This document shows, piece by piece, positions 1-54,289 of a stretch of DNA of 54,289 nucleotides. This DNA comes from a virus (taxonomy: Duplodnaviria; Caudoviricetes), in IMG/VR virus record IMGVR_UViG_3300027917_000056, positions 1 to 54,289 of that record; one strand, written 5' to 3'. The number at the start of each line of letters is the position of its first letter. The first letter of the stretch is position 1. The notes beneath the pieces were generated by a model that was given only the letters and a program-made list of their open reading frames with translations, was not told where the DNA came from and searched no databases. A program made the translations under genes and the position numbers.

Positions 1-85
1 TAGTCTGTTTTCGTTTCTCTCTCTTCTGGTGTTTTAGCAAAATCTTTCGAAACTCATAGTCGTATGGAGAGACTTGTCTGTTCAT
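1..85 (-). CDS. hypothetical protein, N-terminal part (runs off the left edge)
   Basis: ATG at 85 preceded by GGAGGT; reads MNRQVSPYDYEFRKILLKHQKREKRKQT with no stop before the window edge. Confidence 0.5.
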   Translation of the reverse strand, partial: MNRQVSPYDYEFRKILLKHQKREKRKQT

Positions 86-264
86 GACTTTACCTCCTGC
101 TTGCAATACTTACATTTTTTGTGAAGATTAAGTCGTATCTAAGAAGCAAATCTTCCAATGCAGTGAATTAAATTATTAGCCTAGTTTCCCTTTCTTTTTC
201 CCCAGCATAGTTTTTTTCCTCCTCTTTCTGTCTCTGCCGTTCTCTCTCTTGGTGCTTCATGGAT

Positions 265-1242
265 TTATATCCCCTCCGATTTTCCGCAATACTTTGATTG
301 GAATTCCTGTGTTTTCCTCCAAGTTCCCCTTGCTATCTTCGCCGCTCTTTTCTGTCGGCAATAATAACTACAAACAACAATCATGTTTTTCTGTGTTCTC
401 CGGAGCTGATATTTATCGCCACGAAACAGAGAACCACAGACCCCACAGGTAAACACATATTGTTTTTTTGAGTTTCTTTCGCTGTAATACAGATCTCTAC
501 AGGCAACGGAGCAATATTTTGTCTTTCCATACACGACGAATTGCTGAAATACCTTGCCGCATTGATCACACGTTCTCGTGGGAGGCTCGGATTCCAACAT
601 CTTCAAAGCCCTTGCCTTTTGTCTATGTTCTTTGCCTTCTAAAGATTGGTATTGAGGCATATTGGGTATTTCTTTTCCATCTGAGGGAGGTCTTCCCGGA
701 CCTGGTGTTAAGGTGTCTTCTGTCCAAGGCCTCAGAATAGAGGAAAGAGTTTCCTGAAGAGGCAAGGAGATGATGCCGCTCTTTAGATTGAATCCGGCTA
801 ACTTTTTAAATTCTCTTGCCGAGATTCCGTGCGTCATGTTCATGTGATAACTTAGATTGTGACCACGCCAAGGACAATCCTTGACGAGACAAGGGAGTTC
901 TTCTTGGGTTAGGAATTCATCGTAGTTTTGCGGTAATGCAAGTTCTTGAGGAGAAGCTATCCATCTATCGAATCGTTTTGACATATATTTTCTGTAACAT
1001 CTCCTGCTGCAATATTTCCTTGCCCTGGTTCTGCCGATAGGTTTTTCACACTCTTTGCATCTCTTTTTCTCTCCAAGAGAAAATCCTCTTTTCTTGAGAG
1101 AAGCCTTGAGTCCTTTTTCACACTGCTTCTTAAATGCCGGTGATTTTATATAGCAATCGTACGAGCAATATGTTTTTTTGTGCTTTGACTTGAAATGATT
1201 ACCGCAATTTGGGCACGGTCCATGTATAGCCATTTTGCTCAA
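265..1242 (-). CDS. multi-zinc-finger protein with a central Ros/MucR-like segment
   Basis: Four CxxC...(Y/V)CSxxC units; central CLVKDC...HNLSYHMNMTHGISAREFKKLAG resembles the Ros/MucR finger. Confidence 0.6.
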   Translation of the reverse strand: MSKMAIHGPCPNCGNHFKSKHKKTYCSYDCYIKSPAFKKQCEKGLKASLKKRGFSLGEKKRCKECEKPIGRTRARKYCSRRCYRKYMSKRFDRWIASPQELALPQNYDEFLTQEELPCLVKDCPWRGHNLSYHMNMTHGISAREFKKLAGFNLKSGIISLPLQETLSSILRPWTEDTLTPGPGRPPSDGKEIPNMPQYQSLEGKEHRQKARALKMLESEPPTRTCDQCGKVFQQFVVYGKTKYCSVACRDLYYSERNSKKQYVFTCGVCGSLFRGDKYQLRRTQKNMIVVCSYYCRQKRAAKIARGTWRKTQEFQSKYCGKSEGI

Positions 1243-1265
1243 TCCTTTCTAAATGAACCCATCAA

Positions 1266-1697
1266 TTATGTTCCTCTTTGTTTTTCATACTGATGCCCTT
1301 GAACGCTTTTCTTTTCTCCTGTCGAATATTGATAGTGACTATTGGCAAGATGTATTCTCCAGATGTCAAAAAACATCCATGCGTCCATTACTACTACTGT
1401 ATCCATACGGTTTTTCTTAACAAACAGGAGCCACCCTCTCATATCATTTTCCAGATTAGCCTCTGCTCGGCGGATCCAAGCAGGAATGTCCCAAGTCTCT
1501 TGCCATTTGCACTCTGATGAGAACGGGAAGACCTGACGAACACTTCCTACAAGCCTTATATCTGTCCCAGATTGACCCATCTCCCGGGAGGCGATACATT
1601 CGTCTTTGCCCCAAGGGTGCCCGGTCGCCCAGGAAATCATATGGCAAACCCATTGCTGGAGTCTTCTGCCCTTTGCCTTTGCGCTACTGGCCTTCAT
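1266..1697 (-). CDS. PD-(D/E)xK Holliday junction resolvase-like endonuclease
   Basis: AKAKGRRLQQWV, MGQSGTDI and SECKWQE motifs typical of phage Hjc-like resolvases. Confidence 0.75.
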   Translation of the reverse strand: MKASSAKAKGRRLQQWVCHMISWATGHPWGKDECIASREMGQSGTDIRLVGSVRQVFPFSSECKWQETWDIPAWIRRAEANLENDMRGWLLFVKKNRMDTVVVMDAWMFFDIWRIHLANSHYQYSTGEKKSVQGHQYEKQRGT

Positions 1698-1704
1698 TGT
1701 TATC

Positions 1705-1953
1705 TCATGCCTTATATCGTTTGATGAATGTCATCGTTTCAAACGGATCATTGTTAATTGCCCATGCCAATATCTGCAATACGATTTTGAGAATTTCATT
1801 TATCTGTGCAATATTAACTGATTGCTTTCCTCCTTCGAGTTCCGCTATTTTTAGAGCTAAGATTTTAAAGGTCAGTTTTTCTCCTTGTAAGTGGAAGTTT
1901 GCAGGATTCGAGACATTTCTAATCATCATTTTTAGCTCCTCGTTTTTTTTCAA
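1705..1953 (-). CDS. hypothetical protein
   Basis: ORF packed in the operon, overlapping the upstream stop. Confidence 0.55.
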   Translation of the reverse strand: MKKNEELKMMIRNVSNPANFHLQGEKLTFKILALKIAELEGGKQSVNIAQINEILKIVLQILAWAINNDPFETMTFIKRYKA

Positions 1954-2585
1954 AAAGGAATGTCATCATCGTTCTCATCTTTATCCATCGTAGGCAGGCT
2001 GTGCTCTATATGTGAAAAACCATCGGCCTTTGTTCTTTTTGGCCGTGGATAGCTCTTTGTGCGTGGAACGCTTATATCTTCTTCATCCATGAGTTCATGT
2101 TTCTTTGTTACTATTATCCAACCCCTATTTTCTATTTCTTCTTGTTTATATCTTGGCCATGTGGGATTCCTATATTGTGCATTGTTACAATGCCCACATC
2201 TGACAATCGTTAATCGATAGTTATGTTCTTGGTTTATGTATATCTGTTTTTTTAGTTCTTTTTTCACCAATATTAAACCAGGAGTATGAGATTCACAGCA
2301 TGGACAGTATTCCCACTTGATAATCTCTTGTCTGTGCGGATGTGATTTTAGCCATCCTTGAAAATCGTCCAATAGCGTTTGAATGGTGGGGAAATGTCCT
2401 GGCGTGGGTGCATATTGTTTGATTCTTGTTTTACAAATCATCTCGAAAGCATCCGAAGGTACCTGTTTCAATTCCTCCCAATAGAACCGAGGCTCTTTTA
2501 ATCGTTTTCCAAAATGCTCTTCCATCATAGTCATGCAAGTATTGAAAGTTTTATTATCCATTGTCTTTTTGAATACCTTCCTCAC
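1950..2585 (-). CDS. replication-associated protein (position of helicase loader/partner of O), CxxC motifs, acidic DDDIPF tail
   Basis: Directly downstream of the initiator; FPTI motif; SSB-like C-terminal DDIPF. Confidence 0.5.
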   Translation of the reverse strand: MRKVFKKTMDNKTFNTCMTMMEEHFGKRLKEPRFYWEELKQVPSDAFEMICKTRIKQYAPTPGHFPTIQTLLDDFQGWLKSHPHRQEIIKWEYCPCCESHTPGLILVKKELKKQIYINQEHNYRLTIVRCGHCNNAQYRNPTWPRYKQEEIENRGWIIVTKKHELMDEEDISVPRTKSYPRPKRTKADGFSHIEHSLPTMDKDENDDDIPF

Positions 2586-3328
2586 ATAAACTCGTCTTTG
2601 TCGTCACTGGAGAGGCTGCTCAGGTAATGATCTTTCGATTCTGATTCCTCTTCATCCAGAAATGCGTATCGATTATCGTGCATGGCTAGATCTTCCCAGT
2701 CTTCATCTTCCCATCTCCTGTCATTCAAATACGTGGCAGGATGAGGAACAAATTGCCTCTCCTTGATCCTCCATCTGGGGAGGTCTTTCTGGATAGCCTC
2801 GATGACCTCATCAGATGGGTCCAGTTTGTACCAGGCTTTCATGGCCCGGTCTTTTGCTACCTTTCTAGGGTACAGTGGCCAGAACCTTTCTCTGAATTTG
2901 ACCAATAGTATTTCTTTCTTCTTTTTGCTTTCCTTTCTATTGTGGGTGCCTGTATAGATGACAGTGGTAGTGCCTATACAGGCACTACCTTTTGGGGGTG
3001 TCCCCTGAATAGGTGACAGTCTCCATTTAGAATAATCCTTTTGAAATTCGTAAGTTAGGGCTTTTCTGTCACCTGTACGGGTGACAACTATCACCTGACG
3101 AGATGACAGAAGCCTCAAAGTGCGGTGTATATGACGGCGATCTATGCCCGTTGCTTTACTGAATTGTGATAGGGAAATGGCATCAGATTTCTTCTGCCAG
3201 CCATAAGTTTGACGAAACAGAAACCAGAGAATACGACTTTCATATGCGGAGAGATTTATCTGACAGAGAGCCTCTGCAATTTCAATGGCTATCGGTATAT
3301 AGCCGTTTTCGAGTTGTGGACTGGTCAC
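2582..3328 (-). CDS. lambda O-like replication initiator (GTG start at 3328 preferred; ORF extends to 3472)
   Basis: SPQLENGY...RQTYGWQKKSDAISLSQF (Phage_rep_O N-terminus); C-terminal FWPLYPRKV...PHPATYLN; GGAGGA before the GTG. Confidence 0.85.
   Translation of the reverse strand: MTSPQLENGYIPIAIEIAEALCQINLSAYESRILWFLFRQTYGWQKKSDAISLSQFSKATGIDRRHIHRTLRLLSSRQVIVVTRTGDRKALTYEFQKDYSKWRLSPIQGTPPKGSACIGTTTVIYTGTHNRKESKKKKEILLVKFRERFWPLYPRKVAKDRAMKAWYKLDPSDEVIEAIQKDLPRWRIKERQFVPHPATYLNDRRWEDEDWEDLAMHDNRYAFLDEEESESKDHYLSSLSSDDKDEFM
2909..3108. repeat. probable replication origin: five ~20 bp imperfect palindromic iterons plus an adjacent A/T-rich tract inside the O gene
   Basis: Copies at 2945-2963, 2966-2989, 2999-3018, 3067-3086 and 3089-3108 (consensus approx. 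TGTCACCTGTAYAGGTGACA); pyrimidine/AT tract at 2909-2940. Confidence 0.7.
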
Positions 3329-3517
3329 ATCCTCCCCCAAAGTTAAATTACAAATTTCGGCAGTTCCGAGAACCAAATTCCCAAAATCGAATGACGGCCA
3401 CACCTCATCGGATGCTTGAAGCCCAAGCTGATTAAATCCGGCAGTAATTATAGTTAATCCTTGAATTTCCATAGCTTTTTTAGCTAGAACATACTCCTCC
3501 CTACTCTATTTAGAGGG

Positions 3518-3859
3518 CTAATCGCTTGCCTTTTTGAGTTCCAGTTCCTCAACGGCATTTTTGCTGGCATCACTTGTAGTTTTCTCAAATTGCTTGTCCC
3601 AATACTCAATATCTGTGACATCCTTCGAGGCATATGCTTGTCCATACTCCAATAGTTTCAAAATATGCTCTATGACGGCATATATATCGATATTGCCCCA
3701 GTTTTTTCTTAAGTGCATGGTATCTTTGTATTTTTGCAGTAATTCTTTTTGAGTGTATTGCCTGTATTTTTGAGGTCTCCAAAATCCCAGATAAGATAAG
3801 TAATGCAGTTCCATGTTCGTAGCGTTTTTCATGTGTCTATCCATTTCGATAAATTTCAT
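3518..3859 (-). CDS. hypothetical protein
   Basis: ORF in operon with a plausible RBS. Confidence 0.6.
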   Translation of the reverse strand: MKFIEMDRHMKNATNMELHYLSYLGFWRPQKYRQYTQKELLQKYKDTMHLRKNWGNIDIYAVIEHILKLLEYGQAYASKDVTDIEYWDKQFEKTTSDASKNAVEELELKKASD

Positions 3860-3871
3860 CCGACACCCTTC

Positions 3872-4186
3872 TCATTCATCTTTTTCATAGATAATATCCA
3901 TACCCATATGCAGTGCAGCTCTGTGTTCAGCCTTTGCTCCCTCGGAGGATTCCCAACCTGGAATCATCACGATAAGATCGCATCGTTTAAGTATTTCCAT
4001 GTCCCCATCAAGCCATACTTGCTCTGGGGCCAGGCCTCCGAAAAGAGCAGTGTTCTTGTGTGGACAGATCACGGCAAATCCGTCTAGCCAATACTTGATG
4101 GCGTATTTCTCCGCATGACGAATATTGGCCACTACTGCACTCTCACTCTGACCCCTATACGGTCCACTAATAAATGCGAGCTTCAT
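3872..4186 (-). CDS. DUF4406/DUF1937-like (nucleoside deoxyribosyltransferase-like fold) protein
   Basis: FISGPY...CPHKN...RCD...PGWESSEGAKAE pattern. Confidence 0.75.
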   Translation of the reverse strand: MKLAFISGPYRGQSESAVVANIRHAEKYAIKYWLDGFAVICPHKNTALFGGLAPEQVWLDGDMEILKRCDLIVMIPGWESSEGAKAEHRAALHMGMDIIYEKDE

Positions 4187-4200
4187 ATATTTTTTTGAAG

Positions 4201-5154
4201 TTACATTTGATAGATTTTAGGGAGCCAGTATTCCTGTATGTAAGCCTCTTTTGCTGGTACATTTTTTTGCACCCATTTTCCTGTAATCACCCACCTACCC
4301 ACTACCATCTCCTTGCCCTTGATAAAGGTTTTGAGTTCCTTGTCTAAGTGATCGTATTCCTTTTTGGTTTCCAAAAGCGTAGCCCTGCGGTCCAGGAGTT
4401 CCTCTAACTCTGCATCCACAACGACCTTGCCCTCGTATTCATATGGCGGGCAGCAGATATGTTCGAAATCACAATGCTTGCAAAGCTCCTGATTTTCGGT
4501 AAAGTCTGGTAACGTATCCTCTTTCACATGCTGATTGATTATCACGGCTTTCTGTAATAGTGACTCAACATAATCCAGGTGGTCCGAAAGTTTGACCCAG
4601 ATCACCTTGGGTTGCCAGTTTTGTTTAGAAACCAACAAAAAGCAGCCGATTTCCGAATTAGTGCCATACATATAGATCAGCAGTTGAGCAGGATAACGCC
4701 GGACATAATGATAGCGGTGTGTAAACATATCCTCGATTGTGTTTATGTCGCTCCATGTCCATCCACTAAGGCCCTTAACTTCACAGGGAAAAGCCTTGCC
4801 GTTATAGCCGATCTTCATATCGAGATGCCCAGTAATGTTTTCGCCTTTTTCGTTGATTTGAAAGGCCCGCTGTTGTTCCAATACCTGATACCCAGCCTCT
4901 CTAAGCATCTGCTCCGCATAAGCCTCAGTCACCTGGCCTCCGTCAAACACGAATTGCAAGCCGAGGTCCGGTAATTTACGGTCTTTCCATCTTGTACGGT
5001 GATATACCAATTCCCGAACGCACTCAGCACCGATCTGCGATGCCCGGTTCGTGTGACATGGAAAAACCTTTCTCTTGGCTTCCTTTGCCGTAGCAATAGC
5101 TCCAACCACATCCGGCAGAAGGACGGTATCTTCTAATATTTGCTGTGAACTCAT
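4201..5154 (-). CDS. Cas4-like PD-(D/E)xK exonuclease with a 4-Cys cluster
   Basis: ASQIGAEC, GHLD, EVKG, YPAQLLIY and CKHCDFEHIC motifs. Confidence 0.75.
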   Translation of the reverse strand: MSSQQILEDTVLLPDVVGAIATAKEAKRKVFPCHTNRASQIGAECVRELVYHRTRWKDRKLPDLGLQFVFDGGQVTEAYAEQMLREAGYQVLEQQRAFQINEKGENITGHLDMKIGYNGKAFPCEVKGLSGWTWSDINTIEDMFTHRYHYVRRYPAQLLIYMYGTNSEIGCFLLVSKQNWQPKVIWVKLSDHLDYVESLLQKAVIINQHVKEDTLPDFTENQELCKHCDFEHICCPPYEYEGKVVVDAELEELLDRRATLLETKKEYDHLDKELKTFIKGKEMVVGRWVITGKWVQKNVPAKEAYIQEYWLPKIYQM

Positions 5155-6017
5155 ACCAAGTCCTCCTGTTCGTTCGTATCGGGTTTTTCTGTATTGTCGT
5201 CATCTTCTGTCTTTTGAGCCGCTCTCCATTTGTCAAACTGTTTTTTTACTTTCCCGTGTGTGATTTGAGCTTGTTTCTCGGACAGGTCCTTTACAGACCT
5301 CTTGCCACGTACCTGCTTTCCATCTCGACCCTTGAACGTGGTGACTGCCTGTAAATAGTTCTGAGCCTCCTCCACGTTGTCATGACACATCTCCAGGATC
5401 ATGTTGCCGAGATCCCGCCGATAATTGTCAGCCTCTTCTGGATTTTCGTCTTGTTTTCTCGTACTGCCATATTCAACTTTCTGGGTCTCCCCTTCCTGGA
5501 GTCCTGCAATCCGGTCGAGCTCTTCCCAGGTCATACTCTTCAAAGCCAGAAGTCCCTTGATGGCGTTCCCTATCCCATTAGTGCCGCATTTCTTGATGAT
5601 ATTAGGCTCATCAATGTCGCTCGTAGGCAGAGTTTCACCATGCCTTCTGGCGAAGAACTTGTCCCTAGAGGAGCATGTTCCAATGGCTTCCGAATAACCT
5701 TTCATTTCATCGGTCCAGGAAGCCGCCGCCACACAAATATAGATGTAATACGGACCTATATCATCACTTTCCCAGTGTTTCTTGGGTATTTGCTTAAACT
5801 CAGTGCGGATCGGCAATAGTTGTGTGATAGCGTCAGCCCCCGACTTAGTGAGGTAGGGTTGTCCACCCATGTTGATCCACCCGCCAGACCTGCGAGTCAT
5901 TCTGATTGCAGCTTCAATGGCCGTGCGTCTATAACCCATACCTTCGAGGATGGAGATTGGTCGTTCGGCAGGGATGGTTTCTTCTGCTTTTATTAGGGCT
6001 CCGTTTTGCTCTTCCAT
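5151..6017 (-). CDS. putative single-strand annealing/recombination protein
   Basis: PYLTKSGA...GTCSS...IIKK pattern; immediately upstream of the exonuclease, as in Red-like pairs. Confidence 0.45.
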   Translation of the reverse strand: MEEQNGALIKAEETIPAERPISILEGMGYRRTAIEAAIRMTRRSGGWINMGGQPYLTKSGADAITQLLPIRTEFKQIPKKHWESDDIGPYYIYICVAAASWTDEMKGYSEAIGTCSSRDKFFARRHGETLPTSDIDEPNIIKKCGTNGIGNAIKGLLALKSMTWEELDRIAGLQEGETQKVEYGSTRKQDENPEEADNYRRDLGNMILEMCHDNVEEAQNYLQAVTTFKGRDGKQVRGKRSVKDLSEKQAQITHGKVKKQFDKWRAAQKTEDDDNTEKPDTNEQEDLV

Positions 6018-6050
6018 AAAATTCTCCTTGATACTTGTAAGAAATGAAGA

Positions 6051-6353
6051 TTACTTTGTATGTATAGGTTTCATAGTGATAATTGTCTGTCTCTGATGCT
6101 CGTAATTGCATATCGAACATCGTATGCCGTCGTCATCTACCCATCGTAAATGAACCGGCAGAATTCTACCGCAATCAATACAAGCAACCATCGCATCTAT
6201 GGCCCTGCAATTTGTGCAGATGGCATCTGTTGTAGTGTTCACAGGCTGTTCTCCCTCTTTCCAATCTCTGGACTTGCCGCATAACGGGCAAATGATGATG
6301 ACTCTTTCCTCAGCATTTTCTCGTAAAAATACAAATTTAGAACTCATGATCAT
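6051..6353 (-). CDS. small Cys-rich (four CxxC) protein
   Basis: CPLC, CTNC, CIDC and CSIC motifs; GGAGG RBS. Confidence 0.6.
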   Translation of the reverse strand: MIMSSKFVFLRENAEERVIIICPLCGKSRDWKEGEQPVNTTTDAICTNCRAIDAMVACIDCGRILPVHLRWVDDDGIRCSICNYEHQRQTIITMKPIHTK

Positions 6354-6366
6354 ATCCTCCTCTCTT

Positions 6367-6678
6367 TTAAAATAATCGTTCTTGCATTGGCTTGCTCTTT
6401 TGTTGATACACCCAGGTGTGTACCCGCTTGCCGTATGGACTTATCTTTTGCTTGAGATGACTTTTCACAATTAAATCCTGAGCCGTGAGATTAGCCAAGC
6501 ATCGGTGCATGGATTGATGCAATAGTCCAAGAGCAGCCTCTAGCTCATAAGCGGTGTAGTGTTGTCCTGGTCGTGCTTTGAGATAATCTAGCACTATCCT
6601 CTCTTGTTTTTTGTTTTTCTGGTCTGCTACCAACAGCTCGCTATCGGACTCAAGGCCGGTGGGGTAGTAATGCTTCAT
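6367..6678 (-). CDS. winged-helix DNA-binding protein
   Basis: YTAYELEAALGLLHQSMHRCLANL...GKRVHTW pattern. Confidence 0.6.
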   Translation of the reverse strand: MKHYYPTGLESDSELLVADQKNKKQERIVLDYLKARPGQHYTAYELEAALGLLHQSMHRCLANLTAQDLIVKSHLKQKISPYGKRVHTWVYQQKSKPMQERLF

Positions 6679-6705
6679 GTTTGTATCACCGTTTTGTATT
6701 CATCA

Positions 6706-7665
6706 TCAAAACAAACTATCCTTCTGGCTATCGATATGTTTATGTACCTGTTGCATATTTCTTACTGCTTGATTAAAATAAGATTCTTTTAATTCTATTC
6801 CTATGGCTTTTCGACCATTCAAAACGGCACCATATGTTTCGCTTCCTACTCCCATAAATGGGCTCAAAATAGTTTCTTGTGGATTGCTCCAAAGAATACA
6901 CGCTCGCTCGATTACATCTAATTGTAAAGGATGTACGTGCTTTTCATCGGCTGGATCTTTGCTTGCCTTGTATGGCAATACTCTTTCTATACGAACATCA
7001 TCCCAGAATGCACTTGCATATTGTCTCCAAATCCAATGTGAGTATTTATTTTGAGTTTGTTTGCCATCATAATTCTTGAACTCAAGTAGGTCAGAAGGGA
7101 TTGACCGTTCACCTGCATAATGTATAAGCCCTTTAGGATGAACTACTGGAACAGCATTTGTCCCGGGCTTACGCAACATGATAAGATAATCAGCAGAAGC
7201 CACATCACATAGAGTTGAATCTTCAACAAGCTGCCAATGTGAAAGACCCTTTGCCATTGTGCGGCGTCTTACTCCTAACGGTTCTTTCCATACATGATAA
7301 CGAGCTGTATATGAAAATCCGATTTTTTCATGTAATCGTATTATGTCTCCTGGAAAATCTATCAATCCGCCACCAGCCCTAGCTCCAGTACGTGGTATAT
7401 CAATACAATGAACTGCTGTGATGCGCCCAGGCTTTGTAAGTCTGAATATCTCCTGAACAATAAATTCATAATGTTCGAAGAACTCCTCATAACTGCGACA
7501 ATTACTTAAATCTCTTTCGCTACTAGAATATGTATAAAGTCCTACAAAAGGTGGAGAATAAAGACTCATATCTATACTTTCGTTAGGAAATCCAGGAAGT
7601 ATTTCACAGGCATCTCCATTGTATAGTGCATAGTGGTCAGTAATAATCTGAGTCTTTACAGCCAT
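6706..7665 (-). CDS. N4-C/N6-A DNA methyltransferase (beta-type motif order)
   Basis: Catalytic SPPF near the N-terminus; HVHPLQ; SPFMGVGS SAM motif; GIELK. Confidence 0.9.
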   Translation of the reverse strand: MAVKTQIITDHYALYNGDACEILPGFPNESIDMSLYSPPFVGLYTYSSSERDLSNCRSYEEFFEHYEFIVQEIFRLTKPGRITAVHCIDIPRTGARAGGGLIDFPGDIIRLHEKIGFSYTARYHVWKEPLGVRRRTMAKGLSHWQLVEDSTLCDVASADYLIMLRKPGTNAVPVVHPKGLIHYAGERSIPSDLLEFKNYDGKQTQNKYSHWIWRQYASAFWDDVRIERVLPYKASKDPADEKHVHPLQLDVIERACILWSNPQETILSPFMGVGSETYGAVLNGRKAIGIELKESYFNQAVRNMQQVHKHIDSQKDSLF

Positions 7666-9029
7666 ATAGGCAACCTCACTGTCCTTGTATATTCATTTTT
7701 ACTATCTATTCTCATTCCTTCCATCATTAGCTTAACTAAATATTGAAACATTTTATCTGCGGCCTCTGCTTTGCGTTTGAGATTAGTAATAACCTTGCGC
7801 TGGCCTTCCGTACTAATGAGATCAACGACGACATCCTTCTTCTGTCCGAAACGCCAACATCGGCGCACAGATTGATAATATTGCTCATAGCTATGAGAAG
7901 GGAAAAATGTTTGATGACTACAGTGTTGCAAATTCAATCCGAAACCAGCTATTGTTGGTTTACTTATAAGTACACGTATATCCTTGCGAAGAAATGCCAG
8001 GAAAACGTCCTCTTTATATTCATTGGAATCTTTGCCTTCTACTTCAACACCTCCTGGTATCAACCGCTCTAAAAGATGACCTTCATCATTGAGATGACAC
8101 CATGCTATGGCGGGTGCATCATGTTTCATAATTAACTCAGCTGCTAATTCGCACCGTTCATTTAAAGTCTGCCTAAGTTCCCTTCGTTGGTCATGTAGAT
8201 TTATGGCAGGCAAATGAAAAAGCATATCTTCAGGAATATGGTTGTTGGAGACGAGGTGTTGTTTGATTAATAATGGAGGTAATTTAAATTGATTATCACA
8301 AAAGCCGAGATCGGAGGGTTTTCGTAAAGCCCTTGCCCAAGAACATACCCAATGCCAGAAATGTTTTTTTGCGTGTCCTCTAAATCTATATATCCCTGCT
8401 CTATGTTCATCTTTCCTAGATAATGTTTTTTCGGTTTTTTTAAAGAACATTGAAAGCATATCGGCAAAGCCCATTTCTCCAAGAGCTTCGCTAGATGTGC
8501 CAAGTTCGATATAATCATTTGGGGCTGCTGTTGCAGTACATAAAAGTCTATAAGGCATTTTCTGCATAAATGTAGTTATGGCTTTTCGAGTCTGTCCATC
8601 ATAATTTTTTAATATAGAACTCTCATCACAAATCACACCATTGAAATCATTACGATCAAAATAATGCAGGCGTTCATAATTGGTAATAACCAAATGATCT
8701 TGTGAAGATATTCCTTTTCGTCTTATAACAGCTTCAATACCAAGTTTTTCAGCTTCTTGTAGCGTTTGAAATGATACTGCAAGCGGAGTTAATATGATGA
8801 TTCTTTTGTTTGTTTTTCTGATAATCTGATCCGCCCATGCTAACTGCATAAATGTTTTGCCAAGACCACAATCAGCAAAAATAGCAGACCGACCTTTTTT
8901 TAATGCCCAAATAACCAGAGCTTTCTGAAAATCATATAAAATGTCTGGCAAACATGATTCTGAGACATCAAAGCCAGTATTGTTCGCTCTTTGTTGTTTT
9001 GTTTCTAAAAATATCTTGTATTTTCCCAT
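7656..9029 (-). CDS. SNF2-like superfamily 2 helicase/ATPase
   Basis: DCGLGKT (Walker A), DESS, TATAAPN, GFGLNLQ and QSVRRCWRFGQ motifs. Confidence 0.9.
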   Translation of the reverse strand: MGKYKIFLETKQQRANNTGFDVSESCLPDILYDFQKALVIWALKKGRSAIFADCGLGKTFMQLAWADQIIRKTNKRIIILTPLAVSFQTLQEAEKLGIEAVIRRKGISSQDHLVITNYERLHYFDRNDFNGVICDESSILKNYDGQTRKAITTFMQKMPYRLLCTATAAPNDYIELGTSSEALGEMGFADMLSMFFKKTEKTLSRKDEHRAGIYRFRGHAKKHFWHWVCSWARALRKPSDLGFCDNQFKLPPLLIKQHLVSNNHIPEDMLFHLPAINLHDQRRELRQTLNERCELAAELIMKHDAPAIAWCHLNDEGHLLERLIPGGVEVEGKDSNEYKEDVFLAFLRKDIRVLISKPTIAGFGLNLQHCSHQTFFPSHSYEQYYQSVRRCWRFGQKKDVVVDLISTEGQRKVITNLKRKAEAADKMFQYLVKLMMEGMRIDSKNEYTRTVRLPIWL

Positions 9030-9043
9030 TGCAGGCTCTATCC

Positions 9044-9292
9044 CTAGTCATATTGCAGACAGGCTTTTCGCATATCTGCTAACAAGTCTTCACCGTCCAC
9101 CATCAATCTTTCCATCTCTTCTACTAGCCGTTCCATTTCTGGCAGTTTGGCTATTCTGCTTGCCGAGTAAACACCCAAGGCACATAATCCCTTCAGTTTG
9201 GCAGGGTCATACATAGTGCAACGACCATTGCTGCGATACATACATTCAGACAAGCATTTTTCCTTGGGCCATTCCTTACGTTTGCGCTTCAT
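9044..9292 (-). CDS. hypothetical protein
   Basis: ORF in operon, ATGA-coupled. Confidence 0.55.
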   Translation of the reverse strand: MKRKRKEWPKEKCLSECMYRSNGRCTMYDPAKLKGLCALGVYSASRIAKLPEMERLVEEMERLMVDGEDLLADMRKACLQYD

Positions 9293-9483
9293 ATTGGACC
9301 ATCCGTCACAATCGATTCAGTCGCATTCTCCAGCTCTCCGATCAGCTCCTGCGCCTCTTCAACCGTCTCCACTGGGCAGAGCATTCCTCCACCGACGACA
9401 TAGAATCCATCTACCCTGCACTCAACTCGGACGGGACCGTCTAGATTGAACGAGATCCCATCATTGAACTTTAGCCATGCCAT
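9289..9483 (-). CDS. hypothetical protein
   Basis: AGGAGG RBS; coupled to the next gene. Confidence 0.6.
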   Translation of the reverse strand: MAWLKFNDGISFNLDGPVRVECRVDGFYVVGGGMLCPVETVEEAQELIGELENATESIVTDGPI

Positions 9484-9637
9484 TGGTTACAACCTCCTTT
9501 TGGTCAGTGTCCTGTTCCCATGCACCAATACAGGTTTCACATATGAGTTCTACTTCTCTTGTTCGATAATTAGGACCCTCTTCAATCGTCCAGCCCCAAA
9601 CTGATTTACAATAAGGACACCAGAACAGTATTTTCAT
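9461..9637 (-). CDS. 58-aa zinc-ribbon protein (not in the ORF track)
   Basis: MKILFWCPYCKSVWGW...LICETCIGAW...; fills the operon gap. Confidence 0.55.
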   Translation of the reverse strand: MKILFWCPYCKSVWGWTIEEGPNYRTREVELICETCIGAWEQDTDQKEVVTNGMAKVQ

Positions 9638-9640
9638 GAT

Positions 9641-9880
9641 TTATCTTACTAGAGATTTTTGCTTACGCTTGAAACATTGATAACAAAAGTCCAAATAAGG
9701 GCCTCGATATATACGTACTGATATGCGTTTGTTTGATATGTCAATACGCTTCGCACACATGGGACAATACGGATTGTTTAAGAATTCTCCCGGTCCTATG
9801 CCCTGTATTTTAAGTGGCTCCACAGCTCCTCCTCGTTCACCAGTTAGTTGTTTTTCCTTCTTCTTGTGTTTTCTGATCAT
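9641..9880 (-). CDS. small CxxC protein
   Basis: Start at MIRKHKK (9880) overlaps the upstream stop; CPMC and CYQC motifs. Confidence 0.5.
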   Translation of the reverse strand: MIRKHKKKEKQLTGERGGAVEPLKIQGIGPGEFLNNPYCPMCAKRIDISNKRISVRIYRGPYLDFCYQCFKRKQKSLVR

Positions 9881-10119
9881 CTTGCCGTATCCGTATTGTC
9901 TAGAAGTTTTGAAAGTTTTTTGGCTAGATGACACACATCTGCTCTTCTCCATCGCCAATACCGCAGACTCGTTCCCACCTGTATACCCTTGATCCAACCC
10001 TTGCGCTGATAGATGTACATATCGTCAGGACTGCAATCGATGATGGCTGCGGCCTGTTTTGCATTTAGTAATACAGCCATTGTCTTCTCCCTCTGTTTTC
10101 TGTATGTGACGATTACCAA
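9877..10119 (-). CDS. Xis/MerR-like helix-turn-helix protein
   Basis: LLNAKQAAAIIDCS...RKGWIKGIQVG...WRWRRADV pattern. Confidence 0.7.
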   Translation of the reverse strand: MVIVTYRKQREKTMAVLLNAKQAAAIIDCSPDDMYIYQRKGWIKGIQVGTSLRYWRWRRADVCHLAKKLSKLLDNTDTAR

Positions 10120-10334
10120 TTCACCTCGTTTTCGTCAGCAGGCTCATAGGCATCCGGTAAAGGTACGATAGGGTCAAGACCATGTTTCTTGCGGGTTGGA
10201 TTCACACGGTCGACACAAATCTTGCAGATAGGTTCTCGGCTTCCATCTATCCTTATGGAGGGGACCTTGTTTGGATTAAAAGAGAAAAGTTTATTACAAC
10301 AAACACAGTAACCTGTAACCATTACATAGCCCAT
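10113..10334 (-). CDS. small zinc-ribbon protein
   Basis: CVCC and CKIC motifs; GAGGAGG RBS. Confidence 0.65.
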   Translation of the reverse strand: MGYVMVTGYCVCCNKLFSFNPNKVPSIRIDGSREPICKICVDRVNPTRKKHGLDPIVPLPDAYEPADENEVNW

Positions 10335-10354
10335 GATTTGTCCTCCTCTTTTGT

Positions 10355-10605
10355 TTTACGTACAATCTGCGTACACATTTCTGCCCAAAAGCCCCAAAAC
10401 CGTACAATGAGATGCAAAGGTTTAGTAGACAGTGAGTAGTTTTTGTTGTATATTTTGGGGAACTTTTGTATATGGTTGGAGTTTAAATATGAGGCTGCGT
10501 CAAGTATCATATAATCGGGATAAGCAAAAAACATCATGTTTTCAAGCCATTTAGAAAGCCAATCCTTCATGTGTGCTCCGAATTGCGTACAATCTACGTA
10601 TGATC
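10355..10605. other. putative attP with integrase arm-type repeats
   Basis: CGTACAATCTG-CGTACAC (10359-10376), CGTACAAT (10401-10408) and CGTACAATCTA-CGTATGA (10586-10603) flank an AT-rich core about 190 bp downstream of int. Confidence 0.55.
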
Positions 10606-10803
10606 CGACAATTTATTCCTCTTTTTGGCCTTATCTTTTTGCTGGATAAGATATGCAAGTTGATCTCTTTTTCTAATTCCAGCATTTAGAATAGATACTT
10701 CTGTTCCATATCCAATGTTGTAATAACCAAGAAATCCATGAGTAGTAAAACCATGTCTTTTACACGCTTCATCGAATTGCTTTTTGCTTATGTCTCTTCC
10801 CAT
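10594..10803 (-). CDS. hypothetical protein
   Basis: ORF overlapping the int stop; GGAGGG RBS. Confidence 0.55.
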   Translation of the reverse strand: MGRDISKKQFDEACKRHGFTTHGFLGYYNIGYGTEVSILNAGIRKRDQLAYLIQQKDKAKKRNKLSDHT

Positions 10804-11840
10804 GATTTTCCCTCCCTTTTGATTTTCAATGGTTCCTCCAGAAACCTAGCCGTCTCCAAGTCCGGACCACGTAATTGTCTCATGTATCGGTCTGTCGTAG
10901 TGGACCGCTCATGACCCAACTGCCGACGTACTTGTTCCAAGGACGCCCCACGAGAGAGCATCAGGTGACTAGCAAAATGTCTCAACGCGTGCCAGTTGAA
11001 TCGCTTGATACCAGCCTTGTCGCAAAGATAGGGCAGGGTCATTCCCATCTTCACGTACCTTTTGCCGTGCTCGTCGGTCCAAAGCCAAGTATTTCGCTTT
11101 CGTGACTTTAGAAACTGGAAATTGGTCATCAAGTCGTCGGTAATGGCCAGAGGCCTCGGAACTAGATGTCCGCCCTTGGCTTTACGATGATATACGGTGA
11201 ATATCCTTCGAGAAAGATCCACGTCCTTCCACTGCATATTGAGCATTTCACCCTTTCTGATACCTGTTTTCGTAACCATATCAATCATCTGCGTAACTGT
11301 TGGACTGGCCAACATACGAATCTTGAGCACATCTTCAGCAGGCGGGACGTATGGGATGGATTTTTCCTCGGGTAGACCCTTGACCTTACGGATAGGATTA
11401 AAGGGTATGAGTTCCTCGGATTCTGCGAAATTGAGTACGATCTTCCAAAATTCCAAGTTCCGATTGACAGTCTTGCGGGAAGCTTGCAGATCCCACTCTC
11501 TAAGCTGTTTTCGGGCAAAAGCGGGGGTCATCTCTGTGACGTTCTTTTTGTGCAGACCTTGAAAATATCGCCTACCACGAGACAGTACCCAAGACAGGTG
11601 TGCATCACTTGTGGCTCGCTTGCAGTGGTCTGTGTAGGCGTTAAGGACAGTCAAGAAATCCGTGGCGATTTGGGTCTTCTGAGTTAGACCTGCAAGTTCC
11701 CGCCTTTTTAATACCTCGGCCTCCTGTGCGTCTTCCCGGGTGTCGTATCCGTGGCCCTGATAAAGCTGACCGGCCCTCGTAAACCTGTAAAACCACTGCC
11801 TTTTCTTCTTCCTCTTGTCCTTGTATTGGGCTGCTACCAT
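10788..11840 (-). CDS. int: tyrosine recombinase (phage integrase)
   Basis: TGIRKGE (R), HALRH, LGH and TDRY catalytic set; N-terminal arm-binding-like WFYRF segment; ATG 11840 follows GGAGGGAGG. Confidence 0.93.
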   Translation of the reverse strand: MVAAQYKDKRKKKRQWFYRFTRAGQLYQGHGYDTREDAQEAEVLKRRELAGLTQKTQIATDFLTVLNAYTDHCKRATSDAHLSWVLSRGRRYFQGLHKKNVTEMTPAFARKQLREWDLQASRKTVNRNLEFWKIVLNFAESEELIPFNPIRKVKGLPEEKSIPYVPPAEDVLKIRMLASPTVTQMIDMVTKTGIRKGEMLNMQWKDVDLSRRIFTVYHRKAKGGHLVPRPLAITDDLMTNFQFLKSRKRNTWLWTDEHGKRYVKMGMTLPYLCDKAGIKRFNWHALRHFASHLMLSRGASLEQVRRQLGHERSTTTDRYMRQLRGPDLETARFLEEPLKIKREGKSWEET

Positions 11841-12045
11841 CAATGCCTCCCTCCAGCATTTGATGGACTCTGAGCATATCAATACGTAGGTCTCCTAATG
11901 CTTTCGTACCGATTTTCCACTTCCGCCAGTTCCGATAAAGCCGATCTTTCGGGCAGTTAAGCACTCTCGCGGCTTCCGTAACTGTCAAAAACCGATCTTT
12001 AAAAGAGGCGTTTTTTTGATCAATCTTTTCTGGACCCATATCCAA
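11641..12045 (-). CDS. excisionase-like HTH protein (C-terminal tail overlaps int by about 200 bp)
   Basis: FLTVTEAARVLNCPKDRLYRNW motif; directly upstream of int. Confidence 0.65.
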   Translation of the reverse strand: MDMGPEKIDQKNASFKDRFLTVTEAARVLNCPKDRLYRNWRKWKIGTKALGDLRIDMLRVHQMLEGGIDGSSPIQGQEEEEKAVVLQVYEGRSALSGPRIRHPGRRTGGRGIKKAGTCRSNSEDPNRHGFLDCP

Positions 12046-12080
12046 GTACCTTTATTCTCTTAATTGTTCAAAAAACCGTG

Positions 12081-12305
12081 CTACGACCCTGTTTTTGAAA
12101 AATTAGAGGGTATTTTAGAGCCATGTCGCCCGGGATCTGTGCCAGCCCTGAATGGATAAAGGGCACAGTCCGTAATTTTGCACATTTTCACTTCTGCCAG
12201 TTTCCAGCAACAGCAATTCAGGCACTTCTGCCGTATCGCCTGGAGTGGGGTCAATCGCCTTGTAATCAGTCCGTTTTTAGAAATGTACGTGTGCTCTACG
12301 GCCAC
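12081..12305 (-). CDS. small Cys-rich phage protein of unknown function
   Basis: TPLQAIRQKCLNCC...C..TDCALYPFRAG pattern. Confidence 0.65.
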   Translation of the reverse strand: MAVEHTYISKNGLITRRLTPLQAIRQKCLNCCCWKLAEVKMCKITDCALYPFRAGTDPGRHGSKIPSNFSKTGS

Positions 12306-12329
12306 TCAGGTCCCCAGAATTTCAAATAA

Positions 12330-12536
12330 TTACTCAGATTTCCCTTGGAGATGGCTAAAAAATTTTTTATCCTGTAAATGAGATCGCCTGACTATCTTCA
12401 TTTTGAGCCCATCGAGCAGTAGTTGATACGCAACCTCTTGAATTTCCTGACAGTTTTCGTCCGCTAGTTCCCATAAAGCACTCTTGATGTGATCGTGGAT
12501 TCTCAGTCTCAGCACCGATGTACGGTTCTCCGCCAT
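12330..12536 (-). CDS. possible ribbon-helix-helix regulator
   Basis: Alternating VLRLRI strand followed by two predicted helices. Confidence 0.45.
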   Translation of the reverse strand: MAENRTSVLRLRIHDHIKSALWELADENCQEIQEVAYQLLLDGLKMKIVRRSHLQDKKFFSHLQGKSE

Positions 12537-12542
12537 GCCACC

Positions 12543-12821
12543 TCAGTCGTCAGCCTTCTCTTGACCAATATCAAAATCAAACTCTGCTTTCTCGCCATTT
12601 TCCAAGGGTTTAAGATAAGAGTTGAGCCTCAACATGAAATCTAACCCATTTCGGTGAATCCGATAATGGTTTCCAGGAGTGCGCTTTACGAACTTTGCAG
12701 GTAGATGTTTGGTCCACAGTCGCACCGAGGCACTACATGTACCCGTCATCCTAGCTACCTTACCCGTACTGAGCCAATCTGGTTTTGAATTTTGCTTTTC
12801 TTTGCTCCTAGCATGTGTCAT
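12543..12821 (-). CDS. MerR/Xis-type HTH protein in the Cro position
   Basis: WLSTGKVARMTG...SVRLW...RTPGNHYRI; first gene after the leftward promoter, divergent from the repressor. Confidence 0.75.
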   Translation of the reverse strand: MTHARSKEKQNSKPDWLSTGKVARMTGTCSASVRLWTKHLPAKFVKRTPGNHYRIHRNGLDFMLRLNSYLKPLENGEKAEFDFDIGQEKADD

Positions 12822-12863
12822 ACTGTTTTCCCCATTTTGTCTACTTTTATCCCTTTTTTACAC

Positions 12864-12892
12864 AGTATCGGAAATTTCGGATGGTATGTCAA
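12864..12892 (-). promoter_or_regulatory. sigma70 promoter of the early leftward operon with an operator-like palindrome
   Basis: TTGACA (12892-12887), N17, GATACT (12869-12864); imperfect palindrome ATCGGAAATTTCGGAT at 12867-12882. Confidence 0.75.
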
Positions 12893-13272
12893 GAAAAAAA
12901 TCGAAAATAGCCAAAATATTTTTTAACTACCCTGAATTACAGGGATTTCGAGAACGATTAATCGCATTGGTAAACAGCAAATATGGGGGTAAATGGAGGG
13001 CCTTTTCCAAAGTTACTGGAATTCCAGCAGATTCTTTGAGCAAACTGAAGACCGGACAAGGGGCTCTGTCTCTTCAATATGTTTTGAAGCTCCTCTACTG
13101 GGACTTGGAAAAGGCTATATGGCTTCTTACCGGGCAAAAGGTCGAAATACGTTCGATTCTTTCAGGAGAATTAGATTTTGATGAATTGCCAGAAATTGCT
13201 GACCTGCTCTCCGAAATCAGAGAACTCAAAAAAAGGGTAGGGGACCTGGAAAAGGGAAATCTTGGGTCCTAA
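12886..13272 (+). CDS. CI-like (XRE HTH) repressor without a peptidase domain
   Basis: Only convincing plus-strand gene; FRERL...AFSKVTGIPADSLSKLKTG...WLLTG pattern; start position uncertain. Confidence 0.75.
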   Translation: MSRKKSKIAKIFFNYPELQGFRERLIALVNSKYGGKWRAFSKVTGIPADSLSKLKTGQGALSLQYVLKLLYWDLEKAIWLLTGQKVEIRSILSGELDFDELPEIADLLSEIRELKKRVGDLEKGNLGS

Positions 13273-13335
13273 ATATTTCCATTAAATATTCATCCCCCTC
13301 TCTCTAGCGCTATACCCCCTCCCTGACGGAAAATC

Positions 13336-13383
13336 ATGTAAACACCGCTATTATGTGATTTTATGATGTTGTGGTGTTTACAT
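13336..13383. repeat. 11-bp inverted repeat between convergent genes (possible terminator or protein-binding site)
   Basis: ATGTAAACACC-N26-GGTGTTTACAT. Confidence 0.5.
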
Positions 13384-13491
13384 TTCATCCCCTCCAGTCC
13401 CTCCCAAGTTTTGTTCCTAATCCTCCCAGTCCTCTCAGTCTTCGGAATCATCTAACGAGGGGGACGATGATAGAAACGACGATTATCTGAA

Positions 13492-16400
13492 TCAGTTCTC
13501 TGGATCTATAACCATTTCCTCATGTATGTCTGGATCTATGGCCATCTCCGAATGTATATCCACCTCAATATCCACCCTTTGAGCCATCCAGCTAATTGAA
13601 CTCGTGCAGCTAGAGCTTGACTTCGAGCACTCGCTAGAACTCGACCAACTGGACTCGCATGACAGACTCGAAAAACTGGACCAAGAACTTGCACAGGACA
13701 GGCATGAGGAGGATGGGCTAGAGATGGACGACAGGCTGCTCAGAGAACTGGTACAGGAGAGGCTTGAAAAACTGGATGCGGAGCACATGGACTCCGAAGA
13801 CCAGGACGAGAGGGACGAGAGCGAGGAGAGGGACGAGGCACAGGAGAGGCTCGACCAGCTAGACTCAGAGCACACCGACTCCGAGGACTGGGAACTTTCG
13901 CAAGAGAGGCTCGAAAGGCTTGACTCGGAGCATACGCTCTCCGATGACCGGGAACTTTCGCAGGATAGACTGGAAAGGCTAGAGTGGGACGACTCGGAGC
14001 AGATACTTTCCGAGGACTGGGAACTCAGGCTGCTATGGGAGGAAAGGCTGGAGTGGCTTGACTCGGAGCAAACCGACTCAGAAGAGAGGCTGGAGGCACA
14101 ACTCAGGGACGACAGGCTTGACTCAGAACACACGGATTCTGAGGACCAGGAGGACAGACAACTGAACGATGAAAGGCTGGAAGGTGAAGATTTGCTCTCC
14201 TGGCTAGATGAACTAAAACTCGACTCACAAGACCAGCTCGACTCAGAGCATACACTCTCGGATGAGAGGGAAGAACGGGAACTGGCGCAGCTATGGCTTG
14301 ACAGTGAAGATTCAGAGCAGATTGATTCTGAAGATAGTGAACTCTGGCAACTCAGCGAGCTATAACTCGACTCCGAGCATACCGACTCGGATGAAAGGCT
14401 GGACAGGCTGGACGTACAGGATAGACTGGACAGGCTCGACTCGGAACATACGGACTCTGAGGACCAGGAGCTCGCACAACTCAGAGATGAGAGGCTGGAA
14501 AATGAGGATTCCGAGCAAATTGATTCGGACGATATTGAGCTGGGGCTACTCAGGGACGAGGGGCTGGAGAAGGACGAGGTACAGCTCTGCGAGGACAAAC
14601 TTGATAGCGAGGACTCCGAGCATACCGATTCTGAAGACCAGGAACTCAGGCACGAGAGACTTGAAAGCGAAGATTCCGAGCATATCGACTCCGATGACCA
14701 GGAAGAAATGCAGCTCAGGCTCGACAAGCTGGAAGGTGAAGATTTGCTCTCCTGACTGGAGGAGCTAAAACTCGACTCACAAGATAGACTAGACTCGGAA
14801 CATATACTCTCCGAAGAGAAGGACGAGACACAGGATAGACTTGACCAACTGGACTCGGAGCACACCGACTCCGAGGACCAAGAACTCAGGCAACTTGTGG
14901 ATGAGAGACTCGACAAACTGGATTCGGAGCATACCGATTCCGAGGACAGCGAAGAATGGGAGGATAGACTTGAAAAACTCGATGTAGAGCACACCGACTC
15001 TGAGGACAGCGAAGAACGGGAGCTGATGCAGCTATAGCTTGATAACGAAGATTCCGAGCAGACAGACTCCGAACTCCAAGAACTTGCACATGAGAGGCTT
15101 GACAGTGATGACTCAGAGCAAATCGATTCGGAAGAATACGAAGATAGCGATGAAATGCAGCTAAAACTTGACAACGAAGATTCCGAGCAGACAGACTCTG
15201 AAGATTCAGAAGAAGTGCATGACAGGGACGAATAACTGGACGCCGAGCAGACCGACTCCGAGGACTGCGAGCTGGTACAACTTAACGAGGACAGACTGGA
15301 CGTGGAGGAGGCTGACTCAACAGATTCCGAAGACCAAGAGGAAATGCAAGAGGCACTGGAGGTGCTGGATTCGGATGAGGTTGAAGATTCCGAAGAGTAG
15401 GAAGAGGTGGAACTTACCGAGGAGGTTGAGCTGTAGGATTCCCAATCGCAAACATCTACCAGAACATTGTCGAAGTACGCCGTATAGCCTTTGGTATCAC
15501 CAAACCAGTCGTGGGAACCAAGGTCTATAGCCTTAAAATTCTCACTGTGTGTACCGCCAAGGGTTCCTTCTGAAGTAATTGGGTATTCAGTGTCTACATT
15601 GTTTATTTGATCGACATTGTTTATTCGCCATGCCCACTCATTTGTTGAAGATAACCACTTCACTTGAATTACATAACGCTTATCCTCAACAACTGTTACA
15701 TTTGTATCCCTGTTATCCCTGACGGTCTTACTCTGGGAGTAGTCCCATACCCTGAAGATGACCTTGCTTCCATCATGCCAAATGACAAGACCCCAGAGAT
15801 ACCCCCCAGCATTGTCCGTTATAAGGCCGACGGTTGCTTGATCCCCACTGATAAATTCTGACAGATCAGTAAAAATCACCTCAAAACTATAATAGAAATC
15901 GGCTAAGTCAAATTGCCCAGTATTAAAAGCATTGGTTAATTCATTATCAGGAGCAATTATCTTTAGACATTCACTACCCCACCCAGGCGGACTGCCCACA
16001 TCTGCTGGATCAGCATTCTCGTCAATCGTTCCTGTTGTTAGGTTTTCCAACCAACCCGATTCATCGTACCCAGGAGTGCTTGTGTATTCGAATCGTTCTG
16101 TGAAAGTATCACACTGCAAGGAGCTGGAAGACTCGGACGACTGGCAGGAGACCGATGACTCGGAAGAATAGGACGAGGTACAGGAGGTCGAGGAGGTCGA
16201 GGAATAGGAGGAGACACAAGAGTAAGAGGAGGTCGAGCAGACAGACTCCGAAGAAGCCGATGAGGTACAACTCAACGAGGAGTAACTTGACTCCGAGCAT
16301 ACACTCTCCGAGGAACGGGAGGAAACGCAAGACAAGGACGAGAGGCTGGAAAGTGAAGAAGCCGAGCACAGGCTTTCGGAAGACCAGGACGAGAGACAAC

Positions 16401-18435
16401 TCAAACTCGATGGACTGGATTCGGAACAAACTGACTCGGATGACAGTGACGAGAATGACGAGGCACTACTATGAGATGACAGGCTAGAGGTTGAACAAAC
16501 TGACTCGGACGATAGTGACGAGAGACTGGAGAAACACGACCCTGAACTTTCTGAGCTTAGGCTACTCCAACTGGATTCCGAGCAGATAGATTCTGACGAC
16601 TCAGATGAGATGCACGAAAAACTGGAAAGACTGGACTGGCTGGATACACTGAGAATTGATTCGGGCCACCATACAATACTCTCCCGGTCCCTCCAAATGA
16701 TGCTCTCCCGATCTCTCCATACAATGCTCTCAGCAATGGCACCACTATACGATGAATAACTTGACAAGCTGGAAGTTGAGCATACACTCTCCGAGGACAT
16801 GGAACTTTGACACGAGGGGCTGGAGAGACTCGATTCCGAACAGACACTCTCCGAGGATGCGGAGGATAGGCTACTTAAGGATGATGGGCTAGATTCAGAG
16901 CACACACTCTCAGAAGAATATGAGGATAGGGAACTGAGACTGGACAGGCTAGACCAGCTCGACTCAGAACACACGCTCTCGGATGACTCGGAAGAATGGG
17001 ACGAGGTACAGCTCAGAGATGATAGGCTAGATTCTGAGCAGATCGATTCTGATGAGAGTGAGCTCTCGCAACTCAGGGATGACAGGCTGGAAACCGAGCA
17101 CACAGACTCTGAAGATTGGCTCGAACCTGAGGAAATCGACGATGTGCATGACATACTGGACGCTGACGAATACGAAGAGAACTCCACCGTAACGTCATCA
17201 ATAACCGTGGTTTCATTCCCCAGAGCCAGTGCAATCCACTTGCGCTCCGTTGCGCTTGCGGTTGTATAGTTGAGTGTCCATCCATCAGAATCCATGCTGA
17301 CAAAATCAGCGGCATGTATAAGAGTGCCATCGTTCTCATGCAAATATACGGCTCTATTTTCACAGCCAGATTGTGTATCACTAGTGTCCTGATCGTCTTC
17401 GTCTGCAATAGCGTGGCAATATTCACCTCCGTAATGGTCAAAGACGGATATACCAAAAACTCCAGAATATACACCAGTGGCTAAATAGTCGTATGCAGTT
17501 AGAGACGCAAGACCCTGCATCACGAAGATAGGCTTAAAACCAACACCAGTTTGTGAGTCGTCACCAGTGGAAGTTGGCGGCTGTGTTTGTAAGACCTTCT
17601 TATAATCAGAGCCAATGTCTAAGGCAAGATAGAACACATACTGAGATGCAGAATCACCTCCCCTTGTGTATATATCGAATCCATTTGAATTAAAGTTATC
17701 GAGTTCTGCGGTATACGGAGAAGCATCATTAAAAGTCTGATCGTAAATTCTGCCAGGACTGGTTGTGGCTCTTGTGTTGTTTATCGTGGTGTCTTCTGCG
17801 TCCTTTGCGCTGTGCTGCAAGACCATTTGTGAATCAGAGCCGTCATCCACTGCAAAGGCAAGGCCTAGAGTGGCATTAGCTATATATCCGGGTGTATCCA
17901 CTGCCGGATATAGTATGTTACCACAGATAACGACATCTGGTCTGAACCCAACATTAACAGATACATAGCTGTCTTGTGTAGCATGTATAGCTATGTTACC
18001 GACTGCTACGTTATTCAAACCACTAAAGAATACAGCAGTTACCAACGTACCAGCTACATAAGTAGCGTGGGTCGCATCCCAACTAATTCTCACGCCGTCG
18101 GTAATACCGGAATCATAACTCGCAGCGGCCTTCCATTGCCCAGTGCCATCACTGATGGATATACAAGAACTATCTATCGATTGCCGGTAAGTATCACTTG
18201 TACCTTGACCATGCTCTGCATCGATAGTCAAAGACCACTCATTGCTGCCCATGTCCGTGACGCCATAGCCTATGCTGGCATGATCTACCGTACCGTCAGC
18301 GGTAAGCGTATCCTTACCCCAAATAAACAAGACAGCATCAGGAGTGCCAAAACCAGAGATCGTGACATCCTGGGTTCCAGTGGCACCCCCACCCTTATTT
18401 GTAGCAAACCGGGTTATTTTGACATCAATGGCCAT
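13492..18435 (-). CDS. giant Ser/Cys-rich repeat protein (1647 aa), putative virion fibre/adhesin
   Basis: Triplicated N-terminal beta domain; Ser-rich tract (~17180-16120); ConA-like central domain (FTERFE...YFDNV); second tract (~15440-13590). Confidence 0.8.
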   Translation of the reverse strand: MAIDVKITRFATNKGGGATGTQDVTISGFGTPDAVLFIWGKDTLTADGTVDHASIGYGVTDMGSNEWSLTIDAEHGQGTSDTYRQSIDSSCISISDGTGQWKAAASYDSGITDGVRISWDATHATYVAGTLVTAVFFSGLNNVAVGNIAIHATQDSYVSVNVGFRPDVVICGNILYPAVDTPGYIANATLGLAFAVDDGSDSQMVLQHSAKDAEDTTINNTRATTSPGRIYDQTFNDASPYTAELDNFNSNGFDIYTRGGDSASQYVFYLALDIGSDYKKVLQTQPPTSTGDDSQTGVGFKPIFVMQGLASLTAYDYLATGVYSGVFGISVFDHYGGEYCHAIADEDDQDTSDTQSGCENRAVYLHENDGTLIHAADFVSMDSDGWTLNYTTASATERKWIALALGNETTVIDDVTVEFSSYSSASSMSCTSSISSGSSQSSESVCSVSSLSSLSCESSLSSESICSESSLSSLSCTSSHSSESSESVCSESSWSSLSSLSSLSSYSSESVCSESSPSSLSSLSSASSESVCSESSLSSPSCQSSMSSESVCSTSSLSSYSSYSGAIAESIVWRDRESIIWRDRESIVWWPESILSVSSQSSLSSFSCISSESSESICSESSWSSLSSESSGSCFSSLSSLSSESVCSTSSLSSHSSASSFSSLSSESVCSESSPSSLSCLSSWSSESLCSASSLSSLSSLSCVSSRSSESVCSESSYSSLSCTSSASSESVCSTSSYSCVSSYSSTSSTSCTSSYSSESSVSCQSSESSSSLQCDTFTERFEYTSTPGYDESGWLENLTTGTIDENADPADVGSPPGWGSECLKIIAPDNELTNAFNTGQFDLADFYYSFEVIFTDLSEFISGDQATVGLITDNAGGYLWGLVIWHDGSKVIFRVWDYSQSKTVRDNRDTNVTVVEDKRYVIQVKWLSSTNEWAWRINNVDQINNVDTEYPITSEGTLGGTHSENFKAIDLGSHDWFGDTKGYTAYFDNVLVDVCDWESYSSTSSVSSTSSYSSESSTSSESSTSSASCISSWSSESVESASSTSSLSSLSCTSSQSSESVCSASSYSSLSCTSSESSESVCSESSLSSFSCISSLSSYSSESICSESSLSSLSCASSWSSESVCSESSLSSYSCISSRSSLSSESVCSTSSFSSLSSHSSLSSESVCSESSLSSLSSTSCLSSWSSESVCSESSWSSLSCVSSFSSESICSESSLSCESSFSSSSQESKSSPSSLSSLSCISSWSSESICSESSLSSLSCLSSWSSESVCSESSLSSLSSQSCTSSFSSPSSLSSPSSISSESICSESSFSSLSSLSCASSWSSESVCSESSLSSLSCTSSLSSLSSESVCSESSYSSLSCQSSLSSESICSESSLSSHSCASSRSSLSSESVCSESSWSCESSFSSSSQESKSSPSSLSSFSCLSSWSSESVCSESSLSSLSCASSLSSESVCSESSHSSLSSHSSLSSQSSESICSESSHSSLSSLSCESSRSSESVCSESSLSSLSCESSQSSESVCSESSWSSLSCASSLSSLSSLSSWSSESMCSASSFSSLSCTSSLSSLSSISSPSSSCLSCASSWSSFSSLSCESSWSSSSECSKSSSSCTSSISWMAQRVDIEVDIHSEMAIDPDIHEEMVIDPEN
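13590..15440 (-). repeat. coding tandem repeat with a 17/20/23-aa unit, e.g. SSLSSLSCASSWSSESVCSE
   Basis: SSES(V/I)CSE recurs throughout; DNA copies are synonymously diverged. Confidence 0.95.
16120..17180 (-). repeat. first Ser/Cys-rich repeat tract of the 1647-aa protein
   Basis: Same unit, interrupted by three ESI(V/I)W copies (16660-16735). Confidence 0.9.
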
Positions 18436-18740
18436 TAAATCCCCAGCCTTGTTTTGAATGCAGTTTTAGTTGTATATTTGGCTCCATGTGCAGCCATGAG
18501 CATTACGGCATCGAACTCCAAGGCAAACTGTATCTTGTCGGCCTTCGTTCCCAATGCGTCAATGGCATCACAAAGCGCATTAAGATCAGCCTGTGCCTCC
18601 GTATCCAAAGACCAATAGGCTATGATCTGAGCCCGTGTGGTCTGTCCGGCCATGTAGTCTATAATGGCGGCGGCGAACGCATGAACAGCAATATTGGGCT
18701 CCATATCCTCTGGGAAAAGCCTGTCGAACAAGTCAGCCAT
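18435..18740 (-). CDS. hypothetical 101-aa protein coupled to the giant Ser-rich gene
   Basis: GGAGGG RBS; TAATG overlap with the next start. Confidence 0.8.
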   Translation of the reverse strand: MADLFDRLFPEDMEPNIAVHAFAAAIIDYMAGQTTRAQIIAYWSLDTEAQADLNALCDAIDALGTKADKIQFALEFDAVMLMAAHGAKYTTKTAFKTRLGI

Positions 18741-18757
18741 AACTCAATCCCTCCTTC

Positions 18758-19885
18758 TTACTTGACCAGACGTATCTTTATAAATCCGGTACTTGTGAAC
18801 TTTGTTCCGTACTCATGCCAAGTGTCAGCCTCACAGTTTGCTGCCGTAGTGCCAGTTTTGTAGTAGATCGTCGGAGTTGGACCACTTCCACCACCACCAT
18901 ATTTATCAAGGCTGACTACTACCACACCAGAGCCCAAATACCATGTCTCAGATATTCCCTCATCTGAAACTACCAACAGAGAAAGAGTCTCTCCGTCCCC
19001 AGAGCCACTAACCACTCCGTCACCCGTCCAATGATCTGAAAAGGTTCTCTTGTGGTCCTCTGCTACTGCCGTACTATGACCCCAGCAGACTGTACCGATT
19101 ATCTGAGAAGAATATGAGGACCAAGACGAAAGGCAACTCAGACTAGACAGGCTGGACTCCGAACACACGGACTCCGAAGATTGGGAGGAAAGGCTAGAGG
19201 TACTGCTCAGGGACGATAGGCTCGACTCGGAGCAGACGGACTCGGAAGATTGGGATGAGGTACTGCTCAGGGACGATAGGCTAGATTCTGAGCATACGCT
19301 CTCGGAAGAGAGGGACGAATATGAAGACGTACTCGAAAAACTTGACTCGGACGACAGAGAGGATAGGGAGGACAGGGACGACAGGGACGATAAGGACGAC
19401 AGCGAGGACTCGGAACTCTCCTCCAAAGTACCGACTGTGCGAACGTCCCATATGCGAATATCTACAGGATCGGCAGGACCGATTAGGTCAAAAGTAATTC
19501 TTACTTGTAGTTGGGAAAGATCCTGACTTGCTGAGAGGGTTTCTGTTACGGTTTCTGCGGTTGTGGCACGGTTGGCGGAATCGTTTGAGTAATTTCCTTG
19601 CGGAGTGTTAGTAATTTTGTTCCATGCACCACCGCCATTTGTAGAAAACTCAATACACCACTTGTCGTTACCAGTTCCAACATCCGTGGACCACTTGACA
19701 TACAAGGTAAGGGCTGAGTATGAGGCGGAGGCCGCAGCCCAGTTGTAAAAGCGTATAGCAGGAGTATAGTCGTTATCAATATTGTCATAGCCATAATCCG
19801 CGTCATTAGCATTGTAACACTGCGTCGGATTGGTCCACCCGCTACTGTCCGCATGACTCTGTGGTCTTCTGATTTCGTCGGCCAA
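18758..19885 (-). CDS. Ser/Cys-rich repeat protein with two beta-rich domains joined by the same repeat
   Basis: Tract 19105-19420 (SSESVCSESSLSSL) with 60-bp DNA periodicity; TTG start with GAGGGAG RBS. Confidence 0.8.
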   Translation of the reverse strand: MADEIRRPQSHADSSGWTNPTQCYNANDADYGYDNIDNDYTPAIRFYNWAAASASYSALTLYVKWSTDVGTGNDKWCIEFSTNGGGAWNKITNTPQGNYSNDSANRATTAETVTETLSASQDLSQLQVRITFDLIGPADPVDIRIWDVRTVGTLEESSESSLSSLSSLSSLSSLSSLSSESSFSSTSSYSSLSSESVCSESSLSSLSSTSSQSSESVCSESSLSSLSSTSSLSSQSSESVCSESSLSSLSCLSSWSSYSSQIIGTVCWGHSTAVAEDHKRTFSDHWTGDGVVSGSGDGETLSLLVVSDEGISETWYLGSGVVVVSLDKYGGGGSGPTPTIYYKTGTTAANCEADTWHEYGTKFTSTGFIKIRLVK

Positions 19886-20033
19886 GGTCTAAACTCCCTC
19901 AGACATTCGGTACGGACACCCCGCACAAGGCCCCTCCTCTTTTATGGTACTGTGCGTGTGACTTCGCTAATTCTATCTAAATACTACAACTGACCTCCTA
20001 TTTCATTGCGCTGCTGGACACCGATCAGCCAAA

Positions 20034-21506
20034 TCACTGTATCGTACCTCCAGATACAGAAGTGCCAAAAATATTTGTCAGCCCTTCATATTCATATGCG
20101 CCGATGTCCCAATCAGAACCCTGGGGTCTAGTAACAAGATCTGGAACAGGCCAAGTAGCATTCATACCAATACCAATAGTAAAATACGAACTCAATGATG
20201 TCCCGGCATTTATAGTTGGTGCCGTTGATTGAGGAAAAAGAATTGAGCAGGGAGTATGTAATTGAGGATCTGTGCCTGTCACGGTATAGGTACCGGTTGA
20301 ATAATCGGACCCGCTGATGATATTGCCAGATTCTCCACTGCCAGCATTATAGAAATAATTGTAATCGTCCGTAACATTAGCCATGTCTTCGCTAGAACAA
20401 TCCTCGTACACACAATACACATAACCATTAGCGTCCGTATCTTCGACTCGAATGATATTATTTTTGATCTCTACATAACCAGTCGAATATGATCCAGTAA
20501 CAAATCCCAACCCGGCTTTCATCAACTCACTACTTGTATCGGAACCTTTCATACAGATCGTATTATTGTAAATTCTAACTGGAGTTCCGCTGGATGCACC
20601 AGGCTGATGAATTCGAATCACAAGCCGCCAATCGGCTTTGCTGGCAGATGTGTTTTTTGTTGTAGTGAAAATATTATTGTACACTTGTAGATCTTCAACA
20701 TTATATACGCCTTCCGAACCCTCAATATCTATGCCAGATACATAATTAGCCCCTGCAAAAAAGTTATTATATACTCTCACTCCAGATAAATCGCTATTGG
20801 AAGATCCTCTAACAATAACATCTGACTTCTCTGCATTTGCTTCCAAATAATTGCCATATATTTCACTATTATCAGCACCCTCTTGAACAAAAATACAATT
20901 CGATGCGTCATTCATATTGGCAATATAGTTATATCGTATTATCGTGGATGCCGCATCCGTCCAGACTCCATGTTCACCATATCCACCTATTGCGTTAGTA
21001 ATGGTATTACTATCTATAACACTACCACTACCACCGCCCACATATATACCTGGACCATCATAATTGTTTATAGTACAATTAGAAATTGTAGACGCTATCT
21101 CTATTTGTATAATCGGGTCAGATGTAGTCCTTGCACCAGAACTTGTAAAAGCCAATGAATCTATTAGCATACCTCCACTATCGATACGGAAACCATCACC
21201 AGACCCAGAGGCAGTTATGGTGCAACTATTCCCAGACCATAATTGTAGCGTAACATTCTTCGAAATATCCCAATAGAAAGTTCCGGATATGGTTTCTGAG
21301 CCCTTGATATTGATAATATCACCACTTGCGTTACATCCAGAATCACATCCTGTTTTCATGTTTGATAGAGTATTCCATGGATCACCCATGCTTCCATCCC
21401 CATTGGAAACCGCATCAAGATCACAATACCAAGTCGATGCACATACATTTGATATGAAAATCCAATATAAAAGTAAAAAGGAATATCTAATCAAACATTT
21501 ACTCAT
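20034..21506 (-). CDS. right-handed parallel beta-helix protein (pectate-lyase-like fold) with a signal peptide
   Basis: Hydrophobic N-terminus; GDGSMGDPW; repeated I.NN.I / VYNN units; C-terminal INAG...RPQG..WDIGAYEY. Confidence 0.75.
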   Translation of the reverse strand: MSKCLIRYSFLLLYWIFISNVCASTWYCDLDAVSNGDGSMGDPWNTLSNMKTGCDSGCNASGDIINIKGSETISGTFYWDISKNVTLQLWSGNSCTITASGSGDGFRIDSGGMLIDSLAFTSSGARTTSDPIIQIEIASTISNCTINNYDGPGIYVGGGSGSVIDSNTITNAIGGYGEHGVWTDAASTIIRYNYIANMNDASNCIFVQEGADNSEIYGNYLEANAEKSDVIVRGSSNSDLSGVRVYNNFFAGANYVSGIDIEGSEGVYNVEDLQVYNNIFTTTKNTSASKADWRLVIRIHQPGASSGTPVRIYNNTICMKGSDTSSELMKAGLGFVTGSYSTGYVEIKNNIIRVEDTDANGYVYCVYEDCSSEDMANVTDDYNYFYNAGSGESGNIISGSDYSTGTYTVTGTDPQLHTPCSILFPQSTAPTINAGTSLSSYFTIGIGMNATWPVPDLVTRPQGSDWDIGAYEYEGLTNIFGTSVSGGTIQ

Positions 21507-21509
21507 ATT

Positions 21510-22253
21510 TCACCTCGGGTCAGAATCATCGAATATGAAATCATCTAAATCGATAAGCAAACTTGTATCACTTACGGTAGCCGTTGTAGTAACACCAAAC
21601 TCTATTTCATCAACACCATTATAACTAGAAGTATTCAAGGAGTTAGAATTGCCAGTGCCTGATTGCCAAGATCCATCGTAAACAAACAACTGAACAGCGC
21701 CATCCGAAACTCCTATCTTGTAATGGACTGCAATCGGATATTCTGTTGCAGTAGAAATGTCAGCAGGATAATAATATGGATTCGTCCCTTGTGCTGAGAC
21801 CATGCGAAAACCCCGCCAGTTTTGACTGGCATTTGAAATCGCACGAACACTATATTGCAGAACATCAGAATTATCAAAAGTCTCTACATGATAGATATAT
21901 TTATCAGCTCCTAATGAACCTTCTCGATTAGCCTCCCAAGTAAAATATATCCAACTATCTGTTTGATCACCCCCCAAATCCTCTTCAATCCAAGCTCCAG
22001 ATGTACTGTTATAAGTAATACGCATCTGATTGTTCAATATACTAATAGTTGATGTTCCCTCCTCTGTCTCGGAATCCCAAGGCCCTCCAACAGTTGCACT
22101 ATTACTACGGTTGAAATCATCCGAAAAAACATAAGCAGGTGCCTCCATAGCTCCACCTACAATCACTGGATTGATCCACGCCTCGGACTCCGTACAACCT
22201 GAAACCAACGGTATGCAAAGGAAAGCCAAGATAAATATGTATGTTGATTTCAT
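21510..22253 (-). CDS. ConA-like beta-sandwich protein with a signal or lipoprotein-like N-terminus
   Basis: MKSTYIFILAFLCIPLVSGC (lipobox-like); FSDDFN...DLDDF; GAGGAGG RBS before 22253. Confidence 0.65.
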   Translation of the reverse strand: MKSTYIFILAFLCIPLVSGCTESEAWINPVIVGGAMEAPAYVFSDDFNRSNSATVGGPWDSETEEGTSTISILNNQMRITYNSTSGAWIEEDLGGDQTDSWIYFTWEANREGSLGADKYIYHVETFDNSDVLQYSVRAISNASQNWRGFRMVSAQGTNPYYYPADISTATEYPIAVHYKIGVSDGAVQLFVYDGSWQSGTGNSNSLNTSSYNGVDEIEFGVTTTATVSDTSLLIDLDDFIFDDSDPR

Positions 22254-22273
22254 GTGTCCATCCTCCTCATTTT

Positions 22274-23440
22274 CTAATCTCCCACCGTGGTTGTATATTC
22301 CATCTTCATACCCAAGAAGTGCAAAGTAGCTACTGCCGTGGTTGTACCGCCTGCATCTAACTGCACTCTCCACCACAGACTATCCCCAGCCGCACAGGTA
22401 CCTGCACAAGTTACGACATCGGAGGTTGTATGATCCACTCCATTTGAACCTGTTACGTTCGTATCGTCTATAGCCACCTCCGATCCCCATGTGGAACTTG
22501 GCACTTCTGTAGCCCCTCGACATTGACAACAAACATCAGAATGCAGAGCTGCCGTATCCGCAGCAGTTTGCAAATATTCCAATTCAAAAGTCACAGTACC
22601 AGCATTCCACGAATCAGGCATGATAATGTGTCCATACATGGATGAGCCGTCATTATCAGCACATTTTATCGTGTACTGTACAGGTCCAGAGTTTATGGTC
22701 ACTTTTGCAGGATTAGCGCACTGTGTACCATCGGCCACAATACCGGCTCCAGACCAAAAGGCAGATGTAACGATATTGTCCAATACACAGGCATCCTCCC
22801 CCGAACACGTAAAATCTCCAAAATCTTCACTCTGCAAATCTTCGTCACCGACAAGTCCTGTAGCCGTAAAAGCACTTGAAACGGTAGCTCCGGCAGTGGC
22901 ATTAAAAGGCTTTATGCTATCAACTGTCTCGGAAACACCGTCAAGCTCCACATAAGTCTGATTTTCTCCCCCACTATCCTCCACACCTAAATACATAATA
23001 ATGTCGTTCGTACCACCCGAACTATTCGCATAGACTTTTCCGGTGCCCGCATCATTGTCTGAATCCCTGAGTGTAACTGTAGGATCTGCACTTGGTAAGG
23101 AACTCAAATCGTCCCCATTGACATTAAGTAATACCCAACGGCAATTTGCTCCACAAGTACCGTCCGTATCAACATCTATTATCTGTGGACATGGCGATTC
23201 GCTGGTTTCACTGGCTCCGGAGTCTGCGTCCAAGACATATACACAGAAATCCCCGTCAGTGGTTACGACAAATCCACCGTCCCCATCTGCCAAGTTGTTT
23301 CCACTTATGCCGTCCAGGGAAGTGCTTGTGCCGCCAGTCAACGAATCCGCAGGCCAAAAACTGATCGTAGCCATAGCCGGAACAGCCAATAAGATACAAG
23401 CAAAAATGGCAATTATCTTACTCATCCATAGTTTTTTCAT
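22274..23440 (-). CDS. acidic beta-rich protein with a Sec-type signal peptide
   Basis: MKKLWMSKIIAIFACILLAVPAMA; C-terminal MPDSWNAGTV...AGDSLWWRV domain. Confidence 0.7.
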   Translation of the reverse strand: MKKLWMSKIIAIFACILLAVPAMATISFWPADSLTGGTSTSLDGISGNNLADGDGGFVVTTDGDFCVYVLDADSGASETSESPCPQIIDVDTDGTCGANCRWVLLNVNGDDLSSLPSADPTVTLRDSDNDAGTGKVYANSSGGTNDIIMYLGVEDSGGENQTYVELDGVSETVDSIKPFNATAGATVSSAFTATGLVGDEDLQSEDFGDFTCSGEDACVLDNIVTSAFWSGAGIVADGTQCANPAKVTINSGPVQYTIKCADNDGSSMYGHIIMPDSWNAGTVTFELEYLQTAADTAALHSDVCCQCRGATEVPSSTWGSEVAIDDTNVTGSNGVDHTTSDVVTCAGTCAAGDSLWWRVQLDAGGTTTAVATLHFLGMKMEYTTTVGD

Positions 23441-23594
23441 TGCTCTCAAATCTCCATTTGATGTTTGGATTGTCTTGCCATACTGCCGGCTGATCGTCAT
23501 ACATGATTTTCTCTGATATGCTGCATATGCCCAAAAAAGCAATGATCCCGGCAATGACTCCACCAAAGATAACTAATACGATCTTATTGATCAT
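23418..23594 (-). CDS. 58-aa single-TM membrane protein (not in the ORF track)
   Basis: MINKIVLVIFGGVIAGIIAFLGICSISEK...; ATGA-coupled to the upstream GT gene. Confidence 0.55.
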   Translation of the reverse strand: MINKIVLVIFGGVIAGIIAFLGICSISEKIMYDDQPAVWQDNPNIKWRFESNEKTMDE

Positions 23595-24430
23595 ATACTT
23601 GCACCCTCCCTGTTGTCTGATATAGGGTGATTCTCCGGCTTGTACCCGCCCTTTGTAGCCCGTCCCTCCTGGATAGCTTGCTCAAGTTCACGCATCTTTT
23701 TTGGGTTTCGTGGCAACTTGTGGAACAGCCTTTTTTTGTCTTCCTTCGCATGGGGAAAGGCATACATCAGTGGACCTACCCGATGCCGTTCTATTGGCTT
23801 TGAATCTCCACGGTCGATCTGCTCCCTTCTTAGATTTCCATAACGCATATGAAAATCCGAGTCTCCACCGTATTGCCCGTAATATTTAGTCTGATACCCG
23901 CCGAGTTCCAAGTAGATCCACCGACGAATGAGATAGATGTCTTGCACTCCGAAATACTTCTCCTCTTCTCCTGGATAGGCTCCATATTCGTATAGGATCT
24001 CGGGCTCCCTCCTGAGTTGGCCCTCCGCATCCAACACGGCGTACTTACGTGGGAAGTGCATCTTGTCTCCGTCATAAACCACAGCAGCTTCGAATACCTC
24101 TTTAGGCATGATATGATCGATAGCAGTCATGAGCACATATTCTGATTCTGCTCTTTCAACTCCTAAATTCATGGCTAATTGCTGTGTCCAACAGATATTT
24201 GATCCTGTAGGAATGACCCGAAAATTAAAATGTATCTTATCTTTCATGGCCCAGAACAGCTTATGTAATGGAGGCATGGAGTTGTCATCTACCACATGAA
24301 TCATAACTTGTTCCCGTAGTTTATCATCTAACTCAAATATAGAAGACCAAAACAAAATCTGTCTTCTTAAAACTTCATGAGAATCCAGTGTTGGTACTAT
24401 CATCGTGACTTTAGGCTGCGGCACGTCCAT
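23591..24430 (-). CDS. GT-A glycosyltransferase (GT2/GT7-like), paralog 2
   Basis: VTMIVP, VVDDNS, AMNLGVERAE and YLELGGY...GGDSDF motifs. Confidence 0.8.
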   Translation of the reverse strand: MDVPQPKVTMIVPTLDSHEVLRRQILFWSSIFELDDKLREQVMIHVVDDNSMPPLHKLFWAMKDKIHFNFRVIPTGSNICWTQQLAMNLGVERAESEYVLMTAIDHIMPKEVFEAAVVYDGDKMHFPRKYAVLDAEGQLRREPEILYEYGAYPGEEEKYFGVQDIYLIRRWIYLELGGYQTKYYGQYGGDSDFHMRYGNLRREQIDRGDSKPIERHRVGPLMYAFPHAKEDKKRLFHKLPRNPKKMRELEQAIQEGRATKGGYKPENHPISDNREGASI

Positions 24431-25304
24431 ATCCTCCTTTTCTGGCCTTTCCTGCTCGTATTTGTTCAGTCAATTCTTTGATATGTCCACCTTTTCTGGG
24501 CATTTTGTGAAACAGCCCGAGCGGATTCGACATACTCCCAGCGAAACAATGGGTCATCGGTCCCCTCTTGTGCCTACCTATCTTCTCCAGCATTCGTCTC
24601 CTGAAATACGCATACTCCCAGTGGAACTCCACATCCCCAAAGTAATGTCCAAAGTGCCTCGGGTTGTATCCACCTATCTCTAGATATATCCACCTTTTCA
24701 TAGCGTACTGGTCTTGTGCGTCTGGGAGTTTCACTCTATCCGATGGTTTCCATCCATACTGAACCAAAGTGTCGTGGTCTATGAGAATGTCCCCTTGCTC
24801 GTCCAGGACTCCCCAAGCCCTACGAAATTGCATCTTGTCCCCTTGGAAATCGGCCACAGCACGAAAAGCTTCCTTGGACACCATATGATCAATGGCCGTG
24901 TGCAGAACGTATCGGCCTTCGGCTCTCTCTGCGCCCATATTGGCCCCAAGCATCTGTGTCCATGGGATCTCGCTCTCCGTGCGAAACACCACATAGTCGA
25001 AATTGACTGCCCTACGATTCTCCTCAAACACGCTCTCCAGGGGAGGGTCGGACATATCGTCCGCCACTACGATCTGACACCGACCCTTTAGGTCCTGATC
25101 GTCCGAGAATACGTGCTTGGACCAAAACAAAATCTGCCTCCTCAGGACCTCATGCGAGTCCAGCACGGACATGACCAGGGAAACATCATACCGATACTCA
25201 CGACTCCTTTCTCTATCCAGCCTCTCCTCCGCCTCCTTCTCGGTGAATCGGGGCAGATGCGGTTGTTTCATGTACGGCAATAGTTTATCCAGATTGTACA
25301 GCAA
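24411..25304 (-). CDS. GT-A glycosyltransferase (GT2/GT7-like), paralog 1
   Basis: VSLVM, VVADDMS, ANMGAERAEG and YLEIGGY...GDVEF motifs; shares LDSHEVLRRQILFWS with its neighbour. Confidence 0.8.
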   Translation of the reverse strand: MLYNLDKLLPYMKQPHLPRFTEKEAEERLDRERSREYRYDVSLVMSVLDSHEVLRRQILFWSKHVFSDDQDLKGRCQIVVADDMSDPPLESVFEENRRAVNFDYVVFRTESEIPWTQMLGANMGAERAEGRYVLHTAIDHMVSKEAFRAVADFQGDKMQFRRAWGVLDEQGDILIDHDTLVQYGWKPSDRVKLPDAQDQYAMKRWIYLEIGGYNPRHFGHYFGDVEFHWEYAYFRRRMLEKIGRHKRGPMTHCFAGSMSNPLGLFHKMPRKGGHIKELTEQIRAGKARKGGYGRAAA

Positions 25305-26022
25305 CTTTCTTTACCTCTTCTCTTCTAACATATCCGAGCTTGCCCCTACGGGCAGACTCAAAATCCCAGAAGTGGACCTTGTGCCCAGCATCCAGCCCGT
25401 ACTTTCTGGCATGACGGACATGAACTCCTTGAAAATGGTAGATACCGCAGTTGTAATGCCGAAGTCCCAGCGGAACCTTTCCCTGATTGTGGCTCCCGTC
25501 GTTCAACGGATCGTACCAGAACCCGGTGTGCGGACCCATGCCCTTAAGAACATTGCCTGTATTGTGCTTATCCTCTTGGTCCTTGGAATGTTCGCACTCG
25601 CACACATAGTCCAGCATGTAATCCAGAAACTTTTTCGAACAGTAGATTCCCCGCCCGTGCATCCTTCCATTGGCCTCCTCCTCTTTTACGTCCCGAAACA
25701 CGTATGCCTGATCGCAAGCCAGGTCCGCAATACCGTCGAACGTGGTCGGGTCCTTCATTATGATGTCGTCGTGCATGAAGAACACAGGGGACTCTCGGTC
25801 CCAGAAGTTCTTTAAATAATAGTCGTACCCACCGAACTCCAACCCTGCTACCGGGATGATTTCATGCCTCAGACCGTGAGATTTGACCAACCCGATTCCT
25901 TCTAAAGCCTGGGCAACCCGACCTGCATAGGTAACGAAACACACAGGATACCTCCGACTGGCTTTGGCTAATACTGGAATAAGCTCCGGGAAAAAATACC
26001 AACCACTCACGCAAATCTTCAT
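25285..26022 (-). CDS. putative GT-A-like glycosyltransferase
   Basis: GLEFGGY and FFMHDDI metal-binding-like motif; cluster context. Confidence 0.5.
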   Translation of the reverse strand: MKICVSGWYFFPELIPVLAKASRRYPVCFVTYAGRVAQALEGIGLVKSHGLRHEIIPVAGLEFGGYDYYLKNFWDRESPVFFMHDDIIMKDPTTFDGIADLACDQAYVFRDVKEEEANGRMHGRGIYCSKKFLDYMLDYVCECEHSKDQEDKHNTGNVLKGMGPHTGFWYDPLNDGSHNQGKVPLGLRHYNCGIYHFQGVHVRHARKYGLDAGHKVHFWDFESARRGKLGYVRREEVKKVAVQSG

Positions 26023-27083
26023 CACAGAAACTCCTTGTGGTGTTTTGGCTGCTTTACTTGCCACAAGATTTCATTGAAGTTATCAGCCCTACAAAGCAAG
26101 GGACATTTGCTCAAGTCTATGTTCTCCGTCACCTCTTTCCTTCTGCGACTATTCCATATCACCGCCAGAGGGTCCTTGTGAATGTTACCGAGGGAACACT
26201 CCATCAATCCCCGAGTGTGACAACAAATGGTCAGGTCTCCAGTAGCTTGAATCGCAGTAGCAAACTGATGCCCATAGCATTTGTCATAAGTCCGTATAAT
26301 CTCCCCATCCTCGTTTCTTGGCCTGGAGTTGATTACCTTGTACTTATGAGTAGAATTCACTATACGGGTTCTCTCGTTTCCCATAGTCTCCAACTCTGAA
26401 AAATCTACAGGAGAGAACTCGTGCAGGTCTGCTTTGGCATAAGTATCTGTTCCTAAAAAAGGTCGGAACTGTGCATAATCCGCTCCAGCCCATACGGATT
26501 CCCGGACGAATTGTTTCATATCTTCAAGGTCATAAGTTCCTTTTCCAGTCAAATATCCCGTGCCGATGGTTACGTCCGAATTAGTCCTATCCTTTTCATC
26601 GACCAATAATCTCAACCCTTCCACTACTCTGAAGAAATCATCAACTCCATGTGTTCTGCGATGTTGTTCTGGAGAACCAGCATCCATGGATACCCGTATC
26701 CACTGGCAAGAGCCGACAAGAACTTTAGCTACATTTCCGTCAATCAATGACCCGTTCGTGATAAATCCAACTGGGATTTGTAGAGCATGACGTATAAAGT
26801 GTACCGTTCCCAGAGTATCTTGGTTACATAATGGCTCACCACCTCCAGTAAAGATAATTCCCCGAACTCCAAGTACGGCAGCTTGACATACAATTCTACG
26901 CATCGTGTATCCATCCAGACTTGCATCATTTGGTACTGCAAATCCGCAACAGCCCGGACATTTGTGATTGCATATGTTCGTGGGGTCTAGTTCCATAGTC
27001 ACAGCAAACGGGTTTTTGCCTTCTAGCCATTCCACCACCCGATCTAGATGATTGTATATCTTATCTGTCTGAAATGGGTTCAT
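26022..27083 (-). CDS. radical SAM enzyme with a SPASM/twitch domain
   Basis: CNHKCPGC (CxxxCxxC), TGGGEPL, ITNG; C-terminal CYGH...GDLTICC...CPLLC. Confidence 0.92.
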   Translation of the reverse strand: MNPFQTDKIYNHLDRVVEWLEGKNPFAVTMELDPTNICNHKCPGCCGFAVPNDASLDGYTMRRIVCQAAVLGVRGIIFTGGGEPLCNQDTLGTVHFIRHALQIPVGFITNGSLIDGNVAKVLVGSCQWIRVSMDAGSPEQHRRTHGVDDFFRVVEGLRLLVDEKDRTNSDVTIGTGYLTGKGTYDLEDMKQFVRESVWAGADYAQFRPFLGTDTYAKADLHEFSPVDFSELETMGNERTRIVNSTHKYKVINSRPRNEDGEIIRTYDKCYGHQFATAIQATGDLTICCHTRGLMECSLGNIHKDPLAVIWNSRRRKEVTENIDLSKCPLLCRADNFNEILWQVKQPKHHKEFL

Positions 27084-27949
27084 TGAACCCTCTCTCCCGT
27101 TTTTAGCAGATGCTCATTGTATCGATCTATACGGGCCTGTACCCGCGGAAAATGTTTACAGGGCAATATGTAACCATTGCTTGCATCTACGTGATAGTGG
27201 TAATGCAGGATGATAGGATCACATTCTTTTAAATACGGATTCGGAGTTCGTCCCTGCTTTGATCTAGCAGCAATATGCAAGGGATAGTTCATATTCGCTC
27301 CGAGTTCGTTATACGGCACGGGCGATGTACAGTAGGACAGGGTTAGGCTGGCCTGATCATAGAACTTATGTCTGGAATTGATGATACTAGGTTCTCCGGT
27401 TATCATAAGACCATATTCTCGCCACCTAGAGACGATAGGCTCAAGAACGTCATGGGAGAAAATAAGCACACCCGAGTTGGGATACCAAATCGTAGCGGCT
27501 CTGTTACACGTACAGTTGTATTTTCTTTCAGGAAGTTCCAAACCAAGCCGACTGAACAGGCTCACGAAGGCGTCATGCGATACGGTTGGCATATCAGCGA
27601 TTTTGGCCTGGAGTCCTTCGCGGAAGACATATTCTGACGGATCATCCACGATCAGGGTATCGCAGTCCAACAGAACGATCCGGTCATAGAGGGAACCGTC
27701 AAAGTTTTTAAAGAACTGAATCTTGTTCGTATATGGAAACTTATGGCTAAAACGATCCACAATATGGAGAGAAGCTCCAAGTCGAGTCAATTTTTCTCCG
27801 ACAGATGACTCTATATTCTCTACAAAACATACCCGAACTTCGGCATCTGCCAGCTTTCCACCAAACCACCGAAGAGATTGTACAAGTCTAGGAACCTGAG
27901 ACAAATACTTCGGGTTATTATCAGCCACACATCCAAACAAAACATTCAT
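27080..27949 (-). CDS. GT8-like glycosyltransferase
   Basis: NKIQFF, LLDCDT (DxD), NSGV, DQASL and LHYH motifs. Confidence 0.7.
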   Translation of the reverse strand: MNVLFGCVADNNPKYLSQVPRLVQSLRWFGGKLADAEVRVCFVENIESSVGEKLTRLGASLHIVDRFSHKFPYTNKIQFFKNFDGSLYDRIVLLDCDTLIVDDPSEYVFREGLQAKIADMPTVSHDAFVSLFSRLGLELPERKYNCTCNRAATIWYPNSGVLIFSHDVLEPIVSRWREYGLMITGEPSIINSRHKFYDQASLTLSYCTSPVPYNELGANMNYPLHIAARSKQGRTPNPYLKECDPIILHYHYHVDASNGYILPCKHFPRVQARIDRYNEHLLKTGERVQ

Positions 27950-28596
27950 ATTAAATCCTCCTCTTTTTTCAGAACCATACCAACCACACGGATTTTCCTC
28001 TCGTTTCTCCACGGACACTGTTCGTACCGTTGCAAGACGAATCCAATCCCTCGAAGTTCCCTCAACATCAGGGAAAGATCCCCATGCACGAAATCTGGTT
28101 CGACACGTACACTACGGCAGGCATTCCACAAGCAAAACCCATCTTCTTTGAGATCGACCGTAAGTATGAGACTGCCTTCAGACTTAAGAATCCTATGAAA
28201 CTCTCTCCACGCATCCATTCTCATGGAAGCCTTTATATGCTCGATCACACTCAGACAGATCACGGTATCAAACTGTCCGTCCTTTGCCCAAGACAACTTA
28301 GTAAAATCCATGTTGTGACTGACAATTCCAGAAGCAACCGTACCGTAATCGAAAAACCCCCACTGCTTGGACTTATCTCCACGACTGCCGTGATCTACCG
28401 TAATGACACTAGCTCCGTTTTCTGCCAAGAAAAGAGGAAGGGGCGATTTTCCAGCCCCAGCATCCAATACAGACAACCCAGACGGAGGACCAAGAGCATC
28501 GGCTACCCACGTATTTTCCCAAGGTCGATAGAAATTGACCTCCGGAAATCCAAAACAACGTTCATAAAGTTCACTAAAACGAGAGTTCTCTTTCAT
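27946..28596 (-). CDS. class I SAM-dependent methyltransferase
   Basis: VLDAGAG, FDTVICLSVIEHI and ILKSEG motifs. Confidence 0.85.
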   Translation of the reverse strand: MKENSRFSELYERCFGFPEVNFYRPWENTWVADALGPPSGLSVLDAGAGKSPLPLFLAENGASVITVDHGSRGDKSKQWGFFDYGTVASGIVSHNMDFTKLSWAKDGQFDTVICLSVIEHIKASMRMDAWREFHRILKSEGSLILTVDLKEDGFCLWNACRSVRVEPDFVHGDLSLMLRELRGIGFVLQRYEQCPWRNERKIRVVGMVLKKEEDLI

Positions 28597-29324
28597 GCCG
28601 TCACTTTGTCTTTTTGTCTGAACAGGTCTGGAGGATTCTTAAGTAAAATTTCCGGACTCTCTCCCACCCTTTCCCTTATTACGTTCAAATATTTTTGCTT
28701 CGTGTCCTCACTGTCTATGGCAACGAACCACGATCCGCCAAGTTTATGAACCAGACGAAGATCAGAGCCGAAAATCATGTCCACAGCCTCAATAAGTCCG
28801 GAAAACCGTCTCACGTAATCGTGTCCGGAGATGAATCCGCCAGGTATGATCTTAGGCAGCCAAGCCCATACATCACAGACGAGATTTGGAAAGTCATGTA
28901 TTGAGTCTATGTACACGCCGTTCACCGAACAGTCTGACACCTTCCTAGAAGCCTCCATTGAGGTCATCCGGTAGACCGTTACCTCTGGGTTTTTATCTGC
29001 CCATGCCTTCACTTTTTGATATACCCTCTCCCACCAACTAGCAGACAATTCCCAATCCTTCCATGGTCTGTCCGACCATTCTGGGTATGGAATCCATGGG
29101 TCTACACAGATATAGTCAAGAAGGCTTCCTTTGAATTGCATAACCATTCTTTTGGATAGGGTGCCTTGAGCCACACCCACCTCCACAACATGCTGGGCTT
29201 TGTACCTTTCAATCAAGGTCGGAAACAGTGATTCGTTGGTTGTGACATCAGCAATCTCGTGCCTCAAGACCTCTTTCTGCTGTCTCACACCTACGCACCA
29301 TCTTGGAAGCGAGTTTCCTCCCAT
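28593..29324 (-). CDS. Methyltransf_24-like SAM methyltransferase
   Basis: VEVGVAQG, CVDPW, VYIDSIH and PGGFISGHDY motifs. Confidence 0.85.
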   Translation of the reverse strand: MGGNSLPRWCVGVRQQKEVLRHEIADVTTNESLFPTLIERYKAQHVVEVGVAQGTLSKRMVMQFKGSLLDYICVDPWIPYPEWSDRPWKDWELSASWWERVYQKVKAWADKNPEVTVYRMTSMEASRKVSDCSVNGVYIDSIHDFPNLVCDVWAWLPKIIPGGFISGHDYVRRFSGLIEAVDMIFGSDLRLVHKLGGSWFVAIDSEDTKQKYLNVIRERVGESPEILLKNPPDLFRQKDKVTA

Positions 29325-30019
29325 ATCTCTTCCCCCTTCTGTTCGAAAAATCTTTTCAGTCCAGGGTCCACGAAAGTTTCCGCCTTGCTGATCATGTTCT
29401 CATTCGTCATACGAGCCACGATCATATCCGGCAGGCCAAAGAGGCTAAAATCTGCTATCCTGCGGATCTCCTTTCGTCTGTCTGCAAGAAGGTCGTCATA
29501 AGATACCCTCAGCATCGGTCTACAGTCCTCCTGCTCATTCCACAATAGGAAGGCTTCCATTTTTCTTTTTATAAGGGAGACTTTCTCCCGGTAGTCGTCT
29601 ATCGTGAGGTTGGGTCTTGGATATTTCATCATTTTACTTTGTGCAATCTCCTCTAAAGACCTTTCCACGAGAATGTATCGAACATCGACATCAGGAACTA
29701 CCTTTCGAACTTCATCCATAGTCATCTTACTAACATCAATAAAATGAGGAGCTTTTAACCCAAGAATAAGGGGAGGAACGTCTCCTACTCTTTTCAAAAA
29801 CCATTGATAGATAGCTTCCCTTCTAGAGATTCCGAGTTGATCGTGATGATGGATGGCCTCGAAATATTCCAAATCCTCAAAATATCCTTTTGGATTCACT
29901 ACACTAGCCGGTTTAACACGAATTCCCATATTGACTCCCAGGTAGAAGAGAATTCCACCCACTGCACTACTTCCGCATGTACCTATGCCAGTGACAACAA
30001 TAAATATCATATCAACCAC
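29291..30019 (-). CDS. sulfotransferase-family (P-loop) protein
   Basis: VTGIGTCGSS (5'-PSB-like), NPKGYFED, LKAP, R...S and VSYDDL motifs. Confidence 0.75.
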   Translation of the reverse strand: MVDMIFIVVTGIGTCGSSAVGGILFYLGVNMGIRVKPASVVNPKGYFEDLEYFEAIHHHDQLGISRREAIYQWFLKRVGDVPPLILGLKAPHFIDVSKMTMDEVRKVVPDVDVRYILVERSLEEIAQSKMMKYPRPNLTIDDYREKVSLIKRKMEAFLLWNEQEDCRPMLRVSYDDLLADRRKEIRRIADFSLFGLPDMIVARMTNENMISKAETFVDPGLKRFFEQKGEEIWEETRFQDGA

Positions 30020-30609
30020 TCTCCCTCCGGCACATCTGCCACAATTCTGGCCGGTGAGCCCATCACCACTTTCCTCGGTGGGACATTTCGAGTCACAACC
30101 GACCCAGCAGCCACAACTGAATTCTCTCCCACAATTACCCCAGGCAAAATAATTGCACCGGAGCCTATACGGACTGCACTTTCAATTTTGCACGGATCTT
30201 CTTGGTAATTCATCACCTCTCGACGAAGATGACATATCCGACGGTCATTGGAAGTCATTACACCTTGAGCCATAAAAACCTTGTCTCCGAGATGAACTCC
30301 TCTAGTGACATGACATTGACTCTGAATTACACAATCACTACCGATAGAAGAATCCCCTTCAAAAACCACAGAATGCCCTATCTTTGTTCTATCTCCGATC
30401 TTCGTCCTCGGTCTCATCACCGTACCATTTCCTACAAGCACATCGTCTCCTAAAACACAGCCGTCCTCAATCACCACAAAACTCCCCAACTGCACGTTCC
30501 TCCCGAACATGACGGTCGGGTATATGGTCCAGTTCGACCATGTGAGGTTCACATGGTGCAGGTGCAACTTCAGGTAGTCGTGCATCGACATTCTCGGCTC
30601 GTTCGACAT
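30007..30609 (-). CDS. left-handed beta-helix (hexapeptide) sugar acetyltransferase
   Basis: Hexapeptide repeats; IGSGAIILPGVIVGENSVVAAGSVVTRNVP...GSPAR. Confidence 0.9.
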   Translation of the reverse strand: MSNEPRMSMHDYLKLHLHHVNLTWSNWTIYPTVMFGRNVQLGSFVVIEDGCVLGDDVLVGNGTVMRPRTKIGDRTKIGHSVVFEGDSSIGSDCVIQSQCHVTRGVHLGDKVFMAQGVMTSNDRRICHLRREVMNYQEDPCKIESAVRIGSGAIILPGVIVGENSVVAAGSVVTRNVPPRKVVMGSPARIVADVPEGEWLI

Positions 30610-33070
30610 CCCTTTCTCCCTCCTCTTTAAAAAATAATTCATTCAATACATTTACCCAATTCCTCGGGTCCAGATACTCTTTGGCCCACTCCCTGGCCGA
30701 TTGACCCATCTCATATCTGTATGCTTCTTTTCTTTTAAGAAGCTTCAATCCATACAAGAACCCATCATAATCTATGCAGTGGAATCCGGTATCTCCATGC
30801 TCCACTCGGTCCTTGGTTCCGTCTCTTGGCTCGGTAAGAACGGGCAAACCTGCTGCCAGAGCTTCTCCAACAACCCGAGGGAAGTTGTCCCGCCACATAT
30901 TCGACGTTCTGTAGAGGTAGACATGACCCCTGGACAAGAATTCCGGTACGGGCATAGAGTTCCATTCATGAAACACCATCCTTGGTTCATTTTTGAAAGC
31001 TTCCTTCAGTTCAGGGTGAGCTTCCATGAACTCGAACCGTACCCCCTTCATGTCTGACAAGAACCGCTTATAAAACTCTGTGTCCGGCTCTTTTATGATG
31101 TTCCGCTGCCACGCATGAATTTTATCTCCTCCTCTTGCACTGCGTTCTGTTACATATTTCCGGTAATCCCCAACACAATGTTTAAGCACTACAAGATCTT
31201 CGTCTCGTCCTCGTTTTCGTATCTTTAAAGAACTGAATATCTCCAACTCAATAGCTCCAGGTTGAATCTCAAGATCAAACGGTTCTGGGAACTTGATCAT
31301 ATCCCTGACGAACTCTCCCTGTTTCTCCTCACACTGAAAAATAACAGCCCGCAGTTTGCCTGTATCTGCTAAATGCTGCGCCTTGGGTAGTTGCCCGTTC
31401 ATCCAGTTGATGGCTATAGCCACCGAGGAACTTTTCTCAAATAGTTCCAACGTCTCTGGATTCTTCACAAAGTCGAAGATTTGATCATTAGCGTAAAAGA
31501 GAAGCGGAAGTCCTGGTTTCATGCTTTTCATCATTCGACCGTTTTTATATGTATCGATGGAATGAAGGAACTCACCAGGCACATATTGGTACTGCTCATG
31601 TACTTTGTCCCACGGATAAAAATTAACCTTACAGTCAGCTTCTATGAGCACCTGAGCAATTTTCAGGGCAGACTGTTCCCCTCCTCCTTTAGAGTTAAGA
31701 GAAGCCAACAGATTCAATTCCCTTCCAGTAAGATAGACCACGGTTCTCTCCTCTGGCTGCTTACGAACATAGACCACTGTTTTTTCCTCCCCTGTGATGT
31801 TTTTGAAAAATCGGTTGGCAACTTTCTCTCCGTATTTCAATCTCGGATAAGGTCTGGAATAGTAAAACTCGATTGCTTCCACAACTCGTTCTGGCGGCAG
31901 AATCTCCACACATGGAGGTGTCTTTCCATCCTCTCCATGTAAAACTGGATTCATACCGCTGTTTTCCTGTCTTTCTAGACAACTCTCCAAGGAGGTTTTC
32001 CAACATCCTACTTGAAAATAAGAGTCTTTCTCCTTCTCGTGATTTACAGAACATGGAAGCAGTCCGAGTGTATCCAAATATCTATGTCCTATGTACTGCG
32101 TAAACCATGCCGGTTCCCTAGCTCCGGCTACTACTACACATGCATTATCGAAGGCTGCGCTCATGTGCATGTGCATGGATACCAGACCTACGGAACCCTG
32201 CGAATTGTAAAACACGTTGACAAGATCCCTGATTCCGGTCTCTGGATCTTCGGTCTTTCCTACTAAGTCCACAACATTTTTAAGTTTTGGCAACGGATCG
32301 CCTTTGAGTTGCAACTGTACGAACTGAATTTTGTCCTTGAGTTGGTCCACCACATATTGCCATCGGTCCATCGGGTACATCTTTGCAGGCCATCCCGGCT
32401 CCCCACCTGTGGTAATAATCCAATAGGGCCCGTCTACTATAGGCTCTCGTTCGATCTCCTCCCGACTCATCCACACGTCCGGGCGAGTAAATCCAGGCTC
32501 TATTCTCACACCCAATTCCATTTCCATACTAAGCCTGAACGAGTTGACCATGTGCCAGTTGACTTGATTAGATTTGTTTGTAAGCCATTTTAATCCAATA
32601 TTTACGAAGGCCGATTCTTCCTGAAATCCAGGATCTACATATGGGTTATTGTCCCAGATATGTGCCGAACCTGTTTTCACACCGAGCCGCACATTTGGAA
32701 ACATCAATGCGAAGTCCCTCACACCAGCAGTCATAGCCAATATGTCCCCAAGTCTTTGCTTATCGTTCAGAAATACCACAGCTTCCCGATCCAGAGTTTC
32801 TTTCATTGGTCTATCAGCTTTCGTGTCTAAAAGCTGTGCTGGTGGAGATACTAACCCGTATTCTACTTGTGCCATTTCAATAAGTCGCGGTGCCGAGTTC
32901 TTGTTGCCGTGTACATGGTATCTACCTTCTGCATCCGTAACTACTAGATGCGAGTCTGGCAATCGTTCCCACAATGGCTTTCGATCTTCCGGTCTACAAA
33001 AAGGACAGGACATCGCTTTGTTTTGCTGACGTCTCTGTTTGGCTGCACTTTTTTTCTTAGAGCTGCTCAT
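30467..33070 (-). CDS. two-domain glycosyltransferase: GT9/heptosyltransferase-like with a Cys4 motif fused to a GT4-like domain
   Basis: LGDIL, IWDNNPYV, AKMYP, MHMSAAF and four Cys; then GGGEQSA...DNFPRVVGEALAAGLPVL. Confidence 0.8.
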   Translation of the reverse strand: MSSSKKKSAAKQRRQQNKAMSCPFCRPEDRKPLWERLPDSHLVVTDAEGRYHVHGNKNSAPRLIEMAQVEYGLVSPPAQLLDTKADRPMKETLDREAVVFLNDKQRLGDILAMTAGVRDFALMFPNVRLGVKTGSAHIWDNNPYVDPGFQEESAFVNIGLKWLTNKSNQVNWHMVNSFRLSMEMELGVRIEPGFTRPDVWMSREEIEREPIVDGPYWIITTGGEPGWPAKMYPMDRWQYVVDQLKDKIQFVQLQLKGDPLPKLKNVVDLVGKTEDPETGIRDLVNVFYNSQGSVGLVSMHMHMSAAFDNACVVVAGAREPAWFTQYIGHRYLDTLGLLPCSVNHEKEKDSYFQVGCWKTSLESCLERQENSGMNPVLHGEDGKTPPCVEILPPERVVEAIEFYYSRPYPRLKYGEKVANRFFKNITGEEKTVVYVRKQPEERTVVYLTGRELNLLASLNSKGGGEQSALKIAQVLIEADCKVNFYPWDKVHEQYQYVPGEFLHSIDTYKNGRMMKSMKPGLPLLFYANDQIFDFVKNPETLELFEKSSSVAIAINWMNGQLPKAQHLADTGKLRAVIFQCEEKQGEFVRDMIKFPEPFDLEIQPGAIELEIFSSLKIRKRGRDEDLVVLKHCVGDYRKYVTERSARGGDKIHAWQRNIIKEPDTEFYKRFLSDMKGVRFEFMEAHPELKEAFKNEPRMVFHEWNSMPVPEFLSRGHVYLYRTSNMWRDNFPRVVGEALAAGLPVLTEPRDGTKDRVEHGDTGFHCIDYDGFLYGLKLLKRKEAYRYEMGQSAREWAKEYLDPRNWVNVLNELFFKEEGERDVERAENVDARLPEVAPAPCEPHMVELDHIPDRHVREERAVGEFCGD

Positions 33071-33623
33071 TTCCCTTTTCTCCCTCCTCTTTTTTAATTC
33101 CCCAAAAATACAAATCCTGTGGAGTTGCGCTTGTAGAAAATTCGTATTTAGAGAAAACGTCCTCCACTTCTATGACTTGTCGAATGTCTTCTTCCGCAAG
33201 GTTCCTGTAATATTTCCCCCATTCCGGTAGTCCGTACTTATACAGTTTCCCTTCTTTTCTCTTCTTCCTGTGAATGGGCCTCCCTGTCGTAGCACAAGTG
33301 AAAAGAAACAAACCTCCGGGTTTAAGAAGCTCCACAATCCTCTGTAGACTTTCTTTCCAATAAAAATCGTGCTCAAAAACCTCGGTACAGATAATGGTAT
33401 CAAAGGGACCATCTTGCGGTTCATATTCATGAATGGGAGACACCACATCTACATTCCACCCATCCTGTATATCCACCCCGATATACTCTCCCTCCTCAAA
33501 TAACCACCGATTGTTCCCATTGAGATCCAAAGAACCAGCATCTAATACCCTTTTTCGAGAAAAGAACTCTGGAAGCCGCTTCTTAACCCTACTGCAAAAA
33601 ATCTTCTGTGCTTTATGCGCCAT
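33057..33623 (-). CDS. class I SAM-dependent methyltransferase
   Basis: VLDAGSLDLNG, YIGVD, FDTIICTEVFEHD and LKPGG motifs. Confidence 0.88.
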   Translation of the reverse strand: MAHKAQKIFCSRVKKRLPEFFSRKRVLDAGSLDLNGNNRWLFEEGEYIGVDIQDGWNVDVVSPIHEYEPQDGPFDTIICTEVFEHDFYWKESLQRIVELLKPGGLFLFTCATTGRPIHRKKRKEGKLYKYGLPEWGKYYRNLAEEDIRQVIEVEDVFSKYEFSTSATPQDLYFWGIKKEEGEKGNEQL

Positions 33624-33639
33624 TTACTTTTTCGTGTCT

Positions 33640-33843
33640 TTACTTGTCGTTTTTTGCAATTCCCAGACGCATGAAAATAACGATCAGTCCCATAAGAATT
33701 GTCTCGATGGCTTTTTGAATGTCTGGGTCCAGATTTACGATCCCGAACAGTTTGAGTGCTTCTACGATGACCAAAGTAATCGTGGTGGCTACTGTCTTTT
33801 TCCCAGCTAGCATGAGCCGGATCTTTGATACTAATAGAGCCAT
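33640..33843 (-). CDS. putative holin
   Basis: 67 aa, two hydrophobic helices, GKKT motif; directly after the endolysin. Confidence 0.65.
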   Translation of the reverse strand: MALLVSKIRLMLAGKKTVATTITLVIVEALKLFGIVNLDPDIQKAIETILMGLIVIFMRLGIAKNDK

Positions 33844-33847
33844 TTCT

Positions 33848-34192
33848 TTACTCCTCCCTTCGTTCAAAATGTCCGCCATCATAAAACGTTGACCAATTTC
33901 CTCCCCAACGATTAAGTGAATTGAGACTTTCCCAATAGTCCCCAAAAATCTGCAAGTCCTCTCTTTCTGTAATCTGTTCGCCATTGGGTCTAAAGAACTG
34001 AAGATCCACAGCCATACGGTTAAGATGACATGAATTCATTGTTTTCGTTTTTCCCCAAGCATAGTAAATACCCTGTTGCTCTCTGGTACGGTACAGTTCC
34101 CCTCCCGTAACCAAGCATCCGTTACGCCACACTCTGGCTAAGAGAATACATACATCTTTAAGAAACGCATCCTGTTGAGAAACCATTCCCAT
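33848..34192 (-). CDS. endolysin, M15 family metallopeptidase
   Basis: GELYRT..QQ, SCHLNRMAVD and WGGNW...DGGHFE motifs. Confidence 0.88.
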   Translation of the reverse strand: MGMVSQQDAFLKDVCILLARVWRNGCLVTGGELYRTREQQGIYYAWGKTKTMNSCHLNRMAVDLQFFRPNGEQITEREDLQIFGDYWESLNSLNRWGGNWSTFYDGGHFERREE

Positions 34193-34214
34193 GCTATCTA
34201 AAATCCTTCCCTTA

Positions 34215-34673
34215 TCACTTTTTACCCAATCCAGTTGTAGCTATTTTCTTCATACTTTTGAGCTCTTGTTTCATATCAATAATAGTTTCATTATGACTTC
34301 TCATCATTGATTTAATCTCTACAATTTCCATAATAAGTGCTCTTTGCCCAATCTCTAACTCCTTGATTTGTTTCTGTCGTTCCTGTCGGGCTTCCTCCAC
34401 CCGATCCATAGACGACATATTCAGACCTATAGATACTGAGAACAACAGCGTATAAAGAGCTGCGATTATTCCATGTATGGTCAAGATAGTTTTACTCGGC
34501 ATGAATGCTCCAATAGTATCCCATAATTCCTTTTTCTCATCTTCCAGTCGTTCAAGTCGATTATCTAAAAATGGGTGTTTCATACATCTTTCGTGCATCA
34601 GTCTATTACTAGAATTGTCGCCATGCGGATTCGTAGATGGATTCGTACTCTTGTTGTCGTCATCTTTCTTCAT
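34215..34673 (-). CDS. single-TM coiled-coil protein, probably lysis-associated
   Basis: One TM segment flanked by coiled coils; upstream of the endolysin. Confidence 0.55.
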   Translation of the reverse strand: MKKDDDNKSTNPSTNPHGDNSSNRLMHERCMKHPFLDNRLERLEDEKKELWDTIGAFMPSKTILTIHGIIAALYTLLFSVSIGLNMSSMDRVEEARQERQKQIKELEIGQRALIMEIVEIKSMMRSHNETIIDMKQELKSMKKIATTGLGKK

Positions 34674-34676
34674 AAA

Positions 34677-34997
34677 TCAGTTAATCCCCTTTACTTTAAT
34701 ACCGAACAATAGTTTCTTGGTCGTACCTCCTCCAAATACAATGGTAAATATACCGTCATAGATTCCCTCCGTAGAGAAAGTACACAGGACTTTTAAAATG
34801 CCAACACCCCCCTGTCCTTTATCGAAACTTGCGTCTGTTTTCGTAAAATGGTTCGCTACGTCCGCCTGTCTTACCAGCAAAGTGCAAGTATTCCCCGTAG
34901 CGACATTCACCGGGGTGCCGTCTTCCTTGTACGTGACCGTAAACTTGAGCACTTGCGTCTCTCCAGCCACGAACGTCAAAAAGCCTTTACTGGTCAT
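34677..34997 (-). CDS. BppU-N-like Ig-fold structural protein
   Basis: AGETQVLKFTV...DGTPVNV...EGIYDG pattern. Confidence 0.55.
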   Translation of the reverse strand: MTSKGFLTFVAGETQVLKFTVTYKEDGTPVNVATGNTCTLLVRQADVANHFTKTDASFDKGQGGVGILKVLCTFSTEGIYDGIFTIVFGGGTTKKLLFGIKVKGIN

Positions 34998-35000
34998 ATC

Positions 35001-35273
35001 TTATTCCCCCAATTTCTCCTCTAAGCCTTTGATTTCCGAATCCATACCATCAATTATCTTCTCCAGGTTTCGAAGTCTCAGAAGGACTGCTTCTCTTTGT
35101 GCAATAAACCCGTCTCGTCTTGTTTTTCGCATTCGTAGCTCCCTGCCCAAATGTGCCCGTTCTCTTGGGTCCGTCACTACTTTAGTGATTTTTATGAACG
35201 GTTTTTTACGCTTTTTTCTTCCTTCCTTTACTGGCTTTATTGTCTCTACGGATACGATCAACTCTTCATTCAT
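35001..35273 (-). CDS. basic coiled-coil hypothetical protein
   Basis: GAGGAGG RBS; basic central region. Confidence 0.6.
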   Translation of the reverse strand: MNEELIVSVETIKPVKEGRKKRKKPFIKITKVVTDPRERAHLGRELRMRKTRRDGFIAQREAVLLRLRNLEKIIDGMDSEIKGLEEKLGE

Positions 35274-35293
35274 TACTATTTCCCTCCTCTTCT

Positions 35294-38200
35294 CTATATA
35301 GGAGTTGCTCCACTTGCCCAATCTGCATGATAGAAAGCACTGTCATCATAGTTATATGCCACTATTTTTACCTTCTGTTCATCCGTAATAGTTATTTCAT
35401 CTACTGTGTAAAGTACCTCATCCTCCGCAGAACGATATATAGCAAACGGATCATCAGTAGCTCCATAAGGATATTCCGAAGTATCAAACTCATCCGTCAA
35501 TGTATCGAAAGGCCCTGTAATTGTGTATTTAACTACGTCGTCATCTGCCTGTCTGATGTATATGTAACAGTCTCCAGAATACAGAGAGGAATCTAAAGTG
35601 ATTTCCCGGTCTATAGTAATGGTTTTAGAACTTGTGTTCAGATCTACAATTCTACCACCAAAGGTGTATTTGTTTGACTCGTGCTGAAATGCAATCGTAT
35701 CCCCAGGCTGTATTACAAGCCCTTCGACGTCAGTTTCGAACTCTATCTTCCGTTCCATCGATCTAGCTAACTGCAATCTCAAAGTAGCTTCTCGTTTGGC
35801 TTGATCTGCATTTGTTATGCCAGGTACGAATATGGTGTCTGTGTTTGGAGTGGTGGTAAGTTCGTCAAAATCAGAACGTTCTGCGGCGCGGTCGTCTTTT
35901 GCGTATTTGTTTTCTTCGTTAAGAAATTCAATTACTATCTTGTCCGGCTTGTCTACAGGATCTATCCAAGTAAGTCTGGTGTTATATGTATTTCCAGCAG
36001 AGAACACATAAATGGGAGTGTTCGCAGGACTGGTAGGTTGATCTATGGATACATAGTATTTGTTCCCTATTAAATTCAATCGCCCTCGACCCACTACGGC
36101 AGCTATATCCAAGCAGTCCCATACCCGTTTACCCTTTACATCAAACACCCCGCCAAACTTTGCCCGCTTCACTCCATCTACTGTTGTATTGCAATAGGTA
36201 GCCCATGCACTGAAGCTGGTATAGTCCAGATATTTTGGATGCACACCACGCCCCCATCCTTTTCCGTATCGAGTCCCTGAGTCGTAAAAACCATCTGTCA
36301 AAATTTCCCAAACAACCCAAGCTGGGTTAGTGCATTTATTAGTTCCGCTTATGGTAGTCAGTGCAGATCCGGTCCATCTATATAAAGTCTCGTCATTACG
36401 GGCACCAATAACATTTACACGTGGTATTTTGGTCAGACCTCCTTGTGCTGAAATCTTTAAAAACAGTTTTGCCAATCTTGGATAAATAAGAGTAAACCTT
36501 CTGCATTCTGTTACAGAATGAAACTGAGCAAGATTTGTCCAGTACGAATTGCTCCAAGTCATTGATCTGCGATCCGACCATAGTGTGTCGTAACTGGTTC
36601 TTCTAATTACTGCGCCTCCAGCTTTTACTGTCGCTGTAGCTCCAGAAGTGTGTCCGGTGACTGTCTCCCCTGCCGAGAAATCCCCCTCGGATACTCCTCG
36701 CAGATACATATATTGTTCTGAAGCACTTATCTCAGTCACCCCGGTTAGTTCTCCCATATCTCCGCTGTTACCACCTTCTATGGTTTCTCCAAATTGAAAT
36801 CTTCCCGATTGATGATCCACGGTAATATAATCAAACGGAATCCGATATGTTTTAGTAAGAGGACCTGTGGCCTGTCCGTATACCACCCGGACTTTTTTCT
36901 CTTCCCAAAATGCGTATGTATCCATGTTGTGATTATACAGATACATACTATCTCCAGCACCACCACTCATTACAAACCACTCTCTGTACAAAGACCACAG
37001 GCGATCTGGGCCTGAAGGCTTGTTCCAGTAACATCCTTGCGGAAACCGATATGAAAAATATACCTGATCAGCCGTTCCACGGGCGTCATGCCACACTCTA
37101 CCGAGATCGTCCAAGTCAGACAGCTCAGAGCTAGTGGGAGGAGTGAAGTTCTTATAAGAAACATTTCCACTTACATCTAGTCTCACTTCATCCAACCAGC
37201 ATGGCAATCCAATGATCCCTGATCCAACAACAAAATGCTGAGTACCGAAATCACCGCCATTGGAAATCGTACAAATTTCATTCTGATCTTTCATGACGAA
37301 TTTCTCTGTACTGCGGTCTGTTATATCAACCCCGTCCTTGAACCATGCAATATAGTCCCCATCTCGGCAGAATTTTATGTGATGAAAAGCACCAGCATAA
37401 TCCGATATGTCTTGTACCGAACTTCTTATGTCCAGTGTGTATGTATAATATGGATCATTCTCGTATGCCCTAAGAAGAACAATGAACCTCCACTCGAAAG
37501 TAGTAGAAGTATACTTTTTGACTCGCACTTGCCACATTTTGTCGTTTATACGACCCCCTTCCGTATTTACCCAAAAGAGGTTATAATGATGTGATGTGCT
37601 CAGTGCAGTGAACTCAGAAGAATCCAACCATATCCACCAAGACAGAGCAAATGGATCACTACGCGGTTGATGTAAATAATGAGCCCGATGATACATATTG
37701 TAACAATGAGTGCCAGGACCTAGCCGGAACGATGCAGAACCGAATTTGTGCCTTGCAGTCGTTATGGCTGCACTGGAGTTTTTGGCCGTACCCATATCCA
37801 ATACCCAGTCATCCACTCTGTATCCATCTACATAGTTGTGATAGTTGTATGCTTTGTTGTCTTTGGAACTGTTTTCAAAATCCAAAAAAATGCCAGTAGA
37901 CTTTATCTGTGGCAAATCCAGAAACCATTGCTGATATAATTCGTCCATATCACTGAATGCGGTATCTGCTGCTGCACCTAACTTAACTGCATACTCATAA
38001 TCAGTAAATTGAGACAGAGGAGTATCATCTAAGAAAATATCCTCTGCACCATCAGTAGCCAATGAATCCAATTCCCCTTCTGCCACACCCAAAATAAGTT
38101 TCAGTGTCTCTGTGTTCCCACCTTCCTCTGATCCATGAATATGCTGATTGATTACAGTACCTCCAAGTTTTGTTTCTCCAAACAACACGGCAATCGATTC

Positions 38201-38614
38201 GCCGTCATATCTGTAATTCTCCTTTACATCAAATCCATACGCCTGACTCAAACTCTCCGGAGCTAAATCTCTTCTCTGGTCCTTCAATTTGTTCATCTGT
38301 GCCTTCATCTGTATGTACTGATATACAGAGTAGCCAATAGTAGCTATAGCTAAGACCGCACCCACTATGGCAAGGATCGTAAGTGGTGCCCCTGGCATCG
38401 TAATGACCGAGACATGATCTCCTGGCAATAGTAAGGTCTTCGGAGACGGATCTTTGACTTTATTCACTCGTACTGTATATCTGCTCCAAGTGCCTTTTCC
38501 ACACAGTTCATCTAGAAATGAATCCAAACGCACAAGAGCCTGATAAGTTCCAGTCTTTACAGACGTAGGGTCCAAAAGGTTTTGTACAATCATGTATGAA
38601 ATCAAGTTCTGCAT
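35294..38614 (-). CDS. tail tip protein, lambda gpI/gpJ-like, with a LamG-like insertion
   Basis: IAVLFGETKLGG, LGVAEGE, TNPAWV.W..LT, YVFSAGN, PGITN..QA and QPGD motifs; KFGSAS...LDEVR...NFTPP insert. Confidence 0.85.
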   Translation of the reverse strand: MQNLISYMIVQNLLDPTSVKTGTYQALVRLDSFLDELCGKGTWSRYTVRVNKVKDPSPKTLLLPGDHVSVITMPGAPLTILAIVGAVLAIATIGYSVYQYIQMKAQMNKLKDQRRDLAPESLSQAYGFDVKENYRYDGESIAVLFGETKLGGTVINQHIHGSEEGGNTETLKLILGVAEGELDSLATDGAEDIFLDDTPLSQFTDYEYAVKLGAAADTAFSDMDELYQQWFLDLPQIKSTGIFLDFENSSKDNKAYNYHNYVDGYRVDDWVLDMGTAKNSSAAITTARHKFGSASFRLGPGTHCYNMYHRAHYLHQPRSDPFALSWWIWLDSSEFTALSTSHHYNLFWVNTEGGRINDKMWQVRVKKYTSTTFEWRFIVLLRAYENDPYYTYTLDIRSSVQDISDYAGAFHHIKFCRDGDYIAWFKDGVDITDRSTEKFVMKDQNEICTISNGGDFGTQHFVVGSGIIGLPCWLDEVRLDVSGNVSYKNFTPPTSSELSDLDDLGRVWHDARGTADQVYFSYRFPQGCYWNKPSGPDRLWSLYREWFVMSGGAGDSMYLYNHNMDTYAFWEEKKVRVVYGQATGPLTKTYRIPFDYITVDHQSGRFQFGETIEGGNSGDMGELTGVTEISASEQYMYLRGVSEGDFSAGETVTGHTSGATATVKAGGAVIRRTSYDTLWSDRRSMTWSNSYWTNLAQFHSVTECRRFTLIYPRLAKLFLKISAQGGLTKIPRVNVIGARNDETLYRWTGSALTTISGTNKCTNPAWVVWEILTDGFYDSGTRYGKGWGRGVHPKYLDYTSFSAWATYCNTTVDGVKRAKFGGVFDVKGKRVWDCLDIAAVVGRGRLNLIGNKYYVSIDQPTSPANTPIYVFSAGNTYNTRLTWIDPVDKPDKIVIEFLNEENKYAKDDRAAERSDFDELTTTPNTDTIFVPGITNADQAKREATLRLQLARSMERKIEFETDVEGLVIQPGDTIAFQHESNKYTFGGRIVDLNTSSKTITIDREITLDSSLYSGDCYIYIRQADDDVVKYTITGPFDTLTDEFDTSEYPYGATDDPFAIYRSAEDEVLYTVDEITITDEQKVKIVAYNYDDSAFYHADWASGATPI

Positions 38615-39045
38615 CTGTAGTAACCCTTTATTCTGCGTCGGTATGGCACTGAACTTACAGGCGTAATTTCCGGACCTTTACGGTTCATCTGCACAAATCT
38701 GCTATTATCAATCATCATACCTATGTGATCGACGTAGCCGTTGTTCATTCTGCTGATAGCTACCACATCTCCCGGCTCAGGATCGTCTACCGGACGAAAA
38801 TTAGCATTGTATAGCACTTCTACAATCTTTCTGGTGTCTGTAGTGACATCTCCGCAACGTTCTTCTATTTCCCTCAAGTCTGGTATATCTATATGAAACA
38901 CCTCCGTAGCCACCGCTTTTACAAATGCACCGCAATCATATTGATCTGGACCCGTAGCTCCTTCACAGTATTTGGTTCTCATGAGTTGTCGTAACGTTCT
39001 TTTAGAAATCAAAAGCACTCCCCGGTATTGCTGGAAAAGCACCAA
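38602..39045 (-). CDS. NlpC/P60 tail assembly protein (gpK-like)
   Basis: GPDQYDCG, PGDVV and HIGM motifs; located between the L and J genes; start uncertain. Confidence 0.85.
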   Translation of the reverse strand: MVLFQQYRGVLLISKRTLRQLMRTKYCEGATGPDQYDCGAFVKAVATEVFHIDIPDLREIEERCGDVTTDTRKIVEVLYNANFRPVDDPEPGDVVAISRMNNGYVDHIGMMIDNSRFVQMNRKGPEITPVSSVPYRRRIKGYYRCRT

Positions 39046-39841
39046 ATCTACTCTCGTTGGCTCTGGCTATGCAATCCGTCATGGTCTTATCACACTCCGT
39101 CTCTCCACCTGAGTAACCGCAATCCGAATCCTTGAACTTCCACCGGCATATCTTGCGGCTGTATACGAAACTTGGAAATGGATCTACCAGTGGATTCCTG
39201 AGTCCGAGAGTGAATACTATCGCTTCGTCTGTTATTTCAGCACTCTTGACCTGAAACAGCTCATCAATTATTGGGTCAGCGGTCAGATCTCCGGCATACA
39301 CGATGAGAATACGCACTTGATCATTGATAAACCCTGCTCCTTTATTGACGTATCCTTCCATCATTCTGTCTGCATTGGATATGGCTAGTGCAAGACTCGG
39401 CACCTGATTGGTAGTGTCCACAAGAGTTTCAAATTCAAAGCTGAATCTCTCCCATAGTACAGTCTCGTAAGTGATGGATTCATTGTTTCGTGCATATCTA
39501 AACACAGCCTCTCCCGTTGGAAGTGGAGTAGTTACGGACCCTGAACCAGGGGAAACCGAATGGTCTCCATCCAAATCTTCTGAGTCCTGGAACGGTCCAC
39601 TTGTAATGTCTCCCGTGACCAGGTATCCTGTAGTGGCAGTTAGTTCCACTACAAAATGTACAGTAGCCGAGGCCCCGGAAGTACCGCCTGTGACAGTCTC
39701 TCCTTCATGAAAATTATCGGTCAGAGAATCATAGTTCACAATTTCCCAATCCTCATGGGTCAGTTGCAACAGCACAAGCCACGGATCGTCTGAGTCCAGT
39801 TTGTTTTTTGCAGTTATCAGTGCTACATCTGGGCTTCTCAT
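39002..39841 (-). CDS. minor tail protein, gpL-like
   Basis: C-terminal CRWKFK..DCGY...CDKT..DC...RFGAFP 4-Cys motif. Confidence 0.85.
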   Translation of the reverse strand: MRSPDVALITAKNKLDSDDPWLVLLQLTHEDWEIVNYDSLTDNFHEGETVTGGTSGASATVHFVVELTATTGYLVTGDITSGPFQDSEDLDGDHSVSPGSGSVTTPLPTGEAVFRYARNNESITYETVLWERFSFEFETLVDTTNQVPSLALAISNADRMMEGYVNKGAGFINDQVRILIVYAGDLTADPIIDELFQVKSAEITDEAIVFTLGLRNPLVDPFPSFVYSRKICRWKFKDSDCGYSGGETECDKTMTDCIARANESRFGAFPAIPGSAFDF

Positions 39842-42618
39842 ATCTCTACACTCTCACTTGACTCACTACTTGTTGACGAAAGAGAAGCATTAAGACAACC
39901 ATCAGTAACTACAAAATTATCAGCCAACCATCTAGAAGTAGGAACCAGTCCATCATTGTGTGCGTATAGCCTCACTTTCACAGATCCAGTATTACCCAAA
40001 TCCTGAGTGCTTCCAATTTGATCCCATGCTCCAGACTTCCATCCATAAGCAGACACATTTGATCCAGACCGCTTGATACGCAATTTACCATCTATGGCTC
40101 CTGCGGTCTGTTCGTCATGATAACTCCATCCAGACACACAACTAGACCGATACAAATAGGTATAGCTATATTCTGTTGACCAATATCCCCATCTGCACAC
40201 CGCCATATCGCATCCGGCTGTCTGGAAATAAATCCGTAAATCATACCCAAACTGATTCTGCTCTGAGTAGGAAACTCTCTGGAAATCAATCTGCACATCA
40301 AAATCACCGTAGAAAATAGCACGAGTGATAACCCCATCTCCAGCTCCACCACCAACCTTGCTAAGACGTAGTTTGTTGTTTTGTATGTAAGGAGAGCCAG
40401 AGTATATGTTCCACAAATCAGGATCGGGAGCATCACTGGTCGTACCCGTAAAATCATCGTTAAGATAACACTGTGACCAAGAGCTGGATTCTGAAGAGTA
40501 GGACGATTCGCTAGATTTCGAGCAGTCAGAAGCCGACGATTCACTTGATGCACTACTCCAACTGTAACTGTATTCAGAAGTGTCCTCACATCCGATAGTG
40601 ATTTTGAAATTGTCCGCATCCCACGAACAATACGGCCATCCACCACTCGGCCATGAAGCTCCATTGACCGCTCGAAGTTGAATAGCGATATTTCCACTGG
40701 TGCAAGTATGCTCACTTCCGATCTGTTCCCAAGCACTGCCGGTCCAGATGTACGCAGTCCAATCATAATGATCAACGTTCCAGACCCGTTTGAGTCTAAG
40801 TTTACCGTTATTTTGACGAGTGAATCCTCTGTCCTCCTCGTCATAGCTCCAATCCCCACAATCCGTTCTGTACAAGAATCGGGATTTGTATTTCTGAGAA
40901 AATCCAATAAACCCAAATCCGTATCGGATATGTGCGACTGTGCAGCCAAGGCCAACGTCCTGAGCACCCATATCCCAATACCATGTGGAGCCTGCTGGTT
41001 GACTAACTCCGGTCCAATCCACTTGAACATCGAATTCGTCCGTAAGAACAAATCTTGTCTCCACCAAATCATAAGGACCAGTGGCAGTGCTGCCCTGAAT
41101 AAGATGTAACTTATCTCCGCTGGTAATGTATGGAGTACCCGCTGCGTAACTTTCCACAATCCTCCATGTACCGGGATCGGGAGTCTCACTGACACTAGCA
41201 GCCGAGAAATAGTCGTTACGCCAGCACATCGATTCTGAACTGGATACGGAGGAGAAGGATGATTCGCTAGATTTCGAGCAATCACAAGGCGACGACTCGC
41301 TCGACTCGCAAGACTGGGAGGACATGGAGCTGGTACTCGACGGACTGGACAAAAGTGACTCGGAACTGGTACTCGACAAACTCGATGCCGAACATACGGA
41401 CTCGGAACTTTGAGAGCTGTATGACGACGGACTTGAAGACATGCTGGAGTAACTTGAGGTCGAACACCAGGAGCTGAGGCTAGACTCACAGGACAGAGAC
41501 GAGGTACTGGAAAAACTGGACATGGACGACATTGAGCTGTATGAACTGAAACTGGACATGGACGACTTGGAACTGTACGAGTGAGACGAAGACGAGGAAT
41601 GTGGTCCCCACGGTGATACGGAAATTTGGGACTCACTTGATGAGTACGATCCAGGTTCGGAGGACCAGTCAAGTGGCCATGGAGATACTGACATACTGGA
41701 GGAACAGGAATAGGAAGACCAAGAACTGGAACATGAACAGCATGAGCAGGAGCACTCAGAACTGGAAGACTTTGACTGTAAAGATTCGGAACTGGGACTT
41801 GACTTGGAACATTGGCTGATGGATACCGAGATGCTACTTGAGGAGTAACTTGAAGACGAACAGCTAGAGGACGACGACGAGGAGGAGGAACGCGGCCCCC
41901 ACGGAGAGGCGGAAAACAGGGACGAAGAGGATTTTGAACAATCGCTGGCTGATGAAGAACTGCACGAACAGCAGCTCTTGGAACTCTCACATGAGGACTC
42001 TGAAGACCACGAGGAGGCGCAGGAGAGACTCGAATAGGAAGAAAAACTAGAGGCACAGGAAAAGGACGAAGAGGACGAGTAGCTATCGTCCCGGAACTCC
42101 ACTTGCACCACGGCTTGTCGGGTGTGAGCATAGATGTCCGTATGAGCGATCTGAGCCTGAGCTTGATGTATTTGAGCCTGATCAACCCTGTATTCAACCT
42201 GAGCGATGGCTTGGTATATCCGTACAATAGGTTGTACCAAAGTCCCCCGAGTGAATTTAAGTATAAGCTCCAGAACTCCATCAGGTCCCTCATGAACTAC
42301 TGTAACATTTGTCAGGGTAGCATCCACATCGAGCCGGTCCCCCACCCCTACATCCAAAGACAAGGCTGCTATATACCCATCTTCCGCAGAACTGATAATC
42401 TCGTCTATAATAGCCCGTTGTGTGGCGTCCCCCATGTCGATATAACCATGTACCTCGACATCGAACTCCTTCAGTATGGCCTTGTAGCGTCTCCAATCTG
42501 AACCAACTTTCGTATCCTCTGACACGTCCCGCCGGGTAGCTATGGTCCAGTGGCTTACTTGAGCCACATGAACGGCATCCAGTTTGACTTCCCCAGCATA
42601 TCCCTTGAATACAGTCAT
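39838..42618 (-). CDS. tail-tube paralog fused to a Ser/Cys-rich stalk and two lectin-like domains
   Basis: N-terminal ~125 aa aligns with the major tail protein; Ser tract at 42085-41230; two homologous beta domains. Confidence 0.8.
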   Translation of the reverse strand: MTVFKGYAGEVKLDAVHVAQVSHWTIATRRDVSEDTKVGSDWRRYKAILKEFDVEVHGYIDMGDATQRAIIDEIISSAEDGYIAALSLDVGVGDRLDVDATLTNVTVVHEGPDGVLELILKFTRGTLVQPIVRIYQAIAQVEYRVDQAQIHQAQAQIAHTDIYAHTRQAVVQVEFRDDSYSSSSSFSCASSFSSYSSLSCASSWSSESSCESSKSCCSCSSSSASDCSKSSSSLFSASPWGPRSSSSSSSSSCSSSSYSSSSISVSISQCSKSSPSSESLQSKSSSSECSCSCCSCSSSWSSYSCSSSMSVSPWPLDWSSEPGSYSSSESQISVSPWGPHSSSSSHSYSSKSSMSSFSSYSSMSSMSSFSSTSSLSCESSLSSWCSTSSYSSMSSSPSSYSSQSSESVCSASSLSSTSSESLLSSPSSTSSMSSQSCESSESSPCDCSKSSESSFSSVSSSESMCWRNDYFSAASVSETPDPGTWRIVESYAAGTPYITSGDKLHLIQGSTATGPYDLVETRFVLTDEFDVQVDWTGVSQPAGSTWYWDMGAQDVGLGCTVAHIRYGFGFIGFSQKYKSRFLYRTDCGDWSYDEEDRGFTRQNNGKLRLKRVWNVDHYDWTAYIWTGSAWEQIGSEHTCTSGNIAIQLRAVNGASWPSGGWPYCSWDADNFKITIGCEDTSEYSYSWSSASSESSASDCSKSSESSYSSESSSWSQCYLNDDFTGTTSDAPDPDLWNIYSGSPYIQNNKLRLSKVGGGAGDGVITRAIFYGDFDVQIDFQRVSYSEQNQFGYDLRIYFQTAGCDMAVCRWGYWSTEYSYTYLYRSSCVSGWSYHDEQTAGAIDGKLRIKRSGSNVSAYGWKSGAWDQIGSTQDLGNTGSVKVRLYAHNDGLVPTSRWLADNFVVTDGCLNASLSSTSSESSESVEI

Positions 42619-42624
42619 CCACCG

Positions 42625-43722
42625 TCAAGCCTTTGCCTTAACTCCTATCTGCAAATCAGCCAAATGTGATTTTAGCCAATCAATACTTAATCCAGGGTTT
42701 TGCGCCCAACAATAACAAAGAGTCTTATTGGCATCTGCCGACAGTTGGGAATCTACACCACAAAGCTGATTCGGAGTTCCCCATCCGTTGTCCCTCAGCA
42801 TATGCTCAAGATTTTGGACATTCGGCACTCCTGACTTACGTGAATCCAAGCATACCTGTACGGCATTAATTAATGTCATAGGGTCAGATGGTGCTGGCTC
42901 TAAATGTACTGAGTGAAGATTACCTACCGTGTTTGTGTGCCAATAATCGACATTATCCGTCGGTCTCTCATCCACTGCTTCCCAGCTCTCTGTATCACTA
43001 CCCTTGTTTACCCAATCCCAATCTGATTCGTCTCCTTCGGCATTAGGAACCATAGCTATAATCCGACTATCGCTACACCACTCAGAATCATCTATAGCAA
43101 AATCATCATACAACACATCGTTACTTCCGGTGACTGTAAAAACAGATGCGTTATGTAATCGAACAGATCCTATGTTTCCAATAGTCTGTTGCATAGTATC
43201 TGCACTTCCAGAAACATCAGTAACACCATTTATTCTAAGTTCATATGCACCGGCATCAGCTATCTTTGCGTAGAACTCTATTAAATACCACGTATGTGGA
43301 GACAATACGGTACTACCCAAGGCAAGTTCGGTGCCAAGAGGACTTACTGCTACATCACTACCACGGACAATCTCTATAGTTTTCGTAGAAGTACGGAAAC
43401 GTAAATATAAGTTCAGATACCCTGATGTATTCCAAATGGAGAACATGAATTTATCCGTGTCCCCATACTGAAACGTGTCGTAGGCATATCTAAATTTGAA
43501 ATATAATTCATTCGTTGGACTGACTAGATACTTGCTAACGTTCAAACTTAGATAACAATTAGATCTAAGAACAACAGCAAAATCTCCACGGATCGGAGCA
43601 CCACATCCTACATAATCCCCAATGTCATTTTTGTGTACTACATATACCCTATCTGCATGGCTTCTACCGTCCCAGCATCGTACATGGCCACACTCAAATC
43701 CATCAATAAATACCCTACCCAT
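42625..43722 (-). CDS. ConA-like beta-sandwich tail-associated protein
   Basis: FIDGFE...WYLIEF...ELRING...YDDF motifs; position in the tail module. Confidence 0.6.
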   Translation of the reverse strand: MGRVFIDGFECGHVRCWDGRSHADRVYVVHKNDIGDYVGCGAPIRGDFAVVLRSNCYLSLNVSKYLVSPTNELYFKFRYAYDTFQYGDTDKFMFSIWNTSGYLNLYLRFRTSTKTIEIVRGSDVAVSPLGTELALGSTVLSPHTWYLIEFYAKIADAGAYELRINGVTDVSGSADTMQQTIGNIGSVRLHNASVFTVTGSNDVLYDDFAIDDSEWCSDSRIIAMVPNAEGDESDWDWVNKGSDTESWEAVDERPTDNVDYWHTNTVGNLHSVHLEPAPSDPMTLINAVQVCLDSRKSGVPNVQNLEHMLRDNGWGTPNQLCGVDSQLSADANKTLCYCWAQNPGLSIDWLKSHLADLQIGVKAKA

Positions 43723-43727
43723 CTTGA

Positions 43728-44072
43728 CTACACCTCCATGAACGTAAGGTTGACCGAGTACACGTCATTGGCTAGGTATTTGAACTCAGCTTCGTCGTCC
43801 ATTAGCTTTACCACATATGTAGCAGCATCGGCAGGGTTTATGTAATTAAACTCCGACCCACCCCATCCCAAAGCATCAAAAAAAGCTATGATTTCTTCTA
43901 ATGCTGTACGATCAATTCCCTTGAACGATAACTTGAACTCTCTTTTTGTAGCAGTCCATCTGGGACGAGAAACCAAATACCCGGCATCACTACGAGAACG
44001 GATAGAGGGTCTGTGAATGGTCTCTACATAATCCGCTCCCGCTTTAGGAAGATCACTTGGCCAGTCTGCCAT
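43728..44072 (-). CDS. distal tail protein (gpM/Dit-like)
   Basis: Follows the tape measure gene; SRSDAGY..SRPRWT...F..INP pattern. Confidence 0.75.
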   Translation of the reverse strand: MADWPSDLPKAGADYVETIHRPSIRSRSDAGYLVSRPRWTATKREFKLSFKGIDRTALEEIIAFFDALGWGGSEFNYINPADAATYVVKLMDDEAEFKYLANDVYSVNLTFMEV

Positions 44073-44078
44073 CTCTCT

Positions 44079-47000
44079 TTACCTCACTCCCAGCCCTTTA
44101 CGGGCACTTTGCCTGAATTCCGGATTGGTGAATAAAGATTCCAAAATCACATCCTGAATCTGCTTTTTTCCATCGTAACGGGTCTCTCCGGCTCTAGCGC
44201 GGAATTGAGTTCCAGTCTGATTGATCAAGTTCACCGTAACCTGTGCCGGTTCTCCAGCGTCTTCTTTTCTTCGTTCCCCACCAATGGGCCCCTGTTGTGC
44301 GGCCATCATTGCTCCCAAGGAAGCCATCGACACATTTCCCATACCACCAAAAGCCCCACCAATTTCGGGTTGTAGGAGACGAGAAATCTTGCCAACCTTG
44401 GCCTCCTGTTCCGCTCCCTCATGCTTGTATCCAGTGGACAGATCAAATGCACTACTGCCAGACATAGCATCTACTGGTCTGTAATCTTCTTTTATTGTTG
44501 GCGCAGCTACAACCCGCACCAGTTCGTCCGCAGCTCGTCCTTTTTCAAATATGTCTCTAGTCATGCTGCCATATCCAGCTTGTGCTTGACTTCTAACTGT
44601 ACGAATTTCGGCTACTGCGTCCCTTGCGTCTCTAATTTTCTTCCATGGATTAATCAAATAATTCACCAAGTCCCGATTTCTACGGGCGGACTCTCTTGGA
44701 ATTACCGCCTCTCCTTTTTGCAGAATGGCAGGAACCTCATCCGGCATTACCCGCACAGCTCCTGAGACCATAGCTCCTTGATGAAAATGCTGGACAGGAG
44801 TGACGGGACCACCTTCGACGATTCCTCCCTCATGAAAATAAGGACCTCCACCACCTATGCTAGGCAATGGAATAGGAGTCTTACCAAGATTCAACGTACC
44901 CGTGCCCCCGATGGTAGGAATTCCTTGTCCCATGCCCATAACATCACCACCACCGCTTCCACCAAATGCACCGAGTAGAGAACCCACACCCTTGATCATT
45001 TGAATAATCATCCACTCGACCAAGAGTTGGGCAATGATGTCCAAAATAGTGCGAATAACTGCCTCACCCATACGTGCAAATGCTTCATTCACTCCTTCCG
45101 TACCCATGATAATATTAGAGAAGGCTTGACTCATGGAATTACTAATTGAATTGGCTAAATGCTGAGATACCTCTGCTCCCCTACGGCCCCAATGAGACCA
45201 TTCCCACTCCACTTTTTTGAACCCTAGCCGCATTCCTTCGAAAAAGTTCTCATTGTTGTCTATCATCCAGTCAATGCGGGCTTCTTCCAGTTCCCGTATT
45301 GAAGCTCCCTGTATGGCTAATTGTTCAAGATGCCACTCCAAATATTCCAAGGTGTGTCGTTGCTTGAGCAAATTGGCTTCCCGTTCCGTGTCTGCAATCT
45401 CAAACAGCAAAGCCTTCCGAAGTTCCGCACTTGCCTTCTCCTGAGCACCCAGCTCTCGCAATTTCTCAACAGCATCGTCATACCGTTTCTGATTCTGTGC
45501 AATGAGTTCAGCAGTAACTTCCTCATTCGACCATATTACACTGTCTAGATAACCGAGCGATTCCTGCTTGATAGCTTCCTGTGCTTCCCGCTCTTTCTCT
45601 ATCCATCCTAACCGTTCTTCGTATGCCTTTTCTGCGGCCCATCGTTGATACTCGAACTGATCCATTACAATACGGTTGATTTCTTGTTGATATTCCCGTT
45701 GCTTGCCCTGAATGGTGTCGGACAATCGCTCCTGAAATCGTGCCATCTCTGCCAAGGAAGCCTGGAAACTTTGTTTCTGTACCTGTCCTTCGGAAGCTAC
45801 AATCCGAGTGCGTTGTTCCAAGCCTTTAAAAGAAGCAGCCAGTTTTTTGTCTTCAGACTCTATGTACTTCTCTGCAATTTCGGAGTACACGGACTTAGCT
45901 GAATCCAGTTCTGTTTGAAGGACTGTCTTACGCTCTTCCGTGGCTCCTTCCATCTCCCGGGTTATGCGTTCGATGGTTTCTATGGCTACTACAAACCGCT
46001 CCGCTTCCCGGCCTGCTCCTCCCCCATAAGCCGAGGTGATGATTTTACGAATTTCTTCGGATTCTTCTTTTGCCTTACGAACCCATTCCTCCAGGTCCCG
46101 TTCCCGTTCTTCAGATCTGCGCTGTATTTCGTTAAGTTCGAACTGGGTCTCGCTCTGTGTAAGCCGTTTCAAGTCCTCCGTTACACCAGCCCGGAAGTCC
46201 ATGAACTGCTCGTAACTAACTTTTTGGTCCTTGAGAGCTTTGTCTAGCAGTTCGGCTTTTTCTTCCTGCACATAAACGGACAGAGTAACCGCTTCCTGTT
46301 CAGCTAAACCGTGTCTCTGAAGAATGGCGAGTTTGTCTTGCTCGTACTTAGTCCAGTAGGCCAGTTGTTCTATGACGGTTTTGCCAGTGAGTTCATCCAT
46401 GTCCTTGCGGAGTTTTTCCATCTCCTCAAGAATGGCTTTTCGCTCCGCAGCCTTTATTTCAGCTATTTCTTTGGCTTGTGCCTCTTCGAAAAGTTCCCGT
46501 GGAGGACCTACTGGTTCCTCTGGGGGACCGCCACGAGCCATGCGATAAGGACCCTCTGCGCGTTCTCTAGCCCGTAATTCACGGAGGAACCGAGCATGGT
46601 TGATTGCCTTCAATTCCTGTTTCTTTAGCTCTTCTGTTACACCAGTAGCACTACGAATGAATGTAGAGAAGGCATCGTCTGAGGTTAGAATCACTTCTCT
46701 AGACCAATCCCCAAAAGCCTGAATCCAAGCAGGAACATTGTCAACCAGCTTACCTGTCACACTCTCGGTTGCTCTGATAGCATTAGCTAAAAGATCCCAA
46801 GTTACAGCAGTCTTCTCTACAGTCATAGCCCTAACAAGTTCAGGAAAAGCCTCCTTTATCCTTTGGATAAATTTCGAAGTTTCGCTCTCAGCTTCCTCCG
46901 TGACTCTACCCGTGGCTCTTCTGGTCCTTTCTGGGATATTTTCTACAAGCGTGATCAGGTCTGCTAAAGCCTCTCCAACACCAAATACTGACCTGACTAC

Positions 47001-47930
47001 TTTCATAATACTGAGAGCAGCTTCATCCGCAGTCCGGATTGTTAATGTCATCGCCGAACCAATCAGATCAGCCCATTTCTGAGCAGATCCAGTTTCAAAA
47101 CTCTTCTCCATAGCTTCTGCATGTCTGCCAAGTATTCTCTCCGTCTCCTCCAGCACCCCTCCCTGAGTGCCAATCTGACGGACAAACTCTTTCGTATAGT
47201 TTTTTATAGTTTCTGTAAGTCCACCGTAAGTGCTTTGTATTTTTTGTGAGAACCCACCGTATCTTTCTTTCAATCCTTCCAGTACGGCAGCTATGACTTT
47301 TTGGGCATCCAGATGGAGTTTACCTACATCCGCTAATTGAGCAGCAGTAAGACCCATTTTCTCCTGTAAAATTTCAAATACTGGGACACCTGCCATTCGG
47401 AGTTGATCCATCTCTTGAGCCATCAATCGTCCCTTGGCCTGTATTTGTCCCAATGCCCTAGCAACCCTATCCATTCCATCAGCCTGTAGCCCGAGGGCTA
47501 GTACGGTATCGACCAGAGTGGTCATATCATCAATGGTGGGCTTCAAGCCCATGGCCCGGAGCATCTTGAAGGAATCAATGGCTTGTTCCGTATTGATTGG
47601 CATTTTCAGGGCCCATTTATTCAACTCTTCAAACCAATTCGTACCTTCACCCTTCGTCAGCATGTCTAAGGAATCCCGCATTCGCTCGAATCGGTCTGCG
47701 GTCTCTACCACACTCTTGCCGAGAGCAACAATAGAACCAACTCCCACGGCAGCAGCTAGGCCCATAAGTTGAGTTCGCACTCCCATGATCCCACCCTGCC
47801 ACCGAAGCATACTCCGATGATTGTCTTCTACCTGACCCCGGAGATTATTGAAATTTCTCTCCACACGACCCAGAGCAGCCGAGCTTTGATCTCGAACTAT
47901 GATAGGTATGTTCAATCTTCTTTCAGCCAT
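44079..47930 (-). CDS. tape measure protein
   Basis: 1283 aa helical; N-terminal ALGQIQAKGRLMAQEM domain; C-terminal FHEGG...EVPAILQKGE. Confidence 0.93.
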   Translation of the reverse strand: MAERRLNIPIIVRDQSSAALGRVERNFNNLRGQVEDNHRSMLRWQGGIMGVRTQLMGLAAAVGVGSIVALGKSVVETADRFERMRDSLDMLTKGEGTNWFEELNKWALKMPINTEQAIDSFKMLRAMGLKPTIDDMTTLVDTVLALGLQADGMDRVARALGQIQAKGRLMAQEMDQLRMAGVPVFEILQEKMGLTAAQLADVGKLHLDAQKVIAAVLEGLKERYGGFSQKIQSTYGGLTETIKNYTKEFVRQIGTQGGVLEETERILGRHAEAMEKSFETGSAQKWADLIGSAMTLTIRTADEAALSIMKVVRSVFGVGEALADLITLVENIPERTRRATGRVTEEAESETSKFIQRIKEAFPELVRAMTVEKTAVTWDLLANAIRATESVTGKLVDNVPAWIQAFGDWSREVILTSDDAFSTFIRSATGVTEELKKQELKAINHARFLRELRARERAEGPYRMARGGPPEEPVGPPRELFEEAQAKEIAEIKAAERKAILEEMEKLRKDMDELTGKTVIEQLAYWTKYEQDKLAILQRHGLAEQEAVTLSVYVQEEKAELLDKALKDQKVSYEQFMDFRAGVTEDLKRLTQSETQFELNEIQRRSEERERDLEEWVRKAKEESEEIRKIITSAYGGGAGREAERFVVAIETIERITREMEGATEERKTVLQTELDSAKSVYSEIAEKYIESEDKKLAASFKGLEQRTRIVASEGQVQKQSFQASLAEMARFQERLSDTIQGKQREYQQEINRIVMDQFEYQRWAAEKAYEERLGWIEKEREAQEAIKQESLGYLDSVIWSNEEVTAELIAQNQKRYDDAVEKLRELGAQEKASAELRKALLFEIADTEREANLLKQRHTLEYLEWHLEQLAIQGASIRELEEARIDWMIDNNENFFEGMRLGFKKVEWEWSHWGRRGAEVSQHLANSISNSMSQAFSNIIMGTEGVNEAFARMGEAVIRTILDIIAQLLVEWMIIQMIKGVGSLLGAFGGSGGGDVMGMGQGIPTIGGTGTLNLGKTPIPLPSIGGGGPYFHEGGIVEGGPVTPVQHFHQGAMVSGAVRVMPDEVPAILQKGEAVIPRESARRNRDLVNYLINPWKKIRDARDAVAEIRTVRSQAQAGYGSMTRDIFEKGRAADELVRVVAAPTIKEDYRPVDAMSGSSAFDLSTGYKHEGAEQEAKVGKISRLLQPEIGGAFGGMGNVSMASLGAMMAAQQGPIGGERRKEDAGEPAQVTVNLINQTGTQFRARAGETRYDGKKQIQDVILESLFTNPEFRQSARKGLGVR

Positions 47931-47936
47931 GTACGG

Positions 47937-48320
47937 CTACCTCTTTGCTAAAACTTTCGCTTGTGGATTCACCGTTCTGGTAATTCCTTTTTGTCCGGGC
48001 TGCTTGTTGAACTGACTCGTTCGATAGGACAGAAGATAATAAAACACCCCTGTAAACAAACGCTCGTAATCTTCTTCCTCAACACCCGAGGCCCGGATTG
48101 TAAGATCAATGGCATTAAAGTCTATTTGTCCGGTCATTCCGTTTATAGCTCCCGGTAGGGCTTTTCTAGCCAATCCATATGTCAAAAGATTTTCCCCCAT
48201 TACACGAGGTCGCTTGCACTTGTCACAGGGGGGTTCTTTGCCTTTCCTCGTGTAGATTTGGTCGCAGTTGGAGCACTGGAGCTTTGTGCGGTCTCCTTCC
48301 CATTCTGCGACCTCAACAAG
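47937..48320 (-). CDS. tail chaperone -1 frameshift extension (gpT-like)
   Basis: The -1 frame is open from the slippery site to 47937: LVEVAEWEG...CSNC...CDKC...MGENLL. Confidence 0.8.
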   Translation of the reverse strand, partial: LVEVAEWEGDRTKLQCSNCDQIYTRKGKEPPCDKCKRPRVMGENLLTYGLARKALPGAINGMTGQIDFNAIDLTIRASGVEEEDYERLFTGVFYYLLSYRTSQFNKQPGQKGITRTVNPQAKVLAKR

Positions 48321-48628
48321 TTTTTTACCTGTTCCAGTTTGGAAGCCATCAACTCATTTATCTGTATGATTAGTTCCTGCCGGAGTGCATACTCGTACCG
48401 AAAAAGGTAGAGCTTGTTTTCTTCATTGCACTCAAACACTTCCCCGGTATCCAGATCCTCAATCCCTTCCCAACTCTCCACACAGTACATAAACATGGTC
48501 TTCTCTACATCGATAGGGTTCACGGCTCCTCGGTCATATTTAATTTCATCATATGGAAAAGGTCTTAAGTGGAACTTTGCGTCCCCAATTTCGATCTCCT
48601 TGCCTACTAGCTTTTTGCTGATCTTCAT
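48200..48628 (-). CDS. tail assembly chaperone (gpG-like)
   Basis: Between the tube and tape measure genes; CVESWEGIED motif. Confidence 0.85.
   Translation of the reverse strand: MKISKKLVGKEIEIGDAKFHLRPFPYDEIKYDRGAVNPIDVEKTMFMYCVESWEGIEDLDTGEVFECNEENKLYLFRYEYALRQELIIQINELMASKLEQVKNLLRSQNGKETAQSSSAPTATKSTRGKAKNPPVTSASDLV
48320..48326 (-). other. -1 ribosomal frameshift slippery heptamer A AAA AAC
   Basis: In-frame CAG GTA AAA AAC in gpG. Confidence 0.8.
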
Positions 48629-48643
48629 TGTCTTCTCCCTCCT

Positions 48644-48670
48644 CTAAGAAGGGGGACCCAAAGGTCCCCC
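48644..48670 (-). terminator. intrinsic terminator-like hairpin after the major tail gene
   Basis: GGGGGACC-TTTG-GGTCCCCC followed by TTCTT. Confidence 0.7.
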
Positions 48671-48678
48671 CCAAAGTT

Positions 48679-49095
48679 TTAGCTTGACTCGACGTAGTAC
48701 ATCTGGTCATGTCCAACCATTGTCATAGAAACCCGCACTACGTCATCATTGCCTGGGTTGTTAAGAGAAACGGCTGTAATAACGGCACTTCCGTAGAAGT
48801 AGCCATCGGTCGTTCCCTCATCAACCTCAAAACGCACGTCAGCGACAACACCATCCGTACCATCTGCAAAAACTTCGTCGATCAATCCCCTCTGTCCGTT
48901 CGTGTCTCCCATATCGACGAATCCATTGATAGTACCATTCCAACCCCTGGACCCCTGAACAGTCTGCTTCCACTCGTTACCAATGCAAGTAACGTCGATT
49001 GCAGTGCCCTCAAGATTCAAGGTATAGTCCGTGAGATTGATGACAGTGTTCGCACCGACAGCGCACACGCCCAACTTACCACGAAAGAACGCCAT
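48679..49095 (-). CDS. major tail tube protein
   Basis: DVTCIG.EWK...G.RGW.GTI.G and YFYGSAVIT patterns; canonical position. Confidence 0.85.
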   Translation of the reverse strand: MAFFRGKLGVCAVGANTVINLTDYTLNLEGTAIDVTCIGNEWKQTVQGSRGWNGTINGFVDMGDTNGQRGLIDEVFADGTDGVVADVRFEVDEGTTDGYFYGSAVITAVSLNNPGNDDVVRVSMTMVGHDQMYYVESS

Positions 49096-49122
49096 CGTGA
49101 GAACCTCCCTTATATCCGATTA

Positions 49123-49572
49123 TCAAGTCAGCGTAATCGGATATTTGCCGGTGAAAGTAAGTAAACACCCGCCAAACTCGTCTTGGCTCACTGCCTCGCA
49201 TGGCCTCAACTGAAAAGCGATTACCCCTTCTCCGAGAGAGGAATCCGCCCGAATTGCCCTCTCTATGTCGCTCCCTAATTCCATGGCTCTTTTCAGGGCG
49301 TCATCTTCACTCTTGACGTAACCGTGGATCTCGATTTCGAACTCCACCATATAGTTAGCGTCAACAGTGACCTGCTCGACATCCCAAGAGACTGTAGGAA
49401 CGCAAACGAACGGGTACACGCTTTGCTCGTTGATAGCACGAGCTCCCAAGACGATCTGATTGTGTTTGAGCCGATTGTTGTAGCCCGTTGAACCGTCAAT
49501 ACGGTTCCGGAGTTGATCAATCAGCGCATCCACAACATCTTTCATTCTGTTATAAGTGGTAGTGTCTGCCAT
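49123..49572 (-). CDS. tail terminator/completion protein
   Basis: Position; YP.V.V...EIEIHGYV...DIERAI pattern. Confidence 0.7.
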   Translation of the reverse strand: MADTTTYNRMKDVVDALIDQLRNRIDGSTGYNNRLKHNQIVLGARAINEQSVYPFVCVPTVSWDVEQVTVDANYMVEFEIEIHGYVKSEDDALKRAMELGSDIERAIRADSSLGEGVIAFQLRPCEAVSQDEFGGCLLTFTGKYPITLT

Positions 49573-49597
49573 GTGTTTTCGTCCTGTGTTTATGGGG

Positions 49598-49703
49598 CAA
49601 ACAAAAAGGGCAGACTATGCGAAGGTGCGGCTCCGCACTGCCTGCCCTTTTCTGTTTCTTGCGTCCCCTTCAAGATTGGCCGATCTCTAAAGGGGAACCC
49701 CTT
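49598..49703 (-). promoter_or_regulatory. structured intergenic RNA element (terminator/attenuator-like)
   Basis: Outer stem 49604-49613/49642-49651 encloses hairpin 49625-49638 and is followed by a U-run on the coding strand; second stem with alternative pairing at 49664-49703. Confidence 0.55.
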
Positions 49704-49709
49704 ATGTAA

Positions 49710-50339
49710 TTATCTCTTTAAGTCATCCACAATCTTACCCCCATAATACTCGATTATCTTTTCCATTTTTGGTCTCATCTTCTCAAAAGACGGAGTAAGC
49801 CACGGCTTGGGGCTCATCTTTACTTTCCGGGCAAAAATCACATGACCTGTAGCTTCCCCGTGCTTTACAGCCCGCCTAAGTCGGTATCCACCAGTACCGA
49901 GTATATCCACACCTCGACGTGTCTTCTGGAATTTCCACCGGGACCGAAACACGAGGAATTTCCTCGGTGGTTTCGGATATACCATATGACCTGGAGTTTG
50001 AGCACCCCACTCCAACACCCGCCCATAGAACCCAGGACCTTTTCTTGTTTGTGCCTCAATAAGACCTCGAACCCCAACGACCCCAAACTCTGCTTTGTAT
50101 ACCTTGTCTTCTCCCGTACCCTCCACCCTCACCTCTGAAGCCCGTACTGAACTAGCTAACTTACCCGTACCTCTAAAAAGCGGATTTCCACCCGTAAGAT
50201 GTTTTTGAGTCTCTGTATCTAAAATCATCATTGCCTCTTTCATTCCTCGTACTACGTCCTTGATTCGACCCTTACGGGTTTTTCGCACGTCCATTATGAA
50301 CGCATCCACTTCTCGCCATTTTATTTCCACTTCGGCCAT
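49710..50339 (-). CDS. HK97 gp10-like neck/tail completion protein
   Basis: TGKLASSV, YGRVLEWG and PKPWLTPSF motifs. Confidence 0.8.
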   Translation of the reverse strand: MAEVEIKWREVDAFIMDVRKTRKGRIKDVVRGMKEAMMILDTETQKHLTGGNPLFRGTGKLASSVRASEVRVEGTGEDKVYKAEFGVVGVRGLIEAQTRKGPGFYGRVLEWGAQTPGHMVYPKPPRKFLVFRSRWKFQKTRRGVDILGTGGYRLRRAVKHGEATGHVIFARKVKMSPKPWLTPSFEKMRPKMEKIIEYYGGKIVDDLKR

Positions 50340-50340
50340 A

Positions 50341-50925
50341 CTAACGGGAGTCCCTTTCTATGAGCATAGCAAAATCTGGTAATAGGTTATCTTTCAAGTT
50401 CTTGTATGAAATAGTGCCCATCCCTTGAGGTTGTGCCACAGAGGCTTTATCCCATTTGTGATCCTTGGCCTGTTCGAACCAGTGAGCCGCTTGCCTTACC
50501 ATTATTTGCTTAGACCCCGAAGGAATAGCACTGGCCCCTGTCTCTGTGTACCCAGCCGTATAGGACACCTTTATGGACTGATTGCCGACATGAAAATAGG
50601 AGTTGTAATATATAACTCCGTGTACATAATCCACCCGGTAGTCCTCTGCCGGAACTAGGTGATCACTGGTCCACTGCCAGTCCGGATCGTCCCACATCTG
50701 TACTGCTGGAGTGGTGGCTACAGGATAACCCCTAAGAATTACCACGCTCTGGTCCTCATAAGCGTTGTAATATTCCGTAAGTGCCGCCTGCTCTACTACG
50801 GTCTTGCCAGTAAGTTCCTTGTACAACCCTTCTACCCCAACAGTAACAGCCTCAATCAGATCGTTGTTCTCAGCGTCCTTTATGCCGAGTTCCAGTTTTA
50901 CGTCCTCTTTAGTGATCAGGGCCAC
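50341..50925 (-). CDS. head-tail connector (gp6/gp15-like)
   Basis: LITKEDVKLELGI...IKVSYTAGY...AAHWF pattern. Confidence 0.85.
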   Translation of the reverse strand: MALITKEDVKLELGIKDAENNDLIEAVTVGVEGLYKELTGKTVVEQAALTEYYNAYEDQSVVILRGYPVATTPAVQMWDDPDWQWTSDHLVPAEDYRVDYVHGVIYYNSYFHVGNQSIKVSYTAGYTETGASAIPSGSKQIMVRQAAHWFEQAKDHKWDKASVAQPQGMGTISYKNLKDNLLPDFAMLIERDSR

Positions 50926-51949
50926 AACCTTTCCTCCTGTCTATTTCATATTTCATTAAATCGACAAGCCTCTGAGCCGACTCTTCCCAAGTAAAATACT
51001 TAGCAATTCTCTCATGGGCCTTCCGTCCCCGAGCTAGGGCTTCGTCATAATGTTTAGGAACATAATCCACCCACCCGGCTAGGTCCCCAACCTCGGGCAT
51101 TCCAAGCCTGGACCACGCCCGAACGTGCCGACCATCAGACCGGGGAAAAGTGAACTCAGCATTTCCAATAAAATAACCCAATGGGTAGCCAACCTCCTCA
51201 TCAAAATAATCGAGCATCCCCCCATAGTGAGTAGCCACACATGGCAATCCTGTTCTCATAGCCTCGGCTAGGGTGAGTCCAAAACCTTCCCCCCGGCTAG
51301 GGAACAGAAAACAATGGGCAGAATGATAAATCTCCACCATGTCCTCAGTGGGCACGTCCCGAGAGTCCACTATAAGATTTTTGCCAAACGTTACCTTGTG
51401 GTCGTACTGAAGACCACGGGCTCCGGCAGTTTTCAGATACAACTCCACGTCACTCCGGTCTCTCATCTTCATCCGATCCCACACCCACATAATCTCCTCA
51501 TACCCCTTCCGCTTGTTAGGAGCCCCAACCCACAGGAAACGGAATCGCTCCCCCGAGGGCGGGAGGCACCGAAGTTTGTAGGAGAATACTGGGTCCACAC
51601 CATGATGCACTACGTGCAAAGGTTTATATGGCAGCTTCTTCTTAAACACCCCTCCAGCCCATGTAGAAGGGGTGAGGAGATAGTCGGCCTTCTCGGCCTT
51701 CCACCGATAGATGTCCGGCAAATCCAGCCCCTCGAACATGGTAAAGAGCCAGTTGAATTTATCTGGCACAGGATCGAACCTCTCCGCACTCACAATAGTC
51801 AAGGCATCCTCTGCGTCTGGGTCCAGAGTGGCAATCTTGGCCACCTCAGCCCGAAGATTCTCGTTATGGGTATAGTACCCATACACGTTAGGTCCGTACA
51901 TCATATTCTTCGGCTTCTCGGACTTGGTTGCCCAGTGAATCCGAGTCAT
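50909..51949 (-). CDS. GT4 (GT-B) glycosyltransferase, paralog 2
   Basis: FLWVGAPNKRKG and FPSRGEGFGLTLAEAM motifs. Confidence 0.92.
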   Translation of the reverse strand: MTRIHWATKSEKPKNMMYGPNVYGYYTHNENLRAEVAKIATLDPDAEDALTIVSAERFDPVPDKFNWLFTMFEGLDLPDIYRWKAEKADYLLTPSTWAGGVFKKKLPYKPLHVVHHGVDPVFSYKLRCLPPSGERFRFLWVGAPNKRKGYEEIMWVWDRMKMRDRSDVELYLKTAGARGLQYDHKVTFGKNLIVDSRDVPTEDMVEIYHSAHCFLFPSRGEGFGLTLAEAMRTGLPCVATHYGGMLDYFDEEVGYPLGYFIGNAEFTFPRSDGRHVRAWSRLGMPEVGDLAGWVDYVPKHYDEALARGRKAHERIAKYFTWEESAQRLVDLMKYEIDRRKGCGPDH

Positions 51950-52946
51950 GGCTTTCCCTCCTCTTCAGCCATTGGGTTTTAAGTGTACTGACCAGCGATT
52001 CTGCCGACCTCTCCCAAGTAAATTCATCTCGAATTCTTTGATGTGCCTTCCGGCCTTTCTCCAGAGCTTCATCATAATGAACAACTACATAAGACATCCA
52101 CTTAGCCATCACTCCAGGGTCGGGAAAGCTAATGTCGGTATCCCACCACCCGAGATCGTCCCGTCCGATAAACCGCACTCTGGATTTCTTTATTTCATGA
52201 GGAATTACATAGCCAACCTCCTCATCGAAGAAGTCGGCCACTCCGGTATAGCTAGGAGATATGCAGGGCAGACCCGTCCTCATGGCCTCGGCGAGAGTCA
52301 ACCCAAATCCTTCCCCCCGGGTAGGAAACAAAAAGGCGTGGCTTCGGTGATATAGGTTTAGAAGGGCTGCCCTGCTTATATTAGATCCGTTTACTATCAC
52401 ATTACCCATTTGTTTTACACCTGGATGCCGAGTGGTTTTGATATACAACCTAGCGTTCCTGAGTGTTTCGAATCCCGCATGTTTCCATGCTGCTATTACT
52501 TCCTGAAATCCCTTTCTTGGGTTGGGAGCACCCACCCACAAGAACTGAAACTTGCCCTTAGGCATCTTTCTTTTCTTGTAAGTAAAAAACGGCTCCACAC
52601 CATGAGGCACCACGAATATCTTCTCCTCATCGAAATACTTAGCGAACAACTTCTTCACCCACGTAGAAGGAGCCAGAAGGAAATCTGCCTTTTCCATGTT
52701 CTCCAGGTAGAACTCAGGAACCTCTTCACCCTCAAACATAGTAAAGAGCCAGTTGACCTTCTCTGGCACTGGCCGAAAATTCTCCGCTGGTATAATGTGG
52801 ATAGCATCTTCATACTCATCCCCTATTGGGCAAATCTGCTTTGTGTACTTTACTAGGGTGTTGTTGTGTACCATGTATCCATAAGCATTTCCAATGCCGT
52901 CCTGATACATTGCCGTGGCCCAACACAGTCCGAACTCCTCTATCAT
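51888..52946 (-). CDS. GT4 (GT-B) glycosyltransferase, paralog 1
   Basis: FLWVGAPNPRKG and FPTRGEGFGLTLAEAM motifs; start MIEEFG at 52946. Confidence 0.92.
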   Translation of the reverse strand: MIEEFGLCWATAMYQDGIGNAYGYMVHNNTLVKYTKQICPIGDEYEDAIHIIPAENFRPVPEKVNWLFTMFEGEEVPEFYLENMEKADFLLAPSTWVKKLFAKYFDEEKIFVVPHGVEPFFTYKKRKMPKGKFQFLWVGAPNPRKGFQEVIAAWKHAGFETLRNARLYIKTTRHPGVKQMGNVIVNGSNISRAALLNLYHRSHAFLFPTRGEGFGLTLAEAMRTGLPCISPSYTGVADFFDEEVGYVIPHEIKKSRVRFIGRDDLGWWDTDISFPDPGVMAKWMSYVVVHYDEALEKGRKAHQRIRDEFTWERSAESLVSTLKTQWLKRRESHDSDSLGNQVREAEEYDVRT

Positions 52947-53569
52947 GATTTCCTCAGTATAAATTGGTGTGTGTCTATCTCTCCCCCAGACCATCCCTGC
53001 TTATCCACTAGGTACTCGTCCACTGCTTGTTTGGCTCCACGACATTGCGGAAATCCATAATCATCACAAATAATCACTCCTCCTGAACTCATTCTCGGGA
53101 AGAAAAAAGAGAAGCAATCAAGAGTAGACTGATAAATGTCTACGTCCACATGAACAAAGCAATAATTCTGATAAGGTAGTCTATCTGCACAATATGGAAA
53201 CATCCCCTTGATTAAAGCCACGTTCGGTCGATTTTCCTGAAACCATTTCTTTATATCCTCAAATTGAGCAACATCCGAAAAGTCTCCTTCCTCGTGTTCG
53301 TCCAGACCTTTTATCGGTTGTGGCATTCCATCAAAGGTGTCAATCCCAAACACAGGCCGATCATCGAAAATGGCAGAAATATGATTCAGGGAACCACCAA
53401 AGTACACACCTATTTCCACTACACCACCTGGAACTATATAACCACGAACTCTTTTGGCTTCCCGTTTGATAACGTCCAAACGCACATGATCAATAGCCGT
53501 ATAAATGCCCGGGAGCTTAGTCTCAAGCTGCGACTGCTTGTTTTGGGTAGTGTTTGGCATCTGCATCAT
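52943..53569 (-). CDS. TylF/MycF-like sugar O-methyltransferase
   Basis: EIGVYFGGS, DTFDGMP, HVDVDIYQST and DDYG motifs. Confidence 0.88.
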   Translation of the reverse strand: MMQMPNTTQNKQSQLETKLPGIYTAIDHVRLDVIKREAKRVRGYIVPGGVVEIGVYFGGSLNHISAIFDDRPVFGIDTFDGMPQPIKGLDEHEEGDFSDVAQFEDIKKWFQENRPNVALIKGMFPYCADRLPYQNYCFVHVDVDIYQSTLDCFSFFFPRMSSGGVIICDDYGFPQCRGAKQAVDEYLVDKQGWSGGEIDTHQFILRKS

Positions 53570-54074
53570 TTATAATCTCCTTACGGAAATTAAAGCCCGT
53601 GACTGCCTCTAACTGTTTCAAGGCCCTTTCAGGAGCTATAAACATGAGACTCGAATCGATGATTATAAAGTCTGGTCTGTGTTCTACTAAAAACCTAAAT
53701 ATATGTGTGAGTTGTGGCACTACCCGACATTCCGCATCTTCCCTTTTATTCTGATGTCCCTGATGCACCTTGGAACGTGCCATAGCTGCCCATTCTCTAA
53801 ACATGACAATCCAAAATGTTTGGCATCCACATTCCCGAAATCTAGTATCTATCCTTGATAGATCAGGCATATGTCCTGCATGAGGCACACTACGGCGGAA
53901 CACAAATCTGGATTCCTCACTATGCTTACTCAAGTCTGCCTTTCCCTTTAGTACCTGATCCAACGGCTGATTATGACTTGCCTGTCCAATACATCCGGCT
54001 TCTATCAACAAACGAGTCATTAATCTTGTGCCGGAAGATTCTGGTCCAACTACCAGATACGCTTTTTTCGTCAT
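53523..54074 (-). CDS. sulfotransferase-family (P-loop) protein
   Basis: VVGPESSGTRLM (5'-PSB-like) and a later R....ARS motif. Confidence 0.6.
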   Translation of the reverse strand: MTKKAYLVVGPESSGTRLMTRLLIEAGCIGQASHNQPLDQVLKGKADLSKHSEESRFVFRRSVPHAGHMPDLSRIDTRFRECGCQTFWIVMFREWAAMARSKVHQGHQNKREDAECRVVPQLTHIFRFLVEHRPDFIIIDSSLMFIAPERALKQLEAVTGFNFRKEIINDADAKHYPKQAVAA

Positions 54075-54289
54075 CTTCTGCGTACCTTCTCTTTCAATTT
54101 TCGAAACACCACCTCGAACGAGTACACAGCCACCGGACTCTCAGAATGAATGCAAAGTAATCCGTCCAAATGTTTGTCGATAAAAGCGCAGAAGTTGTCT
54201 AGGGACAGGTCTGGATTCTTATGTTCTACGTTATAAGCCTGTCCTGTATCCGCACAGTACTGACGGTAGATCTGCTCATCTGGCAGAAG
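54071..54289 (-). CDS. C-terminal part of a probable SAM methyltransferase (start lies outside the window)
   Basis: Open frame LLPDEQIYRQYC...NVEHKNPD...YSFEVVFRK ending in an ATGA overlap. Confidence 0.5.
   Translation of the reverse strand, partial: LLPDEQIYRQYCADTGQAYNVEHKNPDLSLDNFCAFIDKHLDGLLCIHSESPVAVYSFEVVFRKLKEKVRRR

Follow-up and report, generated by a model that had tools for sequence, protein, structure and literature searches.

A temperate siphovirus contig with serine-rich late proteins and candidate enzymes for their O-glycosylation

Why would a tailed phage encode three long serine-rich proteins in the same late gene array as two blocks of putative glycan enzymes? We addressed this question for a window of 54,289 nucleotides, the entire viral contig IMGVR_UViG_3300027917_000056 (CheckV completeness 65%). 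The initial annotation had read the Ser tracts as dedicated acceptors for dense O-glycans within a mucin- or SRRP-like coat. The explanation that we favour, at what we judge to be roughly even chances, is that the phage's own enzymes O-glycosylate the Ser tracts of its tail-associated proteins in the host cytoplasm.

The contig carries a lambda-like tail module, lysis genes, and an integrase, and head genes are absent from it; it is part of a temperate siphovirus. All features described here lie on the minus strand. PHROG matches across 35294-50925 follow the order of a lambda-like tail (connector, terminator, major tail protein, chaperone, tape measure, minor tail, and J). The tail and neck module at 42625-50925 comprises, by PHROG and family matches, connector, Neck1, terminator, major tail protein, chaperone, tape measure, minor tail protein, and a phrog_2448 protein, and the J-like central tail fibre protein lies at 35294-38614 (phrog_31, E = 8e-53). 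A Peptidase_M15_4 endolysin (33848-34192, family match) marks the lysis module and a peptidoglycan-bearing host, and a tyrosine integrase (10788-11882; phrog_1, E = 1e-38) is the temperate marker. A right-handed beta-helix protein of the tailspike/depolymerase type is encoded at 20034-21506 (Pfam Beta_helix, E = 8.4e-16).

The Ser-rich and enzyme genes belong to the late genes of the phage and form a single, closely spaced array with one direction of transcription; its biggest intergenic gaps, taken from ORF coordinates, are 137 and 148 nt. Both enzyme blocks fall within this array. The first (23591-33623) is located between the lysis genes and the integrase, while the second (50909-54289) lies directly upstream of the connector gene, i.e. 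between the missing head genes and the connector. Promoter and terminator counts across 12000-51999 did not exceed shuffled expectation and were uninformative on operon structure, and no tRNA genes were found on the contig. Megablast of 30000-54289 recovered no close relative among cultured phages, in which J-like matches reached 23-27% identity at most. Scans of IMG/VR with the N-terminal domain of Ser-rich protein A (single query), the J protein, and the first GT4 found nothing.

Translation confirmed all three Ser-rich ORFs as Ser-dominated. With tracts defined by 30-aa windows of at least 40% Ser, proteins A, B, and C together contain about 1,450-1,500 tract residues, bearing out the first count of more than 1,300 in three late genes. 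Protein A (13492-18435; 1647 aa, 36% Ser) consists of a 412-aa all-beta N-terminal domain, three Ser tracts, a central globular domain, and a short acidic C-terminus. Its N-terminal domain (17200-18435) was modelled by AF2 (pLDDT 92.6) as three beta-sandwiches packed like a C1q/TNF single-chain trimer. This domain has 2546 relatives at E <= 1e-3, and we propose that it serves as a virion-anchoring module. Tracts A1 (residues 409-576, 16708-17211, 51% Ser) and A2 (residues 582-784, 16084-16692, 52% Ser) precede the beta-rich central domain of ~200 aa (residues ~785-990), which is followed by tract A3 (residues 988-1627, 13555-15474, 55% Ser with 50 Cys). A3 alone holds 21 copies of SES[VIML]CS[ETA]SS, spaced by 20 or 23 aa. 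A 101-aa protein (18435-18740) is the product of a conserved partner gene found just upstream of A-type genes; its counterparts beside A homologues are 60-61% identical in loci L013 and L015, and 32% in L017.

Protein B (18758-19885, 375 aa) bears a single tract (residues 144-273, 19067-19456) between a globular N-terminus and a globular C-terminus. A poly-Ser protein in locus L002, which also encodes the GT9-like/GT4 enzyme, has a C-terminus with 45% identity to the C-terminal domain of B. Protein C (39838-42618, 926 aa) is encoded within the tail module, and its tracts cover residues 167-480 (41179-42120) and a short stretch at about residues 673-729 (40432-40602). Its N-terminal domain is tail-tube-like (Phage_tail_2 lead, score 0.94). 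Protein C also contains two paralogous beta-sandwich domains (35% identical, E = 4e-26) with ConA-like leads, and these look lectin-like.

In all three proteins the tracts separate globular domains, as polyserine linkers do. One alternative holds that the tracts are unmodified, flexible, hydrophilic spacers between lectin-like modules, like those of marine bacteria that degrade polysaccharides, and that the enzymes act on another target, most probably host LPS or capsule, in lysogenic conversion or superinfection exclusion. We consider this the main alternative, if unlikely. In Saccharophagus degradans, over a quarter of carbohydrate depolymerases have their modules parted by polyserine linkers, which occur likewise in carbohydrate-active enzymes of Cellvibrio japonicus (PMC2386152), so the tracts make sense without a glycan. 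Here too, Ser runs part carbohydrate-binding or lectin-like modules, joining lectin-looking beta-sandwich domains. The relatives of protein A also count in favour of spacers: a Ser tract of at least 40 aa was present in only 2 among the 150 best, and A-type proteins of other phages have Thr/Pro linkers, Ser/Thr linkers, or none. The phage tracts differ from the bacterial linkers in being far longer (up to 640 residues), in their Cys-containing unit, and in the enzyme set that co-occurs with them.

In each Ser-rich ORF, one frame runs on through globular domains for which relatives or paralogues exist, so the Ser frame is the real frame. The tracts use all six Ser codons, with pure TCN or AGY runs of at most 8 codons, and Tandem Repeats Finder detected only short, weak DNA repeats in them. 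These properties argue that the tracts are kept at the protein level and are no microsatellite. The repeat unit in A and B measures 20 or 23 aa (SES[VI]CSESS-xSS-LSC-xSS-xS), with a Cys every 10 or 13 residues.

So strict a unit, with a hydrophobic residue at fixed positions, would also suit a regular rod (a beta-solenoid or polyproline-II-like bundle) that owes its stiffness to its fold and not to glycans. The periodic Cys would then brace the rod through disulfides after release, or through thioethers introduced by the radical-SAM/SPASM enzyme of the first block (26022-27083; Pfam Radical_SAM and SPASM). This enzyme matched no specific NCBIfam equivalog, and its best partial matches include peptide maturases. 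Its homologues recur in enzyme-bearing loci: in L012 and L022 they adjoin the GT9-like/GT4 enzyme, and in L024 a distant relative with GT4 only. However, the Ser tracts of other enzyme-bearing phages are nearly pure poly-Ser and unable to form such a fold, and L012 has the radical-SAM gene yet only one Cys in its tract. We regard a folded rod as very improbable.

The initial annotation had counted about 16 glycan enzymes in two blocks. The two co-directional blocks, with about 16 ORFs, were recovered, and family support extends to 11 of these. Eight of them are found among the 11 ORFs of 23591-33623: a GT2-like ORF (below cut-off), the radical-SAM/SPASM enzyme, three methyltransferases, a sulfotransferase, a hexapeptide acyltransferase, and a GT9-like/GT4 fusion. 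The other three are among the 5 ORFs of 50909-54289 (two GT4 enzymes and a TylF-type O-methyltransferase). The GT2-like match (23591-24430) is weak, with Glyco_tranf_2_2 at E = 1.4e-4 and PF00535 at 16.2 bits, both below cut-off. Pfam identified two class-I SAM methyltransferases (Methyltransf_11 and Methyltransf_24; 27946-29324) and a sulfotransferase-like protein (29291-30019; Sulfotransfer_1, 24.2 bits against a cut-off of 22). Family matches further identified a hexapeptide-repeat acyltransferase resembling the NeuD/PglB/VioB sugar acetyltransferases (30007-30642) and a Methyltransf_23 methyltransferase (33057-33623); in relatives, a methyltransferase domain is instead fused inside the GT9-like/GT4 protein. 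In the second block, the two GT4 glycosyltransferases (50909-52994, family matches) are followed by the TylF-type sugar O-methyltransferase (52943-53569, E = 3.3e-21) and by a 183-aa protein (53523-54074). The latter gave no match in family scans, starts with a P-loop-like GPESSGT motif, and has a 29%-identical homologue inside the glycan cluster of L002. Genes for sugar-nucleotide synthesis were not recognised within the window, a point against the O-glycosylation that we favour, and no autotransporter was recognised among the scanned ORFs.

This gene content bears on two other interpretations. Serine-rich repeat adhesins of Gram-positive cocci such as Fap1 and GspB rely on GtfA/GtfB, accessory Sec (SecA2/SecY2), and a cell-wall anchor, and GtfA is a GT4 enzyme with DUF1975. 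They resemble the phage system in their very long Ser-rich repeats, in nearby GT4-type glycosyltransferases, and in presenting a binding domain at a distance. In contrast, the phage priming candidate is GT9-like, the repeat unit is 20/23 aa with two Cys, and the proteins belong to a phage. In Pfam scans, neither GT4 ORF matched DUF1975, and the window ORFs scanned gave nothing resembling SecA2/SecY2. For the mucin/SRRP analogy of the first proposal, the family scans run revealed no machinery of the SRRP type. The second interpretation, that the glycosyltransferases modify phage DNA, draws on the well-known DNA-glucosylating enzymes of other phages (cited in PMC12619734). Among the scanned ORFs, no hydroxymethylase or other base-hypermodification gene was recognised. 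Sulfo-, acetyl-, and O-methyltransferases together with a GT9-like enzyme suit a glycan pathway, and the genes are placed in a late structural operon, making DNA modification extremely improbable.

The candidate tract-priming enzyme is the 867-aa fusion glycosyltransferase (30467-33070), delineated by domain matches and alignments. Its domain order is a GT9-like GT-B domain (residues ~100-335, 32066-32773; related to PF01075), a four-Cys knuckle (C340, C356, C364, and C387; 31910-32053), and a GT4 domain (roughly residues 450-820, ~30611-31723; Pfam match 691-795). Among close homologues, 5 of 11 matched PF01075 (best E = 1.6e-6), as did many stand-alone relatives at a greater distance; the window's own copy scored E = 1.9e-4, below cut-off. 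Of 25 family members, judged by E value, 18 matched the LPS heptosyltransferase model TIGR02195 (best E = 6.2e-9), 12 matched TIGR02193, and 5 gave weak matches to TIGR04414 (hepto_Aah_TibC; best E = 1.2e-3). None of these models matched the copy in the window, whose N-terminal half gave no TIGR04414 match at E <= 1. On the sequence relationships of its family, the N-terminal half is a GT9-like family member, and the label first given to this gene was correct.

The four Cys of the knuckle are invariant or nearly so in the family alignment. The sole long PDB alignment was a weak one to TibC (4RB4/4RAP; residues 219-388, E = 0.24-0.36), in which, at E = 0.24, the four conserved Cys fall on TibC Cys339, 342, 358, and 370. 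These residues are the iron-finger ligands of TibC, which heptosylates serines (PMC4358343). A match to WaaF scored better (E = 0.0019) but spans just 44 residues. PDB profile searches with close-homologue alignments returned no GT9 or TibC match; the broader alignment alone gave one. The family of TibC is marked by an N-terminal beta-barrel and a dodecameric ring; the AF2 model of the full phage enzyme was poor (pLDDT 56, with residues 1-200 mostly below 50).

Compared with the BAHT family (TibC/AAH of E. coli; PDB 4RAP, 4RB4), the phage enzyme shares a GT9-related GT-B domain, what appears from the weak alignment to be the four-Cys knuckle near the end of the C-lobe, a multi-Ser repeat protein encoded nearby, and, as we propose, cytoplasmic action. 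It differs in that its sequence match is marginal (E = 0.24) and falls outside the curated Aah/TibC model, in its fusion to GT4 and, in relatives, also to a methyltransferase domain, and in being phage-encoded. Its proposed substrates are low-complexity phage poly-Ser tracts, whereas the autotransporter passengers are beta-helical.

The enzyme also bears on the account of bare spacers and host-directed glycosylation. LPS core heptosylation is the best-known role of GT9 enzymes, and this GT9-like family gets its highest scores from models of LPS heptosyltransferases. The position of the first block near the integrase points the same way, since temperate phages often place host-surface conversion genes between lysis genes and integrase. 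Yet the late operon encloses the two blocks, the second of them where head genes would meet the connector, and the knuckle aligns with the TibC iron finger while the WaaF match covers so few residues. To our knowledge, WaaC and WaaF have no four-Cys motif of this kind. For the claim that the tracts are dedicated O-glycan acceptors, the place of protein C in the tail module and the TibC-like knuckle count in favour, and the weakness of the TibC match and the existence of polyserine linkers count against.

Under the O-glycosylation that we favour, the late operon would make its own glycoproteins, three proteins with long Ser tracts between folded modules. Protein C would be a tail-module protein with a tube-like N-terminus, with A and B further downstream. 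In the host cytoplasm, the GT9-like domain would add the first sugar to tract serines in the fashion of TibC and AAH on autotransporter repeats; this sugar may be a heptose, with host ADP-heptose as the donor. Extension of the glycan would fall to the GT4 domain of the fusion, to both GT4 enzymes encoded in the second block, and to the weakly supported GT2-like ORF, and methyl-, acetyl-, and sulfotransferases would decorate it. The product would be extended, hydrophilic, protease-resistant stalks that hold the lectin-like domains off the tail or mask the particle. We infer every one of these steps from gene content, domain architecture, the four-Cys motif, and the association of the enzyme with poly-Ser proteins.

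Virion proteins could also be glycosylated elsewhere. In mycobacteriophages, phage glycosyltransferases are reported to modify the C-termini of capsid and tail-tube proteins (Freeman et al. 2023, via PMC12619734). By analogy, the acceptors here might be such termini, with the Ser tracts mere spacers, and the second enzyme block does lie next to the expected head-gene site. This would leave the enzyme's tracking of poly-Ser proteins unexplained, and the capsid gene is absent from the contig; we think it improbable. Both cases concern a tailed phage with glycosyltransferase genes thought to decorate its own structural proteins. The present one differs in its proposed acceptors, which would be accessory tail proteins with tracts that run to hundreds of residues, and in a much larger enzyme set with methyl-, acetyl-, and sulfotransferases.

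The initial annotation had suggested checking whether Ser tracts and glycosyltransferases co-occur. For the IMG/VR set, a nearby tract was a Ser tract of at least 120 aa in a same-strand ORF within 10 kb of an enzyme homologue. Such a tract lay within 10 kb in 7 of 12 IMG/VR contigs with an enzyme homologue and anywhere on the contig in 10 of 12; the two tract-less contigs are fragments of 7.8 and 14 kb. Close matches in the genome collection had tracts in 2 of 4 cases (134 and 499 aa). A scan with a smaller alignment returned 7 loci, and at least 227 metagenome loci encode the enzyme. A tract was found in 5 of 80 metagenome loci, most of them short (p = 0.10 alone). Our controls were 93 helicase-selected loci (13 + 80) and five whole contigs. 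Tracts were called in 0 of 13 and 1 of 80 of the former (1 of 93 overall), and the five whole contigs had neither tracts nor the enzyme. In Fisher tests, the viral set reached p = 3e-7, and the comparison restricted to deduplicated loci of at least 12 kb (8 of 22 against 1 of 38 controls) p = 9e-4.

Two sets of apparent tracts were rejected on inspection. The lone control call (L177) is an alternative frame of a DNA tandem repeat, leaving genuine poly-Ser proteins in none of the 93 control loci. In 8 metagenome loci, apparent Ser tracts on the minus strand, immediately upstream of the gene for the enzyme, were rejected as antisense artefacts; four were translated (L068, L079, L102, and L103), with the overlapping plus-strand gene read in L068, and the other four were called by analogy of position and strand.

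The co-occurrence was positive for the GT9-like enzyme in the viral set and the deduplicated comparison and weak in the metagenome set alone, which favours bare spacers. If the tracts are spacers, the pairing itself would reflect shared ecology or shared hosts. The enzyme-bearing contigs nevertheless keep it while differing widely in gene content and GC (0.29-0.59); they have no more than this enzyme in common with the window, and are therefore not one lineage; this and the absence of poly-Ser proteins from the controls speak against such an origin. Of the refuting case named there, relatives that keep tracts without glycosyltransferases, no example was seen. All six whole tract-bearing contigs screened for GT families carried GT genes. 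Two tract-bearing relatives without the GT9-like enzyme carry other glycosyltransferases, in one case a GT2 gene directly after the tract gene; a complete relative among them, with Ser/Thr tracts, counts against a strict pairing. GT genes were nonetheless present in 2 of the 5 whole tract-less controls. The association of enzyme and poly-Ser proteins is partial.

We advance more tentatively, at somewhat below even chances, a widespread class of phage systems in which a TibC-like enzyme, fused to a GT4 domain and often to an O-methyltransferase domain, would hyperglycosylate purpose-built poly-Ser tracts of tail and fibre proteins in the host cytoplasm, giving methylated, acetylated, or sulfated glycan brushes on the virions of many unrelated environmental phages. 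Our literature search found no description of such a phage system, in agreement with the initial annotation, and we know of phage-particle protein glycosylation only from a few actinobacteriophages. Mimivirus fibrils and the chlorovirus capsid are glycosylated by virus-encoded machinery. They parallel the multi-enzyme glycan pathway proposed here for virion surface proteins, and differ in that these viruses infect eukaryotes, use enzymes and acceptors of unrelated kinds, and have no poly-Ser tracts. If the class is real, many lineages of environmental phages would make dense coats of O-glycans, carried on serine scaffolds dedicated to them, with an enzyme type otherwise known only from bacterial adhesin maturation. 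This would alter the view of phage surfaces, adsorption, aggregation in sediment, and recognition by hosts or grazers. It would also supply a compact cytoplasmic protein-glycosylation toolkit, make the enzyme with poly-Ser ORFs a simple genomic marker for such phages, and render testable the old question of whether bacterial polyserine linkers are glycosylated.

Several minor observations concern the enzyme's other loci. Its matches in the genome collection fall in MAGs labelled archaeal or 'uncultured', which we do not trust as host labels. In other phages, a conserved family of tandem genes lies near the enzyme; it had no relative in the window by hhalign and no Pfam or PDB match. Of ten tract-bearing proteins taken from other loci and scanned against PHROG, one matched tail-fibre families, one an unknown family, and eight were unmatched. 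Recurrent partners of the enzyme elsewhere include a sugar-nucleotide epimerase/dehydratase and sugar O-methyltransferases, the latter in agreement with the methyltransferase-rich window.

The initial annotation had pointed to long Ser-rich repeats in three late proteins, A (13492-18435), B and C (39838-42618). By a criterion of windows with at least 40% Ser, these tracts total about 1,450-1,500 residues, and the observation is thereby borne out. The tract unit in A and B is 20 or 23 aa long (SES[VI]CSESS-xSS-LSC-xSS-xS; a tract peptide is SESVCSESSLSSLSC) and recurs in 21 copies within the final tract of A, with a Cys every 10 or 13 residues. That of C, in which Ser, Cys, and Pro abound, is looser. 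The reading frame that gives Ser is the genuine one, as it is continuous with globular domains having homologues or paralogues. All six Ser codons are in use within the tracts and DNA-level repeats are weak, so selection acts on the protein. A 733-aa ORF overlapping C in another frame (40092-42293, minus strand) and several plus-strand ORFs of 110-250 aa overlapping A were dismissed as low-complexity by-products rather than genes, and the same wrong-frame effect generates false tracts in other loci. An IVWRDRES-like motif present in three copies breaks up the tracts of A (about 16693-16707 plus flanks; residues about 575-605). The C-terminus of A is an acidic duplicated motif, EMAIDPDIHEEMVIDPEN, also reported by Tandem Repeats Finder at 13499-13557.

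The window spans a viral record in full (54,289 bases; CheckV completeness, 65%), and its minus strand carries essentially all genes, described here in transcription order, so that coordinates fall from one gene to the next. The first group (50909-54289) comprises a partial ORF, a 183-aa protein of unknown family, two GT4 glycosyltransferases, and, ahead of these two, a TylF-type O-methyltransferase; it precedes a head-tail connector, Neck1, tail terminator, major tail protein, chaperone, 1283-aa tape measure, minor tail protein, and phrog_2448 protein (42625-50925). After C come two minor tail proteins with a J-like central fibre (35294-39841), small ORFs with an M15 endolysin, and a block of 11 enzyme ORFs (23591-33623). 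Two ORFs of unknown function and a beta-helix protein (20034-23566) then lead to B, a 101-aa ORF, and A (13492-19885), all on the minus strand. A tyrosine integrase and a replication module follow (helicase, DNA methyltransferase, Cas4-like exonuclease, replication initiator, and HNH endonuclease). About 16 ORFs for glycan enzymes exist, as the initial annotation had counted, but family support extends to 11. The biggest intergenic gaps between 54289 and 13492, computed from ORF coordinates, are 137 and 148 nt, which fits a single long late operon; scans for promoters and terminators shed no light on operon structure. No terminase, portal, capsid, or tRNA genes were found in the window, nor was a close relative found among cultured phages.

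C sits within the tail module. Language-model neighbours of its first 170 residues include Phage_tail_2 (score 0.94), a lead rather than a test, by which this N-terminus may resemble tail-tube proteins. Beyond its long tract, C has a pair of paralogous domains, each about 200 aa in length (35% identity, E 4e-26), whose nearest neighbours, again only as a lead, are ConA-like or GH43_C2-type beta-sandwiches. The N-terminal domain of A (412 aa, all-beta, 17200-18435) belongs to a large family (2546 representatives at E<=1e-3), most members of which stand alone at ~420 aa, and had no match in Pfam or PHROG. A confident model predicts a trio of beta-sandwiches that recalls a C1q/TNF trimer built from one chain. 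Among the best 150 relatives, two carry a Ser tract of at least 40 aa; others append Thr/Pro mucin-like repeats, Ser/Thr repeats, LamG-like extensions, or other modules. Given this variety, the domain looks like a common anchor for displayed modules, with the giant Ser tracts as a local elaboration. The 101-aa gene lies directly upstream of the A-type gene in the window (18435-18740) and in two relatives' loci, L013 (9644-9949) and L015 (9671-9976), at 60-61% identity, and may encode a chaperone or adaptor for the A-type protein. In a 167-kb phage (L014, 8495-11182), a homologue of the phrog_2448 tail gene (window 42625-43722) is directly upstream of an A-type gene, tying the A family to the tail module.

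The 867-aa protein at 30467-33070 initially matched through its C-terminal GT4 domain only. Homologues in twelve IMG/VR contigs (37-52% identity) conserve chiefly the N-terminal 430 residues. Pfam PF01075 matched 5 of 11 homologues and is also present in distant stand-alone relatives, with the match in the window's own enzyme below the cut-off; NCBIfam heptosyltransferase models matched up to 18 of 25 family members. Judging from these profiles, the N-terminal half is GT9-like. Four Cys after the GT-B domain are invariant or nearly so across the family. Of the glycosyltransferases in the PDB, a 25-member family profile matched just two kinds, WaaF (E 0.0019, over a 44-residue stretch) and TibC (E 0.24 and 0.36, over 170 residues). 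In the weak TibC alignment (E 0.24), the four Cys align with TibC Cys339, 342, 358, and 370. According to its description (PMC4358343), these residues coordinate the ferric ion of an 'iron finger' inserted in the catalytic domain, and TibC heptosylates TibA and AIDA-I on serine but not on threonine. The common four-Cys signature is suggestive, short of proof of family membership. Against the curated Aah/TibC model the enzyme fell short, and LPS models scored higher; its structure model was too poor for fold comparison.

The most economical reading, to which we give an even chance, is that these phages carry out cytoplasmic O-glycosylation of poly-Ser tracts in their accessory tail proteins. 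Priming would fall to the GT9-like domain, in the manner of TibC acting on its own substrates. Chain extension would be the work of the fused GT4 domain together with further glycosyltransferases (GTs), and final decoration that of the methyl-, acetyl-, and sulfotransferases. Lesser alternatives are that different virion proteins are glycosylated instead, or that the enzymes modify DNA. The main rival, which we judge rather unlikely, holds that the tracts are ordinary polyserine linkers and that the enzymes act on host envelope glycans. In its favour, polyserine linkers are already known between modules of bacterial carbohydrate-active enzymes, according to PMC2386152. A search of full-text literature, with most subscription journals outside its scope, found no description of poly-Ser acceptors paired with phage GTs.

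Comparative evidence came from contigs selected by the enzyme. Among the twelve IMG/VR contigs, seven had a same-strand ORF with a Ser tract of at least 120 aa within 10 kb. The remainder of four further contigs was examined and held tracts of 197-573 aa in three, bringing contigs with a tract anywhere to 10 of 12; the remaining two contigs are fragmentary (7.8 and 14 kb). These contigs range in GC from 0.29 to 0.59 and have the enzyme alone in common with the window, save a few sporadic matches (the B C-terminus and 183-aa ORF in L002, the radical-SAM gene in L012, L022, and L024, and a methyltransferase in L011). Their tract-bearing proteins varied, with discoidin-like, NHL-propeller, LamG-like, or unknown domains, and tail-fibre PHROGs matched one of ten scanned from other loci. 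The closest locus, L002, repeats the window order of enzyme block and then poly-Ser protein, the C-terminal domain of which is 45% identical to that of B.

Tracts were also present in two of four close matches from the genome collection (134 and 499 aa). A metagenome scan yielded 227 enzyme relatives, from which 80 mostly short loci were kept; same-strand tracts of 100 aa or more occurred in only five, and of the 16 loci that extend 9 kb or more downstream, five had a tract of 80 aa or longer. Eight apparent minus-strand tracts in metagenome loci were discarded as antisense artefacts (four were translated, and the overlapping sense gene was read in one). Control loci selected via the window's helicase contained tracts in 0 of 13 cases and, in a second set (861 kb), in 1 of 80. 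This lone control tract (L177) was another frame of a DNA repeat. Five whole control contigs contained neither enzyme nor tracts. After near-identical loci were merged, 11 of 76 groups had tracts; when only groups containing a locus of 12 kb or more were counted, the figure was 8 of 22 vs 1 of 38 controls (p = 9e-4). In this co-occurrence test, which the initial annotation had asked for, p was 3e-7 for the viral set by itself and 0.10 for the metagenome set by itself. Together, these statistics indicate that the association is real but partial, its size depending on the visible share of each genome.

The reverse direction was approached through relatives of the A N-terminal domain, found in seven loci and bearing Ser-rich tracts in two. 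The enzyme was absent from all five of these contigs that were searched (positive control, 5 of 5). One of the two tract-bearing contigs, rated complete and lacking the enzyme, encodes a 1039-aa GT2-GT2-GT4 protein plus three other GTs; the other has a GT2 gene directly 3' of the tract gene. Screening for GT families revealed GT genes in all six whole tract-bearing contigs, and among five whole tract-less controls, GT2 genes only in two and no GT in three. Hence no tract-bearing phage without GTs, which the initial annotation had named as evidence against its proposal, was found, in a small sample where GTs also occur without tracts. The observation behind that proposal is confirmed and its interpretation partly supported, with a sharper mechanistic candidate and comparative support that is real but incomplete. 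We would place the finding within virion and protein O-glycosylation and consider it worth bench testing.

In most enzyme relatives, the GT9-like and GT4 domains are separated by a class-I SAM methyltransferase domain (profile positions about 400-530 of A1, the alignment of enzyme homologues). The window enzyme is without it, and a separate methyltransferase gene is immediately upstream (33057-33623), an arrangement that we read from the alignment as gene fission or fusion. In a 159-kb contig (L011/G009, 107140-110507), the enzyme gene appears split or duplicated, with a 747-aa ORF (GT9-like and GT4) followed by a 339-aa GT4 ORF. Recurrent neighbours in other phages include a rhamnosyl-O-methyltransferase/CmcI-type enzyme (6 loci), Methyltransf_24 enzymes, and a sugar-nucleotide epimerase/dehydratase (3 loci); this set of partners fits the methyltransferase-rich window. 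Another recurrent family, in 8 of 15 loci, usually occurs as two tandem paralogues of about 310-350 aa (L002 18012-19944, L005 17607-19617, L006 14838-16961, and also L008, L010, L012, L022, and L023). Neither Pfam nor the PDB offered a match for this family, and the window contains no relative of it; in our impression, the family's motifs ILVTSH, AYDN, and NGDC..EKPEG hint at an unclassified glycosyltransferase.

A radical-SAM/SPASM enzyme with no specific family assignment is encoded in the window (26022-27083) and in L012 (6472-7410), L022 (14950-15942), and L024 (6435-7361). In two of these loci (L012 and L022), its gene adjoins that of the GT9-like/GT4 enzyme; in L024, the neighbour is a distant relative with GT4 only. 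Given the Cys every 10 or 13 residues in the window tracts, peptide cross-linking by this enzyme is conceivable, and sugar modification is equally open. Also among the lesser alternatives to O-glycosylation is that, in this phage specifically, the tracts fold into a rod braced by Cys, perhaps with the participation of this enzyme. Three contigs with the enzyme and phage-like poly-Ser proteins (L020, L021, and L022) were binned in MAGs labelled Promethearchaeota, Woesearchaeota, and Aenigmatarchaeota; low GC may have led to mis-binning of viral contigs, or the viruses may infect such hosts. NCBI names of some relatives also cite Heimdallarchaeaceae and Pacearchaeota.

Follow-up and report, generated by a model that had tools for sequence, protein, structure and literature searches.

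The window analyzed here, the whole 54,289-nucleotide stretch of IMG/VR record IMGVR_UViG_3300027917_000056, comes from an uncultivated virus of marine sediment that is a temperate siphovirus. Its minus strand contains a single open frame of 1647 aa at 13492..18435 that carries three serine tracts, denoted T1, T2 and T3, while other tracts and the enzyme genes considered below lie elsewhere in the window:

13492..18435, minus strand: open reading frame of a tail-associated protein (1647 aa) with three Ser tracts, the last structural-block gene on this strand
17182..18435, minus strand: N-terminal globular domain, residues 1-418, with 13 relatives
16738..17181, minus strand: Ser tract T1, residues 419-566 (148 residues), with 20- and 23-residue units
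16648..16737, minus strand: short non-Ser insert in which 8 residues rich in Trp, Arg and Glu repeat in tandem (translation and TRF)
16093..16647, minus strand: Ser tract T2, residues 597-781 (185 residues; unit parse)
15448..16092, minus strand: middle globular domain, residues 782-996, all beta strands in an AF2 single-sequence model
13585..15447, minus strand: Ser tract T3, residues ~997-1617 (~620 residues), the third and longest tract, in agreement with the 13590-15440 of the original prediction
13495..13584, minus strand: C-terminal acidic tail of 30 residues that contains His and a 10-residue tandem repeat (translation and TRF)
18758..19885, minus strand: 375-aa neighbor with a tract of the same grammar at ~19076..19420, between two small domains
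39838..42618, minus strand: 926-aa tail protein with a tail-tube-like N-terminus, degenerate Ser/Cys tracts at ~40453..42105 and two paralogous beta domains
23591..33623, minus strand: sugar-tailoring island (Pfam, NCBIfam and PDB)
50909..52994, minus strand: tandem pair of GT4-type glycosyltransferases (NCBIfam, PDB, PF00534 over its cut-off, PHROG neighbors)

Another frame or strand as the true gene can be set aside, as on the plus strand the tract is covered by ORF fragments of at most 253 aa, while the 1647 open codons of the minus frame join domains that have homologs. Neither a signal peptide nor a cell-wall anchor was found in the 1647-aa ORF. The homologs of its N-terminal domain (E 2.5e-49 to 1.7e-5) are all long phage-fiber-like proteins, and Ser tracts are absent from each of the seven that were inspected; searches with this domain against Pfam and against annotated phages gave no match. 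For the middle domain neither Pfam nor the PDB sequences gave a match and no (longer) homolog was found, and its model (pLDDT 44, beta strands throughout) predicts that it may be an all-beta, lectin-like domain. Foldseek returned weak matches to this model (best E 8.7e-3), many of them galectin, laminin-G, legume-lectin and phage J-1 Dit CBM2 rows, which are a hint only because the model itself is poor. TRF described the insert between T1 and T2 as 2.6 copies of a period of 24 (16669..16731), and the C-terminal tail as 2 copies of a period of 30 (13499..13557). T3 occupies a terminal position, with just 30 residues downstream, and thus joins no pair of domains.

Ser makes up 54-60% of the tracts, and the 629 residues counted for T3 include 355 S, 54 L, 53 E and 50 C. 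By comparing the non-Ser positions with 1000 composition-matched shuffles, the Ser-X-Y triplet periodicity of the original prediction was recovered well above the shuffles (lag 3, z=16.0 in T3, 8.7 in T1 and 8.8 in T2), and a further signal was found in T3 at lags 20 and 23 (z=16.8 and 17.1). When units were parsed as the intervals between S[VILM]CS. terminators, 34 intervals were obtained, 32 in the 1647-aa protein and two in its 375-aa neighbor. Thirty of these have a length of 3n+2 (14 of 20 residues, 13 of 23, two of 29 and one of 35), and the remaining four consist of two 40-residue intervals with a second internal break and two (66 and 330 residues) that cross globular inserts. The proposed 3n+2 rule and its lengths of 20 and 23 therefore stand, whereas the 17-residue unit that had been proposed with them does not occur among the 34 intervals. 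The expected terminator closes all 30 short units once the V or I it allowed is widened to SSE-S(V/I/L/M)C-S(E/T/A). A model-free count of the phase changes between SSX runs gave +2 in 39 of 42 cases and +1 in three, which agrees with the predicted 2-residue phase break, and the SSX register shifts by +2 after every 4-7 triplets.

Two Cys lie at set places in every unit, and the Cys of each terminator follows one Glu by 3 residues and precedes another by 2. The suggestion that Cys recurs about every 10 residues is consistent with the 48 Cys gaps of T3, among which 10 is the commonest (27 gaps, compared to eight of 13, four of 23 and three of 7). The X of SSX varies as had been noted (L 74, E 43, W 16, Y 13, F 12, Q 8, P 8, T 8, H 7), and the charge is mostly Glu, also as noted (79 E vs 1 D, 3 K and 5 R). 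The tracts contain ~545 S and 24 T, with 3 Gly and 8 Pro in ~953 residues.

The tract is conserved as protein, with its synonymous sites nearly scrambled and close to saturation. Six of six Ser codons are in use in T3 (TCC 91, TCG 69, TCT 51, AGC 49, AGT 48, TCA 47). Pairs of 20-residue units (n=78) have a residue identity of 0.81 and a base identity of 0.58, with a Ser-codon identity of 0.26 vs the 0.18 expected from random draws, and pairs of 23-residue units (n=66) give the same picture. In T3, TRF found just two 60-nt arrays of ~2 copies each, along with two arrays of 9- and 18-nt units, and this result and the low base identity between units rule out a recent DNA tandem expansion. Across public runs two SNPs were seen in tracts, both synonymous, and no indels; none of the runs listed is an RNA one, and the stretches that runs X3 and X4 leave uncovered are given no weight. 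The near-saturated synonymous sites at ~80% residue identity, the grammar kept by an independent metagenome contig (L009, below), and the fact that neither E and D nor S and T are interchangeable in the tracts argue that the exact pattern is under selection. That the tracts are not random low complexity, as originally claimed, is borne out by a highly significant grammar that is kept at the protein level and present in that contig.

Within the record, Ser tracts are confined to three proteins of the structural gene block, where they adjoin beta-rich domains. The tract of the 375-aa protein (lag-3 z=8.6; profile E 1.6e-11) contains one 20-mer and one 23-mer. The 926-aa carrier appears to be a tail-tube paralog, as its N-terminus matches the putative tail tube encoded at 48679..49095 (E 8e-13), which has no Ser-rich end; its own tract has a lag-3 z of 7.1 with the 20/23 signal absent. 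Its two beta domains have a mutual identity of 35% and are related to a domain in proteins P0006 and P0005, and its gene is flanked by the tape-measure gene and by Phage_tail_L-like and Phage-tail_3 genes.

Searches of metagenome contigs with degenerate DNA patterns identified three loci: a true relative (L009), a sequence identical to the window (L010) and a chance match inside an open frame of the opposite strand (L011). The sole match to these patterns in genome contigs (L012) is also a chance one, inside a 633-aa frame on the opposite strand, and viral contigs gave none. The 1.3-kb contig L009 has tracts on both sides of a Laminin_G_3 domain (Pfam E 1e-13), a lectin-like domain that provides the one assigned fold beside a tract, and terminator, +2 break and 10-residue Cys gap are all preserved in this contig. 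An ortholog of this domain in L014 (69% identity, 153/223 residues, E 1e-115) has Thr/Pro runs instead of the tracts, and the homology of the two ends exactly at the tract borders.

A profile to which the known carriers score E 7e-19 and 2e-11 found no further carrier among 1.84 billion protein representatives. Of its two matches the best, P0016, is a collagen-like phage fiber of Gly-X-Ser and Gly-aromatic-Ser triplets, and the other, P0017, is an Asp/Ser-rich 20-residue repeat with one Cys; the SSX grammar is absent from both. Word-indexed protein searches gave no other tract carrier, the sole match in a protein search with the tract alone (905-2883 aa), an oyster protein named ‘serine-rich adhesin’, is no relative at 22% identity over 6% of the query, and the best ESM Atlas score, 0.81, is within noise. 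In viral contigs no relatives were found for the N-terminal or middle domain or for the Phage-tail_3 protein, and a description of such a virion Ser tract was not found in the literature searched.

The island encodes two GT2-like paralogs, a radical SAM/SPASM enzyme, four methyltransferases, a sulfotransferase, a hexapeptide acyltransferase and an 867-aa GT1-family protein, and the GT4 pair has a methyltransferase gene on one side and the head-tail adaptor gene on the other. The record has at least five soluble glycosyltransferase-like genes, three of them over the Pfam cut-off (PF00534). The similarity of the GT4 pair to known enzymes is generic to the GT4 class; it matches the GtfA model (E 1.5e-4 and 1.8e-5, for a cut-off of 574.6 bits) no better than it matches many other GT4 families. 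Since none of the 28 ORFs checked had more than two hydrophobic segments, a flippase- or polymerase-like membrane protein was not seen among them, and a SecA2/SecY2-like gene was not found among the scanned ORFs. Of the genes that separate the island from the tract proteins, three have predicted signal peptides, which would fit host-surface or secreted functions and would count against a glycan stalk. The radical SAM/SPASM gene (26022..27083, Pfam) has as its nearest solved relative cytosylglucuronate decarboxylase, a sugar-nucleotide decarboxylase (E 5e-4), and its matches to NCBIfam peptide maturases (sactipeptide and SCM-cassette families) are weak and all far below the cut-offs (best NCBIfam score 60.6 bits vs 380). 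The lanthipeptide-type enzyme, dehydratase or cyclase of RiPP pathways was absent among the Pfam-scanned ORFs, while for the ORFs at 1-12 kb and 44-54 kb the scans covered PHROGs or NCBIfam alone. The record is ~65% complete, so enzymes that alter the reading may lie outside it; the capsid gene is not on the fragment.

Serine-rich stalks are known from bacterial adhesins and enzyme linkers. The reading proposed here, put forward tentatively at a little under an even chance, is that the tracts form long, acidic, non-globular stalks or tethers, probably O-glycosylated, in tail-associated siphovirus proteins. In the cytoplasm, soluble glycosyltransferases of the phage itself would attach O-glycans to the many Ser hydroxyls, these glycans would then perhaps be methylated, acetylated or sulfated, and the resulting stiff, protease-resistant bottle-brush would keep binding modules far from the tail. 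An extended chain measures ~0.3 nm per residue, and at this value a length of up to ~190 nm would result for 620 residues. The paired Cys of each unit could form periodic cross-links after the virion exits the reducing cytoplasm. It is the gene neighborhood alone that suggests glycosylation, and these enzymes could have host surface polymers or DNA as their targets. The precision of the tract also speaks against a stalk, as a passive linker needs no such choice of Glu over Asp, of Ser over Thr or of Leu and aromatics at most third positions, and the terminal position of T3 speaks against a linking role.

One alternative is a self-assembling fiber. The main idea of the original prediction was of this kind, and in this form the tract would fold only as an oligomer, into an amphipathic PPII-type helix bundle or a beta-solenoid in which each turn takes up one unit of 20 or 23 residues, with a Leu/Trp/Val core and with Cys as an inter-chain disulfide ladder or as metal sites. 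Bulky hydrophobics at a strict period of three and two fixed Cys per unit fit such a fiber, residue choice is more exact than a passive linker would need, units of 20-23 residues are within the range of solenoid coils, and many phage fibers are trimeric. However, 3 Gly and 8 Pro in ~953 residues make a collagen-type helix impossible: where collagen has Gly at every third position, usually along with many Pro, the tracts mostly have L, E, W, Y or F, and its unbroken triplet register is replaced by repeated +2 shifts. No support was found for a PPII or solenoid fiber in an AF2 model of a 149-residue tract, even with a pseudo-alignment of its own repeats (pLDDT 30.4, pTM 0.21, no residue of 149 at or above 50); the model has scattered short strands and no solenoid such as the disulfide-braced one of insect antifreeze proteins, but such low confidence is weak evidence that does not prove disorder and leaves an oligomeric or modification-dependent fold possible. 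In addition, L014 has at the orthologous position a Thr/Pro linker with no fiber motif, and exact one-triplet insertions (units of 20, 23, 29 and 35) are freely tolerated, which suits a linear chain over a fixed coil. A fiber is considered quite unlikely. The other suggestion of the original prediction, a glycosylation target, would fit the gene context better than a collagen, PPII or solenoid fiber and is favored over these on the basis of the glycosyltransferase-like genes and the Thr/Pro linkers of L014.

The lack of a fold found by AF2 and the exchange of the tract for a Thr/Pro linker between L009 and L014 are also compatible with an unmodified flexible linker, in which the grammar would be a trace of old unit duplications under mild selection (for solubility, protease resistance or recombination avoidance) and Cys would have no special role. 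The much more degenerate version in the 926-aa protein points the same way, as do the polyserine linkers that set modules apart in over a quarter of one marine bacterium's carbohydrate depolymerases (PMC2386152). This explanation is unlikely, given residues that stay ~80% identical while synonymous sites approach saturation, the terminator, break and Cys gap retained by an independent contig, and pairs of similar residues (E and D, S and T) that do not replace each other. Highly improbable is a third alternative, in which the radical SAM/SPASM enzyme, or a dehydratase and cyclase encoded off the fragment, would link the unit Cys to a Glu or Ser close by, to yield a thioether-stapled virion protein by RiPP chemistry. 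The radical SAM/SPASM gene, its sub-cut-off matches to peptide maturases and the Cys set between two Glu in each terminator favor cross-linking, but the best solved relative of this enzyme acts on sugar nucleotides, its gene lies amid sugar-tailoring genes, no peptide-recognition domain was detected and no lanthipeptide-type enzyme was seen in the Pfam-scanned ORFs.

Comparison with known systems places the tracts near several classes. Polyserine linkers, a class but no homology family, are short and near-homopolymeric and have no higher-order grammar, whereas the phage tracts reach 620 residues, with 20/23-residue units, fixed Cys and Glu punctuation. In marine-bacterial modular carbohydrate-active enzymes, extracellular polyserine linkers are described as replacing Pro/Thr linkers, with 25 and 58 residues among the lengths listed, compared to 148, 185 and 620 here (PMC2386152). 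Both are Ser-dominated spacers beside carbohydrate-binding or lectin-like modules, the exchange of Ser for Thr/Pro recurs between L009 and L014, and the tracts lie between globular domains in four proteins, although T3 itself is terminal; the phage tracts differ in their strict triplet and unit grammar, periodic Cys, Glu and Leu/aromatic residues, and in being part of virion proteins. Gram-positive serine-rich repeat glycoproteins have dipeptide Ser-X repeats, a GtfA/GtfB-type pair of enzymes that adds glycans to them, accessory Sec export and a cell-wall anchor; here the period is three instead of two, signal peptide and anchor are absent, and the scanned ORFs have no SecA2/SecY2. Collagen-like Gly-X-Y phage tail fibers, such as P0016, share triplet periodicity in a phage fiber protein, but here Ser takes two of three positions where Gly takes one of three, Pro is nearly absent, and a 2-residue phase break comes every 20-23 residues.

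Two systems offer parallels in enzymes as well. Ser-Asp repeat stalks of staphylococcal adhesins carry glycans added by the enzymes SdgA and SdgB, which shields them from proteolysis (PMC3794999). These stalks are also long, acidic, strictly periodic Ser repeats served by two glycosyltransferases, as the tandem GT4-type pair might be here, but they have a period of two, no Cys or unit punctuation and a cell-wall-anchored bacterial carrier, while the phage tracts have a period of three and 1 Asp against 79 Glu. [quoted passage not shown] The gene order methyltransferase-GT-GT is alike, here beside the head-tail adaptor gene, whereas the mycobacteriophage glycans are placed at the C-termini of capsid and tail-tube subunits and not on long Ser tracts of hundreds of residues.

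Elsewhere in the proteins and literature searched, no virion protein was met in which patterned serine makes up over half of the sequence and a conserved two-level grammar is combined with periodic Cys. A bolder and somewhat unlikely proposal is that the tract represents a phage-made mucin analog and a new class of structural repeat, in which a ~10-kb island of glycosyl-, methyl-, acetyl- and sulfotransferases and a radical SAM enzyme would turn ~950 Ser-patterned residues into a Cys-cross-linked glycan whisker (up to ~0.2 micrometer) that presents lectin-like modules, with the 20/23-residue grammar as the sequon and cross-link code for the island enzymes. If the tracts are only linkers, they illustrate that linker sequence can still face strong, pattern-specific purifying selection. 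If it is true that they are the substrate of the phage's glycosylation island, they would make a compact and testable system for the way in which cytoplasmic O-glycosyltransferases recognize sequons, and also for virus-encoded mucin-like coats in sediments and for programmable long spacers.

The finding lies in a single open reading frame (ORF) of 1647 residues, which is organized as follows, T1 to T3 being its three Ser tracts:

13492..18435, minus strand: the 1647-residue ORF
residues 1-418: N-terminal globular domain
residues 419-566: Ser tract T1
between T1 and T2: Trp/Arg/Glu insert of 30 residues
residues 597-781: Ser tract T2
residues 782-996: middle globular domain
residues 997-1617 (window 13585..15447): Ser tract T3, the finding
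C-terminal, after T3: acidic tail of 30 residues

ORFs on the plus strand across the tract are short fragments only, so the minus frame is the gene. It contains in-frame tandem repeats at 13499..13557 (30-nt unit, 2 copies), encoding an acidic His-containing decapeptide at the extreme C-terminus, and at 16669..16731 (24-nt unit, 2.6 copies), encoding a Trp/Arg/Glu octapeptide between T1 and T2. Long fibre-like proteins include 13 relatives of the N-terminal domain (E 2.5e-49 to 1.7e-5), and Ser tracts are absent from all seven of these that were read. In one relative, P0006, Val/Thr/Glu repeats surround a domain that is related to the domains of the 926-residue protein described below.

The original prediction described a Ser triplet register with a 2-residue phase break, and this was borne out by comparison with 1000 composition-matched shuffles, in which the lag-3 autocorrelation of non-Ser residues reached z=16.0 in T3, 8.7 in T1 and 8.8 in T2. 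In T3, lags 20 and 23 gave z=16.8 and 17.1. By a model-free count, 39 of the 42 changes in the phase of Ser-Ser-X (SSX) triplets are +2. Cutting after every S[VILM]CSx (x, any residue) produced 34 intervals, among which are units of 20 (n=14), 23 (n=13), 29 (n=2) and 35 (n=1) residues, all of length 3n+2 and all closed by the predicted type of terminator, SSE-S(V/I/L/M)C-S(E/T/A). The predicted lengths of 20 and 23 residues therefore stand, and that of 17 does not, since no 17-mer exists; the remaining intervals are two of 40 residues with a second break inside and two that span globular inserts. Cys does recur about every 10 residues (27 of the 48 gaps in T3 are of 10 and 8 are of 13) and occupies two fixed contexts, one within a triplet, where it follows Leu or an aromatic residue, the other at the third place of the terminator. 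The third SSX position is as varied as proposed (L 74, E 43, W 16, Y 13, F 12) and the charge is mostly Glu (79 Glu to 1 Asp), with 24 Thr, 8 Pro, 3 Gly and no Asn among the other residues. Ser-Lys-Ser-Ser punctuates both 40-residue units and the end of T3, as it does in the 926-residue protein.

Constraint on the tract acts on the protein. Tandem Repeats Finder detected in T3 only two 60-nt arrays of ~2 copies and two short arrays (9- and 18-nt units), and all six Ser codons are in use (TCC 91, TCG 69, TCT 51, AGC 49, AGT 48, TCA 47). Pairs of 20-mers (n=78) are identical at 81% of residues and 58% of bases and share the same codon at 26% of Ser positions, compared with 18% expected by random draws; the corresponding values for 66 pairs of 23-mers are 78%, 58% and 25%. 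Across window 13585..15447, AGY codons encode the second Ser of SSX in 53 of 136 triplets and the first in 22 of 136, a position-dependent choice that could reflect avoidance of DNA-level repeats. Four public runs, drawn from three studies and each labelled marine sediment metagenome, carry the gene nearly unchanged; in this very small sample of contigs there are four SNPs, three of them synonymous, including both within tracts, and no indels were seen.

The record is linear, 54,289 bases long and ~65% complete (CheckV), with nearly all long ORFs on the minus strand, and PHROG and Pfam matches show it to be a temperate, siphovirus-like phage:

10788..11882: integrase, accompanied by a replication initiator, a helicase and a Cas4-like exonuclease
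18758..19885: 375-residue tract protein, upstream neighbour of the 1647-residue gene
20034..23566, minus strand: three consecutive genes with signal peptides or a lipobox
35294..39841: Phage_tail_L-like protein and Phage-tail_3 protein (Pfam/PHROG)
39838..42618: 926-residue protein, the third tract carrier
44079..47930: tape-measure-like ORF of 1283 residues
49710..50925: head-tail adaptor and Neck1 protein (PHROG/Pfam)

In three of the public runs (X1, X2 and X3) the contigs part from the window at position 13420, which lies 72 nt beyond the 1647-residue gene's stop codon, and run on into the same foreign sequence. Those populations may have a different junction to the left 13 kb, where the integrase and replication genes lie; alternatively, the record may be a mosaic.

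Only three ORFs in the window have Ser-rich stretches, whatever their length. The 375-residue protein has the same units as the 1647-residue one. The 926-residue protein has at its N-terminus a paralogue of the putative tail tube (E 8e-13); its tracts are degenerate (lag-3 z=7.1, Cys in clusters, no signal at 20/23) and run into two beta domains paralogous to each other. Within these tracts (40453..42105) the Cys clusters are dense, with Cys and Ser alternating and two Cys adjacent. Four copies of Cys-Ser-Lys-Ser-Ser each follow an acidic residue or Gln, and two of them lie just before the beta domains.

Outside the window the grammar is almost absent, making it nearly unique in the collections searched. 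A unit profile, which at equal database size recovers the 375-residue protein at E 2e-11 and an ORF of metagenome contig L009 at E 7e-19, found no carrier among 1,835,955,588 proteins, its two matches being weak and unrelated. One of them, P0017 (394 residues, E 5.9e-4), contains Asp/Ser-rich repeats of 20 residues in which each unit has a single Val-Cys and then acidic-Ser-Ser-Leu, a loose mirror of the unit ends that may reflect convergence or very distant relationship. DNA patterns of the terminator had no match in IMG/VR; among metagenome contigs they identified one true relative, L009 (1283 nt), as well as L010, which is partly identical to the window, and a third match, like the sole genome-contig match, was due to chance. 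The first 285 nt of L010 (L010:1-3032) are 100% identical to part of T3 (window 14549..14833) and are followed by unrelated sequence whose ORFs look archaeal by eye, for example one like the RNA polymerase E'/Rpo7 subunit. This junction may be real or may have arisen by chimeric assembly at the end of a contig, and it says little about the host because the phage replication genes look bacterial. L009 retains the SSX period (z=7.2 and 7.8), the terminator, 3n+2 units (35, 35 and 53 residues) and frequent Cys gaps of 10, so register and Cys spacing are both kept in a homologous tract. Full-text searches, judged by title or abstract start, yielded no description of such a tract; Ser-rich linkers and stalks are already known, and a triplet grammar with 3n+2 units and periodic Cys over up to 620 residues of a virion protein appears to be undescribed.

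The gene neighbourhood is rich in candidate sugar-modifying functions. Two GT2-like glycosyltransferase paralogues, a radical SAM/SPASM enzyme, four methyltransferases, a sulfotransferase, a hexapeptide acyltransferase and an 867-residue GT1-family protein are encoded in the stretch from the tail-tip gene to the tract genes, and a tandem GT4-type pair stands behind a methyltransferase gene adjoining the head-tail adaptor. GT4 homologues of putative function occur as tandem pairs in 147 actinophage records (~25% identity). The radical SAM/SPASM enzyme (26022..27083), inside this sugar-tailoring island, scores too low for any NCBIfam cut-off; among solved structures, the closest to it is that of a sugar-nucleotide decarboxylase, cytosylglucuronate decarboxylase (E 5e-4). 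Each of the 28 ORFs checked has at most two hydrophobic segments; a flippase or polymerase is thus not evident, which points to sugar transfer that would be soluble and cytoplasmic. The genes at 20034..23566, between the island and the tract genes, encode a right-handed beta-helix protein (PF13229, E 8e-16) with an N-terminal secretion signal, a likely lipoprotein whose lipobox follows an internal Met, and a 430-residue protein with a secretion signal; therefore, part of the region may act on the host surface and not on the virion.

How the tract should be read is decided by comparing L009 with viral contig L014. In L009 a Laminin_G_3 (concanavalin-like lectin) domain (Pfam E 1e-13) has tracts on both sides; its orthologue in L014 shares 153 of 223 residues (E 1e-115), and the similarity begins and ends exactly at the tract borders. 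In L014 both flanks are Thr/Pro runs with Glu, the classic linker type, which places the Ser tract in a linker position, where it is exchangeable with a Thr/Pro linker. A 422-residue GT-B-like ORF (L016:805-2070) lies ~3.9 kb upstream of the lectin-like gene (L014:5956-6834, same viral record), under Pfam cut-offs (PF00534, 19.1 bits against 26.4). AlphaFold2, given a pseudo-alignment of 13 other pieces of the same protein, modelled a 149-residue tract piece at pLDDT 30.4 and pTM 0.21, with no residue as high as 50. For the middle domain, no alignment being supplied, the model is all-beta with low confidence (pLDDT 44). None of the domain's Foldseek matches is better than E 0.001; many of them are to galectins, laminin-G modules, legume lectins and a phage distal tail protein's CBM2, only a hint that the domain may be lectin-like.

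The exchange with Thr/Pro runs would also suit a purely passive linker, an unlikely explanation given the precision of the grammar (Glu not Asp, Ser not Thr, Leu or aromatic third residues, two fixed Cys per unit), the extreme tract length, and the position of T3, which ends the protein rather than joining two domains. These same features keep alive a fibre, as the original prediction proposed, an alternative considered somewhat less probable still, and enzymatic cross-linking, which is regarded as highly improbable. The reading preferred here, which does not account for these features and is put forward tentatively and at slightly less than even confidence in its full form, is that the tract serves tail-associated, adhesin-like proteins as a long, acidic, non-globular stalk or tether; that it is a stalk and not a folded domain is held more firmly. 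By analogy with Ser-Asp stalks, which SdgA and SdgB glycosylate (PMC3794999), and with mycobacteriophage virions, glycosylated by tandem glycosyltransferases beside an O-methyltransferase (PMC11600133, PMC12619734), the neighbouring sugar genes suggest that the Ser tract of this stalk may itself be glycosylated.
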